This document shows positions 1 through 64,000 of a stretch of DNA of 64,000 nt, piece by piece. Within the stretch, counting starts at the first letter, position 1; every line of letters starts with the position of its first letter. This DNA comes from a virus. The stretch covers positions 1-64,000 of the IMG/VR virus record IMGVR_UViG_3300042731_006512; one strand, written 5' to 3'. The position numbers were made by a program, and so were the translations under genes. Below the pieces are notes generated by a model that was given only the letters and a program-made list of their open reading frames with translations, did not search any database and was not told the origin of the DNA.

Positions 1-7
1 AAGAATA

Positions 8-802
8 TTATACTACAGAATCTGATTTATAACTATCGCTTAATACAGGCTCTTCCACCAATACCTCATCTAATCCAGTAATACCATACTTACTTTTAAC
101 TAAAACTAAACAAACAGAGCTGCCTCCACCTCCAGGACCAAAACCAGATGGCTGAAGTAATACTCCTCTACCTTGTTTAGTAACTGTTATTTCATCTAAT
201 AGATACTTAATATCTTGTATACCTATATCTTCAATGCAGTAGAAGCCATTTTCTTTTAAATAAGGCCAGGTGCGCCGAAAAGTAAAATCTGTTAAATCTA
301 CAGCGTGAGATGCATCATCTACAACAATATCAAATGGACCGTGTTGTTCACAGCAGTTTTTAATATCTTCATCTGAGTTCTGGTCGCCTAAAAAGAAAGT
401 TACGTTATGAGTAGGTCCATCGTAGGCTTCTCCTGCATCTTCAGTGTTAGGTATGCCTTTAACTTTGGCGTGCCAATCATGTCCATAAAACTCTGGTTTG
501 TGATGGTCAAATCCAACTATGTGCGCGTCTGGATTAAGAAAGTAATCTCTAAAATACCTAATACTTTCGCCGGTGTATACGCCATACTCTATTAAGGTAA
601 TATTTTTTTGCTTAAGCGGCGCAAACAAGACATCATATAAATCAATATAAACACATTCCCATTTTGAAGAACTATACTTAAGAAAAGGTCTATTAACATA
701 ATGACCTTTCCGATAAGCTATAGCAGTAGAGTCAAACTCACCTTCGTGTATATGTCTGTCAGATGGCCCCATACGAGGAACCTTTTTCCAGTTAATATTC
801 AT
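8..802 (-). CDS. Class I SAM-dependent methyltransferase-fold protein (TylF/CmcI-like)
   Basis: 264-aa ORF. Motif I-like LIEYGVYTGES, IVGFD, and FDIVVDDASH followed by LKENGFYCIEDI resemble the sugar/macrolide O-methyltransferase-like Rossmann fold. It is the last gene of the operon in this window. Confidence 0.5.
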   Translation of the reverse strand: MNINWKKVPRMGPSDRHIHEGEFDSTAIAYRKGHYVNRPFLKYSSSKWECVYIDLYDVLFAPLKQKNITLIEYGVYTGESIRYFRDYFLNPDAHIVGFDHHKPEFYGHDWHAKVKGIPNTEDAGEAYDGPTHNVTFFLGDQNSDEDIKNCCEQHGPFDIVVDDASHAVDLTDFTFRRTWPYLKENGFYCIEDIGIQDIKYLLDEITVTKQGRGVLLQPSGFGPGGGGSSVCLVLVKSKYGITGLDEVLVEEPVLSDSYKSDSVV

Positions 803-1041
803 TAGTCTGGCTCCCAGATTCCATTGAATCTAAAAGTTGCTGTTATAGTACTTTTGGTCTCACCTAATACCAGCGATACTACTGTATTTGTTTGCACGGT
901 TCCACTTCCAGGTTCTAATCCTAACTCATCTTCTGCAGCTGACATTAAAAAGCTTTTTACTTTGTCCCAAAAATCTTCGACATTTGGATTTGTATTGTTA
1001 ACTTCTGTTGATACTGTTACTGATACAACTTGTGCTGACAT
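802..1041 (-). CDS. Small hypothetical protein downstream of a fibre gene
   Basis: 79-aa ORF with GGGGAGGA SD upstream. Its stop overlaps the start of the next gene. No recognisable motif. Confidence 0.45.
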   Translation of the reverse strand: MSAQVVSVTVSTEVNNTNPNVEDFWDKVKSFLMSAAEDELGLEPGSGTVQTNTVVSLVLGETKSTITATFRFNGIWEPD

Positions 1042-1080
1042 TCACCTATCCTCCCCTTTTATTAGCTCGTGGGCGCGCTA

Positions 1081-2253
1081 TTAAGGACTCCAGTACAAAA
1101 TACCAACTGTGCATTCGCCTGCAGAAACGGTACTCCAATCCGAGTCCACTGTTATTGTCACTGTTACTGTTTTAGCTGCATCGTGCCACGCTGTGCCAGA
1201 TATTGCTCCCATATCTACGCCCGAAGCATTAGAAGTATATACATCTGGTGTGCCCGTATTGTATCTATCTACAACTGTGCCATCACCAACTTGTATTGTT
1301 GCTGTAGAGTTTGCGCCGCCAGTAAAGCCAGTAAGTGTATGAAGAATACAAGCAACGACCACTGCGCCATCGGGTATTTGTTCATCAAAGTCAATCGTAC
1401 CTACAACCCCTCCGCCGTCTGTCATATCATCATAAGCAAAGCTCTTAGTAACCGCACCAAGGCCACAATGGTCAGCAAAACCAAACTTATTCCAGGCTAT
1501 AGATGAGAACTGGTACCTATCGGTAGTCGGAACCACATTTGAATGTATATACATAGTAGGGTGCGTTTGTTCCGCATGATAATAATCATATACTGAAAAT
1601 CCAATAGGTATGACCACCATATGATTTCCTGTATAAGAACTAGTGGCAAAAAGAAACTGTCCTTGACTCGTATCAGCTATGAATCTATTAGCATAGGGGT
1701 CTCCAAACATCACTGATTGATTATTACCAACTGAAAATGTACCATTTATATAAGCCCCTCCATCAAAATAAACAGTACCATCAACCTCTAACTTTCCACC
1801 AATAAGTGTATCTTCATTAGTAAGTGAATGACTTGTAGCTGCAGATTTTCCAAGGTTTAATGGTCCTGCGCCGTCAAAAATACGTCCATCTATTCTTAGA
1901 TTTAGAGCCCCACCACTTTCATCAGTAAGAGTTAACTGACCATCGGTAGTAGTATCAAATAATACTCCTTGACTGCCGGCAAGATTGGAAAGAATAAGTT
2001 TTCCGTCTGCGCCGCCACCTGAAAGTAAAGCATTAGAACCTATTTTTAGGTCATCAACCAAAGATAAAAATCCATTTATTTCTACACCTTCGGCCTCATT
2101 AGTTGTAACAATATTTAATATTCCTGTCTGCCCATCAGCATCAAAAGATAACGCTGAAGGATTATTATCTACTAAATCCCAATCTATAGCAGCTCCAGGA
2201 GAACCTAAATCCGAAGAAATATTAGCTAAGTTGACAGGCTTCTTTATACGCAC
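1081..2253 (-). CDS. Tail fibre-like structural protein
   Basis: 390-aa ORF with GTG start and GGGGAG SD. Gly/Asn/Thr-rich beta-rich composition (LLSGGGADGKLILSNLAGSQG, GGKLEVDGTVYFDGGAYINGTF) typical of fibre shafts, with a distinct C-terminal globular part. Confidence 0.5.
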   Translation of the reverse strand: MRIKKPVNLANISSDLGSPGAAIDWDLVDNNPSALSFDADGQTGILNIVTTNEAEGVEINGFLSLVDDLKIGSNALLSGGGADGKLILSNLAGSQGVLFDTTTDGQLTLTDESGGALNLRIDGRIFDGAGPLNLGKSAATSHSLTNEDTLIGGKLEVDGTVYFDGGAYINGTFSVGNNQSVMFGDPYANRFIADTSQGQFLFATSSYTGNHMVVIPIGFSVYDYYHAEQTHPTMYIHSNVVPTTDRYQFSSIAWNKFGFADHCGLGAVTKSFAYDDMTDGGGVVGTIDFDEQIPDGAVVVACILHTLTGFTGGANSTATIQVGDGTVVDRYNTGTPDVYTSNASGVDMGAISGTAWHDAAKTVTVTITVDSDWSTVSAGECTVGILYWSP

Positions 2254-2278
2254 AATCTCACTCCCCTACCTTTTTATA

Positions 2279-2995
2279 TTAAACTGCACTCCAACCAGTA
2301 TTTCCAGTTCCACTTTCTTTTATATAAAGAGTAGTGCCAGCCCCTCCAGAACTATTTAGATACAAACTTCCAACAGGAGCGGTAACAACTCCTTCTGGAC
2401 TACCAGAACCTTTTATTATTTGAACAGCAGTTGAAAAGTTACCGTCTACATCTCCAACACCTATTGGTCCAGTCATCTGCCCGCCAGAAAGAGAAAGATA
2501 AGAACTTCCAGAAATATCTACAAGATTATAAAGCTCTAAAAGAGCAGTATTTACATTTTGTGCATCAAAAGCTTCGTCCGTTTCTCCAGAAAGAGACATA
2601 TTAGAAGCAGAAAATACTTGTCCACCTATTTGGTTACCAAGAGCTTCATTTATATCATCTACATATGTATATAAAGCAGCGAACTGTTCATACACTGTTT
2701 TGGGTCTACTATTAGACGAGTTATAATAAGTCGTATCTGAAACTTCAGCGTCAGATTTTACATACAAAGTCTGACCATCTAAACCATTCACAAACGCATC
2801 AATACTTGAATCTACTGTTCCATCAGGTAATGTATTAGTCAGAGTTTTGAGCCTATTGTTCCATTGGTCATATAAACCAGCAAAGTCTATGCCGATTTCA
2901 TCAAAAATATCATTCCAAGCTTCAGAAGAAGTCGGACCTCGACGACGTGCATTTCTGTCTGTAAAAGAAATATTAAGCGTGCCTATTTTAGACAT
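2279..2995 (-). CDS. Short tail fibre protein
   Basis: 238-aa ORF. The C-terminal tip motif GSLYLNSSGGAGTTLYIKESGTGNTGWSAV is a common fibre-tip signature. A related tip occurs in ORF 13784..15493. Confidence 0.5.
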   Translation of the reverse strand: MSKIGTLNISFTDRNARRRGPTSSEAWNDIFDEIGIDFAGLYDQWNNRLKTLTNTLPDGTVDSSIDAFVNGLDGQTLYVKSDAEVSDTTYYNSSNSRPKTVYEQFAALYTYVDDINEALGNQIGGQVFSASNMSLSGETDEAFDAQNVNTALLELYNLVDISGSSYLSLSGGQMTGPIGVGDVDGNFSTAVQIIKGSGSPEGVVTAPVGSLYLNSSGGAGTTLYIKESGTGNTGWSAV

Positions 2996-3048
2996 TCAAT
3001 CCTCTCAATCTCTATGATAAGACATTCTTGTAGTTATTCAATGGGTTA

Positions 3049-5289
3049 CTAATCTCCAAACTTTATTTTATATGGACCCATAACGGGACAGTTTAAATCA
3101 TTATTTGTTAAGAAGTCAGCACGAAACCTAAGATAAGAATATCTTTGGTTTACTAACTTAAATCTTAATATAAAATATTCATTAATAAAATCAGGATTAT
3201 TCACATCAATCTTAACCACAAACACGCGAGTAGCTGAGTTGCCACCAGTATGTGTATCTGTTACATCTCTGTCCAAAGCAAAATATTTATATTTATTTTC
3301 TTGCACCAGATTATTAGAAAAATCAAACAGATCTATTTTTTTCATTCTTCTTTCAAAGAATAAACCAACACCCTGATATACCTGGTCATCCGTATTTACC
3401 CATCCATCTCCATAATCATAACCTTCTATTAAAAGCCTATGATTATAAGGATATAATGAATCAACAGCTATTAAACCATTCGTGTCAGTTAGAGAGTTGA
3501 GCCCAGGAGTTACAGATTTCCAGTTGTCTTTATGAACACGAACCTCATGTATTCCATCAAAAGAAGATGTTTTACCAGATAAAGTAACTACTCCAGTTTG
3601 CTTTTTATTGTCTATAACTATAATCTCATTTCCAAAATCAATAGAAATACCGTCAGGATTAGATATTTCTACAAGAGTAACATAATACGGATTTTCAAAT
3701 CTCCAGCCTCTCTGAACTCCTCTTACAGTACTCGATTCATTTGTTTTTTTTACTCCTACATTCCTAAATATAACAACAGAATCTTCATCTATAGTTAATC
3801 CATCTCCAGTACCACTTCCTGAATAATCACTATCTTTAATCTGATAACTTAATATCCTTTCATCTGTCTCGGTAGGTACAAATCTGACATCCGTTGCTTC
3901 TATTTCTTCATCCAGAATAGAACCATCAGAGGATAAAGATAAAAGATTGAATACTTTTGCTGGATTTTTAAAATCCTCATCCTCATAGTTAATGTCATGA
4001 GATACGGCTACTGTTTCATCAACACCAAACTCTTCTTCTTGTATATCTCCAAGATTCAAAACCTGAGGAAAAACTGGATTTATTCTACCAAGTGGCGAAA
4101 TAGGAAACCATTTAGTATTAGAATCAACGGAAAACAAAGAAGAACCACCAGGTGTAACAAAATATCTTATAAATGTATTTGCCGGAACATCTTCACAAAC
4201 TTCTAAAGCAATCTTAGAAAACTCACGAACTTCACCGTTTGCACCCAAAATAGATATAGGTTTAGAAATAAATATAGAGCTTTCGCCAATAGTAAAGACT
4301 TCATTATAAAAAGCTATTTCGTTAAAACCAAACTCAAAACTATATACTGTCCCATATGTAGTATCATCAGCACTTTGCTTTGTAAGAAGAAACTTTATCC
4401 ATTTAGCGGATATTACTTCAAAACCAAAAGTAGCTTGATTTGATGTTGTTACAGAAACGGTGTCACTAGGTAACTGAATGAAGTTATAGTTATCTAAAGA
4501 ATAAAGAGGAGTTATAGAAACTTCTCCAGAAGAATGTAAGCTTAGATATATACTACTGACATCAATAGGTTCATCAGAAATCTTGACAGAAAGTTCACAA
4601 GTAACAGGTTTGTTTTCAGACATATAAAGTTTTGTCCACCAAAAACTATTTTCGTCTTGGTCAAACATTTCAGTAAAACTGCCAGAACTATTTCTACCTT
4701 TAAAGCCACGATTTGTTCTTATTTTAAAAGAGACATCTTGGTTTTGTATATTATTAAGAGTAGTTATTCTGGTAGTAACCTGCTCGTCTGAAAGTGTTGG
4801 GTTAATAAAAACTACTTGACTCTCAGTATCAACCGCCACATCTGTACTTTCTAAATCAACATACGATAAATCAGTCAAACTATCTAAAAAAAATGAATGA
4901 TAACCTTCTGTATCAGAAGCAAGTAAAAGAAGATTATCTATTCTATTCTCTAAATCAACCAAACGCTTTTCTAAAACCTCAATCTCTCTTTTCCATCGCC
5001 GAAAATCTTCAGAAGTTCCTTGCCCCAAACTCAAAAAGATTTTATATAAAACAGTAAGGTCCTGTTTGATAGAATCGAAAGTATTGTTCATTTTGACAGC
5101 AGATGCATTTTCGTTTCTTGATACATGAAAATCTTCACCATTAAACTGAGAAGTAGACAAATCAAGAGCGTCAAGCGTTGTATTTATATATTCATTTACA
5201 TTATCAGAGGTTAAAGCAACTCCTTCTTTCGCCTTGGCTTCAACCAGTTTATTGGTTAAAAAACTTCTATATATACTTTCAACCGACAT
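3049..5289 (-). CDS. Large tail/baseplate-distal structural protein, paralogue 3 of 3
   Basis: 746 aa. The N-terminal helical region carries the shared motif MNNTFDSIKQDLTVLY. An internal discoidin/jelly-roll-like segment (AKWIKFLLTKQ...FEFGFNEIAFY) is also present. Start overlaps the stop of the upstream paralogue. Confidence 0.5.
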   Translation of the reverse strand: MSVESIYRSFLTNKLVEAKAKEGVALTSDNVNEYINTTLDALDLSTSQFNGEDFHVSRNENASAVKMNNTFDSIKQDLTVLYKIFLSLGQGTSEDFRRWKREIEVLEKRLVDLENRIDNLLLLASDTEGYHSFFLDSLTDLSYVDLESTDVAVDTESQVVFINPTLSDEQVTTRITTLNNIQNQDVSFKIRTNRGFKGRNSSGSFTEMFDQDENSFWWTKLYMSENKPVTCELSVKISDEPIDVSSIYLSLHSSGEVSITPLYSLDNYNFIQLPSDTVSVTTSNQATFGFEVISAKWIKFLLTKQSADDTTYGTVYSFEFGFNEIAFYNEVFTIGESSIFISKPISILGANGEVREFSKIALEVCEDVPANTFIRYFVTPGGSSLFSVDSNTKWFPISPLGRINPVFPQVLNLGDIQEEEFGVDETVAVSHDINYEDEDFKNPAKVFNLLSLSSDGSILDEEIEATDVRFVPTETDERILSYQIKDSDYSGSGTGDGLTIDEDSVVIFRNVGVKKTNESSTVRGVQRGWRFENPYYVTLVEISNPDGISIDFGNEIIVIDNKKQTGVVTLSGKTSSFDGIHEVRVHKDNWKSVTPGLNSLTDTNGLIAVDSLYPYNHRLLIEGYDYGDGWVNTDDQVYQGVGLFFERRMKKIDLFDFSNNLVQENKYKYFALDRDVTDTHTGGNSATRVFVVKIDVNNPDFINEYFILRFKLVNQRYSYLRFRADFLTNNDLNCPVMGPYKIKFGD

Positions 5290-8200
5290 TAAAACAAATC
5301 CTTACTTGTTATCATTTTGAGACTATACGCCTTAAGCACAGGAGTGAAATAATCTTTTAACTCAGAAACATCCGTCCTTAGTTTATCTGCATATTTATAG
5401 TTGACCTGGTAATATAGACCAGCTCGAGATTCAGGAAATGAATAACGATTTAATATCTCCTTAGGATTAAGAGTCACAAGTCTATTCGAAACATCAACCG
5501 TATAGCTAAATAAATCAAGCTTCTTTGATATATTATAATAAGCACGAAAATCAGAGTATTCATAACTTGCAGTTAGTATCCAATCACTATTCATCGGTCT
5601 GTCGGTATAAACAATGCCCTTCTTATAATCCACAGAAAATCTGCCATATGTTACAGGAGAAGATACTTGTGTATAAAACTCTACATATCCTGGGTCAGAA
5701 AAATAAGCTTCATTAAAACCAGTGATTCGTAATATTATGTCGTTATTGGGAAAATCAAACCAATAATCACCAGCCTGATTCGCTTCCAAATAGGATTCTA
5801 CTCTACGCTTGAAAATATTTTGATTCGAAAAAACTATCTCATCATAATAACCAGAAGCAACATTTTCGCTCAGATGAATAGCATGACCAAGGCTCTTATT
5901 CGTAATAGTTCTACCACCGAAAAAGCCATAACGAGTAGTTCCAGACGAATCTGTTACCGCTTTAAATGGCGATATTGATTGTTTTACTTTCACAAAACTC
6001 TTTGAATGCTCAGAGGTGATAAGTTCTGTATTTCCATCTATAAACTCTACTTCTTCTAAAAAAGGATTTACATCATCATCTATACTTTCACCCTCAGAAC
6101 TTAAAGATGTGAAAAACATTGTTCCCTTAATAACATCAAGATGTGCTAAGTGTAAAACTTTAATACCTGTTGTTACAGGCAACTCTAATGCATCTTCAGA
6201 AAATGTTTCAAACGATTCTTTCTTAATATAGATGTTCTTCCCATCCACCCAATCCCATTTATCTGTTTCCAGTTTCTCTGTTTTCTGAAAAGTATAAACT
6301 ACAACAGTGTTTTCTAATGAAGAAGTTGCTGTATATAAATATATAACTCCATTCACAACATCAATAGACCAATCGCCAGATTCAGAAAGTTCATCTCTGC
6401 CATTTAAAAATGTTTTTTTACTTCCACTTAAGACAGATTCTATACCAGATGTATCTATTATATTTTTATTTTGCAAATGAACTTCTGTAGAACCTCTCGC
6501 CAATATTTCAGTAGTTTTTTCTACTGGATAAAATCTTTTGATTTCTAAATCGTCTTTATCTAAAGCCGTGTCAAAACTTAATGAAGCAAAATATCTATCG
6601 CCCTCTAAATCAAACGATAGCTTTTCAGCATCAAAAGAAACACCAATATAACAATCCTCTGGAGGTGCCATTGTATTTGCACCGTTTCCAAAATATAAAG
6701 TAGCAGTTTCCAAATCTAAGTTGAAAAGTCTATACTGAGAGTCAGTACTATAGTTTGCTGAATAACTCGATAAAGATTGTGTTGCTTGAGTCCACTCTTC
6801 TCCAGCCACTGTAATATGTAAAAAATCTGACAGCTCTGACCGTTCTGTTTGGTATATTGTGGGATTAGAACCAGAAGATGTTTTTTTCCAAGGACGGACA
6901 ATAGCTGGTTGTCTTGATTCTTCTATTTTCCCAAACAAAGAAAAAGTTTGTTTCCCATTTGACTTAAACTCATACTGAGTATTATTAAAACCACGAGGTC
7001 CAAATAGCGGACGAATAATCTCAATCGAACCTTCTACAGGAATCTTATCAAGAACAAACGAAAAAGGCGGTTCAATAGGAATATCATGCAACTCTGTTCT
7101 AAGATTAGTTAACTGTTGAAATGAAGCAGCTCTCTCTGCTGTAAAGTTCGCATCATTTCTAGTCAGAACAGACTTTAACCTAAGAGAATAAACAGGAACA
7201 GATGTTTCTATAGTATTTTCATCTATAGTATTAAAGTTCAATATCTCTGGAATATTAGAAGACTCTCCGCTTTTACCCATAAAACCCTTTGTCTGTATAT
7301 CATACCAGTTTTGCCCATCATCAGGAGATAAAGAATAATCTATTCGCGCCAACTCGGAATACACCATAGGATTCTGAGCAGAGTTTAATATAACTTTCTT
7401 TATTTCATTAACAGAAGAAAAAGCTTTTGAAATAACTTCTCCTTTAGATTCGAATATAAAACTGTAGATGTTAATATCTCGAATACCTATTGCATATCTA
7501 TTTTTGACGCCAGTATTTGTATTTATGGGATAAGATTCATTCTGTTCAAAAATAAAACGTATATATTTAGCTTTTCTCGGAGTAAAAGAATAGAAACCTT
7601 GACCAGCATATTTTGAAGTAGACGGAGCTAACTCAAAAATATTTTCCTCATCTTCTTCTATAAAACCTGCTACAGGAATATCATCTTTTATACTTATAAA
7701 CGTATCATAAGAACCATCTATAGAAGTCAAAATATCAACTATTTTTATAGTATTCTTGGTTCCAAAGTTATTTGGATTTATATTAACAAGATTAATGATT
7801 TGAGGAATCCCTAGATTCACAGACATATCTAAAGTTAATGCCTTCTCGGTGGCTAAAAACGAATCTTCCTCCCTACTTCCAGAAGCAAAAACTTTTTCAT
7901 ATTCAAACCAAGTATCTGGGTTGTTATCTAAAACTACATTTATATTAGCGCGTCGCAAAACAGGAAAACCACTAGAATCAATCTCTTCATTATTGCCAAT
8001 CACTCCATTTGAACCTTGAGAATCTACTACAGGTGTTTCCTTAATATTTAATAATAATGTTTTGTCTTTATTAACGGGCAAAGTAATAATACCTTCATCT
8101 TGGTTTATATTACATTGTGTTTCATTCAAAAGAGCAGAGTCTACGTCTAGTCGGGTCGTATTATTAAAAGTGTCAGTAAAATATAATCCTGTCTTTGTAA

Positions 8201-8606
8201 TATCATTGGCATAAAGAATAAAATCATTCAACTTAGAAGACACCGACTTTAATCTAGAAAACAATCGATTTGATTCAGTTAAAATGAAGTTGAAGTTAGA
8301 AACAGATAATGTTTCCGTTCTTTCTAGCTGATTAAAAATAACGGTCAAATCATCCAATATAGTTTGAAAAGCAAGATTAAAATCAGACACATTAGGTAAG
8401 TCTGCATATATTATTTGACTAGGATTAAATGTTGGGGCTGTTAAATCTCTATACAAAAAGTTAAGAACACGTATTGTCTCAGATATAATCTGTTCATTCG
8501 TTTGAAAATCATTTAGAGCCCCAGCGTTTACTAAACGGCTAACAAGTTTTGAAAACCTATTCTCTAAGAGATTATTCTTTTCAGAATATAGATACTTATT
8601 AGACAT
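5289..8606 (-). CDS. Large tail/baseplate-distal structural protein, paralogue 2 of 3
   Basis: 1105 aa. Shared N-terminal motif VSDFNLAFQTILDDLTVIF and a jelly-roll-like segment KAKYIRFIFEQNE...AIGIRDINIYSF. Translationally coupled on both sides. Confidence 0.5.
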   Translation of the reverse strand: MSNKYLYSEKNNLLENRFSKLVSRLVNAGALNDFQTNEQIISETIRVLNFLYRDLTAPTFNPSQIIYADLPNVSDFNLAFQTILDDLTVIFNQLERTETLSVSNFNFILTESNRLFSRLKSVSSKLNDFILYANDITKTGLYFTDTFNNTTRLDVDSALLNETQCNINQDEGIITLPVNKDKTLLLNIKETPVVDSQGSNGVIGNNEEIDSSGFPVLRRANINVVLDNNPDTWFEYEKVFASGSREEDSFLATEKALTLDMSVNLGIPQIINLVNINPNNFGTKNTIKIVDILTSIDGSYDTFISIKDDIPVAGFIEEDEENIFELAPSTSKYAGQGFYSFTPRKAKYIRFIFEQNESYPINTNTGVKNRYAIGIRDINIYSFIFESKGEVISKAFSSVNEIKKVILNSAQNPMVYSELARIDYSLSPDDGQNWYDIQTKGFMGKSGESSNIPEILNFNTIDENTIETSVPVYSLRLKSVLTRNDANFTAERAASFQQLTNLRTELHDIPIEPPFSFVLDKIPVEGSIEIIRPLFGPRGFNNTQYEFKSNGKQTFSLFGKIEESRQPAIVRPWKKTSSGSNPTIYQTERSELSDFLHITVAGEEWTQATQSLSSYSANYSTDSQYRLFNLDLETATLYFGNGANTMAPPEDCYIGVSFDAEKLSFDLEGDRYFASLSFDTALDKDDLEIKRFYPVEKTTEILARGSTEVHLQNKNIIDTSGIESVLSGSKKTFLNGRDELSESGDWSIDVVNGVIYLYTATSSLENTVVVYTFQKTEKLETDKWDWVDGKNIYIKKESFETFSEDALELPVTTGIKVLHLAHLDVIKGTMFFTSLSSEGESIDDDVNPFLEEVEFIDGNTELITSEHSKSFVKVKQSISPFKAVTDSSGTTRYGFFGGRTITNKSLGHAIHLSENVASGYYDEIVFSNQNIFKRRVESYLEANQAGDYWFDFPNNDIILRITGFNEAYFSDPGYVEFYTQVSSPVTYGRFSVDYKKGIVYTDRPMNSDWILTASYEYSDFRAYYNISKKLDLFSYTVDVSNRLVTLNPKEILNRYSFPESRAGLYYQVNYKYADKLRTDVSELKDYFTPVLKAYSLKMITSKDLF

Positions 8607-10627
8607 TAAAAATCTAACCCATGAGAAATATCTCTGGTTCCTATAAATAAATCAAACTGTTCAACAACTGCCGATAATACATTTCGAGAACTATTGTTTC
8701 TTAATATTACACAAAGAAAAATGTCAGATTGTTCAATATTTTTATAAATAGACCTCTCGTTCAAAAGAATGGTGTTATTATCTACATACCGAACAGAAAG
8801 ATTACCTTTCATATCTACAACATCAATACCAGAACCAGTAAATGCAGACAATATTTTTGGAACACCCCTACTATTCGAATACATAGGAGTATAAGAAACA
8901 GTATATATATCTCCAATCACAGGGTTGTTTAATCTAATCTTAAAAACCATGGGGACTCCACTATTTGGTGTTTTTTCTGAATCAGAAGTAATATCTTCCC
9001 AATCAATACCATATGCAGATAAAAGACCATTTCTATATACTTTAACATTTCCCACAATCCTATCGGTAAATAAGACTGTCTGGCCAACATCGTTTATATG
9101 CGATGATACATTATATTTAGATGTTAACAAAAGACGTTCATGATTTATTCTGTTGTTTCCTCGTGGAATCAAAGGAAACTTAGACGTGCGCAATATATTT
9201 TTATCTTTATCGTAATCCCTTTTAATAACCCAATATTCTAAACTAGAAAAATAGAAATCACTATCATTTCCATCATACGTTACAACAGTATTAGATGGAG
9301 TTTCTGTTATAGAATCAGCTACAGGACGAGTTTCATTACTATTCAAATACAGTTGACCAAGTGGTTGTTTTATTCTTAATGGCGCACTTACATAGATACT
9401 ATCACTCGAATAAGTGGATAGACCAGCTCTAATATTATCAAATCCAAACGAGTAAGCATATCCAGAAAAAATAAACTTATCATTAGGAATAACACCTAAT
9501 ATATCTTTAACTGTTGGAGATTGAATCTTATCTCCAAAAACTTCAGACAACCCATTTATATCAACAGAAAATCTTTCAATAGGCTGACTTACAGCTTGTT
9601 GAAATAAAGAAATATCTTCTGGAGAATATTGGAAATCTACAGGAACAAAGTTTTCATTTCTAAATGTAAGAAATAATCTTGACGCAGAAATCCTTTGAAA
9701 GTTTAACCTTAAAGAAGAACTCACATCAATATCTTCGCTTGACACATTAGTAATACCCAACAAATCATTTTCATAATCAAAAGACTCAAAAATAAAACCC
9801 TTATCTGTTATTGGTTCTATTTCTATATAGTTCAAGTCCTTTGGAATAGAAAACTCAAGTACTATTTTTATCTTAGTATACGGTTGCACTGTCTCAAAAA
9901 GTAAAGATTGAGCCCAATAAGTATTTGCTGTATTGTCTATAACATATTTCAAACTTGTTCCAGGTGGTTCTACTACAAGCTCACTACGAGGAAACGAAAC
10001 ATCAAATACCTGATAGACTTTTTTAAACTCATACTGATTATTTAAAGATTTAGCTAGTGTTAATCTATCTCCAATCTCTTCAACATAAGCATCGTCTTTG
10101 ATTATTTTGCCAGTTCTTGGGTCGGAAAATATAGCTCCTGGTTGTATAACTCCACTTCTTGTTGTTTTACTTTCCGTGGCATTAAAAGTTCTCGAAATAG
10201 TCTTTGAGACATTGCCTCCTTGTTGTTTTTTTGTTTCATATAAACCAAGCTTAGTTTCTAGTTGATTGATAGCTCTATAAACTGTCTTCAAAACTACATC
10301 TCTAATGATTGCTCTATGTGAAGTCTGAACCTCAAAAATATTATTTGCCTCTTCAAAAGAAGACCTAAAATCATCTGTTATTCTGTCAAGCATATGATTA
10401 AAAGTTTCACTATCTATAGTTTGCTCTTGATGTGCATCAAAAACTTTCAAAGTAGGAGACAGTTCGGTCTCCACAAGCTCTCGAACCAAACTGTCAAGAC
10501 GCTCTATAAACTCATCAACAGTTCTTATTTGTCCTTCTTGTTTCTTTTTATTAAGAAAAGCTAAAACTTGGTCGGCTTGACGCTTATCTATTTTTTTAGC
10601 AAAAGCTTCCAAATATTTTTGCGTCAT
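8606..10627 (-). CDS. Large tail/baseplate-distal structural protein, paralogue 1 of 3
   Basis: 673 aa. Shared N-terminal motif SETFNHMLDRITDDFRSSF, followed by a beta-rich body (SASRLFLTFRNENF, YAYSFGFDNIRA). Confidence 0.5.
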   Translation of the reverse strand: MTQKYLEAFAKKIDKRQADQVLAFLNKKKQEGQIRTVDEFIERLDSLVRELVETELSPTLKVFDAHQEQTIDSETFNHMLDRITDDFRSSFEEANNIFEVQTSHRAIIRDVVLKTVYRAINQLETKLGLYETKKQQGGNVSKTISRTFNATESKTTRSGVIQPGAIFSDPRTGKIIKDDAYVEEIGDRLTLAKSLNNQYEFKKVYQVFDVSFPRSELVVEPPGTSLKYVIDNTANTYWAQSLLFETVQPYTKIKIVLEFSIPKDLNYIEIEPITDKGFIFESFDYENDLLGITNVSSEDIDVSSSLRLNFQRISASRLFLTFRNENFVPVDFQYSPEDISLFQQAVSQPIERFSVDINGLSEVFGDKIQSPTVKDILGVIPNDKFIFSGYAYSFGFDNIRAGLSTYSSDSIYVSAPLRIKQPLGQLYLNSNETRPVADSITETPSNTVVTYDGNDSDFYFSSLEYWVIKRDYDKDKNILRTSKFPLIPRGNNRINHERLLLTSKYNVSSHINDVGQTVLFTDRIVGNVKVYRNGLLSAYGIDWEDITSDSEKTPNSGVPMVFKIRLNNPVIGDIYTVSYTPMYSNSRGVPKILSAFTGSGIDVVDMKGNLSVRYVDNNTILLNERSIYKNIEQSDIFLCVILRNNSSRNVLSAVVEQFDLFIGTRDISHGLDF

Positions 10628-10962
10628 TAGATTTTATCATTCTCCAAAGTAATCATAAATCCACCTTGTGTATCTATAACTAAAGTGAGCCATTTACCAG
10701 TATCTAGTTTTAGTTGTAATCTTCTAAATAATCTTTCTGGTTTTTGCTGTTTTTCTCCACTTAAAAGAACAATATAATCATCAGATTGTGCATATTCTCC
10801 ATCTCCTTCGATTGTTGCACCAGTTCCATGAAAAAATAAATCAACACGATTTAGTTCACTTAGTCGTGTTTTACTCCAACTCGTTTGCTGTTCACAATCA
10901 GGTCCAGCTATAATCTCTCCATCTTCAAAAACTTTTATCCAACCATTCTGCATTATATTCAA
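10627..10962 (-). CDS. Hypothetical small structural-module protein
   Basis: 111-aa ORF with a 4-nt overlap upstream and a 1-nt overlap downstream. No motif recognised. Confidence 0.45.
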   Translation of the reverse strand: MNIMQNGWIKVFEDGEIIAGPDCEQQTSWSKTRLSELNRVDLFFHGTGATIEGDGEYAQSDDYIVLLSGEKQQKPERLFRRLQLKLDTGKWLTLVIDTQGGFMITLENDKI

Positions 10963-11534
10963 CTCGTATAAGAAAACACTCCTTTTACATCAAACTGTTT
11001 TGTTCCTACATGTGCTCCAGATTGAGGGATTTTAAGTCTCATCTGAAATCTAATATTAGGCGGGTCCTCAGAATCAGCATCATAAGAAGGAATAACTCCA
11101 GCCTCTGATGCTCCAGTGCCAGTAGAAACAAGAACAGCATTTACAACACTATCTCCAACACCTGTTCTAACAGTCACACCAGCTGTTTCGGAATCCCTTG
11201 TTGGACTTTTGTTAGAATATATTCCCCAATCACTATCTTCAAATCCATATCTAGCCATAAAGTTAAACTGGACACCGCCAAACCTAGATTCTATATTACT
11301 ATCTCCCCATTCTAAAAGTTCAGCCTTATCTATAGCAGCAGTTCTCGAGCCAGTGTAAACTCCAGATTTGTCATCTACATATAACCTAAAGTTGGTTATA
11401 TCATTATTACCATCATGTCGAATATATAATGTTTTTACAGAAGTAACATTACCTGATTCTTTGCTACCATGGTCCAAATCAGTAACTGCAGACCCACCAC
11501 GCTCTTCAGAAAACTCTACTGTTATAGACATCAA
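10959..11534 (-). CDS. Hypothetical beta-sandwich-like structural protein
   Basis: 191-aa ORF. Its C-terminal motif IRFQMRLKIPQSGAHVG resembles the C-terminus of ORF 60787..61215. Confidence 0.45.
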   Translation of the reverse strand: MMSITVEFSEERGGSAVTDLDHGSKESGNVTSVKTLYIRHDGNNDITNFRLYVDDKSGVYTGSRTAAIDKAELLEWGDSNIESRFGGVQFNFMARYGFEDSDWGIYSNKSPTRDSETAGVTVRTGVGDSVVNAVLVSTGTGASEAGVIPSYDADSEDPPNIRFQMRLKIPQSGAHVGTKQFDVKGVFSYTS

Positions 11535-13780
11535 ATCACCTCAAATGTATTACTAAAGTCAAATGTTCCAGAAATATCAACTCCAAAAGTCCTAGCTCTT
11601 ACTATATTCATATTGTAAAAATCGTTTATTCCATAATCAAACGGACCCACAGATTGCCCACATTGAGCAACAAATACTCCAGTATTATCTAACTCTCCAC
11701 CTATTATCATAACATAATACTCTACTTCCGTCTGAAGCCCAGTTATTTCATAAGAGTTTCCTGACGAATCATTGTTAATCAAAGAAGAGTTAGCCTTAGT
11801 CCACGGCCCGTCAGACTTCTTAGAATAATAGATATTAAAATACACATCAGCATTATAAGATGGCCAACTAACCAAAATCGAGTTTACTCTTGGTTCTATA
11901 TCTGTAGCAAACGGGTCAACTCCATAAGCCTTAACTATAGAATAAACACCAAAAGCAGTGTGTTTATTTACTATGTCTTTTACTTGTTGTTGAGTAAAAG
12001 TTCCACCCGCACCAGAAAAAACAGAAACAGGAACTTCAACAAAATAAGAAGCATTACCAGGATACGCTTCTCCATCCCAACGTCCTATATCCCAATACCA
12101 AATAGTTTCTGGATTTTCTCTCTTTGCTGCACTTACTTTGCTTTCAACAACTCCGCCAGCGGCTATTCTCATATCTCTTGAATCCACATCTTTTGTATCT
12201 ATATTTATATCTACAATCGATTCTCCTATAGTAAGAAATACACCAACACCCTCTACTGTATAAGTATCTAAAAATACTTTATAACTATCCTCTGGAGTAA
12301 CAAAAGATGGAACTCCAGAATAATATAAAATATGACCAGAAGTTAATCTTTGAGTATTATTATTAAAACTCGTCCAATCACTTTCTATCACTTTATTTGT
12401 TTTATCTACTAAAAGATAATATAAAGTTTTAGTCTTGCTCTGGTTTACAGTTTCTGGGTCAATAAATAGAACAAGCTTTTGCTGTAATATCGACTGATTG
12501 TTTACAGGATTCAAATCTACGCCGCTAAACTCAAAATCCTTTTCTTCGTAATAATATGAAGAGCGTATTATATATGAGCTATCTAAATCATATCCTTCTA
12601 TATCAACTAAACCATTAAGATAATCAACACTTCTTATTCCAATCTTATTGGTAAAAGTCCAATATATATATTCAACTCCATTTGAAGCTATAGTTTCAGA
12701 AAGAGAAAGATTGGTTGTGAAAGCAGCCAACCCATTGTTGTATTTATCGTTTACTAAAATATCAATATATAAAGAATCTACATTATTTTCATAAATATTA
12801 TTTCTATTTAAAGCTACAAGATTTTTAGATAAAAAACTTGAAAACTCATTTGAAATCCTTTTATATGGATTCTCCGGGTTCCAAAGTTGTTCAGAAAATT
12901 GAGCAATCGAATACTTATATGTCTCATTATTAACTACAGCATAAAAACTACCATTAGATATTCTTGTAAACCACGGAAAATCAAACCTCAAAGAATCAAA
13001 AGGCAATATTTTGATTTTAGAAACATCTTTTACTAGAAAACCATAATCTCCACTCGTTGGTAAAACAAACTCAAACTCATTTCCTATATAGTTAACTACA
13101 TATACCTTGCGTCCATCATTTATAATATTCAAATCTTCATCTAAATCATCAAATGTTGCTTGACTATATATTTCTTGATTATTTAATATCTCGACATAAG
13201 TAAAAATATCATTATCTATTCTTACGCTATATTGAACAAAAAATATATCATCCGAATCTATATTATTTTTCAGATTGTTGTAGACAATACCTTTATCAAA
13301 ATCTACATTTTTCTCTTGGATGGATATTTCTCGAAAATCTTTATCTAAAATCTTCACACTTGTAAGCACTACACCAGAATCAAGACTATAACCAGAGGAA
13401 CGAGGTACGTTATCTGTGCTTATAATATGCTGGAAAAATAAAGAAACCTGAGTTGAATCTGCTAATATAATAATCTGGTCAGTAACCCATACTTTGTCAG
13501 TCTTAAAGATATAAGAAGACACTCCTTTGATAACAATGCTGTTACCAGTAGCATTAGAACGATTTGTTATAAGAGAAGAAGACTTATCAACAACAGATAC
13601 TACACTTGATGCCAATGCAAAGTCATTACTTAAAAAAGAAACAGCAGCATTTTTAGCATCATAATCTTGTTTATAAAAAACATTTTCTCGTCGTCGATAA
13701 ATATTTAAACATGAATCTGTATCTACCTGATAATCAGTAGATGTAACAGAAAATGAACATGGAAGAAAAAATCCAGACAT
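11531..13780 (-). CDS. Tail structural protein with C-terminal fibronectin type III-like domain
   Basis: 749 aa. The C-terminal segment SILVSWPSYNADVYFNIYYSKKSDGPWTKAN...YEITGLQTEVEYYVMI has the FN3 pattern. Confidence 0.5.
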   Translation of the reverse strand: MSGFFLPCSFSVTSTDYQVDTDSCLNIYRRRENVFYKQDYDAKNAAVSFLSNDFALASSVVSVVDKSSSLITNRSNATGNSIVIKGVSSYIFKTDKVWVTDQIIILADSTQVSLFFQHIISTDNVPRSSGYSLDSGVVLTSVKILDKDFREISIQEKNVDFDKGIVYNNLKNNIDSDDIFFVQYSVRIDNDIFTYVEILNNQEIYSQATFDDLDEDLNIINDGRKVYVVNYIGNEFEFVLPTSGDYGFLVKDVSKIKILPFDSLRFDFPWFTRISNGSFYAVVNNETYKYSIAQFSEQLWNPENPYKRISNEFSSFLSKNLVALNRNNIYENNVDSLYIDILVNDKYNNGLAAFTTNLSLSETIASNGVEYIYWTFTNKIGIRSVDYLNGLVDIEGYDLDSSYIIRSSYYYEEKDFEFSGVDLNPVNNQSILQQKLVLFIDPETVNQSKTKTLYYLLVDKTNKVIESDWTSFNNNTQRLTSGHILYYSGVPSFVTPEDSYKVFLDTYTVEGVGVFLTIGESIVDINIDTKDVDSRDMRIAAGGVVESKVSAAKRENPETIWYWDIGRWDGEAYPGNASYFVEVPVSVFSGAGGTFTQQQVKDIVNKHTAFGVYSIVKAYGVDPFATDIEPRVNSILVSWPSYNADVYFNIYYSKKSDGPWTKANSSLINNDSSGNSYEITGLQTEVEYYVMIIGGELDNTGVFVAQCGQSVGPFDYGINDFYNMNIVRARTFGVDISGTFDFSNTFEVI

Positions 13781-13783
13781 ATA

Positions 13784-15493
13784 TTAACTTTGACTTCCTA
13801 CAATAGTCCAAGTCCCAGGAGTTCCTGCAACACTACATATATAAAGTTTTGCATTATATACACAAATATCTCCAACTTGATTTGGGCCAGAAGGAAGAGA
13901 AGATTGAGGAACTATCCTCAATGCCGATTTCGTTGGGGTCGCAACCTTTCCTTCGGCAATCAAAGAATAGTTATCGGTAGACTTTGCCCAAAGAGGTATT
14001 TCAGAATCGCTTTGAGATTGAACCATTATAGCAGAGTTCGATTGGTCAAAAAACAAATATGGACCAGCCACAACAGAACCAAAATATAAACGATTACTAT
14101 CAGCTAAAATATTCAAATAGTTTCCGCTATCTGCAGCAGTAGAAGCTAATACAAAATCACCAAGCATAGCATTATCATTTACATCCCTATTTCTTCCTCC
14201 TACAGTTCCTTGAGAACCGGCGCGAGAAAGAAGAGATATATGGTCATCATTAGACCATCGACTTGGAGCCCAAGCAGGAACATCTGTCGGATAAGTAGAA
14301 CTATGTCCAGAATAATCAGACGTAGGTGGATTCAGGTCCAAAAGATTAGAATGACTCATTAAAGAAGAAAACTCCCCTTCATTGCCATGAGTATGATTCA
14401 TCATGGCATTAGTTAAAGTCCAAAAACTTCTAGAAACAGGAGAACCCACAGCTATTACAGAATAGTTCGTACCATTATAAGATTGTTCTACTTCAGAACC
14501 TGACACTTTTCCAGAAAAATCTATATATGCAGATTCTATTTCAAAAACCCAATCATCAGATGTCTTTCTGAAAACAGCATCTGCAATAATAGTACCTGAT
14601 GTTCTATCCCAAAGATAAAGAAAACCAAAAGGAAGAGAATCGCCAACATTTAAAGAAGAAAGATTATCTTTTATTTCTTTAGGTAAAGGATATCTATAAA
14701 AAGCATCTTCCAAAGCATTAACACCTGGACTTTGCCATAGTTTCTTGGAACCAACAGCTGCTACTGCTGTATCATAGTTATCAGACAAATCAGAAGAAGA
14801 AGGATATCTATCAGGTAAAGACCAATCGTCAAAAGCCCCGTTATCAAAATCTAATAAAAGAGGAAGTCTAGGCGGAAGATGAAGATAATACTTTCCACCA
14901 GAAGTTGAAACTCTACAAGCTGTAAAATCATTTTGGCGTGGGTCTGGTATAACCGAAGGAAATGTATAATCACGAATATTCCAATCAGTACTATCTACTG
15001 TATATTGAACTTCTGCACTTGATGATATAGCATTAAAACTTATTATTTTACCATTAGAAGAATCAACCCAATAATCACCAGTTCCATCAACGTCAGATTT
15101 GTTTGTTACTCTTGTAACTAGAGCACCTCCACCACTATCGTTGACAGAAACAGAAGATAATGTCTTAGGTTTAAACTGAAAATAGAACTCATTTTGGTTT
15201 TCATATTTTGCGCCAACATTATCTACATAAACAAAGTCTTCATCAACTGGATACAAACACGGATTCATATATTTCATTTGACCAAGTGAACGTGCAAGAT
15301 TCGGAATCTGCAATGGATAACTAACTGTTAATGAATCACCAGACTGGTTCCATAAATCACCAATAGCTTTTTCTAAAACATTGGTTGCACTTCTTACCTG
15401 ATTGCTTATCGCATTAAACTTAGCTGCACTTGGATTCTCTCCATTTTCCATTGTAATAACCAAAGATGCAACACTTCTTAACTTGTCAGTCAT
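13784..15493 (-). CDS. Tail fibre protein
   Basis: 569 aa. N-terminal helical attachment-like region and a C-terminal tip GDICVYNAKLYICSVAGTPGTWTIVG related to the tip of ORF 2279..2995. Confidence 0.5.
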   Translation of the reverse strand: MTDKLRSVASLVITMENGENPSAAKFNAISNQVRSATNVLEKAIGDLWNQSGDSLTVSYPLQIPNLARSLGQMKYMNPCLYPVDEDFVYVDNVGAKYENQNEFYFQFKPKTLSSVSVNDSGGGALVTRVTNKSDVDGTGDYWVDSSNGKIISFNAISSSAEVQYTVDSTDWNIRDYTFPSVIPDPRQNDFTACRVSTSGGKYYLHLPPRLPLLLDFDNGAFDDWSLPDRYPSSSDLSDNYDTAVAAVGSKKLWQSPGVNALEDAFYRYPLPKEIKDNLSSLNVGDSLPFGFLYLWDRTSGTIIADAVFRKTSDDWVFEIESAYIDFSGKVSGSEVEQSYNGTNYSVIAVGSPVSRSFWTLTNAMMNHTHGNEGEFSSLMSHSNLLDLNPPTSDYSGHSSTYPTDVPAWAPSRWSNDDHISLLSRAGSQGTVGGRNRDVNDNAMLGDFVLASTAADSGNYLNILADSNRLYFGSVVAGPYLFFDQSNSAIMVQSQSDSEIPLWAKSTDNYSLIAEGKVATPTKSALRIVPQSSLPSGPNQVGDICVYNAKLYICSVAGTPGTWTIVGSQS

Positions 15494-15501
15494 ATTGTCT
15501 C

Positions 15502-18500
15502 CTAATAATATCTTTCATATATATCTAAACCGCTTACTAAGTAATAATCATTAGGAAGCGAATCGTTTAAGTCAAGAAAGGTTCTATGCCCTACAACTGA
15601 TGCTACATCAGTATCGTTGCTTTTCAATCTAAAGCCTACAGGAACAGTAGATGGACAACTACCTGAATACAAATGAGTATCTAAACCTAAATGTTTACTG
15701 TCTAATATTCTAGTTCTCCTAAACCAATCCGGATAACTTTCAGACTCAAGATTATATCTAGACTGAAATGTATGTGACACAATGTTTTCACCAGATGTGA
15801 GTCTAACTTCATCATAATAACCCAATATGGTACGCCTTCCTTTCCTTCCAACTATATTACTAAGACCTGCTGAAGAATAAAGAATCAGTGCATTTGACGA
15901 CAAATCATTTCCGACAAATAACCATTCTTTATTATTAAAAACAACATCATATAACCCTCCGTTTACTCCAGAAACGGTAGACCATGTGTCACCATTATCG
16001 TTAGAATGGTGGATATATAGATTGTTAGATGACAATATAACCCATCGAGCATTTTCTGTTTCATAATAAGCATTCTGGTATGTCCCTTGTGGCGGATATA
16101 TTTCATGGAAGGTCAAACCATTATCAGTCGACCTTAATATATAACCTTGCCCTTGTGCTACAATCCAAGTATTATTTCCATAACCTAATCCTCCCGTCGT
16201 AGGGTCTGTCCAATCAGTACTTACAGATAAATCTATCCACGTCAAACCATCTGTCGATTTATGTAAACCACTATATTCAGTCAACAAGAACCAGTTTCCC
16301 CCTCCATATTTAATATCCATTACCTGTCCACCATTTATAGTAGAAGCAGACTTACTCCAAGTAACAGTATCAGAAGAACTCTGGACCTCTTCGTATCCAC
16401 CTATATGCCATATTCCATTTCCATAAGAAACAAAATAACAATCAGAGAGAGTAGAAGCACCAACTCTCTCTGTCCAGTTGTAAAGATTTGAAGAAATCCA
16501 TATATCATTAGAATCTCCTACAGCAACCCATAAACCATTACCATAAGCTACACTTCGCAAATTCGTTCCAGGAGGAGAAACATCAATCCAGTTTATCGTA
16601 TCCGTAGAAATCTGAACACCACCACCACATGAAACCCAAAAACCATTTTGATATATTACTTTTTTCTGACTAGAAGCTAGAACACTATCTCTTTCTACTA
16701 GATTAAAATCATATTCCATAAAAGGTGACGGAACAGAACCAAAATCCAAATCTTCTTTTTCTATAACTCCAACATTATCTATATAGCCATAAATATTTAA
16801 AGACCCAACATCTGGAGTAACATCGTCAGGAATATATTGCCAACTTAACTTAATCTGATGCCAAGCTCCATCCGAAAGATTAGAATCAGTCAAATCTACA
16901 GAAAAATCAGACGGACTTAAGGCAAAACACGACAATCCACTTGCTATATAGTCAACTCCAAAATACGAAGTTCCACCATCTAAAAATGTAAATACTTCAA
17001 TCCCGTTATTCTTACTTGCAGAATCTCCATATAACATTGAAAACATATATCCAGAAGATATCGAATCCGCCACATTATATCCAATCCATGGAGTTCTATA
17101 AGCAAACTCAAGCGTTCCACTATTTATAGGAAAATGGTGAAAAACATTTTGGTCAGATTCAATATTTCCGCCAGAACCAATAATATATAAAGCTTCATTT
17201 GAATATCCTGCATTTCCAGCAAAAATATAATCTTCACCTTCTGCATCTAAACTATTTGGTCCACTGTCCTCAAGATTATTGTCAAAATGGTACAAAGCTA
17301 CTGTATTGTCCTGTAAACCTAACTCACTATACACAAACTCACCAGATGTTAACTTTTGTTCTAAATAAGTGTCATAAAGTTCACCAGATGTTGCCTCTAC
17401 AATCCAATCGTCTCCATAATAATCCATGCTCCTCACCCCCCTGTATAAACCACTTGGTATATCAGACAAACCTTCGCAGTTAATAATACCATCAGAAGAA
17501 TCATCAAAACCTATATTTATTTCAATAATATTCGAATAAATCCTTTGGCCAGTTAAAGGATTGATAACATAAGCCCTAATATAATCCAGAGCTTCTGCTG
17601 CAACCAAAAAAGACTTATATTTATCATTTAAAGGCTCGATTATTTCATTATAAACCAGCTCCATCTCAGGAGCAGAAGAAGTTCCAATAGAAGTATATTT
17701 GACAGGAAAAATAGGAGAATATGTAGGATTGTATTGAGAACCAGAATGTGGATGAATATGATTCGGATTATTCGTATAGATTACTTCCTTACGACCAACT
17801 CCTAGTGTATCAACATCAGTATCATCTATAAACTCAACTTCTGTAATACCAAACTGTTGACGATATGATTTTTCAAAATCTATTCCAGCTTGACTTTGAG
17901 CATCTGCAGCAGATGGATTTACATAAACACCATTTCCATTTAGAAAGTTAAGATAATAATCATCTTCTCCACTTGAAGGAGTGGCTAAAACCAAATCTTC
18001 GCGAGTTATACCAAAAAGAAGAACTCCACTTTCGTTTGTAAGTTCTCGTAATCCTGACACATTTATAATACTATTACTTCCACTATGCGTTATGTCAGTG
18101 GTTAAGTAACCAATACTATCAATATCAGATAGAGAACTAATATAGCTGTACGCCTCACCATTTGTATTCGTAAGAGTGTCTGCAGGACTTACAGAACTAG
18201 TTGCAGGCTCTATATTTTCAAAATAAACAGTTTGATAAGAAAGTAGATTGTTTTTATTAGATTTTACCGTAGCAGTTACCTTACCCACTACACCATTAAT
18301 ATTGACCTGATATTGATTTAATAAGTTTTGGCTAAGGTCACAAGATAAAGAAATAGAAGCTGGAACTTCATTATCTAAACCAACAAATAAAATACCTTCC
18401 TCAAAAGATGTATGAAGAGGATTTATATCAGCATTTAATCCTAAAATATAATCTCGAGAATATTGAGGTTCATATTCTAAAGCAACCCCCTTTGTATAGC

Positions 18501-19500
18501 GCGCTATAATCTTACTTCCCAAAGACGGAACCAAACCAGAACCAGTAATGCCATCATAGTTTCCAAAACTAACAACACCTAATATTGGGTCTAGTTTATA
18601 TTCATAAGAACCATCTTCCGTAAAGTCAAGAAGGTTATCTATTTGGTTCCACGTTGTATAGATACCAGACGAAGCATATGTCACAACTTCAAAGTAGCCA
18701 GATGGGTCTATAGGAGAATATTTTGTGAAAAATCTATTTTTGTAACCATCTCCAACACCAAGCAGCTCATAACCCTGAAAATCTCCAGAATCAGCAATAG
18801 AATCAGAATAATCATCGTTTAACCAAACTTTCCGATTGTTGTAATCTACAATAAACTCTGGGTTGCCACTGTGAACATTTTCAAAAGAAACATTCCCTTC
18901 ATCGTTTAATGTATCAAACTCTATATTATCTTCATCTAATCTACCGGTAAACTGAACACGTTTTCTAAAATCTAAATCAATATCATATCTTTGATTAGTT
19001 CTGTCATATATATATCGCCTAGCCTTAATAGGTGTTCCAACCTTAGGTGTATGAGAAAGATTAAGATATTGAAGACCACTATATGTCTGATTATTGTAAA
19101 AGTTTTCTGTTAAATAATCATCACTAAATAAATAATACTCTTCGTTGTATTCATAAAAATATCCATGACATATTTTTGGAATCCATTTTTTTAAATCATT
19201 ATAAGAGAGCTCCAAAACCTCAAATAAAAGCAAATCATTATTATCACCAATACCGGACTGCCAAAAGCTATCATCTAAAAAGTTAGAAACAGGGTCCCAA
19301 ATAGAAGATGAATATTGTAAAGCTTCAAGCTCTTTCTGGTCTGGCCAAGTTCTTTTATCCCATTGCCAGCCTTGAATCCTTTTGTTAGAACCAGGATGGA
19401 CAATAGATGAATATATACTATCAAACCCTGTCGCCAAAGACCTAAAGCTAGAGCGATATACGTCAATGATTATATCATTATCTATTGTATAGTTACTCAT
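15502..19500 (-). CDS. Giant tail protein with LamG/concanavalin-like domain and a beta-propeller of YGNGxW / SxDxGxTW repeats
   Basis: 1332 aa. LamG-type signature ALYHFDNNLEDSGPNSLDAEG at about 16700..17300. About six blades (VAYGNGLWVAVG, VSYGNGIWHIGG, IKYGGGNWFLL, LGYGNNTWIVAQ, STDGLTW, STDNGLTF, SNDNGDTW) at about 15850..16650. Confidence 0.6.
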   Translation of the reverse strand: MSNYTIDNDIIIDVYRSSFRSLATGFDSIYSSIVHPGSNKRIQGWQWDKRTWPDQKELEALQYSSSIWDPVSNFLDDSFWQSGIGDNNDLLLFEVLELSYNDLKKWIPKICHGYFYEYNEEYYLFSDDYLTENFYNNQTYSGLQYLNLSHTPKVGTPIKARRYIYDRTNQRYDIDLDFRKRVQFTGRLDEDNIEFDTLNDEGNVSFENVHSGNPEFIVDYNNRKVWLNDDYSDSIADSGDFQGYELLGVGDGYKNRFFTKYSPIDPSGYFEVVTYASSGIYTTWNQIDNLLDFTEDGSYEYKLDPILGVVSFGNYDGITGSGLVPSLGSKIIARYTKGVALEYEPQYSRDYILGLNADINPLHTSFEEGILFVGLDNEVPASISLSCDLSQNLLNQYQVNINGVVGKVTATVKSNKNNLLSYQTVYFENIEPATSSVSPADTLTNTNGEAYSYISSLSDIDSIGYLTTDITHSGSNSIINVSGLRELTNESGVLLFGITREDLVLATPSSGEDDYYLNFLNGNGVYVNPSAADAQSQAGIDFEKSYRQQFGITEVEFIDDTDVDTLGVGRKEVIYTNNPNHIHPHSGSQYNPTYSPIFPVKYTSIGTSSAPEMELVYNEIIEPLNDKYKSFLVAAEALDYIRAYVINPLTGQRIYSNIIEINIGFDDSSDGIINCEGLSDIPSGLYRGVRSMDYYGDDWIVEATSGELYDTYLEQKLTSGEFVYSELGLQDNTVALYHFDNNLEDSGPNSLDAEGEDYIFAGNAGYSNEALYIIGSGGNIESDQNVFHHFPINSGTLEFAYRTPWIGYNVADSISSGYMFSMLYGDSASKNNGIEVFTFLDGGTSYFGVDYIASGLSCFALSPSDFSVDLTDSNLSDGAWHQIKLSWQYIPDDVTPDVGSLNIYGYIDNVGVIEKEDLDFGSVPSPFMEYDFNLVERDSVLASSQKKVIYQNGFWVSCGGGVQISTDTINWIDVSPPGTNLRSVAYGNGLWVAVGDSNDIWISSNLYNWTERVGASTLSDCYFVSYGNGIWHIGGYEEVQSSSDTVTWSKSASTINGGQVMDIKYGGGNWFLLTEYSGLHKSTDGLTWIDLSVSTDWTDPTTGGLGYGNNTWIVAQGQGYILRSTDNGLTFHEIYPPQGTYQNAYYETENARWVILSSNNLYIHHSNDNGDTWSTVSGVNGGLYDVVFNNKEWLFVGNDLSSNALILYSSAGLSNIVGRKGRRTILGYYDEVRLTSGENIVSHTFQSRYNLESESYPDWFRRTRILDSKHLGLDTHLYSGSCPSTVPVGFRLKSNDTDVASVVGHRTFLDLNDSLPNDYYLVSGLDIYERYY

Positions 19501-19506
19501 TTGTTA

Positions 19507-20406
19507 TCATGGCGCATATGAATATCCAAATATAGACATAAGCTCATTTATTAAATCAGCACCCAATCCAGTTGGAGCACCATTTTCATATGTACCATTT
19601 TCCATTAATATTTGTTCAAACATTTTCTCTTTAAAATCACTTGACGAAAGCCCATGTATAATGACAGGACTCGCCCAAACTTCAAAGTTATCATCTCTGT
19701 ATTCATATCTAATAACAGAACCATTCGCTGGCACTTCTTTAGTATAAACTATCCCTAAATCATAATCTATAAAATATTGACCATCCTTGATTACTTCTAG
19801 CTGAGAATCTACTCTTTCAAACATATTAGAACTTGAAACAGAAACTGAACTTGAAAGTAAGTTTTGATTATCAAGATTTATTACAATCGAACCTTTCGAT
19901 AACTCTTCTGATGTAACAAGTTTTATAGATTTCTGATTAAAGATTGTCATAGAACGAAGATATTGACTTATGTCAGACTGAATGGCAGCATACATATAAT
20001 CAGAACTATTAATAACAGAAACTAACTCCTCATATGACCAAGCACCACCTGTTTTTTCATATCTATCAATGGTATCAACCAAACCCGAAGAGCTATCTGT
20101 CCAATCACTATATATATAACATTTAGTTTCTTCAAAACTAATAGCAGGATTTTCTCCAACTGTTGCGCCATTGTTATCTAAAACAGGCGTTATAGTCATA
20201 GCGTGATATAAACTTAAACCAAGCTCACGAGTTATACCGTTAATCAATCCACTATATGAAGAGTTTGCTCTATTGGTAAAAACATCAAAAAGTCTTTGTT
20301 TATAAGATGGATTTCGCTCACCCTCAATGCGAGGTAAATCTAAAAGAAGACCGAAATCATCAAGTTCGTCGAAAACCTGATGTATCACTGGAGTATAAGT
20401 CGCCAT
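19507..20406 (-). CDS. Baseplate/tail protein, Mu gp48 (DUF2313)-like
   Basis: 299 aa. The N-terminal pattern FDELDDFGLLLDLPRIEGERNPSYKQRLFDVF resembles the xGxxR-xGE-xxxYRxRI signature of the family. It lies downstream of the baseplate J gene. Confidence 0.4.
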   Translation of the reverse strand: MATYTPVIHQVFDELDDFGLLLDLPRIEGERNPSYKQRLFDVFTNRANSSYSGLINGITRELGLSLYHAMTITPVLDNNGATVGENPAISFEETKCYIYSDWTDSSSGLVDTIDRYEKTGGAWSYEELVSVINSSDYMYAAIQSDISQYLRSMTIFNQKSIKLVTSEELSKGSIVINLDNQNLLSSSVSVSSSNMFERVDSQLEVIKDGQYFIDYDLGIVYTKEVPANGSVIRYEYRDDNFEVWASPVIIHGLSSSDFKEKMFEQILMENGTYENGAPTGLGADLINELMSIFGYSYAP

Positions 20407-22010
20407 TAAGTTATATCAACCTCTTCATAATCTTCCTTCAAATATACGATTTTATCACTATAATCAACAATCATTAAATCAGAATGAAGACTAAAGTTAA
20501 AATATCCAGAATCTGTTTTCACCCAAAGTTGTTGGTCGCTATCAAAATCAACTCCTAAAATAACTCCAGATACATAATCCGATATATCTATTTTTGACAA
20601 AGGCTGTTTGTACTTGATTGGAACTACTATCTTTTCAATATATAAAATATCTCCAGGATAATAAACTTCAAGACATATTTTATATTCTCCACGTTCTGAA
20701 GCATTAATAGTAACCTCACCTTCAAGTTCTCTTTTAAGCTCTGTCGGATATTGCCAAAAATCCGAAGAAAATGCTACTTGAATACCAGCATTCAAACCAT
20801 ATTTAGTACCAGAAGGAGCTTTATACCAAAGCCTATATCTATCTACCTGTTTCAGTGGACGTATATGTAAAGGAGTAAAAACTATGTCGTCTCCGATAGT
20901 GTAATAATCATTAGACAACTCTATTTTAAAGTTGGAATCCGGCGTTTTGTCAACAAGAAAATCTACCCCACTAACCATTGTTTCTTCAAGACTGAAACAA
21001 TAAAGACTAGAATCATCGACAAGCCATGCGCGCTCAGAAAAAGGTTGAACCGCAAGGTCTATTGCATCAATAGAAGATAAATCTGTATTAATAAGTTCCC
21101 ATCTATCTTTGGTTGTTTTGCCCGAAAAACCTAAGACAAGATTTTGCCATTCATCTGTTATGTAACCAACAAGAGATAAAGCCGTCCCAGTATCAATAGA
21201 TTCAATATTCCAAAACTCATCAATCTTAGTATCTATATCAGACCAGCGCATATTATAAAACGATAAATATGGGCCCCAATCAAAGTTAGCAGAACGAATC
21301 TCTATACTTACATCATCTTCAAGATTTTCCGTATCTACGTATGTAATATTCTTCCATTCTTTAGAAGTTGATTGTTTCATATCCCATGGAAATACCAAAG
21401 TTTCTGTTTCTTTTGTCCCTTTTCTTGTTGTACCAGTAAGGGTAATCTTACCTCTATCCAGCTCACCATCATCATTAATAGAAACATACTGAGTTCCACT
21501 TGTTGTTTCTATATACAGTTTACCACCATCGGAAATATGATGCGTTAAAAGCCCGCTATAAGGAAACGAAGGCGCCGGCCAATGCAACAAAATATCAGAG
21601 CCAGTTTGTTCATCCTGCAAATCAACACGACTTGGAATAGATTTATACCACATATTTTCAAGAGTATTTTCATCAGCTATAGAAACATCAACATAACCAC
21701 TATGCACATTATTGATAACTAACCCCCTAACAGTTGGAGGAGAATATACTGATTGTAACTGGTCGGTCGTATCTAAGGTGAAACTAAATGTAGTTGGTAG
21801 TTCTACTTTATAAACCCAATCTACCTCATCCAGATTAACAGAAGTTAGAAAAGCATTTCTTTTCATTTTTTCCAAATATATATTCATATCATCAAACTGT
21901 GCACCAAAAACATTCAACAACTGCGTACCAACAGACTGCCAACTAGTCCGTATGTCAGACCACGTAGGATAAAATGCTCTTAAACTCTGTGTAGATAAGG
22001 CTTTTTTCAT
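20406..22010 (-). CDS. Baseplate wedge-associated protein
   Basis: 534-aa ORF between the J-like and DUF2313-like genes, translationally coupled. Called by synteny only. Confidence 0.35.
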   Translation of the reverse strand: MKKALSTQSLRAFYPTWSDIRTSWQSVGTQLLNVFGAQFDDMNIYLEKMKRNAFLTSVNLDEVDWVYKVELPTTFSFTLDTTDQLQSVYSPPTVRGLVINNVHSGYVDVSIADENTLENMWYKSIPSRVDLQDEQTGSDILLHWPAPSFPYSGLLTHHISDGGKLYIETTSGTQYVSINDDGELDRGKITLTGTTRKGTKETETLVFPWDMKQSTSKEWKNITYVDTENLEDDVSIEIRSANFDWGPYLSFYNMRWSDIDTKIDEFWNIESIDTGTALSLVGYITDEWQNLVLGFSGKTTKDRWELINTDLSSIDAIDLAVQPFSERAWLVDDSSLYCFSLEETMVSGVDFLVDKTPDSNFKIELSNDYYTIGDDIVFTPLHIRPLKQVDRYRLWYKAPSGTKYGLNAGIQVAFSSDFWQYPTELKRELEGEVTINASERGEYKICLEVYYPGDILYIEKIVVPIKYKQPLSKIDISDYVSGVILGVDFDSDQQLWVKTDSGYFNFSLHSDLMIVDYSDKIVYLKEDYEEVDIT

Positions 22011-22011
22011 T

Positions 22012-23232
22012 TTATTTTATTGTAAAAAGTACAGGAGTATCACCGCCATACTCTGTTTCTATAATAACTCGCTCGTCCTCTTGTGGGCTATAATCTCCTA
22101 TTAAAGTATTGCGCACTTTATTGTCCTCTAATCTTGAAGGACGATATATATAGAGATTATCAAATGGTTTTGTTGCTTCACCAATATTTTTGATTTCTGG
22201 AGATGTTGCCATAACTCTTTCAATCATTTCGTTTATAATCAAGTCCTCTGCAATATCTAAACTGTTAACATAATCAGATACATTCGTAGTAGCAGCATTG
22301 AGTATATTTATTTCTTCCTGAGAGGATAGCTTCTTCTTCAAGGTTAAAGTCCCAACAACAGAAAAACCAGTCTCCACTGGTCCTCTGACTCTATAAGATA
22401 TTCCATGGGCCACAACCTTAGAAACACTCTCGTTTACAGCAGAAACTAAACCATCAGGAAGAACAGGTGTCACAGATTTAAGTAATATATCAAATGTTCC
22501 TATTCCTTGAAAAAATGGAATCATAACAACATCAGCGACTCCAGTTGTAGTTAACACAGCCAATCGTATAGCGGTTTGATTAGCAGCCTCAGCAGCTGTT
22601 GTTTGCTGAGAAATGCGAAAACGATAGTTTGTATCAGTTTCTCCATCTTCCCCTTTTATTATTTCAGCATCATTTATAACATTCAAAGTATCGTTGGCAC
22701 TATCAGTATAATCAGTAAAATCATGATATCTAAGCTGATGTCTTCCTATATTACTAACAGAACCAGACTTCAAAGCTCTAACAGCTACATAAGTTTCAGA
22801 AAGAGAAGAAGAAAGAATAACATTATATGGAACAACATATAACACACCAGTAGCAGCTTCTCCTGTGCTTATAATAGTGCCTGAGCTTAATAATATAGAA
22901 GAACCAGAGTTAATATCTCCAAATGTACCACTATCAACATAAAAACGAATATTCCTTTCAGAAGAAGAAGATTCGGCCTTACTTTGTCCTAATCTTTTTA
23001 CACCAAGCATATCACCAAGAAAATCAAGATATTTTCCTTCCGCAGCAGGAAGAAAAGTTTGTGCCACATTAATATCAAACTTTTTGTACGCCCTTCCAAG
23101 TTCACTTGAAACACTTTCAGCAAAAGACCGAGTTTTACTTCCAACAGAAACTTTACTTAAAACAGTATTATCTACTATATCTCTAAGTAAAGTACCAAAA
23201 ATCCTATCCTGAGATTTACTAAACAGTGGCAT
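22012..23232 (-). CDS. Baseplate J-like protein (P2 gpJ / Mu gp47 / T4 gp6 family)
   Basis: 406 aa. The N-terminal FLPAAEGKYLDFLGDMLGVKRLGQSKAES matches the A-x-G-x-x-LD-x-LG-x-x-GV-x-R signature. It sits directly after the gp25/W-like gene. Confidence 0.7.
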   Translation of the reverse strand: MPLFSKSQDRIFGTLLRDIVDNTVLSKVSVGSKTRSFAESVSSELGRAYKKFDINVAQTFLPAAEGKYLDFLGDMLGVKRLGQSKAESSSSERNIRFYVDSGTFGDINSGSSILLSSGTIISTGEAATGVLYVVPYNVILSSSLSETYVAVRALKSGSVSNIGRHQLRYHDFTDYTDSANDTLNVINDAEIIKGEDGETDTNYRFRISQQTTAAEAANQTAIRLAVLTTTGVADVVMIPFFQGIGTFDILLKSVTPVLPDGLVSAVNESVSKVVAHGISYRVRGPVETGFSVVGTLTLKKKLSSQEEINILNAATTNVSDYVNSLDIAEDLIINEMIERVMATSPEIKNIGEATKPFDNLYIYRPSRLEDNKVRNTLIGDYSPQEDERVIIETEYGGDTPVLFTIK

Positions 23233-23241
23233 ATCTATCTC

Positions 23242-23718
23242 CTATCTAAAAATATAGTTTCTTTCAATCTGATTTTCTGGAACATAAAATACGCTATCTT
23301 CTACACTATCGTATATTAAAGTTGTCACTATAGGCTGACCAAGGACTAAACTATTCTGTGGAGTGGCTAATGCATTGATTTTTATAAAAATACAAACTTG
23401 ATGAATATGAACTGGCACTACCTTAACAGTTAAATCTTCTGGCCTTACAACATTATGATTAACTAAAACAGAAAATATCTTATCTTCAATCTTCTTACCG
23501 ACAGCACGTGTATTAGGCTCTCCTCTAAACTCTTGAAGACTAGCAGCAAAAGAAGGATGCGCCTTCCAGTCTTTAAACTTACTTCTTACTACAGATTGGA
23601 TTTCTTGTATTAGCGCCTGAATAGTGTCATCAGAAGTATCTTTCAAATCTCCATCTTTACCAACCTGGAAATCCCCATTAAGTGACCACGATAAATCTAT
23701 TGCTGAATAATCAGAAAT
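23242..23718 (-). CDS. Baseplate wedge protein, gp25/GPW-like; probable non-canonical ATT start
   Basis: The ORF track starts at TTG 23646. The same frame is open upstream and encodes a gp25-like N-terminus (ISDYSAIDLSWSLNGDFQVGKDGDL). AAGGAGG lies 9 nt upstream of an in-frame ATT at 23716..23718. Downstream, FRGEPNTRAVGKKIEDKIFSVL fits the family. Confidence 0.55.
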   Translation of the reverse strand: MSDYSAIDLSWSLNGDFQVGKDGDLKDTSDDTIQALIQEIQSVVRSKFKDWKAHPSFAASLQEFRGEPNTRAVGKKIEDKIFSVLVNHNVVRPEDLTVKVVPVHIHQVCIFIKINALATPQNSLVLGQPIVTTLIYDSVEDSVFYVPENQIERNYIFR

Positions 23719-23732
23719 CTTCGCATACCTCC

Positions 23733-24068
23733 TTAAACTAAAAGAGCCATCATAAACGGTAAACTTTTAGCTATACTTGAAAATAAAGCTACAGGCGGAA
23801 ATGGTATCTGGTCAGGAATAGGTGTTACAATAGTAGATGGCATCATTTTTACAAAGTCATTCATTTTGACAAATAAACCAGCTTGTCGTATCTGTTCTCC
23901 GGTAGAGATTAATGATAATGGCCCAGAAATACAACAACCTTCTTTACTTGCAGCAAAAAAAGCATTCTTAGCACCTGCCATAATAGCACTTTCTGGAGTT
24001 ACCATAAAACCAGCAACACTTTCTTTATCGGCCTTCCAGATTCTGAACTTACTCTTCGGTGTCGCCAT
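23733..24068 (-). CDS. Hypothetical baseplate-module protein (spike-tip/PAAR position)
   Basis: I start it at the ATG at 24066..24068 (MATPKSKFRIW...), which has a TAAGGAG SD, rather than the track's upstream start. 111 aa. Position between the V-like and W-like genes. Confidence 0.5.
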   Translation of the reverse strand: MATPKSKFRIWKADKESVAGFMVTPESAIMAGAKNAFFAASKEGCCISGPLSLISTGEQIRQAGLFVKMNDFVKMMPSTIVTPIPDQIPFPPVALFSSIAKSLPFMMALLV

Positions 24069-24070
24069 TC
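24047..24070 (-). repeat. 24-nt direct repeat, copy A (start region of gene 23733..24068)
   Basis: GAATGGCGACACCGAAGAGTAAGT matches GAATGGCGACATCGAAAAGTAAAT at 24828..24851 in 21 of 24 positions. The two copies bracket the HNH ORF. Confidence 0.7.
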
Positions 24071-24849
24071 GATATCTCCTTATAATCGATCCAAAGGTCA
24101 ACATTATTGCTACGAGATATATTCTCGAACTCCCACAATGGCCTCAGATTGAACCAATGACAGGCCTTTTTCACTTGAGCTGAGTCTGATAAATCAAACG
24201 CGCTCAGTGGAATAATATGATCTATATGCCAACCGTAGCGACCGTGATTATCCCAGGTCATTTCCTCGCCAGTTTCAGGATGCGGATAAAACTGAGACTC
24301 AAGCCATTGTTTTAGTTTAGGAATCGAGCAGCCGAGATCTCGAACAGCCGAACCAGCTCGACGTTCTGGATATTGAAGCCCATGCTTTATAGCGGACTGA
24401 AACCTTTTACGGATACACTCTTTCAAAGCGAAATCTTTATCATTTTTTATCCTTTCCATATATCGATTGATCTTTCGAGATTTATTTTCGAGATAATATT
24501 TTCTATCGTAATCATTCTCTTTTCTATATTTTCTGCCATAAGAGCTTCTGGCCTTTTTATACTCAGGATCAACTTTCTGTTTCTCGTGATAATGTTTCAG
24601 ATTAATCTTTTTAATCATTTCCGGCTTTGTTTCATATAGCATTTTTTGGTAATGTTTATTACAAAGCCCCTGGCTACGGCACCTTTCCGAACAACCTTCG
24701 ATAGAACATTCTGTCCTTTGACGAGGAGATGATCCGACCTTTTTATAATAACAATACCAATAGTGGATTTGACAATAACCCCTCGAATGATAAGGATTAT
24801 TACATCCATCCACCGAACACACTTTATATTTACTTTTCGATGTCGCCAT
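24049..24849 (-). CDS. HNH homing endonuclease
   Basis: 266 aa. Two Cys/His zinc modules (CSVDGCNNPYHSRGYCQIHY, CSIEGCSERCRSQGLCNKHY) and a C-terminal HNH core (GWHIDHIIPLS...NLRPLWEFENISRSN). Inserted between conserved baseplate genes. Its 3' end reads through the RBS and start of the next gene. Confidence 0.8.
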   Translation of the reverse strand: MATSKSKYKVCSVDGCNNPYHSRGYCQIHYWYCYYKKVGSSPRQRTECSIEGCSERCRSQGLCNKHYQKMLYETKPEMIKKINLKHYHEKQKVDPEYKKARSSYGRKYRKENDYDRKYYLENKSRKINRYMERIKNDKDFALKECIRKRFQSAIKHGLQYPERRAGSAVRDLGCSIPKLKQWLESQFYPHPETGEEMTWDNHGRYGWHIDHIIPLSAFDLSDSAQVKKACHWFNLRPLWEFENISRSNNVDLWIDYKEISNGDTEE

Positions 24850-24851
24850 TC
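24828..24851 (-). repeat. 24-nt direct repeat, copy B (start region of the HNH gene)
   Basis: See copy A. Both copies contain the ATG and the first seven codons (MATSKSK vs MATPKSK). Confidence 0.7.
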
Positions 24852-24864
24852 TAACCTCTTAAAA

Positions 24865-25284
24865 TCAAAGCGAAACACCCCCAAGAAATATCTTATAAGG
24901 CCCTATTTCAATCTCATTTTGAAGCGGAGCCTTATTTAAAAACTGATGGTCTTCGTCACCAATCACTTCAATAATCACATTCTTAGGACTAAGTTTCCCT
25001 TTATAATAAACTCTCACAACTAAACCTTCCCTTAAAGCACCCCATAAAAGATGTATTTCAGACAAAGGTGTAGATAAAGGTAAAAAGCCATTTGAAATCT
25101 CATCTCCTATTTTACCATCAGAAAGTATTCTTCGCACTCTAACTTGTCCATTGTTATAGTTTATTTCACTGATTATTCCATAAGTTATTCTATCTTCTTC
25201 ATCTTTTGGTAACATACTTTCACGAGATGTCTCGTGAAGCTTTTGCTGTAAAATATTTTTCGGCGCAGCAGAACTATAACCCAT
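24865..25284 (-). CDS. Baseplate spike/hub OB-fold protein (P2 gpV / Mu gp45-like)
   Basis: 139 aa. ITYGIISEINYNNGQVRVRR...FLPLSTP...LREGLVVRVYYKG follows the gpV N-terminal OB-fold pattern. It lies immediately downstream of the hub-containing giant ORF. Confidence 0.45.
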   Translation of the reverse strand: MGYSSAAPKNILQQKLHETSRESMLPKDEEDRITYGIISEINYNNGQVRVRRILSDGKIGDEISNGFLPLSTPLSEIHLLWGALREGLVVRVYYKGKLSPKNVIIEVIGDEDHQFLNKAPLQNEIEIGPYKIFLGGVSL

Positions 25285-28200
25285 TATTCTAAGTCATCTC
25301 CTAAAAACACAGAACTAAAATCTCCTTCTGAATGTCCAAACCAATAGTTATTTTTAAACTTATCGTATGTATCTTCAAGATAAAGAGGTATTGTTTCTGA
25401 AGTCTCTTTAAACCAATCGCCAATACCTTGAATAAAACTTCCATCTGTATATCTATTAGGTAATCCACCTATCATAGGCTTACCAGCACATACAAGAGGA
25501 GAAAATCTAAAAGGATGGGCAAGTTGAGTTCTTGTAACTAACTTTCTAAAAATAAACAATCCAACAGAACCAAATAAAGAAGTTTGTTGGTTATAAGCAG
25601 GAGTATTTTCTGTCTGATTAAAAAACATGCGCGCCAAAGGAGAAAATCCAAAACCACTTATAGGATTAAAAGCAGCAGACAAAATATCTCCATAGTTCTT
25701 ATGGATAGAACCAAGACTCTCTAACCCAATCTGTCTTAAACCATGTTCTGCTATCAATCCCATAGCATCTTGAGTTGATAAGGTGCTTTCTTGGTTAACG
25801 TGAACACATAAATCAGGGGTGATTTCTGTTATAAAACCATTTTTCTGACTAAACTTGTGAACAACTTTTTCTACTTCTACTGGTCCATAAATATCTGAAT
25901 ATTCATCAAAGATATAAATTACATCTAATGGTTTTATCTTCGGATTCCCAACCAAAATCAAACTACCACCATAAGATTCCTTTAATGAGTTATATAACAA
26001 CGACAAAGAATAAAGCTTTGCCATTTCATATCCATTACAGTTAGGATATTGAGCAAACATTTCACGAATATCTTCATCAGGAATAGCAGCATCTGCTTTT
26101 AAAGTAAAAGTTTCTGGGTCTCCAAAGTTAAGCTCAGAAGTATCTTTATTAAACTCAGGTCCATCATCGCTATATTGTAATGTAACAGTATTGAAAACGT
26201 TATGGCCAGAAGAAGAAATAGAGTTGTGTAATATATGAAGAGAGCTTGTTGCTATATGATATGAGCGAAATGGTTTTATAAAACCACGCGCCTGAGCAAA
26301 AAGTTTTGCTGCTTTTTTCAGCCAGTTTTCTATTTCATCATCAGACTGAGAGTTTTCAATCTTTTTTAATGCATTATCTAAATCACGCGCACCTTCTTTA
26401 CCTAACTCTCTACTGGCATCTTGAAGATTTGTTCGCACTTTTTCAGTATAGTCATCGGTTATTCCATTCTTGACAACTTCACGTAACTTACTGATAACAT
26501 TATCTTCTTCCACAGTAGAGTCTCTTGCAAAATATAACTGGTCTGGTAACCCAAAAAACAACGTCATTCTTGGACCATATTTGCTTTCATATGGAACAGC
26601 AGAGGTAATATAGGATGGATGCCTTAATGTCATCTCTTGCAATACATCCCAGATTGTTGTATTGAACATAATATATTTTTTCGAACCTTTCGCAGCTTTC
26701 AATGGGTTAATCAATGCATCAACAAAACCTAATGGACCAGAACCTTGCGGTGGGAACAAGTTATCGTCTCTCGGATTTGGATTAAATCTCCATCTACTTT
26801 GCAATAAACCTCGTTGCTTATTTGCTCCAAAACCACCAGCTTCCCATCTTCCGAAATGAACAACCTCTGGAGCAGATAAAATATTATTCAATACCATCCA
26901 GGTCCGACCATCATCACTAAACCAACCACCAAAAGATTTTGATTCACCCTGTATTGTTTGAACAAGCTCAACAGCAAAACTTTGACATACAATAGTAACT
27001 AAATCAGTAGTTTCAGAAAACTGATATTCAACTATCATACCATTGAATACAGTTTCAAGCTCAGCCGGGTTATTACTAAAGCCCATCTTCAACTGGATTT
27101 GTGTGCCAGCTTGAAGCATCAAAGAAGCAATAGGATTTTCTTTTATTGTATTAACAGAACCACTATCACCTTCTCTTTCTTCAGAAATACTTCCATCTTC
27201 CCTGAAAGCTAAGTTTGGATTTTTAGCATCTATAAACTTGCGATTATTCAAAGAACCAGAAATGTTTGTTAACTGAAGAATACATAAATCGGCTGCTATT
27301 TTTCTGTGCCTAACAACCTGAATCTCTTGAACCGCATTATAAGCAAAAAAATCATCAAAAGCATATTTTTTACGCTCACCAAGGTCGCTTTCTATAAAAT
27401 AAAGTTTAAAAGCAGGGTATGCGCGCATCATTCCATAGCCTGCACCTGTCTTCAAATCTTTCTCAAACTGTTGAACACTCTTATAAAAAAGACTTTCATT
27501 CTCTGGGTCTATTCCCAATAAAGGTCCTTGCGATTTATATTCTCCAACCCCTACAATATGCTCTATCTTTCCAATCTTATGAGTAGAAAAATGTTCTTCT
27601 GCAATAGGGTCTACAGGAACACCATTCTGTCTTATTTCAAAATGTAAATGCGAACCAGTAGAATAGCCAGTATTATCCATTACTCCAATCTGTTGCCCTT
27701 TTCTAACTATTAGAACTCTATCCTTCACAGATTTAGGAACAGGGCTATCCAAAAGTTCATCAAAAAATATATCAAAAAAACCCTGAACAATAGGCTCCCA
27801 TTTCAAATGGCCATATCTTGTTTCATAGCCATTTCCATGTTTTATTCTTACGCGAACACCTCTCTCGTCGTTGTTAACACCTATTATTCTACCTGTTTCG
27901 GCTGCATATATAGGAGTTCCAGCGCTGTCTGCTGGAATATTACCAGCAATATCAATACCAGTATGAAAAACTTCTTTATTCACACCTCTACGCGCCCTTA
28001 CTGGGTCAAGACGCTTACCAAAAGGAGATGTTATTCTTCTAGCAGTAGAAGGTGTCGGAGGAATAAAGACTGGCGTTTTATTCTTGTCAAACACAACCGG
28101 AGAATAAGATTGTTCAGGCAAAAAAGACAAACAATCATATGTATCAAACCTATGAGATACAGACTCAGAGTTAGAAGATGGCCTCATTGTTGTTGGGCTT

Positions 28201-31106
28201 CTATGATTAGATATGACACACTGCGTATCATATTTGCTTTGACGAGATTTAATAATACTTTTTGAAAAAGAGATTCCTTTAACAGGAACACTTTCTCCAT
28301 TTTTATTAGCTTCAAAAACGGACGGCGCAACAGAACCTGTCAATAAGTTGGGAGCTGTGCCATATTCATTTAAATGTTTCTGGTATTCATCTGCATAGTT
28401 TTTACCAGGCGAATTGTCACCTTTAAAAAAATCAGTTTTGAAAGAATCAACAACAGTATCAAAAACATTAGACCTTCTTTGAGACCCTAATATTTCTGTC
28501 TCATAAACGTTTTTAAACCAGTCAGATTCCGCTTCTTTCATAGAAGCACGAGCGGCAATAATGCTATCTTTAGTTTTTTCTATAATATGATGAGGAAAAA
28601 TATCATCTATAACATCAACAGTATGATTTAAAAAATAAAAGTCAGGATTAATAAGAGAAGATATACCAACATTTTTTAAACCCAAACCAGCTTTTTCCCA
28701 AAAAGCAACTAGTCCGTCATATAAAAACGTAGATAAATCAGTATCTTCCTGGATTAAAGACAGAACTTCCCTCAAAGGAAAATCTGGAAAACAATCAGCA
28801 GTATCTATGCCTCCTCTATTATTTCGAATCAAATCTCGAACAGTTTGAAACTGAGGAAGAGACAAAATATCATCATCATTTAATATCCTATCAAGAAAAT
28901 CATTAGCAAAGTTAATCCAATCTCCAAAAATCTTATTAATAAAACCCTGAAGTTTTTTTATATTTTCAGTTTTATATTTATCAAAAAAATCACCTGCTAC
29001 ATTTGGAATAGTCTCTCCAAATCCTATAGAAGACAAAGCTGCTCGCTCATTTCGCTCATTCTCTGCTTTGATAAGGTTTTCAGCATTTTGTTTTATCTCA
29101 GCATCTGTAGTAGCTTTGACATCACCCCCATATATAGTCTGACGTGGCAAAAGACTCAAAGTATCGCGCAACTTTACTGAGCCATTTTTACCAGTAAGGA
29201 CATCATATACTTTAGATAAATCTTCGTTGATTCTTTCTATACCAAAAACATCTTCATCTGTTAATACAGATAAATCACTAACCATCTCAATACCAACATT
29301 GCCATATTTAAGAAATCTTATATGGAACAAAAGATATTCACATATATAACTAAACTTTTCGGCATATTGACTACATAACTCCTTAAATGCCTGACTTTTT
29401 TGTCCAAGTGGACCATTAAAAATATAATATGGAGTTCTAGGATTATCTATTGTTGGAGCAAATGATAAAGGCCTTTCTATGTTTGCTGAATATGGACTAT
29501 CTATAAACGTCTTGTAAGAAGTAGTTTCTTTCCAAAAAGTATCCTTTTCAAGATGCAAAAACTTATCACCATTAAACTTAAGATTTTTTTCTAAAATATG
29601 AGCTATTTCTATTCTAAGGTCCTGCGCGCTAGTAAAGGATTGACCAGGAATAAGTTTTTCTTGTGTTTGAGTAGTCAATGGATTATCTATAAGTGTAAAT
29701 ATAGCACTCCATGTTCCTGGTTCACCTTCTACGTTTTCAACAGAAAGATTTTCTGGCAAGAACTCAGAAAGTCCGCACATATTTACCAAGTCATTATCAA
29801 CAGAAATATTCTTATGACCAGATGGTATATTTCTATATTTATGATGCTGTCCCTCGACTAAAGAATAAAACTCAGAAAGATGACGTATTGCTTTTTGGTC
29901 GACCGTGGCTATAGAAAAAGAAACTCTTGCATCTATACTACCAATATGCTGAAAAGTCGGATATGGATGACCCACCAAAGGAAGAGTTGCAAGTATATTT
30001 TCGAAAGAAATCGAAATACCTTGAACAATCAATCCTATATCATTAAAATCAAGCTCTCTGTCTCGAGATAATAAAATAGTATCTTCTGGGTTATATTGAG
30101 ACAAATCAGCTTCACGTGGCTTTGAAGAAGGTTTTGATTTTATAGTAACGTATTCGCCATTTCTTAAAATAACAGGCTTCCAGCCAAACGCTTCAACAGC
30201 AAATCTACTATCTCTTTTTCCTGGTTCAATAGCCTCTTTTATAAGACTTTTTACTTTATGAAGAACATTCTTGCTGTTTTGCTCATAAAACATAGATGTA
30301 GTATCGCCAAAAATCTCTCTACGCAACGAACGCGCCCAGTTCTCGTCTTTCAGTTCATCAAATAAAACATCACGAATCTTTTCTCCGACTGCAGAACCTT
30401 CTTTATTAGAAGAAAGCTGGGATAACTCGTTGCTTAACTTTTTAAGAGAAGCTACTTCTTTGTCTCGTACTTCAAAATACCTTTTTACTGTCAATGCCTT
30501 ATATTCTTTGAAACTAAGAACCAAACCAGTATGCAACCTATCAACTTGTTTATACTTATGGCGTCTCTGTTCTGCCTGATACATTAACTGCCAAGGTTTA
30601 CTGTCAGCAGGATTCTTAACAGCTTCAGTTCCCATTAGATTTTTCTTATAAAGAAAGTCGCGCATAAACGGAAAATAGTTAAACCAACAAAAATGAAAGT
30701 TTACAACAATAACATTTGTACTTCTGTCGTCGGTTCCTGCAGTAATCTCCATCTGTTTTAAAGCCAAGGCCATTGACTGATGTGAATGTCCAGCGAAAAA
30801 CTTATCTCTTAAAAAACTATTCTCTACATAACAAAACGGAGTCACACGAAACTGAGATATTAAATCACGAAGTTGTCGAAATCCATTTCTTGTTGAACCA
30901 AGAGGTGCACCAGAAACCAACTCGTCTATAAACTCAACTGTTATATATATATCAGCAGTTGAAAATCCAGACTTAGATTTAATCGAAGACTGAGTTCTTA
31001 ATGTTTGCCATTGATTATTAAAAGACTGTCTATCTACACGAATATTTTTTGGAGGAATATCCAAAATCTGATTATTAAACTGGAATAAAGAACTATATTC
31101 AGCCAT
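25284..31106 (-). CDS. Giant multidomain tail protein: unknown N-terminal part, M23 metallopeptidase, and C-terminal gpD/gp27-like baseplate hub region
   Basis: 1940 aa. M23 motifs HTGIDIAG (about 27945..27965) and GSHLHFEIRQNGVPVDP (about 27600..27650). A later segment, QLKMGFSNNPAELETVFNGMIVEYQF...TIVCQSFAVEL (about 27020..27105), resembles late-control-D/hub proteins. Synteny places a hub upstream of the V-like spike. Confidence 0.65.
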   Translation of the reverse strand: MAEYSSLFQFNNQILDIPPKNIRVDRQSFNNQWQTLRTQSSIKSKSGFSTADIYITVEFIDELVSGAPLGSTRNGFRQLRDLISQFRVTPFCYVENSFLRDKFFAGHSHQSMALALKQMEITAGTDDRSTNVIVVNFHFCWFNYFPFMRDFLYKKNLMGTEAVKNPADSKPWQLMYQAEQRRHKYKQVDRLHTGLVLSFKEYKALTVKRYFEVRDKEVASLKKLSNELSQLSSNKEGSAVGEKIRDVLFDELKDENWARSLRREIFGDTTSMFYEQNSKNVLHKVKSLIKEAIEPGKRDSRFAVEAFGWKPVILRNGEYVTIKSKPSSKPREADLSQYNPEDTILLSRDRELDFNDIGLIVQGISISFENILATLPLVGHPYPTFQHIGSIDARVSFSIATVDQKAIRHLSEFYSLVEGQHHKYRNIPSGHKNISVDNDLVNMCGLSEFLPENLSVENVEGEPGTWSAIFTLIDNPLTTQTQEKLIPGQSFTSAQDLRIEIAHILEKNLKFNGDKFLHLEKDTFWKETTSYKTFIDSPYSANIERPLSFAPTIDNPRTPYYIFNGPLGQKSQAFKELCSQYAEKFSYICEYLLFHIRFLKYGNVGIEMVSDLSVLTDEDVFGIERINEDLSKVYDVLTGKNGSVKLRDTLSLLPRQTIYGGDVKATTDAEIKQNAENLIKAENERNERAALSSIGFGETIPNVAGDFFDKYKTENIKKLQGFINKIFGDWINFANDFLDRILNDDDILSLPQFQTVRDLIRNNRGGIDTADCFPDFPLREVLSLIQEDTDLSTFLYDGLVAFWEKAGLGLKNVGISSLINPDFYFLNHTVDVIDDIFPHHIIEKTKDSIIAARASMKEAESDWFKNVYETEILGSQRRSNVFDTVVDSFKTDFFKGDNSPGKNYADEYQKHLNEYGTAPNLLTGSVAPSVFEANKNGESVPVKGISFSKSIIKSRQSKYDTQCVISNHRSPTTMRPSSNSESVSHRFDTYDCLSFLPEQSYSPVVFDKNKTPVFIPPTPSTARRITSPFGKRLDPVRARRGVNKEVFHTGIDIAGNIPADSAGTPIYAAETGRIIGVNNDERGVRVRIKHGNGYETRYGHLKWEPIVQGFFDIFFDELLDSPVPKSVKDRVLIVRKGQQIGVMDNTGYSTGSHLHFEIRQNGVPVDPIAEEHFSTHKIGKIEHIVGVGEYKSQGPLLGIDPENESLFYKSVQQFEKDLKTGAGYGMMRAYPAFKLYFIESDLGERKKYAFDDFFAYNAVQEIQVVRHRKIAADLCILQLTNISGSLNNRKFIDAKNPNLAFREDGSISEEREGDSGSVNTIKENPIASLMLQAGTQIQLKMGFSNNPAELETVFNGMIVEYQFSETTDLVTIVCQSFAVELVQTIQGESKSFGGWFSDDGRTWMVLNNILSAPEVVHFGRWEAGGFGANKQRGLLQSRWRFNPNPRDDNLFPPQGSGPLGFVDALINPLKAAKGSKKYIMFNTTIWDVLQEMTLRHPSYITSAVPYESKYGPRMTLFFGLPDQLYFARDSTVEEDNVISKLREVVKNGITDDYTEKVRTNLQDASRELGKEGARDLDNALKKIENSQSDDEIENWLKKAAKLFAQARGFIKPFRSYHIATSSLHILHNSISSSGHNVFNTVTLQYSDDGPEFNKDTSELNFGDPETFTLKADAAIPDEDIREMFAQYPNCNGYEMAKLYSLSLLYNSLKESYGGSLILVGNPKIKPLDVIYIFDEYSDIYGPVEVEKVVHKFSQKNGFITEITPDLCVHVNQESTLSTQDAMGLIAEHGLRQIGLESLGSIHKNYGDILSAAFNPISGFGFSPLARMFFNQTENTPAYNQQTSLFGSVGLFIFRKLVTRTQLAHPFRFSPLVCAGKPMIGGLPNRYTDGSFIQGIGDWFKETSETIPLYLEDTYDKFKNNYWFGHSEGDFSSVFLGDDLE

Positions 31107-34100
31107 TATGTTAATATTCTATCAGCTATGTCATACTTACTCAATCTTGACCTATTATCTCTTACATTAACATTCATTCTATTAAATGACACAGACCTTC
31201 TGTATTTTCGGACCATATCTTCTGCATTTGTTCTAGAAGAAGACCTTGCTCTTATATTTATATTTCTATTTTCTGCTCCAGGAAGTATTCTAGCTGACGG
31301 AGTAACCATTATAGAAGGAACTGTAGGCTCACCAAGTGGCGCTTCTGGAGGTAGAATATTCTCTGCAGTCATTTTCTGAGTCGCTTTATTAAAATCTGTT
31401 ACTGTTTTAGCATTCGGAACTAAATCAGCCCCAGACCCAATCAAGTCTTCGGGCTTTGACAAGGCAAGACCTATTGCTAATGAACCAGCCAAACCCCAAC
31501 CAAGAGCCTTCTTATGTTCAATCAACCCCATTCCCATCGAAGCAGCAAAGTTCTTTGCTCTCATAAATCCTTCAGAAACTCCAGTAAAAGCTCCTTTACT
31601 AGAACTTAAAACAGAACCCGTAAAAGATAAATATTTTCCTAGATTGGTAATACTTGGCGCTTTCCTTGCTGAAGCAATACGTGACATTTCTTCCAAACCT
31701 GTTGTCTCAGCCCATTCCATCGCATTCATCATATCTCGAGTTGTTTCTTTAATATTCACTGCAGGTAATACATCTCTCATTGACTTGACGCCGGTAATCT
31801 CTCTAATACGCTCTATATTTTTAGGAATACGCACTTCTTGGTCAAGCAAAGCTCGCGAAACTTCATCACTTTCAGCTAACATATTACGTATCACTTGTTC
31901 AAGTCGCACAGGGTCCTTAGCTTGAAATGCACTTTCTGCCTTTGCTAACAAAACAGACATTTCATCACTCAAAACCTTTTGTCTACTTAAGTGTTTAGAT
32001 TTAATAATACTTTCTTCTAACCAGTTAAGAGTAAAAGCAACATTTGCCGCCTGCTGTCCTTTTAATCGCTGAACTGCTGCTTGTTTAGCTCCGTGCATTT
32101 GTAAAGATAATCTTCCAATCCACTGTTGACCTGTAGCAAGCTTTAATGCGTCAGCAATCTTTTTTTCTTGAGTAGCTAAAAGCTCTGCACCACCAGCAGC
32201 TTTTGTCTTGATAATCTGAGCACGCACCATATGTTCCATATAGGCCTGAGTGTATTGATTATCAGCATAAGTAAATCCTTTTCTAATATTTTTCTCTAAA
32301 TCCGGACTGACAAGAGAAACAGATGCTATATCAGCATCTAAGTCCATACCCATTCCAACCATTGGAGATAGCTCAATAGGATTTTTCATACCTATATCTA
32401 CAGAAACAGAAGGCATTACAACTACAGGCTCACGAATATCTTTCATCATTTGTATATTAATAGGTTGAGCAGAATACGGACCAGCAATAGGATGTCTCCA
32501 TATCATTCCACCGATAGATTGACCAGCAAGAAAGCGCTTATTCATTTCTTGAACAGACTTAATATCAGCAGCACCAGTTATAGAAGCTAAATCCTCAAAC
32601 ATTTGTTCTCCAATATATTGAGGAATACCTACAGTCATAACTCCAGGAGCTTTATGACCACCTGTTTCAGAAACACCTCTTAAAAATCTCGAACCTAATA
32701 GTTGTCCTCTAGCAATAGCACCTTCCCCTTTACCAAATGGAGCTTGATGAGTCATAATATTTCTTACAAAGTTATTTACTACATTACCAGCAGCTTCTAA
32801 ATCCACTCTTTTAGATTGTAATGTAAGTTTAGACATCTCACGAGCAAGACCATGATATTCCATAGCTAATACACCAGGAATATATTTCCCAGCTGGTGTT
32901 TTATAAGGAGTTAAGACATCTGCGCCTGGAACAAAAATATCTTTGTATCCAGCACCTACTCTAAGAAAACCACCACCACTTTCAATAAACTGCTGAAAAG
33001 CTTCATTGGAATATCCTTTTATTCCAATATCCCATAAAGCCGCTCCTTTTGTAGAACCCGTTTTTCCAGCTAAAGACGCAAGAGTTTTTGTTAACCCTTC
33101 ATATGTAGCAAGAGTTTCAGGATTAGATAAAGCAAGCCTGCGCGCCAACTCAGTAGACATAGATTCTCCAAGAGGCCCATATTGTCCACCTTTCAATACG
33201 TCAAAAACTCTCGGCTCTATAGAACCAAGTGCACCAGCTCCAGTCATAGCCATAGGTTCATGAAGAATACCTTGAGAAAGCCCAAAAGATATTCCTGTCA
33301 TTTGTTTCGCAAACTCCTGAGGAATAACCCCTTGATAAGCTTCTGGACTTAAAGCGCCAAATATTGTTCCAAACTCTTCTGGTTCTAATCCCACTTCTTT
33401 TACAGCAAGCCCCATCATTTGTTCCATAAAACCTTGAGGTCCATACTTTCTTCTCATAAAAGAAGAATATACTCTCGGGTTTCTCATAAAAGCAGCAAGC
33501 CTTTGATTGTGTTGTATGAAGTTTTTACTTCTATCTCTACGTATTTTTTCCCATAAACCAGTAATAACTTGAGTATTCAGCTTAACAGCATCTTTTGTCA
33601 ACTCATCCATAGAAACAACTCGAAAACGACCTTCAAGTTGTGTTATATCAAGCCCTGTTTGGGCAAACGCTTTTTCTAATCTAAATGGGTCAATAAACTT
33701 TTCTACAGCTTTATAACCACCAAATCTTTTTGCAGCCATTTCTGGAGCTAACGCTTGACGATACATCAAAGAAAACTCTTGTCCTCTCGCAGTTGTTTCA
33801 AAAGGTTGAAGACCCAAAAGTTCCATGCCTCGCTGAAAAATAACTGATTTCCCTTCTGGAGTTTGTCCAAGAACTTCACCAACTTGAAATACATCTCTCT
33901 TAAATATTCTTTCTGCCACCCCTTCGGCAACAGAACCAAGATGTATAGGAAACGGTTGACCGACTACACCAAGTTGTCTTCTAAAACTCGGAACATTTGC
34001 TATCAAAGCTTCACCTTCTTTCATTCCAAGTTGTTCAAGCATTTGTCCGTGTTTTACTGGGTCAACATATACTGTAGGCATCCAAGGCGTAGCGTAGTTT

Positions 34101-35437
34101 CCAAAATCTCTGCGCCAAGCTTGTGTTTCAAATATAGACCATTTCGAAGAACCAGATGTTAACATTTCAGATACAGCCTTATCGCTGGCTCTCCATTGTC
34201 TTAAAGCTTGACGAGGTTGTCTTGCCCAATCTATATCTTCTGGTGTCATAAACCATTCAGAAGCATTAAAACTGCTGACACGTCCTTTCGCTAAGTTAAC
34301 AGGACTTGCAAAAGGAAATAGTTCTGGACGAGACATAACTGCTTTAAACTGTTCCTCAGTTGGTCGACTATAAACAGAACGAAATACTTCTCCAGGTCTA
34401 AGCTCCGCCAGCTTTCCTTCTGTAACTATATCAAGTCCTTGACCCTTAATACGTTGATAGCTTTTCCAAGCAGGAGAAAGTAGATTTTCTGGAAGATTTG
34501 GGATAGATTCTAAAGCATAAATATTTCTTTCATATGCAGTACTAATAGCTCTTTCTATATCATATCTTGAAGTATACTCTCCACTCGCTATTCTTGGTAA
34601 TATTGATTGCTGTATATCTCGAAGCAAAAACTCATGTCTTGATAGTCTATTCATCTGGCCAGTTCTTGGGTCAAAAATACCTACATCTGGAGCAATCCTT
34701 CTTGCTGATTGAGTAAGACCTTCTATTAACACTCCACCGCGTGCAACAGGAACAGTAATATCAAACGGGATCTTGCCTTTCATAAAAGACATTACATAAG
34801 TCCCATGTTGCTGCCAGCCTTGTCGAGTATAGTATCTTACACCAGTACTTGTTAAACCTGCATCCTTAACAAAAGATTTATGAAAAGAAGCTATCTCCGC
34901 AGGCAGTTGATTAATAGAAACATTTCTTGGAGCAGGAAACGTTAATCCTTCGACAGTTTTAAACTTTGGAATATTACCAGTTAGTTCATAATGTTTTCTT
35001 AATGAAGCAACATTACTTTTGAACTTATTATATATGCGCGCCATAAAAATAGAGTTATTTCTTTGAAGTGTTTGTTCTATAGAAGACATAACCTTAGTTG
35101 TTGGAGCAGTTTTGATGTCACCAGCAAAAGAAAGAACATTTGAAGCTAATGGGTCGGTAGACTGAACAGCCTCAATCCAGGCAGTTCTTGCAAGCTCTGG
35201 CTGTGTTTTAAACAGTTGTTGATTTTGACCTAAAAAAGACAAGTCTATTCCAGAGTTAGAAGATAAACTACTCTTTTGAAGAGTACCTATAAACCCAGAT
35301 GTAGACATAGGCTTAGGAAAAGTGAAGTATCCTTTATCTGCCATTTTTCTAACAGATGAAGAAACTCCATATGATAATGGAGCAGCAACAGCAAGACCTT
35401 TTAAGGCATTAAATCTATCGTCTTTATTATTAGGCAT
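31106..35437 (-). CDS. Giant protein with RNA polymerase beta-prime-like double-psi beta-barrel catalytic core (candidate divergent RNAP)
   Basis: 1443 aa. Collinear motifs: FGKGEGAIARGQLLGSRF (32684..32737), VGIPQYIGEQMF, AADIKSVQEMNKR, WRHPIAGPYSAQ, IELSPMVGMGMDLDADIASV (DLDAD at 32330..32344), and KKIADALKLATGQQWIGRL (32108..32158). These parallel E. coli beta-prime [15 protein letters not shown] / CGLPKKMALELF / ATTIKAAKKMVER / NRAPTLHRLGIQ / [22 protein letters not shown] / [21 protein letters not shown]. Confidence 0.5.
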   Translation of the reverse strand: MPNNKDDRFNALKGLAVAAPLSYGVSSSVRKMADKGYFTFPKPMSTSGFIGTLQKSSLSSNSGIDLSFLGQNQQLFKTQPELARTAWIEAVQSTDPLASNVLSFAGDIKTAPTTKVMSSIEQTLQRNNSIFMARIYNKFKSNVASLRKHYELTGNIPKFKTVEGLTFPAPRNVSINQLPAEIASFHKSFVKDAGLTSTGVRYYTRQGWQQHGTYVMSFMKGKIPFDITVPVARGGVLIEGLTQSARRIAPDVGIFDPRTGQMNRLSRHEFLLRDIQQSILPRIASGEYTSRYDIERAISTAYERNIYALESIPNLPENLLSPAWKSYQRIKGQGLDIVTEGKLAELRPGEVFRSVYSRPTEEQFKAVMSRPELFPFASPVNLAKGRVSSFNASEWFMTPEDIDWARQPRQALRQWRASDKAVSEMLTSGSSKWSIFETQAWRRDFGNYATPWMPTVYVDPVKHGQMLEQLGMKEGEALIANVPSFRRQLGVVGQPFPIHLGSVAEGVAERIFKRDVFQVGEVLGQTPEGKSVIFQRGMELLGLQPFETTARGQEFSLMYRQALAPEMAAKRFGGYKAVEKFIDPFRLEKAFAQTGLDITQLEGRFRVVSMDELTKDAVKLNTQVITGLWEKIRRDRSKNFIQHNQRLAAFMRNPRVYSSFMRRKYGPQGFMEQMMGLAVKEVGLEPEEFGTIFGALSPEAYQGVIPQEFAKQMTGISFGLSQGILHEPMAMTGAGALGSIEPRVFDVLKGGQYGPLGESMSTELARRLALSNPETLATYEGLTKTLASLAGKTGSTKGAALWDIGIKGYSNEAFQQFIESGGGFLRVGAGYKDIFVPGADVLTPYKTPAGKYIPGVLAMEYHGLAREMSKLTLQSKRVDLEAAGNVVNNFVRNIMTHQAPFGKGEGAIARGQLLGSRFLRGVSETGGHKAPGVMTVGIPQYIGEQMFEDLASITGAADIKSVQEMNKRFLAGQSIGGMIWRHPIAGPYSAQPINIQMMKDIREPVVVMPSVSVDIGMKNPIELSPMVGMGMDLDADIASVSLVSPDLEKNIRKGFTYADNQYTQAYMEHMVRAQIIKTKAAGGAELLATQEKKIADALKLATGQQWIGRLSLQMHGAKQAAVQRLKGQQAANVAFTLNWLEESIIKSKHLSRQKVLSDEMSVLLAKAESAFQAKDPVRLEQVIRNMLAESDEVSRALLDQEVRIPKNIERIREITGVKSMRDVLPAVNIKETTRDMMNAMEWAETTGLEEMSRIASARKAPSITNLGKYLSFTGSVLSSSKGAFTGVSEGFMRAKNFAASMGMGLIEHKKALGWGLAGSLAIGLALSKPEDLIGSGADLVPNAKTVTDFNKATQKMTAENILPPEAPLGEPTVPSIMVTPSARILPGAENRNINIRARSSSRTNAEDMVRKYRRSVSFNRMNVNVRDNRSRLSKYDIADRILT

Positions 35438-38400
35438 CTAAAGCTTGCAAAAGTAACTCTTGTTCCTCTTCTGTTCTATCTTCTTCTATATCTAAGTTTA
35501 TAGAAACTTCTTCTTTTGGTGCAGTACTTGTTGAAATAAATACATCTCCTTTCATTTTATCAGCAAAAAGCAACTCGTTAATACGAGATTTCATTTCTTC
35601 ACTTGTTAATCTTTCTTGGTTAATAAGCGGCTCTATAGCTTCTTCATCTATAAATGGTTTGTATGGTAACTCTTTTTCTCTGGATGGCCAAAGATTTAAA
35701 GGAATAGGCTCTTCTCCTAAGTGTTGAACAAGTTTCAGTTTCACATCTTCAAGGTCTACGCTTGGATTGAACGCAACCCAATCCGGCCCAGGAATACCTT
35801 CAACTCCACTTAATATTTTAACTCTACGATACCAATCAGCATAGTTTTCACCAGGATACTTAGTTTTTAAATATTCAGCAAATAACTCATCTGATATAGG
35901 GAAACCTTCAGTTTTTGCTTCCTTATATACAGCATCAATCTTTTTGTCAGCTTCAACTTCTTCTGCTTCAGAAAAAATACCAGCTTTTACAGCCTTCTTC
36001 AAATCTCCAGCGTGAACTAACTTCCAACGAGCTATATATAAAGATTTTTCATTTTCAGGAACCATTTCTAAAATACGTTGTCTTTCTTCAATAGTATCCG
36101 CTTTCTCAAAAGCAGAAAAATAATCTCTTTCTCTTCTTGGTAATGCGCGATAAAGTGAAGAATAGTTACGGGTAAATGGATTTATACCAAACAAAGTTTC
36201 ATCTTTATTTTTTTCGAACTCTTTAACTGCTTCTGTATCTCCTACCATGCGCGCCAGATTTGAAAGTCTGGCATTCTTTACATATTTAAGAATATCAAAA
36301 TAGTTTTCTAAATCGCGCGTCTGTTGAGAAGCCTCAGGTACTCCCTCGTATCCAAACGTGTGAGCAATAGAACGAGCAAACGGAGCAAGAAAATGAGACA
36401 CTGGATGTTGCCAAAATGCCGATGACTGTCCATATAAAATCTCTCTTTCATAACTTTCAATAGGTGTTCTCATATGAACTAACTTTGCTCCAGGAGAAAT
36501 AGGTGTCAACTGGTCAAAAGCAGTTTCAGCATTATGAGCAAGTAGTTCCCAATATCCACCAAAGAACTTTTTAAATAAAGACGGTTTTTCTTCTCGAGAA
36601 GCTTTCCATTCATTCATTTTAGCTATAAGTTCAGAACTCTCTTGTTTCGCGCCAGGAAAAACTTCTCCCATAGAAGATAAATATTTGTATTCTTGAAACT
36701 CTACTCTTTGTTTCTTTTGCTTTACTTGTTTGAGAGTTGTTTGATAAATATCTTCTTCGTAGTCAGTCCAATCTTTAGATGCTCGTTTGGCACGTATCTT
36801 TTGGAGAGATTGTTTATATTTATCACTATACATTGCAACATCAGAAAGTATTTTGAACTGATGAATCAATGGATAATCACCTGGTTCTATATCCTTAAGC
36901 TCTGGATAAAGCTCAGCATATCCAGGCCCTGGCAACCTAATCTCACCCATTGGCACTTTATTAAAATAATATCCCGTACTAAAATCAGGTGCTTTCTCAC
37001 CAGGCCCAGGAAGCCATTCTGGAGCACCTGAAGGTATTGGGTTAACTAAATCCACTTGGTGTCTTCGATGAGGAAATAATCGACGAATCGGTTCAGTTAA
37101 ACCAAAAGGGTCACCAAGTTCTTTTTCCCAATACCACCTTTCAACACCAAAAACACGACGAGCACTTTCTAACTGCGCCAACTGGTCAAACCAATCTTGG
37201 CTCCCAGTTATTTTTTCTTTGATTGCCGCAGTCGTAAAACCAGTCAAACCAATCATTTCTGTGCCAACCCTATATATCTGCTCACCAATAATAGACTGAG
37301 CAGAATATGGAGATACAGGTATTCCTTGAGGTACTTGACCAGCTTCAGTAGCTATTCTTGCTCCAAAAGACGGCGACTGAGTTTTTACACCTTTATCAGA
37401 AAACCAATGTTCTGTATTTAAATATAGTTCTGGTTTTATCCAACGACCAACAGTTGCCGAAAGTATAGGGCCAAGAAACGGAACATCTTCAAAAGGCAAC
37501 GAACTCACTGGAAAATATGGATGCCTTTTTTCTATCTCATAAGTAAACTCTTGCTTGTACCATCTTTCTATAGGACTAAGCTTTTCCAGGTCTTCGCCCC
37601 ATATTACTCTTTCTCTTCCCTGTTTTTTAAGTAAAGGTATCCAATGCTGACGAAAATATTGAACTCTTTCTCCTTCTGCTGGACTACGCCCGAATAGCCA
37701 ATAGCGACCTTTCCTTATAGGAACTTCCTGTTTTCCAGAATATATATCTTTAAGTTCTTCAGAGGATGTTTGAGGAAATAGCGCGCCAGGTAAAAAAGGA
37801 AGAACAGCAGCCAATCCTATACCAGCACCTAAAGCCATTCCAAATCTTGTTGGAGTATTTATTTTTTTAGCTAATCTTCCAAGAAGTCCACCTGACTTAC
37901 TTTCTAAAACTCGACCAATATTTTCGCCAAAAGTTCCAAAGTGTTTCCAAGATTTAAAAGCTTCATCCATTCTATGTCTCGCCATAGAAGCAGAAATACC
38001 TTCTGATATTTGAAGATGTGCCATTCCTCCTATTTTTCCAAAATAAGACAACGCGCCGACACCAAAAGCACCCATTATTGGAAAAGCAGCCAGTTTTAAA
38101 AGAGATGTACTACCAGGAGCTATTTCTTCTTGTTTGCGCGCATAATCAGACAAACCAAGACTTTCTGATATTTGAGCAGTTTTTATATGCGCTGCAGCAG
38201 GAATAGAAGCCAAGCCATAACTTATACCTTCAGAAAATAAAGTCTCATCAAATAACTCTGATTTTCTTGTATACCAATCAAGCGTTTCATAGCCTAAAGA
38301 TAAAGCCCCAAGGCCTAAACCAAACTTAGCAGTAAATCTTCCAAGCATAGAAAGCCCACCACCAGGTTTTATAGCAAGACGCTTACCTACAACAGGAAAC

Positions 38401-39179
38401 ATTGTCAGTAAACGATTAAATCTACTTATTTGTTCTGTTCCTAAAGCACCAAGTTTTCTCCAAGTATGTTGGAAAATATTTCTTCCACCTATAATCTGGG
38501 CTGGATATCCTTCTATAAGCGGATTCAATATATCTGGATATCTATCTTTTAAAGGAGCCGCAGCAGCAAAAAATCTTTCAAAAGGTGGATTGCCTCTTAG
38601 TTCTCTAAGTCCAAGCCTTCGAGCGTAAGCTGCCCCTATATAAGAAGCTTCACCAAGACCAGCAGTTCTAATAGCTGAAGCATACTTAAGTGCTACGTCT
38701 GGACCTTGACCCCAAAAAAGCCTACCAGAACGTAAGGTAACTCCTTCTTTTAAAAGCCGAGAATAAGCATCTCCACCAATAAGTTTTGATAAATATTCAG
38801 CTTGTTGACGATTTGTCTTAAGAAGCTCAGGTCCTACAAATAGATTTGCCTGTCGAACAGATGTTTCAAAACCTGAAAATATTGATGATGACTGAAATGT
38901 CCGAAATATTCTTGCTGGAGAATATTCTTCTAATGCACGCAGACCTTTAACATAATAATCCCAAACGTGTCCTCCTTTAAAAGGAACATATCCAAAAGCA
39001 GCAATACCACCTACACCAGCAACAAAAGAAGCAAAGTTAGAAAACTGTTTCGAAACTGGTCGGGCTGGTATTTGTGGATAGTTAGACCAACGTTCTGGTT
39101 GGTCTCGAGGGTCTGTTAAAGATGGACCATAATAAGCTCGTGCAGCAGAAAGATTAGTTGTAAATGGAAATCGGGCCAC
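35430..39179 (-). CDS. Giant tail-module protein with Gly/Ala-rich hydrophobic N-terminal helices (tape-measure or ejection-protein candidate)
   Basis: 1249 aa. N-terminal hydrophobic segments FVAGVGGIAAFGYVPF, FGLGLGALSLGY, LAAFPIMGAFGVGALSYFG and MALGAGIGLAAVLPFLPGALF; acidic C-terminus. It overlaps the next ORF by 8 nt. It follows the chaperone-like genes, where a tape measure is expected. Confidence 0.4.
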   Translation of the reverse strand: MARFPFTTNLSAARAYYGPSLTDPRDQPERWSNYPQIPARPVSKQFSNFASFVAGVGGIAAFGYVPFKGGHVWDYYVKGLRALEEYSPARIFRTFQSSSIFSGFETSVRQANLFVGPELLKTNRQQAEYLSKLIGGDAYSRLLKEGVTLRSGRLFWGQGPDVALKYASAIRTAGLGEASYIGAAYARRLGLRELRGNPPFERFFAAAAPLKDRYPDILNPLIEGYPAQIIGGRNIFQHTWRKLGALGTEQISRFNRLLTMFPVVGKRLAIKPGGGLSMLGRFTAKFGLGLGALSLGYETLDWYTRKSELFDETLFSEGISYGLASIPAAAHIKTAQISESLGLSDYARKQEEIAPGSTSLLKLAAFPIMGAFGVGALSYFGKIGGMAHLQISEGISASMARHRMDEAFKSWKHFGTFGENIGRVLESKSGGLLGRLAKKINTPTRFGMALGAGIGLAAVLPFLPGALFPQTSSEELKDIYSGKQEVPIRKGRYWLFGRSPAEGERVQYFRQHWIPLLKKQGRERVIWGEDLEKLSPIERWYKQEFTYEIEKRHPYFPVSSLPFEDVPFLGPILSATVGRWIKPELYLNTEHWFSDKGVKTQSPSFGARIATEAGQVPQGIPVSPYSAQSIIGEQIYRVGTEMIGLTGFTTAAIKEKITGSQDWFDQLAQLESARRVFGVERWYWEKELGDPFGLTEPIRRLFPHRRHQVDLVNPIPSGAPEWLPGPGEKAPDFSTGYYFNKVPMGEIRLPGPGYAELYPELKDIEPGDYPLIHQFKILSDVAMYSDKYKQSLQKIRAKRASKDWTDYEEDIYQTTLKQVKQKKQRVEFQEYKYLSSMGEVFPGAKQESSELIAKMNEWKASREEKPSLFKKFFGGYWELLAHNAETAFDQLTPISPGAKLVHMRTPIESYEREILYGQSSAFWQHPVSHFLAPFARSIAHTFGYEGVPEASQQTRDLENYFDILKYVKNARLSNLARMVGDTEAVKEFEKNKDETLFGINPFTRNYSSLYRALPRRERDYFSAFEKADTIEERQRILEMVPENEKSLYIARWKLVHAGDLKKAVKAGIFSEAEEVEADKKIDAVYKEAKTEGFPISDELFAEYLKTKYPGENYADWYRRVKILSGVEGIPGPDWVAFNPSVDLEDVKLKLVQHLGEEPIPLNLWPSREKELPYKPFIDEEAIEPLINQERLTSEEMKSRINELLFADKMKGDVFISTSTAPKEEVSINLDIEEDRTEEEQELLLQALDA

Positions 39180-39180
39180 A

Positions 39181-40071
39181 CTACTTCTTCCTCAGCTTTC
39201 TCCTATTTTCTTCCAAACGCTTTTTAGCTTCAGCTATTCTTTGGTCTTCACTTTTAATCTTAATCTTCTCACCCTTTTTCAAAGCTTCAAGATAATCTCC
39301 AAATATAACCTTAGCGTCTTCCATCATTTGACTTTCAACAGGAGAATCAGAAGTAGGGTCAGCATCCAGATTATACATAAGTTCACGTCCAGAAATAACA
39401 GTATCTCCATTTTTATCAGTATCATTAAAAGAAGGAGTTTCATTCTCAACTGTCATTCCAGGACTCTTAGTACCTTGTTGACGTAACTTTCTAAGATTCC
39501 ATTCTTCTTCTTGTTGTCTATATTCTTCACTAAGTTTAGATAAATCTACTTTGTGTTGTTTTCTTGGTTTCTTTGTGTTTTTATTTTCAAAATCAAATGG
39601 TTCAGATAGTATACCAGTATCTAATAGTTTTCTTTCGGCCAGTGCGAAAAGAAAGAAAATCTCCTGAATGTCCTTTCTTAATAAATCATCGGGAGTATAA
39701 CTATACGCTAAACATATAGTATTAATCAGTTGATATAAACTATTGTCTACAACAGAACGATTATAGTTAAGAAAATAACCCAGTTCTTCTTGAGAGTTAG
39801 GAGCTGAATATTGAAGAATGGTATTTGCTACAGTTGTTGGTGTTCCTGCTTTTTGCTGATAAATATTATCTATTAAAACTTCATCTTTCACACATTTAGT
39901 AAAAATCTCATTTTCTATTACCCAAGAAGGAATAATATCTGAAGATAATATCTTTGAATAAGTGAAAAAATCTGAAAGAGATAAAAGAGAGAACGGAACT
40001 ACTAATCCATCAGGAAGTTCTAAAACAAAAACTGAGCCATATCTTTCGCGTAAATCTGCTGGATTTCGCAC
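39181..40071 (-). CDS. Putative tail assembly chaperone-like protein with charged C-terminal extension
   Basis: 296 aa. The N-terminal YGSVFVLELPDGLVVPFSLLSLSDFF...KAGTPTTVANTIL is similar in pattern to the preceding 139-aa ORF. Position between the tube genes and the giant ORFs. Confidence 0.3.
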   Translation of the reverse strand: MRNPADLRERYGSVFVLELPDGLVVPFSLLSLSDFFTYSKILSSDIIPSWVIENEIFTKCVKDEVLIDNIYQQKAGTPTTVANTILQYSAPNSQEELGYFLNYNRSVVDNSLYQLINTICLAYSYTPDDLLRKDIQEIFFLFALAERKLLDTGILSEPFDFENKNTKKPRKQHKVDLSKLSEEYRQQEEEWNLRKLRQQGTKSPGMTVENETPSFNDTDKNGDTVISGRELMYNLDADPTSDSPVESQMMEDAKVIFGDYLEALKKGEKIKIKSEDQRIAEAKKRLEENRRKLRKK

Positions 40072-40087
40072 AAAATAAAACTTATCC

Positions 40088-40507
40088 TTAAAGTTTCATT
40101 ACCAAAACAGAAGCCATAGCAGGAGCCATAAAGTTAGAGTTTGTCATAATCTGTTCAGAAAGAGTTGAAATACTACCACCCTTGTTCTTTAATATTTTCT
40201 CGTCTGAACTCCAAAGAATACATTGATTTACAACAGCTTCTTCAAAATCTAAGTCGGTAAACTGTTGCTCATTTTCCTGAGCAGGAGTTCGCATTTTCTT
40301 TTGAAGCTCGACATATTCTTTTCTATTTAATGGACGCCAAACAAATATATCAGTTTCAGAAAATCCAGAAACAAATACTTCTCCAAACTGTTGTTTCCAT
40401 TTTTCTATTTCTGCTGCACCAGGTGAGTTATCAAACTCTTCAAGTAGTTTTACAAGATTAGGAACTTCTGATTCCTGAGTCTCTGGTTGTTTTTGTTCTT
40501 CTTTCAC
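40088..40507 (-). CDS. Putative tail assembly chaperone-like acidic protein
   Basis: 139 aa, acidic. FGEVFVSGFSETDIFVWRPLNRKEYVEL...GGSISTLSEQIM. Called by synteny. Confidence 0.3.
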   Translation of the reverse strand: MKEEQKQPETQESEVPNLVKLLEEFDNSPGAAEIEKWKQQFGEVFVSGFSETDIFVWRPLNRKEYVELQKKMRTPAQENEQQFTDLDFEEAVVNQCILWSSDEKILKNKGGSISTLSEQIMTNSNFMAPAMASVLVMKL

Positions 40508-40804
40508 TTATTTCTCCTTTAATCTACTATTGTTTTGAATAACTACCTTATTATCTTCTAAATATATAACATCAAAGTCGAAATCACTTAAACGCTGCAT
40601 ATAATGACATTTAAAATCTTCATTAGAAATAAGAATCCACCCATTTTCTTCACTTAATACATCCAAGTGTTTTAGATTATACTCAGCAGTATAACTATGA
40701 TTGTTACAATCCTTACCCCAAACTAAAGGTAATAATAGTTTGCTATCATATTCTAATCCTAACTCAGGCCAACATTCTTCATTGTTGATAATAGTAGCTT
40801 CCAT
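40508..40804 (-). CDS. Hypothetical protein
   Basis: 98-aa ORF with AAAGGAGAAA SD. Its stop directly abuts the start of the next gene. Confidence 0.45.
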   Translation of the reverse strand: MEATIINNEECWPELGLEYDSKLLLPLVWGKDCNNHSYTAEYNLKHLDVLSEENGWILISNEDFKCHYMQRLSDFDFDVIYLEDNKVVIQNNSRLKEK

Positions 40805-40856
40805 CTATTTCTCCTTTCAGTAATAATACACATATTTTTCAACAACAGCAAGAAAA

Positions 40857-41609
40857 CTATACACGCATTCTTCCCATAAATGGATAAACTTCCATTATAG
40901 GAAGTGGGTCAATCTCTACTCTTTGAGAACTACCAACAATATAACAATCTTCTAGTTTCACAATCGTATGATTAGCTCTGTCATCACCTGTAAAATCACC
41001 ATATGAAATAAATATATCAAAAGGATTCAGGTCTGGGTCGTCAGCATTTCTATTTTCAGAAACATTAAAGTCATGTGATTTGGTCTTACTTCCCCAAATA
41101 TAGTTTTCAAATGTTTCAAATATATTTTCAGCCGTTCCTACGCTTTCTCCACCTGCGCGCGTTGTAGAAGCAAACCCAGCCAAAGAAGCATATGCTTCAG
41201 CTAAACTTGCAATAGCTTCATATCTTTGGTCTTGTTCTACTTCGTTATTAATAACCTGCTCTACATTTTGTTGTAAAGATAAACTGCTTGTTTTAATAGG
41301 ACTCTGGTCAAGTTTTGAAAGTTTGCCTTTTATTTTAACTCGATATTCGTTGAGAACAAGCCATAAATAACCTGCTTCCTTGAAGTTAATAGCAAACTGA
41401 CCTTGGACTAATATCTGACCCTTAGACATAGCCCTAAAATATTGGTCTCCATATCCATAAAGAGGCCTTCGTTGCTGTTGGACTATAAAGTTAATAGCAG
41501 TGATTTCATCTACCAATATATCTCCAATAAAAACAGCTACTTGCGCGCCAGAAAAATGATCTACATCATAAACACCAGGTCTTATTCCACCAAAACTATC
41601 GTCAGCCAT
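40857..41609 (-). CDS. Tail tube-fold paralogue 2 (tube initiator/terminator candidate)
   Basis: 250 aa. FSGAQVAVFIGDILVDEITAINFIVQQQRRPLYGYG and NPFDIFISYGDF...IVGSSQRVEI align with the tube protein's FSGVDIKAVFNNQVIGELQAISYSISREKAPIYTMG and PPFDVTLAAANEYG...GYGVSIDDMV. Confidence 0.55.
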   Translation of the reverse strand: MADDSFGGIRPGVYDVDHFSGAQVAVFIGDILVDEITAINFIVQQQRRPLYGYGDQYFRAMSKGQILVQGQFAINFKEAGYLWLVLNEYRVKIKGKLSKLDQSPIKTSSLSLQQNVEQVINNEVEQDQRYEAIASLAEAYASLAGFASTTRAGGESVGTAENIFETFENYIWGSKTKSHDFNVSENRNADDPDLNPFDIFISYGDFTGDDRANHTIVKLEDCYIVGSSQRVEIDPLPIMEVYPFMGRMRV

Positions 41610-42757
41610 TATCTATTCCTAAACTGTCTTCTTACCTTAAGTCTTTCAAGAAAATCATCATACGAAGATTTATTAGCAAATATCAGGTCTGAACCAGTTG
41701 TGGGCTTTCCATCAATATTAAAATGCATTCCTCGTTGTTTTCTGTCAATACCAATGCTACCTTGCGAAACTATAGGGTCAGCATCCCGAGCAACAAAGTT
41801 CACAACTTCTTCAGTCAATATATCTTCAATCGATAATGTTACTCCACTATTAAGAAACTCAACTCCATAAACAGCACCACGAGATAAGCTACCGTATTCA
41901 TTAGCGAAAACAATAGTTATATCTATAGGAGGCAACTGGTCAATAAGCAAAGAAGAAACTTGGTCATTTATAGAAGATGAAGGGTCAAACTTGTTTTTAG
42001 TGCTACCCATTCTTCTTATTAAAGAAGCAAGTGCGTGTTCATTAAACATTGTGAATATTATACTGCCTGCAACAGTGCGCGCACCACGAGTATATCCAAG
42101 AACATTTGAGTTACCTAATGCTCTAACCGGATGCTTTTCTCTATGAGTCTGAAGAGAAAATGTTTGGGCAGTAGCAAGAGTAAAAGTAGAAAAACTATCC
42201 TTCTTAAGAGCTTCAAGACTATTCAACTTATTTTGAGATTCTTTTCCAAGAACCATATAATCTGAACTATTGTCTTTTGCAGCAGTTCTTATAGCAGATG
42301 CCCTTGTCCGTTTTGGAACAATATTGAATGCATTCAAAAAAGAAAGAATATGACCTAATACTCGACTATCTTGTCCTTCCCAAGTATTTATAAAAGCATT
42401 TCTTTTCTCTTTATTACTAATATCAGATACAGAATCGGCATTGTCTGCTATAGACTGAAAAGCATTTGAAAGGTCAAAATAAAACTGTACATCCTCAGCT
42501 AAAAGAGCTTCTTCTCTATAAGAAATCTCGTCATAAAGATGAACTACTATTTTAATATCTGCACCAGAATAAGAGCTACCTAACCACTGAACACCTCCTT
42601 CAGCTTTATTGTTAGCTGGTAACTCACTTTCAGGACCACGAAGACTTTCTGTATAACTATCTACACCATTACCACTTACGTTCCAAAGATTTCCATCCTT
42701 AGAATAAGCTCCAGTTGTAATACTATCTTTTGCATTTATAACTTCGTCGTGCGCCAT
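41609..42757 (-). CDS. Tail tube-fold paralogue 1 with a large internal insertion
   Basis: 382 aa. SYSGADIKIVV, HREKHPVRALGNSNVLGYTRGARTVAGSIIFTMFNEH and IDQLPPIDITIVFANEYGSLSRGAVYGVEFLNSGVTLSIEDILTEEVVNFVAR closely parallel the 217-aa tube protein. Confidence 0.65.
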   Translation of the reverse strand: MAHDEVINAKDSITTGAYSKDGNLWNVSGNGVDSYTESLRGPESELPANNKAEGGVQWLGSSYSGADIKIVVHLYDEISYREEALLAEDVQFYFDLSNAFQSIADNADSVSDISNKEKRNAFINTWEGQDSRVLGHILSFLNAFNIVPKRTRASAIRTAAKDNSSDYMVLGKESQNKLNSLEALKKDSFSTFTLATAQTFSLQTHREKHPVRALGNSNVLGYTRGARTVAGSIIFTMFNEHALASLIRRMGSTKNKFDPSSSINDQVSSLLIDQLPPIDITIVFANEYGSLSRGAVYGVEFLNSGVTLSIEDILTEEVVNFVARDADPIVSQGSIGIDRKQRGMHFNIDGKPTTGSDLIFANKSSYDDFLERLKVRRQFRNR

Positions 42758-42794
42758 AATAAAAAAGCAGGGTCTGCCTATAGCCTACCCTGCT
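42758..42794 (-). terminator. Rho-independent terminator after the tail tube gene
   Basis: On the minus strand: AGCAGGGT-(13-nt loop)-ACCCTGCT followed by TTTTTTATT. It lies between the tube stop (42826) and the next start (42757). Confidence 0.7.
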
Positions 42795-42825
42795 ATTATT
42801 CTATCATACGATATTCTATCTGCTA

Positions 42826-43479
42826 TTATGATTGGTCTGTTAAAACGATATTACCCAAAGGTCTCCACCCTACAAGAGTGCGAGCAACATAAGTATACTG
42901 AGTTTCAGAAACCATATCATCAATCGATACACCATATCCTTCATTAAGAAGTTCAAGTCCAAAAATGCGCATTACAGCAAGAGAACCATACTCATTAGCA
43001 GCAGCTAAGGTAACATCAAACGGAGGTATCTGGTCAACAAACCAAGGAGCAGCTACCACCTGGTCACTATCTACAGCCGTGATATTAGATTCAGCTACTT
43101 GAACCGAAGCTGAAGCCTGCTCTGGATTTGCTAAACCTATCGAGCTAATGTCCTTTGTTACATCTGCTTCTGGTCTAACATCGTCAATATCAGACAAAAA
43201 TAAAAGTCTCTGATTAGCCTCTGGTTGATAAGCACCAAAAGCAGAAAGAATGGGATGCCTATCAAAAACAATGAAAATCAAAGTGCCAGCAATACCTCTT
43301 TTACCTCGAGAAAAAGAACGTGGGTCTGCGCTGCCCATTGTGTATATAGGAGCTTTTTCTCTACTAATACTGTATGAAATAGCTTGAAGCTCACCTATTA
43401 CTTGGTTATTAAAGACAGCCTTAATGTCTACGCCAGAAAAACTATTATATCCTCTGGCAAATACTGAAGTTTGTGCCAT
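42826..43479 (-). CDS. Tail tube protein
   Basis: 217 aa, immediately downstream of the sheath gene, with GAGGAGGA SD and followed by a terminator. It is the shortest member of the three tube paralogues. Confidence 0.7.
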   Translation of the reverse strand: MAQTSVFARGYNSFSGVDIKAVFNNQVIGELQAISYSISREKAPIYTMGSADPRSFSRGKRGIAGTLIFIVFDRHPILSAFGAYQPEANQRLLFLSDIDDVRPEADVTKDISSIGLANPEQASASVQVAESNITAVDSDQVVAAPWFVDQIPPFDVTLAAANEYGSLAVMRIFGLELLNEGYGVSIDDMVSETQYTYVARTLVGWRPLGNIVLTDQS

Positions 43480-43502
43480 TTTTTATACCTAATCCTCCTC
43501 TA

Positions 43503-45413
43503 TTAAACTGCTGCAAGACTTACACTAACAGTTATTTGTCTGAGTTCAAATGCTGGAACAAGTTTGAGTTCAACGTCTGCTTGACCCAAAACTCGTTGAG
43601 CCGGAGTAGTAGTTACTTTAACTTCATAACGCTGTAAATGACCAACAGTAACACGTTGTTTCATTTTATTATCTATTCCAGTCTCTAAAGCAGCCATTTT
43701 TCTACCATTCATTAAGTTACCAATAAACGGACGACCAACAATACGAACATCATCCATACAAGCTTTGACAATACGGACAGTCGATAATCTACGATAATCA
43801 CTATCAGTCCTGGCAGCTGTAGGAGCATCACTTACTACGATACCGTTCACTTCGGCATGGAACGTTACATATCTAAAACCAGCAAGAGTATCAAGCTTTG
43901 CTTTACCAATCCTAAATGGTAGCCTCACTCCCTTTAAAACCTTGTTTGTCGGAGCACTTTCTGGGGGTAAGTTACTATAAAATCCACCATATAACGGTGC
44001 ACCAGTAGCCATATATTGAGTTGAGCGACTTGGGTTAGCTAAAATCGGATGAGTAGCTACTACGCTAATATACTTACCAATATCTACAAGATGGTCATTA
44101 TCATCAGTTAACTCAGTGCCATCCTTAAATCCATCATCTGTAGCAATAAAACCACCACCATACAAACCATCTACTCCATTAACAATATGGCCAGCAACAC
44201 CACTTGCTGTTTTACGACCAGCAAGCCATTTATTACCTAAGAGACCGGTTCCATTCGTAGAAATAACAGTATTCCCAGCCCCATCAGTAGTAGTAACAGG
44301 AGCAGTTCCAATCCATTGAGAAACTTGAGCAGGAGATAATCCAGTCGGAGGCAATACTCCAATAACCCCAGTCATCTCTTCGTTATTTTGTGATTGGCTA
44401 TAACAAAAATATGCAAGTTGATGCCCAAAGTTTACCTCGTGAAAATCCGAAGCGGTGAGAGCTGTCCCATCTGTAGTATGACTGGAATCGGCAGAACCAG
44501 CCGATGGATAGATATTTGCTGTAGTAAATGTAGGATTAGATGGGTCATTTGGAAACCACCACCAGAAATAATATTCACCAAGATACTCTTCTACATAAAG
44601 TTTACCTAAAACATCATCTGTTTCTCCAGCATTTGGATATGTAGATATAGAAGTAAGTCCACGGCTATTAACTGTTGCAGTATTCATATCCATAACATTA
44701 AGGTCATCAAGATATACTTCCATAGGAACAACTACATCAATATCTTGGTCCTCAAGAATCTTATAAGCACGATAGAGCGCTTCATATTTTTCCATTAGAG
44801 AAAGTGCACCAGCACCAGCATCATCAGCTACACCATCAGTCCCAGCAGTATAAGAAGCAGGACCATCACCCTCTCCATCGGCAGCAGCCAATGTTATAGG
44901 AGTGGCAAGAGAACCTATGTCAGCAACAGGAGTTCCACTGATACTACCGCTCACATTTACTTCACCTTCATCAACAGCATCAAGTGGATAAGCTGGATTA
45001 TTATCATAAACAAGTTCATCATCACTTACACGCCAAATACGAAGACGCTTAGTAGATGCTTCAAAGAAAATAGTAAAACTTGTTCCAGCAGTGTCATCTT
45101 TGTCTACAGTAGTAACAGTTAGTCCATCACTTTCTCCAATATCAGAAAGAGTAGCAGCAGTTGCACCTATGCGTATAAGTCGTAGATTTTGTGCTCCACC
45201 AATAGAAGTTTCATACATTCCACGTATTAGACTTCCAGTCTTACCAAAAGCAGCACTGGCAGTCGATATTTTTCCAACAGAATAAAATGTTTCACTATCA
45301 CCCTGAGCTGCAGTACCTAAAATACAGACTTTTGGATTATCATTAACTGGGAGTATAGCAAGATTTCCATCCTGCTTTTCTCCAAAGATTCCAGGTAAAT
45401 TTTCGAACGACAT
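43503..45413 (-). CDS. Contractile tail sheath protein
   Basis: 636 aa. N-terminal LPGIFGEK...VCILGTAAQG...VGKISTASAAFG...RLIRIG, mid YRAYKILEDQDIDVVVPME, and C-terminal domain GFRYVTFH...APTAARTDSDYRRLSTVRIV follow the sheath family pattern. Confidence 0.8.
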   Translation of the reverse strand: MSFENLPGIFGEKQDGNLAILPVNDNPKVCILGTAAQGDSETFYSVGKISTASAAFGKTGSLIRGMYETSIGGAQNLRLIRIGATAATLSDIGESDGLTVTTVDKDDTAGTSFTIFFEASTKRLRIWRVSDDELVYDNNPAYPLDAVDEGEVNVSGSISGTPVADIGSLATPITLAAADGEGDGPASYTAGTDGVADDAGAGALSLMEKYEALYRAYKILEDQDIDVVVPMEVYLDDLNVMDMNTATVNSRGLTSISTYPNAGETDDVLGKLYVEEYLGEYYFWWWFPNDPSNPTFTTANIYPSAGSADSSHTTDGTALTASDFHEVNFGHQLAYFCYSQSQNNEEMTGVIGVLPPTGLSPAQVSQWIGTAPVTTTDGAGNTVISTNGTGLLGNKWLAGRKTASGVAGHIVNGVDGLYGGGFIATDDGFKDGTELTDDNDHLVDIGKYISVVATHPILANPSRSTQYMATGAPLYGGFYSNLPPESAPTNKVLKGVRLPFRIGKAKLDTLAGFRYVTFHAEVNGIVVSDAPTAARTDSDYRRLSTVRIVKACMDDVRIVGRPFIGNLMNGRKMAALETGIDNKMKQRVTVGHLQRYEVKVTTTPAQRVLGQADVELKLVPAFELRQITVSVSLAAV

Positions 45414-45434
45414 CTATATTAAATCCTCCTCTAG

Positions 45435-46181
45435 CTATTCGTCTGACAGAGTAGTTTTTATTAAAATCTCCTCGATTTGCTTTTCACTCCGCATACTTAT
45501 TTTCTCAGTTCTTACAAAATAATCAAGTGGCCTACCATACCAACGATTACCATCAACATCCTCTGTTATATCTTCTCTTCTATCTATAAAAATACACCTA
45601 TCAATACCCTCTGATTTAAACCACCACATATATTCTTCCATAAGCGTTTCTAGCCAATCTGCTCTATAGTTCGCTCTTTTATTCGTTCGAGCCCAACAGG
45701 TTAAACGAACAATATTATCAAACCATTTCCCAAGTATAGCTATACGATATCCTTTATGTTCTGGGTCATTGATTTCTTCTCTTAAAACAGGAAGTAGATT
45801 CTTAACAGCGCCAGCCTTACCAGCATCATAAGGAGTTCCTTGAGAAAAAAGACCAGGATGTCTATTCATACATTTAACTGATATAACTTCAGTATCAGAC
45901 TTTCTATCACTTTCATCTTCTGTAAAAGTTATTCTGTTTTTTGTGGGTGTATTAGCTCTTTCCTCATAGTTTTCAATAGCTTGTCTCATTGTGGTATAAA
46001 CATCAGTAAGAGACCATTTTGCTTTCTTTGGTGTTCTTAGTCTTCTCTGACTTAAAGCAGTATCTCTTAAAAAAGAAGCTTCATATATTCTTTCAACAGT
46101 AACCCGACGATTGTTGGTAGACATTTCGTCAGTTAAAATATCTTGAATCAAACTTCCGTCAATAATATCTGGGGTTGCCAT
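45435..46181 (-). CDS. Putative neck / tail-completion protein
   Basis: 248-aa ORF directly upstream of the sheath gene. Called by synteny only. Confidence 0.3.
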   Translation of the reverse strand: MATPDIIDGSLIQDILTDEMSTNNRRVTVERIYEASFLRDTALSQRRLRTPKKAKWSLTDVYTTMRQAIENYEERANTPTKNRITFTEDESDRKSDTEVISVKCMNRHPGLFSQGTPYDAGKAGAVKNLLPVLREEINDPEHKGYRIAILGKWFDNIVRLTCWARTNKRANYRADWLETLMEEYMWWFKSEGIDRCIFIDRREDITEDVDGNRWYGRPLDYFVRTEKISMRSEKQIEEILIKTTLSDE

Positions 46182-46183
46182 TC

Positions 46184-46750
46184 CTACCCATCCGGTCCAT
46201 TTAAAAACTTTCGCTCTTCTTTATATGCTGCTATTTTCCAATATTCAAGTCTTCCATTATCTGAACGCATGTCAAAAAGAGTTCCAATCCTATAAACTCC
46301 AACACGAGTATATGGACGAAATAATGTTCCATCTGTATTTAGCTTTAGTTCAATAATCTTATCATCTGCAGTTATTTCTTCTGAATAACGCGTAAAAAAT
46401 AAAATAACAGGAATATTTTGAACTGTAGGAGGCAACAATCTCTCTCTATCAGCATTCCCAACATCACTACGTATTACTTGTTTATAAATATCAATCCACT
46501 CTTCCGACCAATAATAAGACTCACCGTGACAGTGAACACAAAACGTATCTATATCTGGTTCACCAGTATTAGAATCGACACAAACACAAGAGATAAGATT
46601 CCCGTCTATATCTCTTCTCATTTTTCTAATCAAAGCCTTTTGTTTCTTTGATATCTCAGGAAACGCGCCGTCAAGAAAGTTTTCCATTTCATCCCGAAGA
46701 CTAACCTCGCTTCTATAGGTCCCAGAAGAATAAAAATCAGTCGAAGGCAT
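46184..46750 (-). CDS. Putative neck protein with zinc-ribbon-like CxC...CxxC
   Basis: 188 aa with CVCVDSNTGEPDIDTFCVHCHG. Called by synteny. Confidence 0.3.
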   Translation of the reverse strand: MPSTDFYSSGTYRSEVSLRDEMENFLDGAFPEISKKQKALIRKMRRDIDGNLISCVCVDSNTGEPDIDTFCVHCHGESYYWSEEWIDIYKQVIRSDVGNADRERLLPPTVQNIPVILFFTRYSEEITADDKIIELKLNTDGTLFRPYTRVGVYRIGTLFDMRSDNGRLEYWKIAAYKEERKFLNGPDG

Positions 46751-46753
46751 TTA

Positions 46754-47746
46754 TTACCACCATCGTTTCCGTTGTTTGTATATATTTTTATATCTTTGAT
46801 GATTCGAAGTTCTTCTTGCTTCAGTATTAGCTGCAGGATAAGCATCAGAATAAGAACTATCAGTAGGTTCCCATAACCTACCAGTATGAGGTCTCTCAGT
46901 ATTATATTCACCCTTTATAACACCACGAGGTTGTTGAGAACATTTGGCATAACCACCAGATATAAGTTGAGGCTCCCATTTTTCTAAACAAGCCATAATC
47001 CTTTGAATAGTTTTGAAAACCACATTTGTATCATATTCAACACGTAAGTCAGCAAGGGTCTTCGCTTTCAAACCAGAAGTTGTCAGATTATCTATAATCC
47101 CAAGAGCTACTTTACAAGTCGTCCACTCTCGCCGCGCATGTTGAAAAAAAGCAGTATTTTGAGTCACATTTCCAGAAGTAAAATCTAACTGGTCTGCTTC
47201 AAGACTTGCTTCTAAAATCGCTAACTGCAAAGTTAAATCAGAAACACCAGCTAAAAATCCGCCTGCTTCAAGTTTCACTTTTCGAATATTTGTATACGAA
47301 GGGTCGGTAATAGTCAGAAACTCAAAAGAATATCCATCTGATAAATAAGTACCATCAGTAGCCATAAGCCCAGAATCTATAATAACTTCAACAATATTAT
47401 TTATGCTGAGTTGATTACCAAGTTCTATAGCTTCGCCACCACCATAAACGTCAAAAGTAAACTCACCAGACACAAGTTGACAATTTAATATACCGGACCA
47501 AACATCTGTCCACACACCATTAGGAACACAATCAGGAGGAGTAAACCCATATTCATAAACACCTTCACCTAAATATTCAAAATCACTATCGGTAGAAAAA
47601 TAAGCAGTAGAACCATCAACCATAACTGGTGTTGATGGTGGAAATATATGAAGCCAAACTCCAGATGCCTGCGCTCCTTCGCTAAGGTCATCTCGGAATC
47701 TAGTTCTAAGTTTTATTTCTTGACCAGCTACAGTTTCTCTAGACAT
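46754..47746 (-). CDS. Putative head-tail adaptor with N-terminal beta-sandwich
   Basis: 330 aa. Helical C-terminal half (LTLQLAILEASLEADQL...RIMACLEKWEPQL) and a basic tail. Sits between the head and tail modules. Confidence 0.3.
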   Translation of the reverse strand: MSRETVAGQEIKLRTRFRDDLSEGAQASGVWLHIFPPSTPVMVDGSTAYFSTDSDFEYLGEGVYEYGFTPPDCVPNGVWTDVWSGILNCQLVSGEFTFDVYGGGEAIELGNQLSINNIVEVIIDSGLMATDGTYLSDGYSFEFLTITDPSYTNIRKVKLEAGGFLAGVSDLTLQLAILEASLEADQLDFTSGNVTQNTAFFQHARREWTTCKVALGIIDNLTTSGLKAKTLADLRVEYDTNVVFKTIQRIMACLEKWEPQLISGGYAKCSQQPRGVIKGEYNTERPHTGRLWEPTDSSYSDAYPAANTEARRTSNHQRYKNIYKQRKRWW

Positions 47747-47765
47747 ATCTATCTTAGAATATCAC

Positions 47766-49370
47766 TTAATACGAAACATCCAACCTATCTTCCAGCTGCC
47801 CTATCTTATTTACCAACTGCTGTATAGCCTTACATAAAACAGGTATAAGTTTTGATTGAGATATAAATAAATCACCATCTGGGTCCGATGCTACCATTTC
47901 TGGATATATTTCTAAACATTCTTCGGCTATGAAACCTGCTTTATTTATAGGAGGTTTGTAGTTAGAGTCTTTTTCTAATGTTTTGGCCTTTGCGCGCCGC
48001 CGAAAAGAACGAACAGGAAGATTATTTATTATATTTAAAGCATCTATATTACTGTCCTGAATATCAGTCTTTCTCTTTTCACTCGATGATTGTATCAACT
48101 CAAAAGTTCCTGCATTTACGCGCAAGTAGCCAGTAGCATTACCATTACCATCGCTAGCTTTAAAATAATAGTGCTGACCCGAACTTTGGTCATCTTCGCC
48201 GCATTGGACTTCAATACCATTACGATTTGAATCATTCCCATCATTAAAAAACCTAGTCATAAAACCACTAACATCATCCTTAACATCCAATCTGTAACTA
48301 GGAGAAACTCCTATACCTACATTTTGAGAACTATCAATAGTTGCAGCCAAAGTATTGCTAGTGTAAAAACCTATTGAACCAGCATCTATTGCGTTTAAAT
48401 CTAAAGAACCAGTGCCACGATGTGCTATTGTACTACTTGTATTTGCTCCGGTGTTGTTGCGAATAATCCTTAACCCATAATCTGTATACGTTGTGTCGCC
48501 AACAAGATCTATATAAGCATAACCGTTGTCAGTTCTACCAGAACCCATTTCTATATATAAAGTTTCTGTTGATATAGAACTATCACCGATAGTTAAATAA
48601 CCAGTAGGTAATTTAACAACACCATCACTCCCATAAATCTTAATACATTCATAAACGGAACTACCTATTTGCATAAGATTGTTACTTCTATCTGATTCTA
48701 TATGCCATTCTTGATTTCCAGTTGCTAAAAGAGTTAGTCTAGCATTATCACTTCCATTTGCCGTTTGTGCTCTTATTTCTGCGTCTGTACCCGAAGAAGT
48801 AGTCAAGTGTAATGGGTAACTTGGAGTAGTTCCTATGCCTAGGCGGTTATTAACCTCATCATAAGCAGAAGTTCCAAAGATAATGCTTCCTTTTGTTATA
48901 TGAGATGTAGATTGTAGAGTTAAATCATCTCCTGAATCTGTGCCACCAATAAGAGTTTGTCCACCAGAACGACCTAACAATAAAGGATAAATAGTATGGT
49001 CATCGTCAGAACGACCCGAAAGTTCTCCGTGGTCTATTTGTGCTCCATCTCCTCCAGAATGATTATGGCCATCACCATTTGTCACACCTTTCGCTATAGG
49101 GGCATATAGTGCATCAGATTCAGTTTCCGTATAATACAAGCTATTAAGTTGTCCTTCATCAAGTTGTGTTTGAGTATAATATCTTGCATCTCCATGGATA
49201 TTATTTATTTGTAAACTATTCCCATTTAACTGAAAGTCATCTGAGTCATAGTTAAAAGATATCTGATTATTAGACAATGTTAACGGAGCACCACCAATAG
49301 TTTGAATCGGTGTACTAGTAATATTAAGTTGAATATGTTGTATTTTATGTTTTTCGAGAGAAGTTGTCAT
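47766..49370 (-). CDS. Fibre protein with C-terminal S74-type intramolecular chaperone domain
   Basis: 534 aa. The C-terminal SSEKRKTDIQDSNIDALNIINNLPVRSFRR...KAGFIAEECLEIYPEMV...SQSKLIPVLCKAIQQLVNKIGQLEDRL (about 47766..48110) matches the endosialidase/tail-fibre autoproteolytic chaperone signature. Confidence 0.7.
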   Translation of the reverse strand: MTTSLEKHKIQHIQLNITSTPIQTIGGAPLTLSNNQISFNYDSDDFQLNGNSLQINNIHGDARYYTQTQLDEGQLNSLYYTETESDALYAPIAKGVTNGDGHNHSGGDGAQIDHGELSGRSDDDHTIYPLLLGRSGGQTLIGGTDSGDDLTLQSTSHITKGSIIFGTSAYDEVNNRLGIGTTPSYPLHLTTSSGTDAEIRAQTANGSDNARLTLLATGNQEWHIESDRSNNLMQIGSSVYECIKIYGSDGVVKLPTGYLTIGDSSISTETLYIEMGSGRTDNGYAYIDLVGDTTYTDYGLRIIRNNTGANTSSTIAHRGTGSLDLNAIDAGSIGFYTSNTLAATIDSSQNVGIGVSPSYRLDVKDDVSGFMTRFFNDGNDSNRNGIEVQCGEDDQSSGQHYYFKASDGNGNATGYLRVNAGTFELIQSSSEKRKTDIQDSNIDALNIINNLPVRSFRRRAKAKTLEKDSNYKPPINKAGFIAEECLEIYPEMVASDPDGDLFISQSKLIPVLCKAIQQLVNKIGQLEDRLDVSY

Positions 49371-49375
49371 TCATA

Positions 49376-50107
49376 CTATATCTCTATAGTCAGTTTTTTA
49401 CCATTCACGGAAGTTTTAATAGCAAGATTTTCATATGACGTAATAGAAACAGAAGGATGATCAGTCGCTGGATAAGTTTTTACAGAAACGTTATCTGCAA
49501 GAGCAACTGCAGAGATTGCCTTATTAAACTCTATTTCTATAGATGACAAAGTCACTTCATTTTCAACAGAGTTTGCTGCAGGAGTAACCTTAACTACATC
49601 AAGATTATCCAATACAGACAAAGAAGAAACAGTACTCGTTAATACAGATGTAGATGATGTTGAAGGCAAAGCTTCAATAGAACCACTTCCTGTAGTCCAA
49701 GAAAAAGTTATCTGCCCATCGCTATATGTTATTCCATTAGTATCATCAGCTTCTGGTAAGTGAGCTGTATATTCTGTTAACGCCGCCATTGGAGATGACG
49801 GTGTAAATGTCATTTTTGTAGCACCAGCTACAGTCTCAAAAGAAAAAGAACCTTCAACTATTCCAGAATATCCAGGCGAAGTAAGAAAATCATCTCCCTG
49901 AGAAACATTATCTGGATAAATATTAAACTCAGATATTCCGGGACCAATAAACTGGTCTGTATCAGGACCGGATATAAAAAACTCTCTTTCAAGAGAGTCT
50001 GTATCCATCAATCTGTCAAACTGTATTGTTATTGTAGAGTTAAGAGAAACTCCAACAGAACCGTAGGGAGGATTATAGTCAGCAATGATATCTTTAAGTA
50101 TAGTCAC
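49376..50107 (-). CDS. Ig-like (Big/SbsA-like) domain protein, possible head decoration
   Basis: 243 aa. PPYGSVGVSLNSTITIQFDRLMDTDSL and a second VTPAANSVENEVTLSSIEIEFNKAI repeat resemble bacterial Ig-like domains. Confidence 0.4.
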   Translation of the reverse strand: MTILKDIIADYNPPYGSVGVSLNSTITIQFDRLMDTDSLEREFFISGPDTDQFIGPGISEFNIYPDNVSQGDDFLTSPGYSGIVEGSFSFETVAGATKMTFTPSSPMAALTEYTAHLPEADDTNGITYSDGQITFSWTTGSGSIEALPSTSSTSVLTSTVSSLSVLDNLDVVKVTPAANSVENEVTLSSIEIEFNKAISAVALADNVSVKTYPATDHPSVSITSYENLAIKTSVNGKKLTIEI

Positions 50108-50113
50108 TCAACA

Positions 50114-50782
50114 TTAATCATCCTTTATTTTAATAGCAACCAGCTCCTCTTCTGATTCTACCACATCAGTAATATTTGATAATAGCCGCCTATTCATTCC
50201 TTTAAAAACTTGTCTTTCCTCATATTCTGAAGCACTCGGAGCATTATTATTTTCAATCTTACACGCATTTTTTTGAGCCTGTTTGGTTATAAGCTCAGAA
50301 ATAAAACCTAAAACAGTTTTGCGATTTTTACCAAGTTGTTCAAGTTTGAAAAGAGTTTCTAAATCGACAGCAGAATAATCAACAAGTAATCTTTTGAGAG
50401 AAGCAACACTATTCTTGAGAACCTTTTTTAACTCATTAGCTTTAGATACAGCACCTAAAGCCTCGACACTCGAAACAGGAATACTTTGAGATACAGGATT
50501 TGTCTCTATACCAAACACTTCTCTTAACTGAGAAGATTCGGTCTCTTTTCTCTTTTTTAAATATTCCCTAAGAACAACACGGAAATCACTCTGAAACTCT
50601 TCATCGTCTTCTGCTTCTAAAGTCTTCATTTTAATAGCTGACCAAAGTATCTGCTTTTGATAAGGTGTAAGTGTAGAATAATCTACATCAAGAAAATCAT
50701 TCTGTTCAGAAGAAAGAAAAATCTCAGTGTCTGGAATAGCCCACATTGGTGTCTGTTCTACATTAAAAATACGAATCCTCAT
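50114..50782 (-). CDS. Hypothetical head-module protein
   Basis: 222-aa ORF with AGGAGGAA SD; the first gene after the capsid-gene terminator. Confidence 0.4.
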   Translation of the reverse strand: MRIRIFNVEQTPMWAIPDTEIFLSSEQNDFLDVDYSTLTPYQKQILWSAIKMKTLEAEDDEEFQSDFRVVLREYLKKRKETESSQLREVFGIETNPVSQSIPVSSVEALGAVSKANELKKVLKNSVASLKRLLVDYSAVDLETLFKLEQLGKNRKTVLGFISELITKQAQKNACKIENNNAPSASEYEERQVFKGMNRRLLSNITDVVESEEELVAIKIKDD

Positions 50783-50811
50783 ACGTTCCTCCTATTTTAG
50801 AAATAGAATAC

Positions 50812-50847
50812 AAAAAAAATGGGCCCAAGTCAAGAAACAAGGGCCCA
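50812..50847 (-). terminator. Rho-independent terminator after the major capsid gene
   Basis: On the minus strand: TGGGCCC-(14-nt loop)-GGGCCCA followed by TTTTTTTT. It lies in the 85-nt gap between 50868 and 50782. Confidence 0.75.
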
Positions 50848-50867
50848 GAGAACTATTTACTTACATA

Positions 50868-52127
50868 TTACGACAGAACGTTTTCAGTAGCACTAATCGG
50901 AAGAACAGAACCAGATACACCAGACGAGATAGTAGTTTGAGCAGGTAAAACGATTTCATTCGGTACAACCTTCACATTCTTCATTACAGCAACACCTTGA
51001 CCTTCATTAGCAATAGCCAAAGAATATCGCTCTTTAGCTTTAATCTTACGAATATCAACTCGTTTGTCATCCCACTCATCAACCATAATATCTTCATCGA
51101 CAATCAAGAAACCAAGCTCATTGCGGTCGAACATATAAATATCAGTTAGTTTGTTATTAGGATTAAAAGCAACCATAGGACTTACTATAATAGTGAATGG
51201 GTAACCAAGATACGATGGCAACTGAGGAGCTGAGTTAATATCTTGAGGATAAGCAGTCAACTGACTTGCAGCTAGACTTGCAGCATTTCCACCAGGAAGA
51301 ATATTTTGACCAACACCCATTCCTCGACCACCTTGATTCTGCCAAGGCGCCTGACCAGCAGGGTTACCACGAGGAGTGGCAAAGAAAGTTCCACCACCAG
51401 CAGAAAGAGCAAAATATCGAAGGATTGGGTCCTTAATCCACATTACCCAAGTAAGTGGATGCATCAGGATTGTGTCAGGAGTGAAGCCCTGAGTAATAAC
51501 CTGAGCGTAACAATCAAACACATCATCCATTGTACAAGAACCATTTGCTTCACCATTTAACGAACGCCCATGTGTTACACCAAGAACAGAAGAGGTCGGA
51601 GATAGGTTGTTAAATACATGTACACCTTCTGCCGAAATCATATTGAAAACTTTTCTTTCCTTCCATCGCGCTAGAGCACGACCACCCATACGAAGCATCA
51701 TATTAATAATGTCATACTGAGAAAATCTCATCATTTCTTCTGTAATAGAAACAGCCAATCCACACTTACCAACAGTAGCAATCACGGTTGACCCACCAAG
51801 AGATGGTATCAACTCTGGATATTCCTGACCTTCACCGATTTCAAAGTTACCGTCCAAAGCTCCAGCAGCTGGGAGAGTGATTGCTTGACCATAAGTATAT
51901 TGAATGCGTTGTAGTAAAGAAGTTCCAACAAGCAATGGTTCAGCAGCTTCTTTTATCTGATTAGTTATTACTTTAGGAAGAAAAACAGGAGCATCAGTTG
52001 TGCTGATAGCATCCTTTATTGTATGAAATCTTTGTGGGTCATCAAAGTCACGGCCCGCATTCCGCCATGTATATTCATATTTTTGAAAATCTTCAATCTT
52101 AAACTCTGTTTTATTATTACTATCCAT
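50868..52127 (-). CDS. Major capsid protein (HK97 fold)
   Basis: 419 aa. Overall HK97-family pattern (VFLPKVITNQIKEAAEPLLVGTSLL..., GKCGLAVSITEEMMRFSQYDIINMMLRMGGRALARWKE, TPDTILMHPLTW). AAGGAGGA SD and a terminator downstream. Confidence 0.75.
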   Translation of the reverse strand: MDSNNKTEFKIEDFQKYEYTWRNAGRDFDDPQRFHTIKDAISTTDAPVFLPKVITNQIKEAAEPLLVGTSLLQRIQYTYGQAITLPAAGALDGNFEIGEGQEYPELIPSLGGSTVIATVGKCGLAVSITEEMMRFSQYDIINMMLRMGGRALARWKERKVFNMISAEGVHVFNNLSPTSSVLGVTHGRSLNGEANGSCTMDDVFDCYAQVITQGFTPDTILMHPLTWVMWIKDPILRYFALSAGGGTFFATPRGNPAGQAPWQNQGGRGMGVGQNILPGGNAASLAASQLTAYPQDINSAPQLPSYLGYPFTIIVSPMVAFNPNNKLTDIYMFDRNELGFLIVDEDIMVDEWDDKRVDIRKIKAKERYSLAIANEGQGVAVMKNVKVVPNEIVLPAQTTISSGVSGSVLPISATENVLS

Positions 52128-52144
52128 CTCTAATAGATTCCTCC

Positions 52145-53374
52145 TTATCGAGACACCATATTTACTATTGCGGTGAGATTAGCTGCTCCAGAATAATGAA
52201 TATTGGTTTGATAACCACCACTCGCAGAACCAGGCATCTGGTCCATTTGACCAGCTGTTCCAGGAAGTGAACCAGTAGCATCTGTATTTAATGACGAATA
52301 TGCAGTGCGAACTCTATCAAGATAAGCTTGTGGGAATGTATGAATATTCAAAACCTGTCCCATAATATGGGAAAATGTATCAAAATCATCCGTTTCACCA
52401 TCTCCATACACCTTGGGAGTGGCAACTTGCCAGTTAGAGTTAGTATCACATTTCAAAAAATCACCAGGCAACGGATTACCTACGACACAAGCAAAAACCG
52501 AAACTGAAGATGGAGCAGAAGCATAATGATAGTATGCAATCTGATAATCGCTGGTTGAAATCGAACTAGTTGTATAAACACTCACTACACCAGTTGTTAG
52601 ATTAATATGCCAGTCGCCAGCCGCAGCTAAATCAGAAACCGAATCAACTTCATTCACAAACTTAGACGAAGCATCAGTTGCATTTCCATTAGTAAACGAA
52701 ATCGCAGTGCGAGTTGTATTCTTGGCCACAGGAAGATTTGACACAGCAGCAAACGTACAAACATTATTCACATTAGAACCTACAGTTAAATCTGTAGCAC
52801 TCTGAGAAGCAGGTACAACTGGAAGTTCTACGGCATAGTCACAAAGAGCAGCAATACGATGTTGCATATTATAGTTATGGTTTCGATAATACGCTGGATT
52901 TGTACCATCATCATTTGAGCTTCCATCACCCGCCCACTGTATATAAGAATACGGAGCAGCACCAATCGGTGCCTTCGCAGCCCAAGTAAGACCTGTTACA
53001 CCCATCCAAGCCGAAACATCACCCAAAGTGATAGGACTTGCTGAAACACTCGCTGCAGTGCAAGCATTGCCAGTTCTGACATCAATAGTCTGTGTATTAA
53101 CATCATTATTCGTATAAGTAACGGTTGAACTACCCAACATATACTGACCAGGAACGATACGTCCTTGAGGGTCGACAGAAATCAACTTACCTGCAGTGCA
53201 TACAAGCCAGTTCTCATAATGTTTTTCCCAAAACAAAACCGGCAACCAAGCAGCCGGCATAGAATCAAAATGCGGACGAATACCTTCACTATATTCCATA
53301 TTTGGAAGTACATTTCCAACATGGTCCCAGCTCTTAAAAGAGCCAGTCATTTGATTTACATTATTATAACTCAT
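52145..53374 (-). CDS. Capsid-associated protein (decoration or second capsid component)
   Basis: 409-aa ORF between the scaffold-like gene and the major capsid gene, with a strong SD. No confident family call. Confidence 0.35.
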   Translation of the reverse strand: MSYNNVNQMTGSFKSWDHVGNVLPNMEYSEGIRPHFDSMPAAWLPVLFWEKHYENWLVCTAGKLISVDPQGRIVPGQYMLGSSTVTYTNNDVNTQTIDVRTGNACTAASVSASPITLGDVSAWMGVTGLTWAAKAPIGAAPYSYIQWAGDGSSNDDGTNPAYYRNHNYNMQHRIAALCDYAVELPVVPASQSATDLTVGSNVNNVCTFAAVSNLPVAKNTTRTAISFTNGNATDASSKFVNEVDSVSDLAAAGDWHINLTTGVVSVYTTSSISTSDYQIAYYHYASAPSSVSVFACVVGNPLPGDFLKCDTNSNWQVATPKVYGDGETDDFDTFSHIMGQVLNIHTFPQAYLDRVRTAYSSLNTDATGSLPGTAGQMDQMPGSASGGYQTNIHYSGAANLTAIVNMVSR

Positions 53375-53392
53375 TCTTTATCTCTCTCCTCC

Positions 53393-55786
53393 TTAACAAT
53401 CCTGTTTATGAGAAAATCTTTTTCTTTCTGAAAGAAGTTTTTCTATTTGCAACCGTCTCCATTCATCAGCCTTTTTCATATCAGAAAAGTTCTCAAAAGC
53501 CTTTCTGTTAATCTCTACTATTTTTTCTTGCATATCTTCTGGTATTTCTTCAAAGTTTAATGTTGGGTCTTCTACTTCTCCTTCAGGAACTCTACTCATC
53601 CCATCATTAAGTTTAGCTACTATTTTATTAATGTCAACTTCCTCAGATAACTTAAGAACTTGTGACTGAACAACTTCATCAGATAACTCAAGCCAACTAT
53701 TCTTAACATCCTCAGTTACCTCTCCATCTTTAAGAGAAGTCAATAAATCAAGCTCTCTAACTTGTAAATCACGAATCACTTTTTTATTATCAATCAGTTC
53801 ATCGCGAATAGAATCATTATCCTTTTGTATTAAATCATATTCTTCTTTCAAGGCATCTCTTTCTACTTCTGTTTCTGTTAACTTATCTTTAAGCTCACCA
53901 ACAGTTTCTTCTAGAGAAATAATCTCATCTAAAAGGTCTATATCTTGAAAATGTTTAACAACATCCTTTAGTTCTTGTTCACTAGAACTAAGAGCACTAA
54001 CAAAGTTATCTTTACCAACCATAGTTACAAGATTTTTCATTACAGAAGAAAGAGCAGATACATCATCATCATTAAGAACAGGTTCTTTCCCGTCATCCTG
54101 TCGATATTTCTTTGTATACATATGTTCTGTAACAGTCTGAACAAGCATTTGAAGTACACGCGCATGGTCAATAGCATCTTTAGTCTTTTTAAAACATCCA
54201 AAAACTTTTGCCTTTCTATCTACATTAGCAAGAATCTTTTGAACGCTCTCTTTGTCTTTAAACTTAGCAAGTGCAGACTTAACTAACGTTACATCTTCAC
54301 AGTCAACAACAGGGAAAGTTTGATGCGGGCCACAAAAAGCAGATTTTGAAACATTAACATGGTCCTTTTTCTTAGAACCACAAGCAGGTAAATCAGGCCA
54401 ATGCCTACAAACACAACGCTTAATACCAGCAGGATTCGGAGCATTTCTTGCATACGCTAAAGCAGCAACTGCTCTTTTTCTTGTATTAACAGGATAACTT
54501 CCTTTTGGAGCCCCACCAGCAGGCCCACAAAATGGACCCTTTTTATACCTACCTACATTACTACCACCTGGTTTATCCTGCGGTTTAGTCGCATCATTAA
54601 TATCCTCATAACCTTCAAGAACAGTATCCTCAACATCTTCAAGAGACTGAGCATATTGTTCCATCTCTAACGAAACTTTACTCCAATCTACGTCTTCAAC
54701 ATTACTTTGGTCACCAAAAACCAAATCATAAAAATAAGACTTATCTTCATCGCTGATATCTTCTTTAAGAAGACTATCAAGCAAATCTACAAAAGATTTC
54801 TCTTGCTCACAGTTTACTTCTTCTACGACGATATCCTTATTGACAGAATCCTGAATCTTTTCAGTCTTCTCGCCTTTGTTAGAACTCATTCTTTCCTCCT
54901 TCGATTCATACTGTGGAAAATAAAGTTTTACTTCTCGCGTATTTCCTATATATTCATTTTGGATTTCAATATTTTTTGTTTCTCCGTTATAGTATAGTTC
55001 TAAAACTCTAGATTGTCTATCAGCTGGCTGGTTAACTACCGAATATTCATCATAAAAAAACTCACCCATAATAAGAACACATTTTTGCCCATCGTAGATA
55101 GCTCCAGGTATGTGTTCACATTCGCTATTTTTGACATAATCCTGCTTACAAATAGAGCAAACAGCTCTATTGGTTCGAGCACCAACAGACCCAGTAAGAA
55201 ATCTCCCATCAAGAAACTTTTGAATAGCATCAGGGTCAGTAATATCACAGATAATCTGTATATGACCAAGACCTACATAATCTCCACTGCGAATAAAGGT
55301 ATTATCTTCAATCTGTTTATTAAAATAGTTACGAACAAAATCTATTTGAAGAGCAAATGGCATTCTACCAGTACAGAAATCTTGAAGAGAGTTTTCTGAA
55401 AAATCTACACAACTATCTTTTACTAACAAATCTTTAAACTGGTCTTTAATAACTCCAGAAGTATCTACATATACAGCATCAATAACTCGTCCAATACTAT
55501 CTTGTCTCTCGTTATGATGTTTAAGAACTGGCTTTCCATAATCTTCTAAAAAAGTAGGAGCTGCTTTTTTCATTTTGTCTGGTAAATAAAACATATTATT
55601 TCGAGTAACAATGCCAGCATGAGTAGCAGCTATTTTAACTTTTAAACCCTTGGTGTCAGAATCTAACTTGGCATCTTTGATTTCAAATGGCCCACGCGAG
55701 TTCTCAAAATCATCTTTTATAGAAACAAGATGAGAGTTCAAACAGTTAAAACTAATCAAATCATTTATTTTTAAATAGTTATCCAT
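53393..55786 (-). CDS. Prohead protease-like N-terminal domain fused to an acidic coiled-coil scaffold-like C-terminal region
   Basis: 797 aa. The N-terminus (KIAATHAGIVTRNNMFYLPDKM...YGKPVLKHHNERQDSIGRV, Zn-ribbon CSICKQDY...CEH) resembles phage prohead-processing domains. The C-terminal roughly 500 aa are Glu/Asp/Lys-rich with coiled-coil character. Position between portal and capsid genes. Confidence 0.4.
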   Translation of the reverse strand: MDNYLKINDLISFNCLNSHLVSIKDDFENSRGPFEIKDAKLDSDTKGLKVKIAATHAGIVTRNNMFYLPDKMKKAAPTFLEDYGKPVLKHHNERQDSIGRVIDAVYVDTSGVIKDQFKDLLVKDSCVDFSENSLQDFCTGRMPFALQIDFVRNYFNKQIEDNTFIRSGDYVGLGHIQIICDITDPDAIQKFLDGRFLTGSVGARTNRAVCSICKQDYVKNSECEHIPGAIYDGQKCVLIMGEFFYDEYSVVNQPADRQSRVLELYYNGETKNIEIQNEYIGNTREVKLYFPQYESKEERMSSNKGEKTEKIQDSVNKDIVVEEVNCEQEKSFVDLLDSLLKEDISDEDKSYFYDLVFGDQSNVEDVDWSKVSLEMEQYAQSLEDVEDTVLEGYEDINDATKPQDKPGGSNVGRYKKGPFCGPAGGAPKGSYPVNTRKRAVAALAYARNAPNPAGIKRCVCRHWPDLPACGSKKKDHVNVSKSAFCGPHQTFPVVDCEDVTLVKSALAKFKDKESVQKILANVDRKAKVFGCFKKTKDAIDHARVLQMLVQTVTEHMYTKKYRQDDGKEPVLNDDDVSALSSVMKNLVTMVGKDNFVSALSSSEQELKDVVKHFQDIDLLDEIISLEETVGELKDKLTETEVERDALKEEYDLIQKDNDSIRDELIDNKKVIRDLQVRELDLLTSLKDGEVTEDVKNSWLELSDEVVQSQVLKLSEEVDINKIVAKLNDGMSRVPEGEVEDPTLNFEEIPEDMQEKIVEINRKAFENFSDMKKADEWRRLQIEKLLSERKRFSHKQDC
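54887..54901 (-). promoter_or_regulatory. Internal in-frame RBS and ATG (candidate nested scaffold start)
   Basis: The minus strand reads GAATCGAAGGAGGAAAGAATGAGT. AAGGAGG sits 5 nt upstream of in-frame Met300 (ATG 54887..54889), at the boundary between the globular N-domain and the acidic C-terminal region. Confidence 0.35.
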
Positions 55787-55788
55787 CT

Positions 55789-58257
55789 TTACTCCTTCAA
55801 ACGGCTATTACAAATAGCATACGCTGAACTTTTTATCTTATCCGACTCCCAAGATGGATGCTGTTTTCTTAAGCTTTTTTTAACCTTAAGTACACACCTT
55901 TCCATCTTAGAGATATCTTGAATCTCTTCATCATTTAGTCTCCCATAACAAACTGCTTCAGCAAAAGCTTTCAAATCTCTTGACTCTAAAGAAGGATTAT
56001 CTCTTCTCAATATAGAAATCATTCTTTGAATACAGTTTGACATACGAGTTTTTCGAGCAGCTTTTTGAGCACTGCGATTTTGTTTATCCTCTATTATATT
56101 ATTATCACAATCAACAACTTCCTCAACACTGTCAGTTAGTTCCACATTTTCAAAATAAGACTTGGTCTGGCAATCACAGTTAGCATGAAAAGGAGATATG
56201 TCACCCAATGTAACAATATCTGTTTTTAAAACTTGACCTATATGGTCTTTACACATATCACAAGATTCTTCATTGCCTTCTATAATGAAGCTTTTTATTC
56301 CAGCAAGCTTCATAGCAACTACACGCCCATAGTTTCGGGCTTTACGAACTTCAACATCTTCTATAAACTTACTTCTAAAAGCAAATGAATCAAAAACTGC
56401 TTCTACTGTAAGAGTTATCTCATCATTTAGCCGAAGATTTCTATTTAAAGAAGAAATAATATCTCTTATCAGTTTATTAATATAAAACTCAGCTCTATCT
56501 CGAAATCTATTTCTAGCCAAAGCAACAGCTTCTATATAAATAGGACCCCTTGCAGAAAGAAAATCTGAATATCCTTTTCTAAAAAAAGAAACTTGTTCCT
56601 GATTAACCTTTTCCACAGCTGGAGTTAATGAAGCCCTTATTAGTTGGCTAATAAAATCGAAATCCGTTTCCTCTGTTTCTTTTAAATAATCCACAATCTG
56701 TTTTTTTGTATCTTTGTATCTTTGGGTCAAAAAAGCATCTCGCACAACCATATTTTTGACTGCCTTCTTGTTTGCAATCTGTTGTTTCTTAACAGCTAAC
56801 TCTTCTTGTTGAGTTTGTTTAGCAGCCTGCGCTGTTTTACTTACAGAAGTATAAGCCTCATCAACAGCAGCTATTAATGCTTTAGGTCTATCCATTAACG
56901 GCCATCTAAGTTCATACCACCCGGGGAACTTCTCTGGACCATCTTGACCATTGTCTATTTCATCAGGAGTAGGCAATAGAATAGCATCTCTATCCATTCC
57001 AAATCTTGCTTCGTTCAAACCTATAACATTCTTTTCAAACAAGTCGGCATAATGATTGTCTTTTCGAATCTGCAGATCAATATCTATTTCACGAAACTTA
57101 AATCGAACAACATTTTCTTCATCCAAAACATTAAAGTTAAAGTTAGACTCAAGTAATAGTTCTTTAATAAGCAACTCATTAACAAATCCTTCCATTACTC
57201 GCTGAAAATCTTTTATTCGGTCTATAAGATTTTGACTCAATTGTTCAGACGTGGACCTGTTCGAACTATCCGATTCTCCAAAATCTATCGGAGACATATC
57301 GAGACCAGAAAAAACCCTTCTCTTAAAATGAGTCAAATACCCTTCAGCTCTTATAGCTCTACCTTCAGCACCGATAGCTTTTATCTCATGACGCTCAGTT
57401 GTAACAATACCTCCTTCGGTAGGAAGATATTGTATTTCTCTTCTAACAATATCTACTTCTTTCTCACCATTTTCAGCTGTTGTAGCAGGCGCTTCTTTTG
57501 TTCCTACTGTCCATTGAAACAAAGGAAAAAGATGTTGATATATTAAAAGTTCAATGTTCTCTTCTATTTTCCTAAGAGCACGAACATCATCTATAACTGG
57601 CACCAAAGTTGGCGTGCCAAAAATAAAACCATCTTTTTTATTATAAGCAAAATGAGATACATTATCTTTTGAGAAAAACTTAGTCTGACCATAAGGCATA
57701 CTCTGTTGCCAACCAGCAACATGATTACCAGTCATTGAAAACTCAAAAGTTTCTGCCGGAGGAACAAAATAACCAGCAACTGGCTTCAGTTGTTTCCTTG
57801 TTCCAAAAACTGTACGAACCCTTCCGCCAGAAGACTTCACATTTCTAACTTTGACAACAAAAGCATTCGATTTTCTTACTAAACCATCGCCTATCCTACG
57901 AAATAACTCTGATGTAGGTAAACTTGTGGCCGTAGCTATCTGTGCAAATCTTGCTCTTATATATTCAAGTGTCCGTGGATTCTTACCAGTGAAGTTCCAA
58001 TGCTCTTTAAACATAAGAGCAAGCTTTTTCTCGAAAGAACGTGCAACGTAGGAGTCTACGTCAGAAATACGACCTACTTCAGCAAGATTATATTCAGATG
58101 GATTAAAAGAAGCACGAGAAGGTCGCCTTGTATCAAAAGTGCTACTATAGTTGAAGGTTGGGTCTTTTATAGGTGGAACAACAACTGGAAACTGAGGTTT
58201 TTTCGTAACTTTAACTTGGTCTTTAACTTTTCTTTTTACCCTATGAAGCCCTTTCAT
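55789..58257 (-). CDS. Portal protein fused to a MuF/SPP1 gp7-like minor head domain, with a C-terminal Cys-containing repeat
   Basis: 822 aa. The portal-like N-terminal roughly 450 aa include DVDSYVARSFEKKLALMF..., TTERHEIKAIGAEGRAIRAEGYLTHFKRRVFSGL and NRSTSEQLSQNLIDRIKDFQ. MuF signature CDMCKDHIGQ...ISPFHANCDCQ lies at about 56167..56262. Two roughly 33-aa repeats end in AVCYGRL and AICNSRL. Confidence 0.6.
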   Translation of the reverse strand: MKGLHRVKRKVKDQVKVTKKPQFPVVVPPIKDPTFNYSSTFDTRRPSRASFNPSEYNLAEVGRISDVDSYVARSFEKKLALMFKEHWNFTGKNPRTLEYIRARFAQIATATSLPTSELFRRIGDGLVRKSNAFVVKVRNVKSSGGRVRTVFGTRKQLKPVAGYFVPPAETFEFSMTGNHVAGWQQSMPYGQTKFFSKDNVSHFAYNKKDGFIFGTPTLVPVIDDVRALRKIEENIELLIYQHLFPLFQWTVGTKEAPATTAENGEKEVDIVRREIQYLPTEGGIVTTERHEIKAIGAEGRAIRAEGYLTHFKRRVFSGLDMSPIDFGESDSSNRSTSEQLSQNLIDRIKDFQRVMEGFVNELLIKELLLESNFNFNVLDEENVVRFKFREIDIDLQIRKDNHYADLFEKNVIGLNEARFGMDRDAILLPTPDEIDNGQDGPEKFPGWYELRWPLMDRPKALIAAVDEAYTSVSKTAQAAKQTQQEELAVKKQQIANKKAVKNMVVRDAFLTQRYKDTKKQIVDYLKETEETDFDFISQLIRASLTPAVEKVNQEQVSFFRKGYSDFLSARGPIYIEAVALARNRFRDRAEFYINKLIRDIISSLNRNLRLNDEITLTVEAVFDSFAFRSKFIEDVEVRKARNYGRVVAMKLAGIKSFIIEGNEESCDMCKDHIGQVLKTDIVTLGDISPFHANCDCQTKSYFENVELTDSVEEVVDCDNNIIEDKQNRSAQKAARKTRMSNCIQRMISILRRDNPSLESRDLKAFAEAVCYGRLNDEEIQDISKMERCVLKVKKSLRKQHPSWESDKIKSSAYAICNSRLKE

Positions 58258-60772
58258 TATTATTCAACTCCCTAATCCACTCATTGACTTGTTCTTGATT
58301 AGCAACAGAAGTGGTTAGAGAACATTTTACTTTTAGTTGTGTAGGTATTCTCAACCTATCCAAAGTATCAGATAACTCAGTATCAAGAACATCATCTCCT
58401 GTATAGTTTATCAGTGAATCAGGATTTTGTATATTTAATGCATTAGCAATATCATTTATTTCTTTAAGATTTTCTTCTATAAATACATTTCCATCTTCAT
58501 CTGTAAATACTTTGAAACCAGTCTCTTTGCCTAAACTGTTAACAAAAGCTTCAACTTCTTGACCTTCGTCATCACATTCAATATCTTTATTTAAAAATCT
58601 AATAACAGTATTTATAAAAGCAATCATCTGAACAATAGCTAACTTCTTAGCGCTTAATGTAATATAAGTCCCATTACCTCCAATATATAGATTTAACATT
58701 TTCTTAAACTCATCAAAAAGACTACTTACCCAACTATCAATCTTTAAAACACCTTCTCTTAAAAAAGAAATCAAATCTAATATAGTTCCACGCATTTGTT
58801 GTTGGAACCTTTCGAGAGCTAGATTTGTTTCACCGATTTCAGACAAATCTCTTTCACGTAATGCATCTTGATATTCTTGACGCGCTTGAGTTTCTTGTTT
58901 TTTATATCTCTCGAGAGCTTCAGGGTCAGAAGCATCAACATTATTTGCCGCTTTTTTTAATCTTTGAAGATTCTTATAAGCTTTGTCTACAGCAGCTTGT
59001 TCTTTTTGTCTTTGTGTTCTTTGGGCAGGAGTTAAATCAATAGACACAGTTGGAAATGTAGACTCTCCACCTACTACCGTAATAGGTTCAGGTATTAGAT
59101 TACCAAGCACAGGAATCTTAATCTGAGTCTTAGCAGTAGCTGTCGGGTTTAATAGATTAATCTGAGCAGGAATATTCTGAAAAAGGACATTATAATCAAG
59201 TTTACCTAACATATTTTGAATACTGTCTATAATACATTCTATCGGTCGTACTATTAACAAAACATATTTCATTAAACTATCTAATAGATTAGTTAGAAAC
59301 GGAACAAATAATGGAACAACAAGAGAAAGAGCTAAATCAACTACAGCATTCAGTTCAAAAGACAAATCCATCATTAAAGCAGCAAGTAAGGCTAAAATCT
59401 TAGCTAAATCTTCAATACAGACAAAATCTTGAAAAAACTTGAAAAGGGTACAAATATCAATATATTTATCTAAATTTTTAAACATATCAATAAGACTACG
59501 GATTTCAGAAAGAGCACGATTTAACCAAGCTTCCATTACTTCTAACATATAAGAACCAATATCACTTACGCCAGCTTTTAGATTTAGCTCCTCATTAAAC
59601 TTTATTCTTAAAGCGCAAGGAATACATTCACTATTTAAAAAACCACCAATACTGTCTCCACCAGGAAAAAAGTTCTCTCCTATTTTGGTAAAAAAGTTTT
59701 CATTTTCTTTTGGTTCTATATTCACAGAACTTCCGGCAATGGCATTTGAGTTTAGTATTTTATCGCCAACTGTTTCTTTACTTGAAGTATCTGTATAGCT
59801 TGTCATCTGTTTAGAAATAGTTGATGAAAAGTTACGTATAAAATCAAGCCGCGCAGTAAAAGGAGCAAACACAGAAGCCTCTGTCATAGAGGCATGACAC
59901 CCTTTCTCATATGTCTTGACTATAAGATTACAATCTTGAAGTTGTGTCGGATTATCTATTTCAGGCAAGTTTAAAGGAACGCCGACTCCGGTTGAAGAAG
60001 AATCGTCACCTCCACCAGTTCCTGCTTTCCCAGATTTTATATCTCCAGAAGCCTCCGTAGAAGCTTTTGCTTGAGATGATATTCTATTTTGGACATCACC
60101 AACCATTTCGCGAGTAGATTTAGAAATACGCACAAGTTCGTCTGGAATAGCTCCACCAATAATCGGTAACTTCTTCAAAAGCGGCGCAATAAAGTTTTTC
60201 CAAAGCATATTAACCAACGTCTTAAGTAACTCAGCCTGAACCCCTTCCATATCAAGAGGTTCAACAAGCCTATTCTTTTCATCTAACTCTGGACGTAAAC
60301 CACCATTTGTCGCTTCTTCTGTTCCAATACCGCCGACAATAAACTTTCCAGAAGACATTTGGTCTTTAGCATCATCTATATCAGCCCCAGAAATCGCTGA
60401 CCTTAAAGCAACTTTTTCTGAATACTCTCTAAGACTATCTCGACATTTTTTATATTGTTCAAAAGTAACTCTATCAAAGTTTGAAGCATTCGGGTATGAC
60501 CTTCTTAATGCCCTAATAACAGCATTATCAACTTGAGAATCTAGAATAATAAGCTGGTCTTTACTTTTATCGTTTATTTTAAGCTGGACTGCCTGTGCTA
60601 GATTATTAACAGAATCAGCAAGATTCTTTATTTTTAATCTTTTATTGTTTACTTCTTCGAGAGAAGTTTTATCTGGCGCAGCAATAATAGGCGAATCCTG
60701 TTGTTCTGGCTCAATAAACTCGATTTTAGGTCTAAAATCAAGAAGATTCTTACTACGCCTATCAATATCCAC
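58241..60772 (-). CDS. Large hypothetical virion-module protein with a hydrophobic core segment
   Basis: 843-aa ORF between terL and the portal. Coiled-coil ends, a Gly/Ser linker (SGKAGTGGGDDSSSTG), and the hydrophobic stretch LAKILALLAALMMDLSFELNAVVDLALSLVVPLFVPFLTNLL. Confidence 0.45.
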   Translation of the reverse strand: MDIDRRSKNLLDFRPKIEFIEPEQQDSPIIAAPDKTSLEEVNNKRLKIKNLADSVNNLAQAVQLKINDKSKDQLIILDSQVDNAVIRALRRSYPNASNFDRVTFEQYKKCRDSLREYSEKVALRSAISGADIDDAKDQMSSGKFIVGGIGTEEATNGGLRPELDEKNRLVEPLDMEGVQAELLKTLVNMLWKNFIAPLLKKLPIIGGAIPDELVRISKSTREMVGDVQNRISSQAKASTEASGDIKSGKAGTGGGDDSSSTGVGVPLNLPEIDNPTQLQDCNLIVKTYEKGCHASMTEASVFAPFTARLDFIRNFSSTISKQMTSYTDTSSKETVGDKILNSNAIAGSSVNIEPKENENFFTKIGENFFPGGDSIGGFLNSECIPCALRIKFNEELNLKAGVSDIGSYMLEVMEAWLNRALSEIRSLIDMFKNLDKYIDICTLFKFFQDFVCIEDLAKILALLAALMMDLSFELNAVVDLALSLVVPLFVPFLTNLLDSLMKYVLLIVRPIECIIDSIQNMLGKLDYNVLFQNIPAQINLLNPTATAKTQIKIPVLGNLIPEPITVVGGESTFPTVSIDLTPAQRTQRQKEQAAVDKAYKNLQRLKKAANNVDASDPEALERYKKQETQARQEYQDALRERDLSEIGETNLALERFQQQMRGTILDLISFLREGVLKIDSWVSSLFDEFKKMLNLYIGGNGTYITLSAKKLAIVQMIAFINTVIRFLNKDIECDDEGQEVEAFVNSLGKETGFKVFTDEDGNVFIEENLKEINDIANALNIQNPDSLINYTGDDVLDTELSDTLDRLRIPTQLKVKCSLTTSVANQEQVNEWIRELNNNERAS

Positions 60773-60786
60773 AGATATCTATTCCC

Positions 60787-61215
60787 TTAAACTAAAATCT
60801 GTGTTGCTGTTATTCTAAAAACAACATCCTCGTGACTTTCAACATTTGCCCCAGCAGGCACTTCCATTCTAATCCAAAACGGAAGGTAGGTTGCTGTATT
60901 ATATAATCCACTCAAAATAATACTATTTCCATATTCTATAGTTTGCCATTCAGCATAACTCGGTTGAGTATCCCCAGCACTAAGTTTCCAACCATATCCA
61001 TCTGTACCATCAACTATATTCCGACCAGCAGTACTAACTGGACGAAGCTGAATACCAGAATACTGATATGACACATTGTTATTACGAATATACCTTTTTA
61101 TTTCTCTAACAGAAGCAGACTTTCCATCAAAAGACTCGCGCAAAGGATTTGTCATATTACCGTCTTGAGAATACGGATTATCTGGTAAAGCTTCTGGATA
61201 TATATAAATAGACAT
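60787..61215 (-). CDS. Hypothetical small beta-rich protein
   Basis: 142-aa ORF immediately downstream of terL. C-terminal motif LPFWIRMEVPAGANV. Confidence 0.45.
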   Translation of the reverse strand: MSIYIYPEALPDNPYSQDGNMTNPLRESFDGKSASVREIKRYIRNNNVSYQYSGIQLRPVSTAGRNIVDGTDGYGWKLSAGDTQPSYAEWQTIEYGNSIILSGLYNTATYLPFWIRMEVPAGANVESHEDVVFRITATQILV

Positions 61216-61223
61216 TTTTTCTC

Positions 61224-63998
61224 CTAAATATTCTTTCGTACCGGTCTGTTTGTTCTAACAGATAAACCAATAGAACTTCGAGCAATATTTTTCCCTTCAG
61301 ACCACGACCATAATCTTACACTATTATTGTTTGGATTTAAATGTTTACCAGGCGAAGTGTCTGTCAATATTACCTTGTTATCTTTAGAAACACCATCCGT
61401 TCTATTCATATCTGGACGATTTTTCGCTCGTTCATCAATCTTTTTATCGTTCTTTACTACTATAAAACCAGGCATCTCTTCAGGAGTTATCTTTTCTCCT
61501 ATTTTACCAGAAAAAGCAAAATCTATACTGAATCTTGGCTTACCAAAATCAGTTGTTTCAAGAGTAAAAGCAACAAAAGCTAACATTAACGCATCAAGGT
61601 CATGGTCTCCAACTGTTTCATCAGAAGCCTTATATACAGGAACTCCAGAAGTAGTTGTATGGTCTACAATATATCCATTCAGCTGTTTAGTTAATAAATC
61701 ATCAGATTTAGGATAAGAAAACACTCCATGCTCAAACTTTCGAACTGTATTTTCTACAAGAAATGGTTTTGCAGGTTTTTTGATAGGCTGTTTTGTTACA
61801 AGGTCAAATATTTCTACTGTACTGCCAAAACTGTATCCTTTGACTATATCTTTCAATCGGCTATCAGGATGGCCAGCGCCATTTCTTTTAAGGCTCTCCC
61901 AACCAAGTAATCTTAACATTTCGATCTGCGTTGAACCGTGACCTTGATCCACATATATCCATTCAGGCCTCCAGAACTGATTAAGCTCTATTATTTTACG
62001 ACAAGCAGCTGTCTGATTCCATCCATCGCGACTTACTTTTTGTTTATCAACCAAATAAAATCTCTGAACAGCAGGGTTAAATCCTAAAACAGCAATACTT
62101 GTTCCTATTTTTACATCATTCCAATCAACGCCTAATGTATATCTCCAGTTTAAATCTCGCGGCATACCTTTATATTCAAAATCACTCTGTGCAGCTTCAA
62201 TATAGACATTTTGGAATACACCCTCTTCTTGTTCCCCCCAAGCTGCTTCAATCTCGTGTTCATAAGCTATTTCAGTCAACCCCTCTCTAAAAAATGCTTC
62301 CGTTTCTTTGTTCCACATCGGATTAACAGAAGATGGAAAATGAAACTCCTTATATAAACGACTATTACAGTTTTCATAAAACTTACTTCGAGCACCACTT
62401 GGAGTAGACGACATCCAAACAGTAGCATCTGGATGGTCTATCGTTACAGCAAGAGCGGCATTAATATCAGCTTGAGAAAGATAATCAGTTTCGTCAAACA
62501 CAAGTTGATTAGCATCAGAACCACGAACACTTGCAGCATTTCCCCCAGACTTAGTTCCGGCAGTCAACCCTTTAACCATAGAACTATTATGTAGCTCGAG
62601 TCTATATGAAGGAGACTTAACATATCGACTAACAGCATTAGAGGTTGAAATATTCAGATTTATAAGTTGGTCTATACGTTTAAAAATACCATCAATCTGT
62701 TCCTGATATGGAGCAATAACTATACTTTTAAAACCCTCTCCTTCTGGAATACCAGGTTTCACAAACATATTATAAAGTATTGAAATAACTAAACATTCTG
62801 TCTTTCCTGCTCGACGGCCAATGCGAAAAGCCTTGTATTGACTCCGGCAGTTATGAACAACTACACCATCTGCAATAAAGTTATGACGAACATCCACTTC
62901 AATATCATAAACAGGTTGAAGCCCCAAATATTTAATATCAACTATCTTAGTCCGAGATAAAGTTTTCATATTGCCGTGACGTCTATGGTGACGACGCTTC
63001 AATGTTTCAGATAGAGCTATTTTACTTTGTTCTTCTTTACCGAAAACAGGTCCACAGAAATCAAAAAATATCTCTACATCAGAAATCCTCCCTATATTTA
63101 GTACCCGACTAATAGCTCCATCAGGTTTTATATCCTCGTATATATGACTTGCATATATGCCAACCTTTTTAAGTAATAACCTATAAAGACTTAAAAACTC
63201 AAGATTACCGCTACTAAGAGTCAATGAGGCCACTAAAGGTAAATCTTCATTCCGCCCACAGGTACTATTGTATACACAACCATCACCAGACCAACATCTA
63301 TTAATAAAACAAGACAAAGACTTTTTAGAAAACAAAAATGAATAATTTAAAATAGACATTTCACGATTAGTTTTATCTACACAACCTATTTTCCTTAAAA
63401 AAGAAAGAATAGAACTATCTTTGTCAAAAACAGATACAGTCCAGTGTTTTTTATGCACTATACCTTCTTTATCTATTCTTTCTGGATAATATTTTATTGG
63501 GGCATTAATATTAAATCTATCTATTAACAACCTTCTAAACTCTAAAACAAGCTTCGGTCTGGTATTTGTAAAACACAACACATGTTTTTCTCCGACAAGT
63601 CCAGTATTTCTTACATAACCATCAGTAACTATATACCCAAGTATCTTAGCTAAATCATCATCATCTATCTGCCCAAATAAATCAAACTTATTCAATGTGT
63701 ATATTTTTGTACCAACATCAACACCGTCAGATAAACTTTTGTATACACGTTTAAATGCTTTACATTTAAACAAAGGATTTTCGTCACCATCTTTAAACCA
63801 ACTTAAAATAGGATGATTATCTGTTACTTTTAAAGTATCTCCATTTTCCAGATGGAGTTTATATGTATCCCGATAACCGCTGAACCATTTGTTCAAAACC
63901 CTATATGAAGATTGTGTTGTTTTCTTACCTTCGTTATATGTAATAACTTTATCATCTACTTTTACATCTTTTATTTTCTTAACAGCTCCATCCGCCAT
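61224..63998 (-). CDS. terL: Terminase large subunit, 5'-truncated by the window edge and interrupted by an intein
   Basis: The C-extein (61224..62849) has Walker A RIGRRAGKT (about 62799..62819), Walker B QLVFDETDY and a nuclease-domain-like GDHDLDALMLA. The upstream 383 aa are intein sequence. The reading frame continues past position 64000. Confidence 0.8.
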   Translation of the reverse strand: MADGAVKKIKDVKVDDKVITYNEGKKTTQSSYRVLNKWFSGYRDTYKLHLENGDTLKVTDNHPILSWFKDGDENPLFKCKAFKRVYKSLSDGVDVGTKIYTLNKFDLFGQIDDDDLAKILGYIVTDGYVRNTGLVGEKHVLCFTNTRPKLVLEFRRLLIDRFNINAPIKYYPERIDKEGIVHKKHWTVSVFDKDSSILSFLRKIGCVDKTNREMSILNYSFLFSKKSLSCFINRCWSGDGCVYNSTCGRNEDLPLVASLTLSSGNLEFLSLYRLLLKKVGIYASHIYEDIKPDGAISRVLNIGRISDVEIFFDFCGPVFGKEEQSKIALSETLKRRHHRRHGNMKTLSRTKIVDIKYLGLQPVYDIEVDVRHNFIADGVVVHNCRSQYKAFRIGRRAGKTECLVISILYNMFVKPGIPEGEGFKSIVIAPYQEQIDGIFKRIDQLINLNISTSNAVSRYVKSPSYRLELHNSSMVKGLTAGTKSGGNAASVRGSDANQLVFDETDYLSQADINAALAVTIDHPDATVWMSSTPSGARSKFYENCNSRLYKEFHFPSSVNPMWNKETEAFFREGLTEIAYEHEIEAAWGEQEEGVFQNVYIEAAQSDFEYKGMPRDLNWRYTLGVDWNDVKIGTSIAVLGFNPAVQRFYLVDKQKVSRDGWNQTAACRKIIELNQFWRPEWIYVDQGHGSTQIEMLRLLGWESLKRNGAGHPDSRLKDIVKGYSFGSTVEIFDLVTKQPIKKPAKPFLVENTVRKFEHGVFSYPKSDDLLTKQLNGYIVDHTTTSGVPVYKASDETVGDHDLDALMLAFVAFTLETTDFGKPRFSIDFAFSGKIGEKITPEEMPGFIVVKNDKKIDERAKNRPDMNRTDGVSKDNKVILTDTSPGKHLNPNNNSVRLWSWSEGKNIARSSIGLSVRTNRPVRKNI
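62850..63998 (-). mobile_element. Intein with double-motif LAGLIDADG homing endonuclease, inserted just upstream of the terL Walker A loop (N-terminal splice junction outside the window)
   Basis: Hint N-region ADGAVKKIKDVKVDDKV with block B TDNHPIL. LAGLIDADG motifs LAKILGYIVTDGY (63614..63652) and FINRCWSGDGC (63276..63308). C-terminal blocks VYDIEVDVRHNFIADGVVVHN, followed by the +1 Cys (codon 62847..62849). Confidence 0.8.
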
Positions 63999-64000
63999 AA

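What the first reader, a model, noticed from the sequence alone, without database searches (positions are those of the whole stretch)
25284..39179. Three consecutive giant ORFs (1249 + 1443 + 1940 aa, about 13.9 kb) occupy the tape-measure position
Contractile-tail modules normally have a single tape-measure gene between the chaperone genes and the baseplate hub. Here there are three translationally coupled giants totalling 4632 aa (8-nt overlap at 35430..35437, 1-nt overlap at 31106). None shows the long uninterrupted heptad character of a classical tape measure. One looks like a polymerase, and one carries a cell-wall hydrolase plus a hub. This resembles the cargo/ejection protein blocks of podoviruses (T7 gp14-16, N4 vRNAP, crAss-like cargo proteins), yet it lies inside a myovirus-type tail operon.
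Basis: partly seen in the sequence, partly recalled or inferred. Interest (0 to 1): 0.65.

Follow-up and report, generated by a model that had tools for sequence, protein, structure and literature searches.

The report
Giant three-gene tail-core block, polymerase-like middle
The three huge genes are a conserved tail-core module already known from Bacillus phage 0305phi8-36-type giant phages, but its middle, tape-measure-position protein keeps an invariant RNA-polymerase-like metal-binding motif, so it may be an injected polymerase.

Summary
Three overlapping minus-strand ORFs of 1249, 1443 and 1940 aa lie between the sheath/tube genes and the baseplate genes.

The arrangement is not unique. 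The same triad occurs in Bacillus phage 0305phi8-36 (gp145/146/147), Acinetobacter phage ME3 (gp035/036/037) and five metagenomic lineages.

- **G1** belongs to the gp145 virion-protein family. It has a confident compact fold with no known relative, three hydrophobic segments, and homologs carrying inteins at six or more sites. It is not tape-measure-like.
- **G3** is the enlarged baseplate hub (gp147 ortholog) with an M23 peptidase.
- **G2** sits in the gp146 "tape measure" slot. It shares the C-terminal roughly 50-aa module and a hydrophobic segment just before it.

Across eight lineages, the only invariant G2 residues are G524 and a DxDxD triad. The triad lies 37-51 aa after a conserved R-x-P, which is the signature of two-barrel RNA polymerases. 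The precedent is Thermus phage P23-45, whose tape measure carries a virion RNA polymerase.

Homology to known RNA polymerases is not statistically shown: best hhalign P = 0.056, Foldseek E ≥ 0.25, and the G2 model is poor. The block is therefore a known kind, and the polymerase reading is a plausible but unproven new variant.

The parts
43503..45413 (-). Tail sheath gene; marks the start of the contractile-tail operon upstream of the block.
   Evidence: PHROG tail sheath families, E 1e-78.
40857..43479 (-). Three tube-type paralogs (217, 382 and 250 aa).
   Evidence: All three hit phrog_9206, which also holds 0305phi8-36 gp140/141, noted in that record as tail tube and tube paralog although the product line reads 'major head protein'.
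39181..40804 (-). Three small ORFs (98, 139 and 296 aa) in the position of the tail-assembly chaperones (0305phi8-36 gp143/144).
   Evidence: Assigned by position only. No family hit, and no paralogy between the 139-aa and 296-aa ORFs.
35430..39179 (-). G1, 1249 aa: member of the gp145/ME3 gp035 virion-protein family. It has a compact new fold, and homologs are rich in inteins.
   Evidence: tblastn to ME3 gp035 (2e-61) and 0305phi8-36 gp145. 116 homolog clusters. AlphaFold model of aa 50-1249 has pLDDT 84 and pTM 0.78. No PDB match, and only its own family in BFVD. Inteins occur at six or more sites in homologs.
37776..39035 (-). N-terminal part of G1 holding three Gly-rich hydrophobic, TM-like segments (aa 49-67, 360-378, 450-468).
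   Evidence: Kyte-Doolittle window scores 1.6-1.9. Equivalent segments occur in gp035 and gp145.
31106..35437 (-). G2, 1443 aa: the middle giant, positional equivalent of the 0305phi8-36 gp146 'tape measure'.
   Evidence: Synteny in seven other lineages. Family of 256 clusters at 50% identity, mostly 1430-1600 aa long.
32330..32497 (-). G2 aa 981-1036: R981-x-P983...S989, then 51 aa to D1032-x-D1034-x-D1036. This is the family's invariant acidic triad and resembles the two-barrel RNA polymerase (beta'-type barrel) signature.
   Evidence: D1032, D1034 and D1036 are invariant in 21 sequences from 8 lineages; P983 and S989 are at least 90% conserved. The same composite motif is in 67 of 67 genuine phage two-barrel RNAPs and in 1 of about 53 unrelated large ORFs. 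The top hhalign alignment to the gp99/YonO profile falls exactly here, P = 0.056.
33710..33730 (-). G2 aa 570-576 (K-R-F-G-G-Y-K): a conserved basic pair, candidate for the second barrel's basic residues (unproven).
   Evidence: K570 and K576 are each K in 17 of 21 sequences. hhalign did not pair this segment with the gp99-family R293/K298 motif.
31109..31507 (-). G2 C-terminal hydrophobic segment (aa 1311-1329) and the conserved terminal module (aa 1390-1443). Inferred to be the membrane and hub-docking end, as in tape measures.
   Evidence: The C-terminal module matches the C-terminus of 0305phi8-36 gp146 (hhalign E 7e-5; hmmsearch 3.5e-9). A hydrophobic segment of Kyte-Doolittle score >=1.4, roughly 100-130 aa before the end, occurs in the middle giants of ME3, L007, L008 and L009; G2's own segment (aa 1311-1329) scored below that threshold and was identified by eye and by alignment, and gp146 has none.
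25284..31106 (-). G3, 1940 aa: enlarged baseplate hub protein, ortholog of 0305phi8-36 gp147 and ME3 gp037.
   Evidence: Collinear BLASTP segments with gp147. tblastn to ME3 gp037 at 4e-37. gp147 was assigned as a T4 gp27/P2 gpD homolog by Hardies et al. 2007.
27597..28058 (-). M23 zinc peptidase domain of G3 (aa about 1017-1170).
   Evidence: Pfam PF01551 at 2e-20. PDB M23 peptidases down to 3e-18 with the family profile.
25752..27431 (-). G3 hub core (aa 1226-1785), shared with gp147.
   Evidence: BLASTP: 1226-1521 matches gp147 849-1167 (2e-18) and 1692-1785 matches 1335-1428 (9e-12). Pfam and PDB sequence searches did not detect it independently.
22012..25284 (-). Downstream baseplate genes: a 139-aa ORF in the gpV/spike position, an HNH endonuclease, a 123-aa ORF, a gp25/W-like gene and a Baseplate_J gene.
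   Evidence: Pfam Baseplate_J at 1e-16. PHROG baseplate and HNH hits. The 139-aa ORF shows no similarity to gp148.

Best explanation
The block is the tail-lumen and hub module of a 0305phi8-36/ME3-type jumbo myovirus. Shown: the order G1-G2-G3 is conserved in all eight lineages examined. G1 is a gp145-family protein, and gp145 was found in 0305phi8-36 virions by mass spectrometry. G3 is the gp147-type enlarged hub with an M23 peptidoglycan peptidase. G2 occupies the gp146 slot and shares with gp146 only the C-terminal roughly 50 residues. All middle giants except gp146 keep an invariant DxDxD triad 37-51 residues after an R-x-P motif, at 71-79% of their length. Inferred: G2 is the tape-measure-equivalent protein. 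It would sit in the tube lumen, docked by its C-terminus to the G3 hub, and be expelled on contraction. Its N-terminal roughly 1,100 residues would be a very divergent single-chain two-barrel RNA polymerase, delivered with the DNA to transcribe the first genes, as shown for the tape-measure-fused polymerase of Thermus phage P23-45. G1 is compact and carries three hydrophobic segments. It is most likely a second hub-proximal or ejected protein that acts at the host membrane. Its function is otherwise unknown, and it is not the length ruler. G3 cuts peptidoglycan at the tail tip.
For: - **Synteny and orthology:**
- **Published roles of gp145-147:**
- **C-terminal module shared by G2 and gp146:**
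- **Hydrophobic segments:**
- **G1 fold:** compact (pTM 0.78) with no tape-measure-like match.
- **Invariant triad:** with 21 sequences from 8 lineages, only G524, D1032, D1034 and D1036 are invariant.
- **Motif variants:** DFDGD, NADHDGD, DSDGD, DYDGD and DLDAD, matching the DxDGD of known enzymes.
- **Motif specificity:** the composite motif is found in 67 of 67 real phage two-barrel RNAPs, in 1 of about 53 unrelated large ORFs, and in 0.3% of shuffles.
- **hhalign placement:** in five of the six profile comparisons with a known two-barrel RNAP, including the best-scoring one, the top alignment falls on this motif (best P = 0.056); in the sixth (A9 vs gp96) it lay downstream.
- **Foldseek:** the weak G2 model's top hits are almost all RNAP beta' chains.
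- **Complementary distribution:** the one lineage whose middle giant lacks the motif, 0305phi8-36, encodes a separate RdRP/YonO-type RNAP, gp99. This parallels P23-45 relatives.
- **Precedent:**
Against: - **No significant similarity:** the G2 family shows no statistically significant sequence or profile similarity to any RNA polymerase in Pfam, PDB, the YonO/gp99 family or P23-45 gp96.
- **Flanks:** sequence flanking the motif is no more similar to the gp99/YonO family than random placements (z = 0.7 and -0.1).
- **Second barrel:** it was not detected by hhalign.
- **Weak structural evidence:** the G2 model is poor (pLDDT 50, 8-sequence alignment), and the Foldseek hits have E 0.25-0.8.
- **Motif noticed by eye:** it was seen before it was tested, so part of its weight is post hoc.
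- **Atypical tape measure:** G2 has mixed alpha/beta prediction, 13.5% Pro+Gly and little heptad signal.
- **Chaperones:** no chaperone genes were recognisable upstream.
- **No direct data:** there are no virion or activity data for this phage.
Confidence: 0.55

Rival explanations
1. G2 is simply this lineage's tape measure. Its invariant DxDxD triad is a non-polymerase metal site, either a structural Ca2+/Mg2+ site or another enzyme activity such as a hydrolase used during penetration. Under this reading the resemblance to RNA polymerases is coincidental.
For: There is no significant profile or structural similarity to any RNA polymerase. Tape measures commonly carry embedded enzymatic domains. 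The C-terminal module and hydrophobic segment fit an ordinary tape-measure role.
Against: The triad comes with a conserved R-x-P at the spacing seen in real two-barrel RNAPs. It also shows the G/A preference at position 4 and NAD-type prefixes in several lineages. It lacks the Gly at position 6 expected of DxDxDG calcium loops (sequence). The Foldseek top hits are RNAP beta' chains and not hydrolases. No hydrolase family was detected.
Confidence: 0.3
2. G1, or G1 together with G2, is the true length-determining protein. G2 would be a cargo enzyme that merely travels in the tail or head, so the triad would contain two lumen proteins and not one tape measure.
For: G1 lies directly after the chaperone-position ORFs. 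It is the most widely conserved of the three. It has hydrophobic segments like many tape measures. In 0305phi8-36, gp146 alone (2537 aa) as an alpha-helix would span only about 380 nm, against a tail of about 500 nm.
Against: G1 is confidently predicted to be compact and globular (pTM 0.78), with 2% heptad-like windows. G1 length varies less than middle-giant length (1249-2158 aa vs 1443-3144 aa). The module shared with the gp146 C-terminus is in G2 and not in G1.
Confidence: 0.1
3. The three giants are podovirus-style ejection or cargo proteins (like T7 gp14-16 or crAss cargo), stored in the capsid and unrelated to tail assembly.
For: The proteins are large, G1 and G2 have hydrophobic segments, G3 has a peptidoglycan hydrolase, and G2 has a polymerase-like motif.
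Against: No homology to those proteins was found. G3 is the ortholog of a baseplate hub. The genes are embedded between tube and baseplate genes in every lineage. A contractile tail needs a tape measure and a hub, and no other candidates exist in the window.
Confidence: 0.05

Closest known systems
Bacillus phage 0305phi8-36 gp145-gp146-gp147 (Thomas 2007; Hardies 2007, PMC2147016) and Acinetobacter phage ME3 gp035-036-037
   Same: The gene order and context are the same. G1 is homologous to gp145 and gp035. G3 is collinear with the hub gp147 and with gp037. G2 shares the C-terminal module with gp146, and it shares the K..K, R-x-P and DxDxD motifs and the C-terminal hydrophobic segment with ME3 gp036.
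   Different: Apart from the C-terminal roughly 50 aa, G2 has no detectable similarity to gp146, and gp146 lacks the acidic triad. The M23 domain is internal in G3 but C-terminal in gp147. G1 is 1249 aa against 1930 aa. Published work did not note any polymerase-like motif in these middle giants.
Thermus phage P23-45 gp96, a tape-measure protein fused to a two-barrel virion RNA polymerase (Chaban et al. 2024, PMC10770324)
   Same: It is a giant protein in the tape-measure slot. It has an R-x-P...DxDGD signature (FRNPVMG...38 aa...DFDGD) with TM segments downstream. Outside the motif it has almost no sequence similarity to other RNAPs. Relatives that lack the fusion keep only a separate non-virion RNAP, which parallels 0305phi8-36 gp146 plus gp99.
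   Different: P23-45 is a siphovirus and its protein is 5,002 aa. Its RNAP core (aa 327-1124) is followed by about 3,800 aa of tape measure, whereas G2 is 1443 aa with the triad at 72% of its length. No significant similarity was found. G2 has no metallopeptidase domain; the peptidase is in G3. Activity is proven for gp96 and untested here.
YonO (SPbeta) and 0305phi8-36 gp99: RdRP-type single-chain two-barrel RNA polymerases
   Same: The composite motif is the same (YonO LRSPHLF...DNDGD; gp99 FRSPLIH...DTDGD). The top hhalign alignment pairs R981, P983 and the D triad with gp99 R529, P531, D573, D575 and D577.
   Different: The similarity is not significant (P = 0.056-0.56). The flanks and the upstream barrel do not align. 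These enzymes are about 840-1250 aa, are encoded among early or non-structural genes, and are not part of the tail module.
crAss-like phage phi14:2 gp66 and N4 vRNAP (virion RNA polymerases within giant ejected proteins)
   Same: The concept is the same: a giant virion protein that carries a polymerase into the cell.
   Different: They are podoviruses whose cargo is stored in the capsid. No homology was detected. N4 vRNAP is of the T7 type and not two-barrel (established knowledge).
Tape measure and hub proteins with lytic domains (T5 pb2, SPbeta YomI, T4 gp5/gp27, P2 gpD)
   Same: G3 combines a hub core with a cell-wall peptidase. The M23 region hits tape-measure and endolysin PHROGs and SPbeta yomI.
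   Different: G3 is about five times the size of T4 gp27. Its hub core was not detectable here with Pfam or PDB sequence profiles.

Membership tests
0305phi8-36-type tail-core triad (gp145/gp146/gp147) | The first giant is homologous to gp145. | tested here: met
   tblastn to gp145 (4e-9) and ME3 gp035 (2e-61). Foldseek in BFVD hits A7KUR9, which I take from the accession to be a 0305phi8-36 protein (the table gives it no name), at 7e-10.
0305phi8-36-type tail-core triad (gp145/gp146/gp147) | The middle giant sits in the same slot and has the conserved C-terminal module. | tested here: met
   hhalign E 7e-5. hmmsearch 3.5e-9 to gp146 aa 2459-2519. The remainder of the protein is not alignable.
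0305phi8-36-type tail-core triad (gp145/gp146/gp147) | The third giant is homologous to the hub gp147. | tested here: met
   Several collinear BLASTP segments, best 2e-18.
0305phi8-36-type tail-core triad (gp145/gp146/gp147) | Synteny: sheath, tube paralogs, small ORFs, the triad, then V/W/J-type baseplate genes. | tested here: met
Tail tape measure protein (applied to G2) | Gene lies between the tail chaperone genes and the hub gene. | tested here: inconclusive
   G2 lies directly upstream of the hub gene, but G1 intervenes after the chaperone-position ORFs. Those ORFs show no chaperone homology, frameshift signal or paralogy.
Tail tape measure protein (applied to G2) | Long, predominantly alpha-helical or heptad sequence. 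| tested here: not met
   5% periodic windows against 11.5% in the gp96 tape-measure part, none longer than about 50 aa. Mixed alpha/beta in the low-confidence model.
Tail tape measure protein (applied to G2) | Hydrophobic segment(s) and a conserved C-terminus co-varying with the hub. | tested here: met
Tail tape measure protein (applied to G2) | Protein length proportional to tail length. | not testable with these tools
   No micrographs exist for this phage. Middle-giant length varies from 1443 to 3144 aa among lineages, which is compatible but not a test.
Two-barrel (double-psi beta-barrel) RNA polymerase, including tape-measure-fused vRNAP | Invariant DxDxD metal-binding triad. | tested here: met
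   D1032, D1034 and D1036 are invariant in 21 sequences from 8 lineages.
Two-barrel (double-psi beta-barrel) RNA polymerase, including tape-measure-fused vRNAP | Conserved R-x-P about 35-50 aa upstream of the triad (beta'-type barrel). | tested here: met
   R981 in 18 of 21 and P983 in 19 of 21 sequences, at spacing 37-51 aa. The same pattern is in 64 of 64 YonO/RdRP loci plus gp99, YonO and gp96.
Two-barrel (double-psi beta-barrel) RNA polymerase, including tape-measure-fused vRNAP | Significant sequence or profile similarity to a known member. | tested here: not met
   Best hhalign P = 0.056. Pfam and PDB gave nothing. The flank test was negative. Known families often fail this test against each other.
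Two-barrel (double-psi beta-barrel) RNA polymerase, including tape-measure-fused vRNAP | Second barrel supplying two conserved basic residues. | tested here: inconclusive
   K570 and K576 (17 of 21 each) and K615 are conserved upstream, but hhalign did not align this region to the gp99-family barrel.
Two-barrel (double-psi beta-barrel) RNA polymerase, including tape-measure-fused vRNAP | Double-psi beta-barrel fold with a bridge helix. | tested here: inconclusive
   The model has pLDDT 50. Foldseek top hits are RNAP beta' chains but at E 0.25-0.8.
Two-barrel (double-psi beta-barrel) RNA polymerase, including tape-measure-fused vRNAP | Template-dependent RNA synthesis and presence in virions. 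| not testable with these tools
   This needs biochemistry and proteomics. Only 0305phi8-36 gp146, which lacks the motif, is known to be in virions.
T4 gp27 / P2 gpD baseplate hub (applied to G3) | Recognisable gp27/gpD hub domains. | tested here: inconclusive
   Not detected by Pfam or by the PDB profile search. Inferred from orthology to gp147, which Hardies et al. linked to gp27/gpD by HHsearch.
Peptidase M23 (applied to G3) | Match to the M23 domain model. | tested here: met
   PF01551 at 2e-20, above the gathering score. PDB M23 hits.
Podovirus ejection/cargo proteins (T7 gp14-16, crAss cargo, N4 vRNAP) | Sequence or fold homology to those proteins. | tested here: not met
   No PHROG, phage-database, PDB or BFVD match of that kind.

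The most novel reading that the evidence does not exclude
The middle giant (the G2 family: at least 256 clusters at 50% identity, plus ME3 gp036 and other very divergent lineages) would be a previously unrecognised family of single-chain two-barrel RNA polymerases built into the tape-measure-position protein of contractile-tailed jumbo phages. A polymerase would then be injected through the tail of a myovirus, extending the single P23-45 siphovirus precedent to a widespread lineage. G1 would be a second, new-fold, intein-rich partner protein delivered with it.
Probability: 0.5. Interest if true: 0.8.

Novelty: new variant of a known kind. Interest (0 to 1): 0.6.

Why it matters
If the polymerase reading is correct, fusing a virion RNA polymerase to the tape measure is not a curiosity of one Thermus siphovirus. 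It would be a recurrent solution used by a large, mostly uncultured lineage of jumbo myoviruses.

This would explain how such phages start transcription independently of the host. It would add a new, extremely divergent branch to the two-barrel polymerase superfamily. It would also raise the question of how a roughly 160-kDa enzyme is stored in and expelled from a contractile tail.

The idea can be tested directly, because ME3 is a cultivable Acinetobacter baumannii phage that carries the motif.

Independently of that reading, G1 is a large conserved virion protein with a confident fold unlike anything solved, and it is an unusual hotspot for inteins.

If the polymerase reading is wrong, the block remains an ordinary member of the known 0305phi8-36-type tail module.

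Tried and rejected
- **Direct family searches.** Pfam, PHROGs and PDB sequence searches with G1 and G2 as single sequences and as profiles (A1, A4, A5, A6, A9) gave nothing meaningful beyond the M23 domain of G3.
- **Phage database.** tblastn of G2 against the phage database found no match.
- **hhalign against known polymerases and middle giants.** The G2 family was compared with YonO, gp99, a gp99+YonO alignment, a 37-sequence YonO/RdRP profile built from IMG/VR loci, and P23-45 gp96. In every comparison except A9 vs gp96 the top alignment fell on the DxDxD motif, but with P = 0.056-0.56.
- **Tests designed to avoid circularity.** Both were negative: flank similarity with the motif residues removed, and alignment of the upstream half to find the second barrel.
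- **G2 structure.** The alignment used was too shallow (8 sequences), giving pLDDT 50. The prediction quota was then exhausted, so the deep family alignment could not be used.
- **G1 as a tape measure.** Rejected because of its compact, confident model and the absence of tape-measure matches.
- **G1 as an enzyme (suggested by the inteins).** The invariant residues are mostly W, P, G, Y and F, with no recognisable catalytic motif. This remains open.
- **Split G/GT chaperone paralogy** between the 139-aa and 296-aa upstream ORFs: not found.
- **Spike assignment.** The 139-aa downstream ORF shows no similarity to the gp148 gpV-like spike.
- **Co-occurrence test.** The IMG/VR scan with the G2 alignment failed because no stretch was conserved enough, so co-occurrence of G2-type genes with gp99-type genes could not be tested genome-wide.
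- **Thomas et al. 2007 proteomics paper** was not available.

Full report
**1. Observation**

The ORF listing shows three consecutive minus-strand ORFs exactly as reported: G1 39179..35430 (1249 aa, GTG start), G2 35437..31106 (1443 aa) and G3 31106..25284 (1940 aa).

- G1 and G2 overlap by 8 nt.
- G2 and G3 share one base (TAATG), as do G3 and the next ORF.
- G1 begins 2 nt after the previous ORF.
- Promoter-like and terminator-like sites in 24-41 kb do not exceed the shuffled expectation.
- All genes in the window are on the minus strand, with uniform negative GC skew.

The genomic context is a contractile-tail operon:

- sheath (45413..43503);
- three tube-type paralogs;
- three small ORFs;
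- the three giants;
- a 139-aa ORF, an HNH endonuclease and a 123-aa ORF;
- a gp25/W-like gene and a Baseplate_J gene.

**2. The block is conserved and already described**

G1 and G3 have homologs in a small set of isolated phages: Acinetobacter phage vB_AbaM_ME3, Bacillus phages 0305phi8-36, Edson and WH1, and Moorella phage MTATph1 (G3 alone also in Bacillus phage KLEB27-3). The annotated records show the same triad:

| Phage | First giant | Middle giant | Third giant |
|---|---|---|---|
| 0305phi8-36 | gp145, 1930 aa, virion protein by mass spectrometry | gp146, 2537 aa, 'hypothetical tape measure', mass-spectrometry positive | gp147, 1903 aa, hub with peptidoglycan-degrading domains |
| ME3 | gp035, 1263 aa | gp036, 1603 aa | gp037, 2329 aa |

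Hardies et al. 2007 made three relevant statements:

- gp147 is a 'hyperplastic' homolog of T4 gp27 and P2 gpD.
[quoted passage not shown] That intervening gene is orf145, and no function was proposed for it.

Five metagenomic loci reached through G1 homologs show the same order:

| Locus | Giant lengths (aa) | Notes |
|---|---|---|
| L007 | 1270 / 1451 / 1930 | |
| L008 | 1631 / 1596 / 1895 | |
| L009 | 2158 / 3144 / 3012 | third giant has an Endonuclease_NS domain |
| L075 | 2001 / 1655 / 3079 | extra 240-aa gene between the first two giants; NLPC_P60 in the third giant |
| L076 | 1618 / 1746 / 3679 | |

'Three giants in the tape-measure position' is therefore a lineage trait and not an anomaly of this genome.

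**3. G3**

- Pfam finds an M23 peptidase at about aa 1017-1170 (2e-20). PDB M23 enzymes match it.
- BLASTP against gp147 gives collinear segments: N-terminal domain 17-161 and 360-461; core 1226-1521 (2e-18); 1610-1686; and 1692-1785.
- The M23 domain is internal in G3 but C-terminal in gp147.
- Pfam and the PDB profile search did not detect the hub core independently.

The hub assignment therefore rests on orthology, the published analysis and gene position.

**4. G1**

- G1 has no Pfam, PHROG or PDB sequence match.
- Its family is large: 116 clusters at 24-89% identity, many on contigs of about 200 kb.
- Many members carry inteins. Insertions map after G1 positions of about 498, 558, 694, 720, 739 and 1134, all in the conserved C-terminal two-thirds.
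- With a 41-sequence alignment, AlphaFold2 gives a confident compact model of aa 50-1249 (pLDDT 83.9, pTM 0.78).
- Foldseek finds nothing in the PDB (best E about 1).
- In BFVD it finds only the protein's own family. That includes A7KUR9 (from its accession apparently a 0305phi8-36 protein) and a protein labelled 'Large polyvalent protein associated domain'. Tape measures appear only at E above 0.1.
- G1 has three Gly-rich hydrophobic segments (aa 49-67, 360-378, 450-468), with counterparts in gp035 and gp145.
- The invariant residues are mainly W, P, G, Y and F.

G1 is a conserved folded virion protein of unknown function. It is not a length ruler. A membrane-active, hub-proximal or ejected role is an inference.

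**5. G2: what is shown**

- The word-indexed search found only 11 relatives. The exhaustive profile search found 256 clusters at 50% identity, 169 of them at E < 1e-30, and most full-length members are 1430-1600 aa long.
- G2 has no detectable similarity to gp146 or ME3 gp036 over most of its length.
- The last roughly 50 residues of the family do match the gp146 C-terminus (hhalign 7e-5; hmmsearch 3.5e-9). This echoes the published observation that only the last 60 residues align between gp146 and its prophage counterparts.
- The middle giants of ME3, L007, L008 and L009 have a hydrophobic segment roughly 100-130 aa before the C-terminus (Kyte-Doolittle ≥1.4), and ME3, L007 and L008 have another near the N-terminus. 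G2's own C-terminal segment (aa 1311-1329) falls just below that threshold and was identified by eye and by alignment; gp146 has none.

The most conserved element is `WRHPIAGPYSAQ` ... 51 aa ... `GMGMDLDADIAS`. When the alignment is widened step by step, almost everything else drops out.

- With 21 sequences from eight lineages (A9), the only invariant residues are G524, D1032, D1034 and D1036.
- P983, S989, E741 and K1148 are at least 90% conserved.
- R981 is present in 18 of 21 sequences.

The motif as it appears in other middle giants, always at 71-79% of protein length:

| Protein | Motif |
|---|---|
| L007 | `RHPIIGQYS`...`GDLDGD` |
| L008 | `RHPIQSAPY`...`SDDDKD` |
| L009 | `NRYPNIIDRSVQ`...`NGDSDGD` |
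| L075 | `TRWPVIYKGS`...`NADHDGDAIMTLLMH` |
| L076 | `WQNPQIGPES`...`SSDFDGD` |
| ME3 gp036 | `SREPAQGTMSSQ`...`GGDHDQD` |

Only 0305phi8-36 gp146 lacks it.

**6. G2: the polymerase reading**

R-x-P followed 35-50 residues later by DxDGD is the signature of the beta'-type double-psi barrel of two-barrel RNA polymerases. I recognised it first from memory and then tested it.

Evidence in favour:

- (a) Genuine enzymes fetched here show the same pattern: YonO `LRSPHLF`...`FDNDGD`, 0305phi8-36 gp99 `FRSPLIH`...`ADTDGD`, and P23-45 gp96 `FRNPVMG`...`VDFDGD`.
- (b) The regular expression `R.P.{30,55}D.D.D` matches 64 of 64 YonO/RdRP-type loci from IMG/VR.
- (c) In five of the six profile-profile comparisons with known polymerases the top alignment fell on this motif. 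The best, A9 against gp99 family plus YonO, covers 68 columns, scores 30.5 and has P = 0.056. In the sixth (A9 vs gp96) the top alignment lay just downstream.
- (d) Foldseek with the G2 model returns almost only bacterial RNAP beta' chains at the top.
- (e) The one lineage without the motif, 0305phi8-36, has a separate early-region RdRP-type RNAP, gp99 (Pfam RdRP 1e-18).
- (f) There is a direct precedent. The 5,002-aa tape measure of Thermus phage P23-45 has an active two-barrel virion RNAP (core aa 327-1124). Its authors found it by searching virion proteins for DxDxD. They note that many two-barrel families share no significant similarity beyond that motif, and that relatives without the fusion keep only the non-virion polymerase.

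Evidence against:

- No comparison reaches significance (P = 0.056-0.56).
- Pfam and PDB profile searches find nothing.
- Once the motif residues are removed, the flanks are no more similar to the YonO/gp99 family than random placements (z = 0.7 and -0.1).
- The upstream half does not align to the second barrel, although a conserved basic pair, K570 and K576, exists.
- The G2 model is poor (pLDDT 50) and the Foldseek E-values are 0.25-0.8.
- The distribution argument rests on a single lineage.

I put the probability that G2 contains a two-barrel polymerase core at about one half.

**7. G2 as the tape measure**

In favour:

- its position next to the hub gene;
- the C-terminal module shared with gp146;
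- the hydrophobic segment before the C-terminus;
- middle-giant length varying from 1443 to 3144 aa between lineages while staying mostly within 1430-1600 aa in the G2-type clade;
- the absence of any other candidate in the window.

Against:

- a weak heptad signal (5% of windows, against 11.5% for the tape-measure part of gp96 and 0.3% for its RNAP part);
- 13.5% Pro+Gly;
- beta-rich predicted segments.

A composite protein, with an enzymatic N-terminal roughly 1,100 aa and a helical, hydrophobic, hub-docking C-terminal roughly 350 aa, fits both sets of facts and matches the P23-45 architecture in kind.

One published figure deserves note. The 0305phi8-36 tail is about 500 nm long. That is longer than 2537 aa of alpha-helix, which would span about 380 nm. 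The ruler relationship in this lineage is therefore not simple.

**8. Verdict**

The block itself is a known feature of the 0305phi8-36/ME3 lineage, and the podovirus-cargo analogy has no homology support.

Two things are new. First, the middle giants of nearly all lineages, forming a large and mostly uncultured family, retain a polymerase-type catalytic signature as almost their only invariant feature. Second, G1 is a new-fold protein that is a hotspot for inteins. The polymerase reading is plausible, has a precedent and can be tested in the cultivable phage ME3, but it is not demonstrated here.

Noticed in passing
G1 homologs P0019, P0022, P0024, P0026, P0032, P0036, P0049, P0062, P0065, P0088, P0104, P0107, P0110 (relative to window 35430-39179): Many G1-family proteins carry one or two inteins (Hint/LAGLIDADG domains). 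They are inserted at six or more independent sites (after G1 aa about 498, 558, 694, 720, 739 and 1134). The window's own G1 has no intein. So many insertion sites in a virion protein of unknown function is unusual.
   Followed up: partly
window 24049-24849 (-): An HNH endonuclease ORF (266 aa) sits between the hub/spike-position genes and the baseplate wedge genes. It is probably a mobile homing endonuclease inside the tail operon.
   Followed up: no
L075 16036-16758: In one related lineage a 240-aa gene with DUF723/CapR-type hits is inserted between the G1 and G2 homologs. It interrupts an otherwise invariant adjacency and may be another mobile element.
   Followed up: no
L009 26030-26477 onward; L075 21736 onward; L001 22269-27980: The third giant (hub) swaps its enzymatic cargo between lineages: M23 in the window, ME3 and 0305phi8-36; Endonuclease_NS in L009; NLPC_P60 in L075. 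The M23 domain also changes position (internal in G3, C-terminal in gp147).
   Followed up: partly
window 40857-43479 (-); L001 3319-5661: The tube proteins and their paralogs fall in phrog_9206, which is annotated 'major head protein'. RefSeq also names 0305phi8-36 gp140/141 and ME3 gp030 'major head protein', although the notes say tail tube. This looks like a propagated misannotation.
   Followed up: partly
window 47766-49370 (-): A 534-aa ORF upstream of the sheath gene ends in a Peptidase_S74 (endosialidase-type intramolecular chaperone) domain. That is typical of self-cleaving tail fibres or spikes, yet it lies on the head-proximal side of the tail genes.
   Followed up: no
L006 39027-42683 (0305phi8-36 gp99) and loci L011-L073: RdRP/YonO-type single-chain RNAP genes are common on SPbeta-size (about 100-140 kb) and about 40-kb viral contigs in IMG/VR. 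All 64 recovered carry R-x-P...DxDxD. One relative (P0292) is annotated on a 206-kb Paenibacillus 'plasmid', which may be a phage-plasmid or a jumbo prophage.
   Followed up: no
0305phi8-36 (literature) vs L001 14624-22237: The 0305phi8-36 tail is about 500 nm, while gp146 (2537 aa) as an alpha-helix would span only about 380 nm. The published tape-measure assignment 'by length correlation' is therefore loose.
   Followed up: no
window 39181-40804 (-): The three small ORFs in the chaperone position show no similarity to known tail assembly chaperones. They also lack the gp143/gp144-type shared domain reported for 0305phi8-36.
   Followed up: partly

Follow-up and report, generated by a model that had tools for sequence, protein, structure and literature searches.

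The analyzed window, a 64,000-nt stretch of viral DNA, contains, among the tail genes of a large phage with a contractile tail, a 1443-aa open reading frame (ORF; 31106..35437, minus strand). Its product is read here as an RNA-polymerase-like protein that combines two barrels in a single chain and has a C-terminal tail resembling that of tape-measure proteins. The early genes fall outside the window, as would any second polymerase. The ORF shares 8 nt (ATGCCTAA) with its upstream and 1 nt (TAATG) with its downstream neighbor; these overlaps and the ORF coordinates, as given in an earlier note on this DNA, were reproduced from the ORF list and the sequence. The downstream gene (25284..31106, minus strand) codes for a baseplate hub of 1940 aa, which contains a Peptidase_M23 domain (residues ~1019-1170, nt 27597-28052; Pfam PF01551, 2e-20) and gave tblastn matches to the hub proteins gp37 of Acinetobacter phage vB_AbaM_ME3 and gp147 of Bacillus phage 0305phi8-36. 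The earlier note had placed the ORF between tail chaperone-like genes and the hub, but the gene directly upstream (35430..39179, minus strand) encodes a giant 1249-aa protein with hydrophobic, membrane-type segments, which aligns over its full length with the "virion structural protein" gp35 of ME3 (BLASTP, 3e-77). Further upstream (39181..45413, minus strand) lie a sheath gene (43503-45413), three tube-like paralogues, and chaperone-sized ORFs of 98, 139, and 296 aa, as indicated by PHROG and Pfam sheath matches and by paralogue matches, in an order identical to that in ME3 and 0305phi8-36. The arrangement of sheath, tube paralogues, small ORFs, ~1250-aa protein, target, M23 hub, and Baseplate_J is kept in loci L001 and L002 and in 17 IMG/VR loci. 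In every locus seen, the target lies between the giant ~1250-aa membrane-type virion protein, whose homologues have 1131-2123 aa in all related loci, and the M23 hub.

Searches of Pfam, PHROGs, and NCBIfam returned no match to the target, no curated library reached significance, and a PDB sequence search gave no significant match. Ten close homologues were found, and the family comprises 238 representative clusters at E<=1e-3; the target founds a large metagenomic family that has so far been without annotation. Conservation was determined from 130 full-length members with 19-70% identity, to which all percentages below refer, and from the 17 IMG/VR loci as a second sample. The protein length is nearly constant among the related loci (1416-1592 aa).

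All six motif strings that the earlier note had compared with the catalytic region of RNA polymerase (RNAP) beta' are present in the translation, at residues 901-918, 936-947, 956-968, 980-991, 1021-1043, and 1092-1110. The proposed beta'-like catalytic barrel (double-psi beta-barrel DPBB-A, residues 896-1045; 32303..32752, minus strand), which is supported by hhalign, PDB profile search, conservation, and the strand pattern of the structural model, carries the motifs G-K-G-x-G..R-G..L-G-S-R, V-G-I-P, R-H-P..G-P-Y-S-x-Q-P, and L-S-P..G..D-x-D-x-D. Its putative Mg2+-binding catalytic triad D1032-L-D1034-A-D1036 was confirmed at 32330..32344 (minus strand) and aligns to the NADFDGD motif of beta' and Rpb1. 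Conservation of the triad among homologues, which had been proposed as a check, is complete: each of the three Asp residues is present in 100% of the members, and R-x-P...DxDxD occurs in 17/17 IMG/VR loci, with triad variants including DKDAD, DFDGD, DYDAD, and DTDGD. R981-H-P983 (32489..32497, minus strand) corresponds to N-R-A-P of beta' according to conservation and the hhalign alignment (R981 98%, P983 100%), and together with S989, G915, and S916 these residues are 95-100% conserved. In beta', an Asn stands before the triad (NADFDGD); the target family has Gly or Ala there, a difference that bears on sugar specificity and is a point against the reading as an RNA polymerase. R981, P983, and the triad fit the pattern [RK]xP..DxDxD, which was applied as a filter by Chaban et al. 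(2024; PMC10770324). The pattern alone is unspecific, as five ORFs in the window match it compared with 1.27 expected per shuffle.

Profile comparisons provided weak yet register-exact matches to beta' and Rpb1. The family profile aligned to the barrel region of Escherichia coli beta' (325-468) with a hhalign E-value and P-value of 8e-4 each, and the full profile aligned to rpoC over 185 columns (E 1e-3; query 824-1040 to beta' 236-468) in the register of the motifs. This reproduced the register proposed in the earlier note for motifs 1, 2, 4, and 5, whereas motif 3 (AADIK...) is not supported: it lies in a variable, gapped region and was placed ~10 residues off the claimed position. The full-profile alignment also includes the segment upstream of the barrel (residues 824-870; 32828..32968, minus strand), which corresponds to beta' 236-280 (the VLPPxLRP...DLNxLY region) and contains the fully conserved P837 (100%). 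In a PDB profile search, 12/12 matches at E<=10 were RNAP largest subunits (Rpb1 or beta') in the same register. The negative controls rpoB, crAss gp66, and P23-45 gp96 remained at noise level (hhalign 0.34-0.73). Because the triad is conserved, the register is reproduced at the profile level, and the control proteins are negative, the motif match to beta' is more than chance. Judged by these alignments, the sequences of the target family resemble cellular beta' more than they resemble crAss gp66.

An AlphaFold2 model of the globular core (residues 150-1300; 31538..34990, minus strand), calculated with a 52-sequence alignment, was of high confidence (mean pLDDT 89.4, pTM 0.87). In a Foldseek search of the PDB, RNAP beta' chains accounted for 50/50 of the matches listed, with probabilities of 0.90-1.00 and E-values from 1.3e-4 upward, 31 of the matches listed having E<=1e-3; an earlier, weaker model of residues 600-1200 also led to RNAP beta'. 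The TM-scores against RNAP subunits are low (0.12-0.19), because only part of each chain was aligned. In BFVD, an uncharacterized ME3 protein came first (7.9e-6, 795 columns); RNAP subunits from giant viruses, poxviruses, and jumbo phages followed, some of the beta' type and others of the beta type. The prediction and Foldseek search that the earlier note had suggested yielded a confident model whose listed PDB matches were all beta'. The central claim of that note, a cryptic beta'-like DPBB core with DxDxD in a giant ORF of the tail module, is supported by four independent lines: conservation, AlphaFold2 and Foldseek, sequence matches, and synteny. Missing structural matches, the lack of a barrel, or a triad that is not conserved would have spoken against it, and none of these was observed.

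A strand-rich block in the model (residues ~452-582; 33692..34084, minus strand) is a candidate for the second, beta-like barrel (DPBB-B) with a K570-x-F-G-x-x-K576 hairpin. K570 (96%) and K576 (90%) are conserved, as are G520, G524, and G529, the beta-type BFVD matches include sheeppox RPO132 and a moumouvirus "subunit beta", and the HMM weakly matched the corresponding part of ME3 gp36; a comparison of the family profile with E. coli rpoB gave no sequence match for this barrel. These data lend partial support to a second barrel in this block. Motif 6, which spans 32108..32164 and not 32108..32158 as reported previously, had been interpreted as the bridge helix. It falls within a 36-residue helix (residues 1089-1124; 32066..32173, minus strand) that is long in both models and contains the conserved K1099 (90%) and S1111 (98%), but a profile-level match to the beta' bridge helix was not obtained; the helix is a candidate bridge helix by its position, and the previous interpretation is supported by the modeled helix and not by a sequence match. 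Residues 1127-1173 (31919..32059, minus strand) form a helix-loop-helix in the model and are a candidate trigger loop. Conservation in the family is highest in the peptide at its tip, L-E-x-x-P-I-S-G-K-H (1140-1149; E1141 and K1148 100%, H1149 90%), which also served as the search pattern with which the related loci were located; these features lend the assignment partial support.

The C-terminal tail (residues 1290-1443; 31109..31570, minus strand) is non-globular; it contains a hydrophobic segment (GWGLAGSLAIGLAL) and a Pro-rich stretch and ends in basic sequence. The AlphaFold2 model is of low confidence from about residue 1279 to its end. The C-terminus of the family HMM matches that of 0305phi8-36 gp146 (HMMER, 3e-9; hhalign of query 1366-1437, 9e-5), which is annotated as a "hypothetical tape measure protein" and was detected by mass spectrometry (MS) of virions, and the tail was also matched in gp034 of Bacillus phage KLEB27-3.

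Taken together, the target is very probably an unrecognized RNA polymerase of the cellular "two-barrel" type, and its most likely role is to be carried in the virion and injected to start the phage's own transcription. We consider it probable that it is a single-polypeptide two-barrel polymerase, in all likelihood DNA-dependent, that is virion-borne and ejected to transcribe early genes. The analysis shows the fold, the conservation of the active site, the family, and the synteny; we infer catalysis, template, and product and, from gene position and relatives, the virion location and ejection. In the proposed mechanism, the beta-like barrel (residues ~450-585) would supply the two lysines K570 and K576, and the DPBB of the beta'-like segment (residues ~824-1045) would bear the Mg2+-binding D1032-x-D1034-x-D1036 and R981-x-P983, with helix 1089-1124 acting as bridge helix and the helix-loop-helix tipped by K1148-H1149 as trigger loop. 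The enzyme would be expressed late, translationally coupled to the upstream membrane-type giant and the downstream M23 hub, and its C-terminal tail may anchor it in the tail or ejection apparatus. After sheath contraction it would be delivered to the cell, at least partly unfolded, where it could transcribe those phage genes that enter first, independently of the host polymerase, and might also contribute to pulling the DNA in. A globular core of ~130 kDa is hard to fit into the lumen of a tail tube, and this counts against the proposed explanation.

The same globular size favors an alternative in which the target does act as a two-barrel polymerase and its gene lies by happenstance in the late tail operon. 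The enzyme would then not be carried by the virion and would work intracellularly, for instance as a late or middle polymerase. Phage intracellular RNAPs do exist in the lineage of the target, since the related 0305phi8-36 encodes a separate non-virion YonO/QDE-1-like polymerase (gp99). However, the invariant and translationally coupled position, with a virion-protein gene on either side in all loci seen, the C-terminal tail in common with the MS-detected virion protein gp146, and the annotation of KLEB27-3 gp034 as "structural protein" make this alternative rather improbable, and a polymerase made late would be of little use unless taken to the next cell.

Somewhat less probable still is a two-barrel enzyme that catalyzes another type of reaction, such as a PolD-like DNA polymerase or primase, a QDE-1-like RNA-dependent RNA polymerase, or mainly a transcription-driven genome-reeling motor. 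The superfamily does include archaeal PolD and QDE-1, and the Asn before the triad of beta' is not conserved. In contrast, the best sequence and fold matches are DNA-dependent RNAP beta'/Rpb1 and not QDE-1 or PolD, the arginine corresponding to that in R-x-P of beta' is conserved, and the known virion two-barrel enzymes gp66 and gp96 are DNA-dependent RNAPs.

It appears quite unlikely that the protein serves structurally, as a tape measure or in ejection, and retains its polymerase-like fold as an inactive relic. The slot is annotated as tape measure in 0305phi8-36, and since gp146 lacks DxDxD and has the same C-terminal tail, it can be filled without a polymerase. Relic enzymes lose catalytic residues, whereas the target family, at only ~20% identity, retains the three Asp, R-x-P, both Lys, and the K-H tip with 90-100% conservation, and its length hardly varies compared with that of the upstream giant. 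A chance match of short motifs, for which the unspecific pattern and the empty single-sequence library searches could be cited, is contradicted by the AlphaFold2 model, the Foldseek results, and the hhalign alignment to beta', as structure search, family conservation, and profile alignment agree on register and protein class with control proteins at noise level, and it can practically be dismissed.

Three proteins of described phages are encoded in the same slot, flanked by a homologue of the 1249-aa protein on one side and the hub on the other: ME3 gp36, a fold homologue with DHDQD at 1217; KLEB27-3 gp034, with DYDGD at 1933 and family HMM matches spanning the barrel and the C-terminal tail; and gp146 as described above. 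They are longer (1603-2537 aa), are annotated merely as hypothetical, structural, or tape-measure proteins, and none of them was picked up by tblastn with the target protein. Compared with E. coli RpoC (Pfam RNA_pol_Rpb1_2), the target corresponds motif by motif to 236-468 (G-K-x-G..R..L-G-x-R, G-[IL]-P, R-x-P, L-[SH]-P, D-x-D-x-D), and beta' is its best fold match among the matches listed. It differs from RpoC as a single chain that also bears the beta-like part, in its putative trigger loop directly following the putative bridge helix, in scoring below every curated threshold, and in that no Zn-finger or clamp sequence signatures were detected.

Among virion polymerases, gp66 of the crAss-like Cellulophaga phage phi14:2 (PDB 6VR4) is likewise a single-chain two-barrel enzyme, has a DFDID triad, and is packaged in virions, its gene being one of three adjacent giant structural genes. 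It is a podovirus enzyme, considered here together with the QDE-1/YonO clade, whereas the target family aligns to beta'; sequence similarity between the two was not found (hhalign 0.54), and gp66 was absent among the fold matches listed. In N4-like phages (Schitoviridae), ejection of a giant polymerase along with two further ejection proteins is reported, the polymerase becoming transcriptionally active at the cell envelope (PMC13434306), which would follow the logic proposed for the target; in fold, the N4 polymerase is unrelated, being of the T7-like right-hand type, and it is packaged in the podovirus head.

The closest precedent is gp96 of Thermus phage P23-45, a virion RNA polymerase fused to the tape measure, with which a polymerase in the tape-measure slot has already been published (Chaban et al., 2024; PMC10770324). 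No sequence similarity to the target was detectable by hhalign (0.29-0.73), and gp96 structures were absent among the 50 PDB fold matches listed. P23-45 is a siphovirus with a non-contractile tail, whereas the phage studied here has a sheath. In gp96, a tape measure of 5002 aa, the N-terminal 1200 aa make up the polymerase, and peptidase and membrane domains are on the same chain; the target has 1443 aa with a central core and a tape-measure-like tail of only ~150 aa, and the membrane protein and M23 hub are encoded by separate neighboring genes. Both are single-chain two-barrel polymerases with a DxDxD triad, encoded where the tail module has its tape measure. Membrane-type segments and a metallopeptidase accompany each of them, and for both an exit through the tail and transcription of the first genes are proposed.

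The phage structural genes of the window form one block resembling a transcription unit, on the minus strand throughout. In transcription order it begins with an intein-interrupted large terminase gene (61224–63998), followed by the genes of the portal (55789–58257), the major capsid protein (50868–52127), and the tail sheath (43503–45413), three tube-like paralogues, ORFs of 98, 139, and 296 aa, and three giant ORFs of 1249 aa (35430–39179), 1443 aa (31106–35437), and 1940 aa (25284–31106); small ORFs, an HNH endonuclease gene, a gene of a Baseplate_J protein (22012–23232), and genes of large fibre-like proteins come last. An earlier note, made from the sequence alone, had read the middle giant as an RNA polymerase (RNAP) beta'-like protein that is packaged in the virion and occupies the slot of a tape measure. 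The overlaps of the 1443-aa gene with its neighbours are indeed 8 nt and 1 nt long, and all six beta'-like motif strings named in that note are present at the residues assigned to them, the end coordinate of the sixth being 6 nt off. A fusion or frameshift of the 1249-aa and 1443-aa genes was dismissed because the relatives have ordinary coupling overlaps of 1 or 8 nt.

Several other genes of the block deserve mention in their own right. The terminase ORF contains Intein_splicing and LAGLIDADG_3 domains followed by the ATPase/terminase part, and its N-terminal extein lies past the end of the window. The HNH endonuclease gene (24049–24849, minus strand) is located between the small genes adjoining the 1940-aa ORF and the Baseplate_J gene; since a gene of this size is absent at that place from the homologous loci of two long contigs (L001 and L002), it is probably a mobile insertion. 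The three consecutive paralogues right after the sheath gene (40857–43479, minus strand) all match phrog_9206 (“major head protein”). Their counterparts in Acinetobacter phage ME3 and Bacillus phage 0305phi8-36 are annotated as “major structural protein”; position and annotation suggest tail-tube proteins, and the phrog_9206 label therefore looks wrong. Two adjoining ORFs of 299 and 534 aa (19507–22010, minus strand) both match phrog_21059 (virion structural protein) with their N-terminal ~70 residues, which suggests that these are baseplate or fibre paralogues with a domain for attachment in common.

Structure prediction placed the 1443-aa protein among the RNAPs. A first model of residues 600–1200, built from 11 sequences, reached a pLDDT of only 60.6, and its fold matches were still RNAP beta' chains alone. 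It was superseded by a model of residues 150–1300 from 52 diverse sequences (mean pLDDT 89.4, pTM 0.87), in which the protein numbering equals the model numbering plus 149. A Foldseek search of the PDB with this model gave 31 matches at E ≤ 1e-3, and all 50 matches listed were bacterial RNAP beta' chains (probability 0.90–1.00), in agreement with the fold anticipated in the earlier note. The Foldseek TM-scores were low because the superposition covers only a few hundred residues in each of these very large chains. In the BFVD, the best named match was an uncharacterised protein from phage ME3 (E = 7.9e-6, 795 columns); after it came large RNAP subunits from giant viruses, poxviruses, and jumbo phages, and the matches listed comprised both beta'-type chains (RPO147, Ralstonia phage beta') and beta-type chains (sheeppox RPO132, moumouvirus “subunit beta”).

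A link to cellular beta' was also found by aligning the family profile to single sequences with hhalign. Against E. coli RpoC, residues 824–1040 aligned to beta' 236–468 over 185 columns (E = P = 1e-3; 8e-4 for the barrel region alone), and the controls were at noise level (rpoB 0.34, crAss gp66 0.54, P23-45 gp96 0.73). In this alignment the G-K-G-x-G..R-G..L-G-S-R motif was paired with its RpoC counterpart, V-G-I-P with CGLP, R-H-P with NRAP, L-S-P with LHP, and DxDAD with DFDGD; the aspartate triad aligns to the NADFDGD of beta' and Rpb1. When all PDB sequences were searched with an HMM of the barrel region, 12 matches at E ≤ 10 were obtained, all 12 of them RNAP largest subunits in the register of the hhalign alignment, with E-values of 0.12–1.5 overall, 0.12–0.25 for Rpb1, and 1.3 for one phage beta'. 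As sequence evidence, the hhalign and HMM values are weak one by one, yet they appear specific and are in accord with the fold search. Detection with Pfam, which the earlier note had proposed, failed: the full protein did not reach the curated gathering threshold for RNA_pol_Rpb1_2 or cellular beta', and none of the 33 isolated barrel fragments scanned at E ≤ 10 matched an RNAP family. Two of the six motifs fared less well than the others. The third lies where the family varies and has gaps, and the profile alignment shifts it out of register; for the sixth, proposed to be the bridge helix, the model has a 36-residue helix at the site, whereas hhalign against rpoC yielded noise equal to that of the reversed-sequence control.

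From model and alignments a domain anatomy can be proposed. Residues 452–582 are strand-rich in the model and include a K570-x-F-G-x-x-K576 hairpin (K570 conserved in 96% and K576 in 90% of family members); this region, which has no sequence match to rpoB, is a candidate beta-like barrel (DPBB-B). In the two-barrel superfamily the second barrel supplies two basic residues (PMC7824862). Residues 824–870 align to the part of beta' immediately ahead of its barrel, and residues 896–1045 are proposed to form the beta'-like barrel (DPBB-A) with the triad, its topology being predicted. The 36-residue helix at 1089–1124 is a candidate bridge helix. It precedes a helix-loop-helix (residues 1127–1173), a candidate trigger loop in the model, whose tip L-E-x-x-P-I-S-G-K-H is the most conserved peptide of the family. 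Residues 1290–1443 make up a non-globular tail that contains a hydrophobic segment and a Pro-rich stretch and whose end is basic. The proposed order corresponds to that described for single-chain two-barrel enzymes, which is beta-like barrel, connector, beta'-like barrel, bridge helix, and trigger loop (PMC10770324).

The size of the family became apparent only by exhaustive profile search. No match to the 1443-aa protein was found in Pfam, PHROGs, or NCBIfam, and PDB sequences yielded noise only, both to phmmer and to the first profile, built from 11 sequences. Searches of 50,697 phage genomes by tblastn with the protein itself and with two distant family members (P0128 and P0157) gave no match, and ME3 gp36 likewise had no relatives among these genomes. 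A word-indexed search recovered only 10 metagenomic homologues (39–69% identity), and a second one with the alignment as query added no sequences. The exhaustive profile search revealed at least 238 representative clusters (at 50% identity) at E ≤ 1e-3, 151 of them at E ≤ 1e-30, nearly all with 1430–1590 aa and with the matched region at a constant place. The only match in a species genome was a 3.1-kb contig (L027, QNDS01000374.1) that binning had assigned to a Candidatus Fermentibacteria MAG (Guaymas sample); it is probably a phage fragment mis-binned into the MAG and is hardly informative about the host.

In an alignment of 130 full-length members, with pairwise identities to the 1443-aa protein as low as about 20%, D1032, D1034, and D1036 are conserved in 100%, as are P837, P983, E1141, and K1148; R981, R743, and E741 reach 98–99%, S989, G915, S916, K570, and K615 95–96%, and K576, K1099, and H1149 90%. 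The invariant columns of a further alignment (A3) are in accord with these figures. The conservation of the triad among homologues, on which the earlier reading depended, is thus complete, and variation is restricted to the x positions (DKDAD, DFDGD, DYDGD, DTDGD, DVDGD, and so on). R981-H-P983 lies 48 residues ahead of D1032 and agrees with the signature [RK]xP x(20-100) DxDxD that served Chaban et al. as a filter (PMC10770324); R-x-P...DxDxD is present in 17 of 17 IMG/VR relatives. As a stand-alone test this regular expression was dismissed as unspecific, since it also matches structural-protein ORFs and the terminase in the window. The protein thus combines a compact, beta'-like fold with an intact and absolutely conserved catalytic signature.

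The genomic neighbourhood identifies the position of this family in the virion gene order. The 1249-aa protein is homologous over its full length to the “virion structural protein” gp35 of ME3 (BLASTP 3e-77); its hydrophobic segments lie at about residues 359–378 and 445–470. The 1940-aa protein is a baseplate hub with an M23 peptidase, homologous to ME3 gp37 and to 0305phi8-36 gp147, the latter a gp27 homologue (Hardies et al.). Given these homologies, the 1443-aa protein occupies the slot of ME3 gp36, Bacillus phage KLEB27-3 gp034, and 0305phi8-36 gp146. The first is a hypothetical protein of 1603 aa with GGDHDQD at 1217; the second, a “structural protein” of 2434 aa, has ADYDGD at 1933 and is matched by the family HMM in barrel and C-terminal tail; the third, a “hypothetical tape measure protein” of 2537 aa present in virions by MS, has no DxDxD. 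The C-terminal ~70–150 residues of the family match the gp146 C-terminus (HMMER 3e-9, hhalign 9e-5), and Hardies et al. had noted that conservation between gp146 and its positional homologues is confined to the last ~60 residues. The same gene order occurs in both long contigs and in 17 IMG/VR contigs, where the polymerase-like protein has 1416–1592 aa (2316 aa in one case) and the upstream giant 1131 to 2123 aa. The family is thus large, its placement between two virion proteins of the tail module is fixed, and it has a C-terminal tail in common with a virion protein.

Long forms of 2316–2537 aa occupy the slot in 0305phi8-36 (5812–13425), KLEB27-3 (4314–11618), and the locus L025 (4727–11677). 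The KLEB27-3 and L025 proteins have the barrel with DxDxD in their C-terminal half. In gp146 the C-terminal tail only is kept, and in place of the DxDxD 0305phi8-36 has a separate YonO/QDE-1-like polymerase, gp99, the only one given for this phage in the jumbo-phage survey of Iyer et al.

The 1940-aa downstream gene was dismissed as a tape-measure candidate because its product is the gp27-like hub with M23. The 1443-aa protein itself does not fit a canonical tape measure, which is long, mostly alpha-helical, and scales in length with the tail: its chain has no long helical ruler, residues 150–1300 form a compact multi-domain model with many strands, and a polymerase-like protein of nearly constant length would be a poor ruler. 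The upstream giant, variable in length, is a candidate tail ruler, its length variation suiting either a tail-length ruler or a membrane channel.

The observations of the earlier note are confirmed overall and its interpretation is supported. Very probably the 1443-aa protein is a polymerase-like enzyme of the two-barrel type whose active site is intact. It would be made late and incorporated via its C-terminal tail; upon sheath contraction it would be delivered along with the peptidase hub and the membrane-type giant, and would then transcribe the first-entering DNA. The explanation as a whole, with delivery in the virion and RNA synthesis on a DNA template, is likely, with less assurance than the enzyme assignment. 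The chances are about even for the broadest reading, that of a widespread, unrecognised lineage of single-chain beta-plus-beta'-like RNAPs in the tape-measure slot of contractile jumbo phages of the 0305phi8-36/ME3 lineage, built into the tail and ejected with a membrane-channel protein and the peptidase hub as a transcriptionally active entry complex, which would make infection independent of the host RNAP from the first second. To judge from the profile alignments, this lineage appears nearer in sequence to cellular beta' than crAss gp66 and P23-45 gp96 are, and it could therefore represent an independent fusion or an early branch of the multisubunit enzymes.

Virion-borne polymerases govern the escape of phages from host control in the first minutes of infection, and few cases are known to us. 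They comprise the T7-type enzyme of N4-like podoviruses, the head-packaged multisubunit enzymes of phiKZ-like jumbo phages, the crAss-like podoviruses, and one Thermus siphovirus with a two-barrel enzyme fused to the tape measure. If the proposed reading is true, a large family of at least 238 clusters, all unannotated, would be added, and with it, to our knowledge, the first case of a contractile-tailed phage whose tail module holds a single-chain two-barrel enzyme; ME3 gp36 and KLEB27-3 gp034 offer cultured relatives for testing. For RNAP evolution, the family would be a new, deeply diverged fused enzyme whose beta' part can be aligned to cellular beta', which as far as we know is rare among phage single-chain enzymes. 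For annotation, it would show that an enzyme can lie behind names such as “hypothetical tape measure” and “structural protein” in phages of this lineage. It would then have to be asked how an enzyme of ~160 kDa with a globular core of ~130 kDa passes through a contractile tail, and which of the three giants measures the tail.

By fold and active site, the 1443-aa protein belongs to the two-barrel polymerases. No relationship beyond the superfamily level was found to P23-45 gp96, for which hhalign gave 0.29 and 0.73 and which was absent among the 50 PDB fold matches listed, or to gp66, the virion RNAP of Cellulophaga phage phi14:2; the likeness to gp66 drawn in the earlier note thus holds for the superfamily, whereas direct alignment stayed at noise. 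Neither gp66 nor QDE-1 or YonO was among the PDB or BFVD matches listed, the fold listings being the comparison that covered the latter two. In the literature, no paper describing the family or its cultured relatives as polymerases was found, and ME3 does not appear in the accessible parts of the supplementary files of Chaban et al., including the table of viruses with at least two RNAPs (PMC10770324). A virion RNAP in the tape-measure slot of a tail module is already known; new are the family and the virion architecture. In a possible parallel to gp96, the slot and the C-terminal ~150 aa match the putative tape measure gp146 of 0305phi8-36; gp96 is a two-barrel polymerase fused to a tape measure, shown in virions and on pre-early genes (PMC10770324), and the delivery proposed here would mirror it. 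It would likewise mirror the N4 ejectosome, in which the polymerase is ejected with two other proteins (PMC13434306). Finally, phi14:2 carries three adjacent giant structural genes verified by MS (998–17201; 1421, 2180, and 1797 aa), the middle one being the virion polymerase with DFDID at 1361, an arrangement strikingly like that of the three giants of the window.
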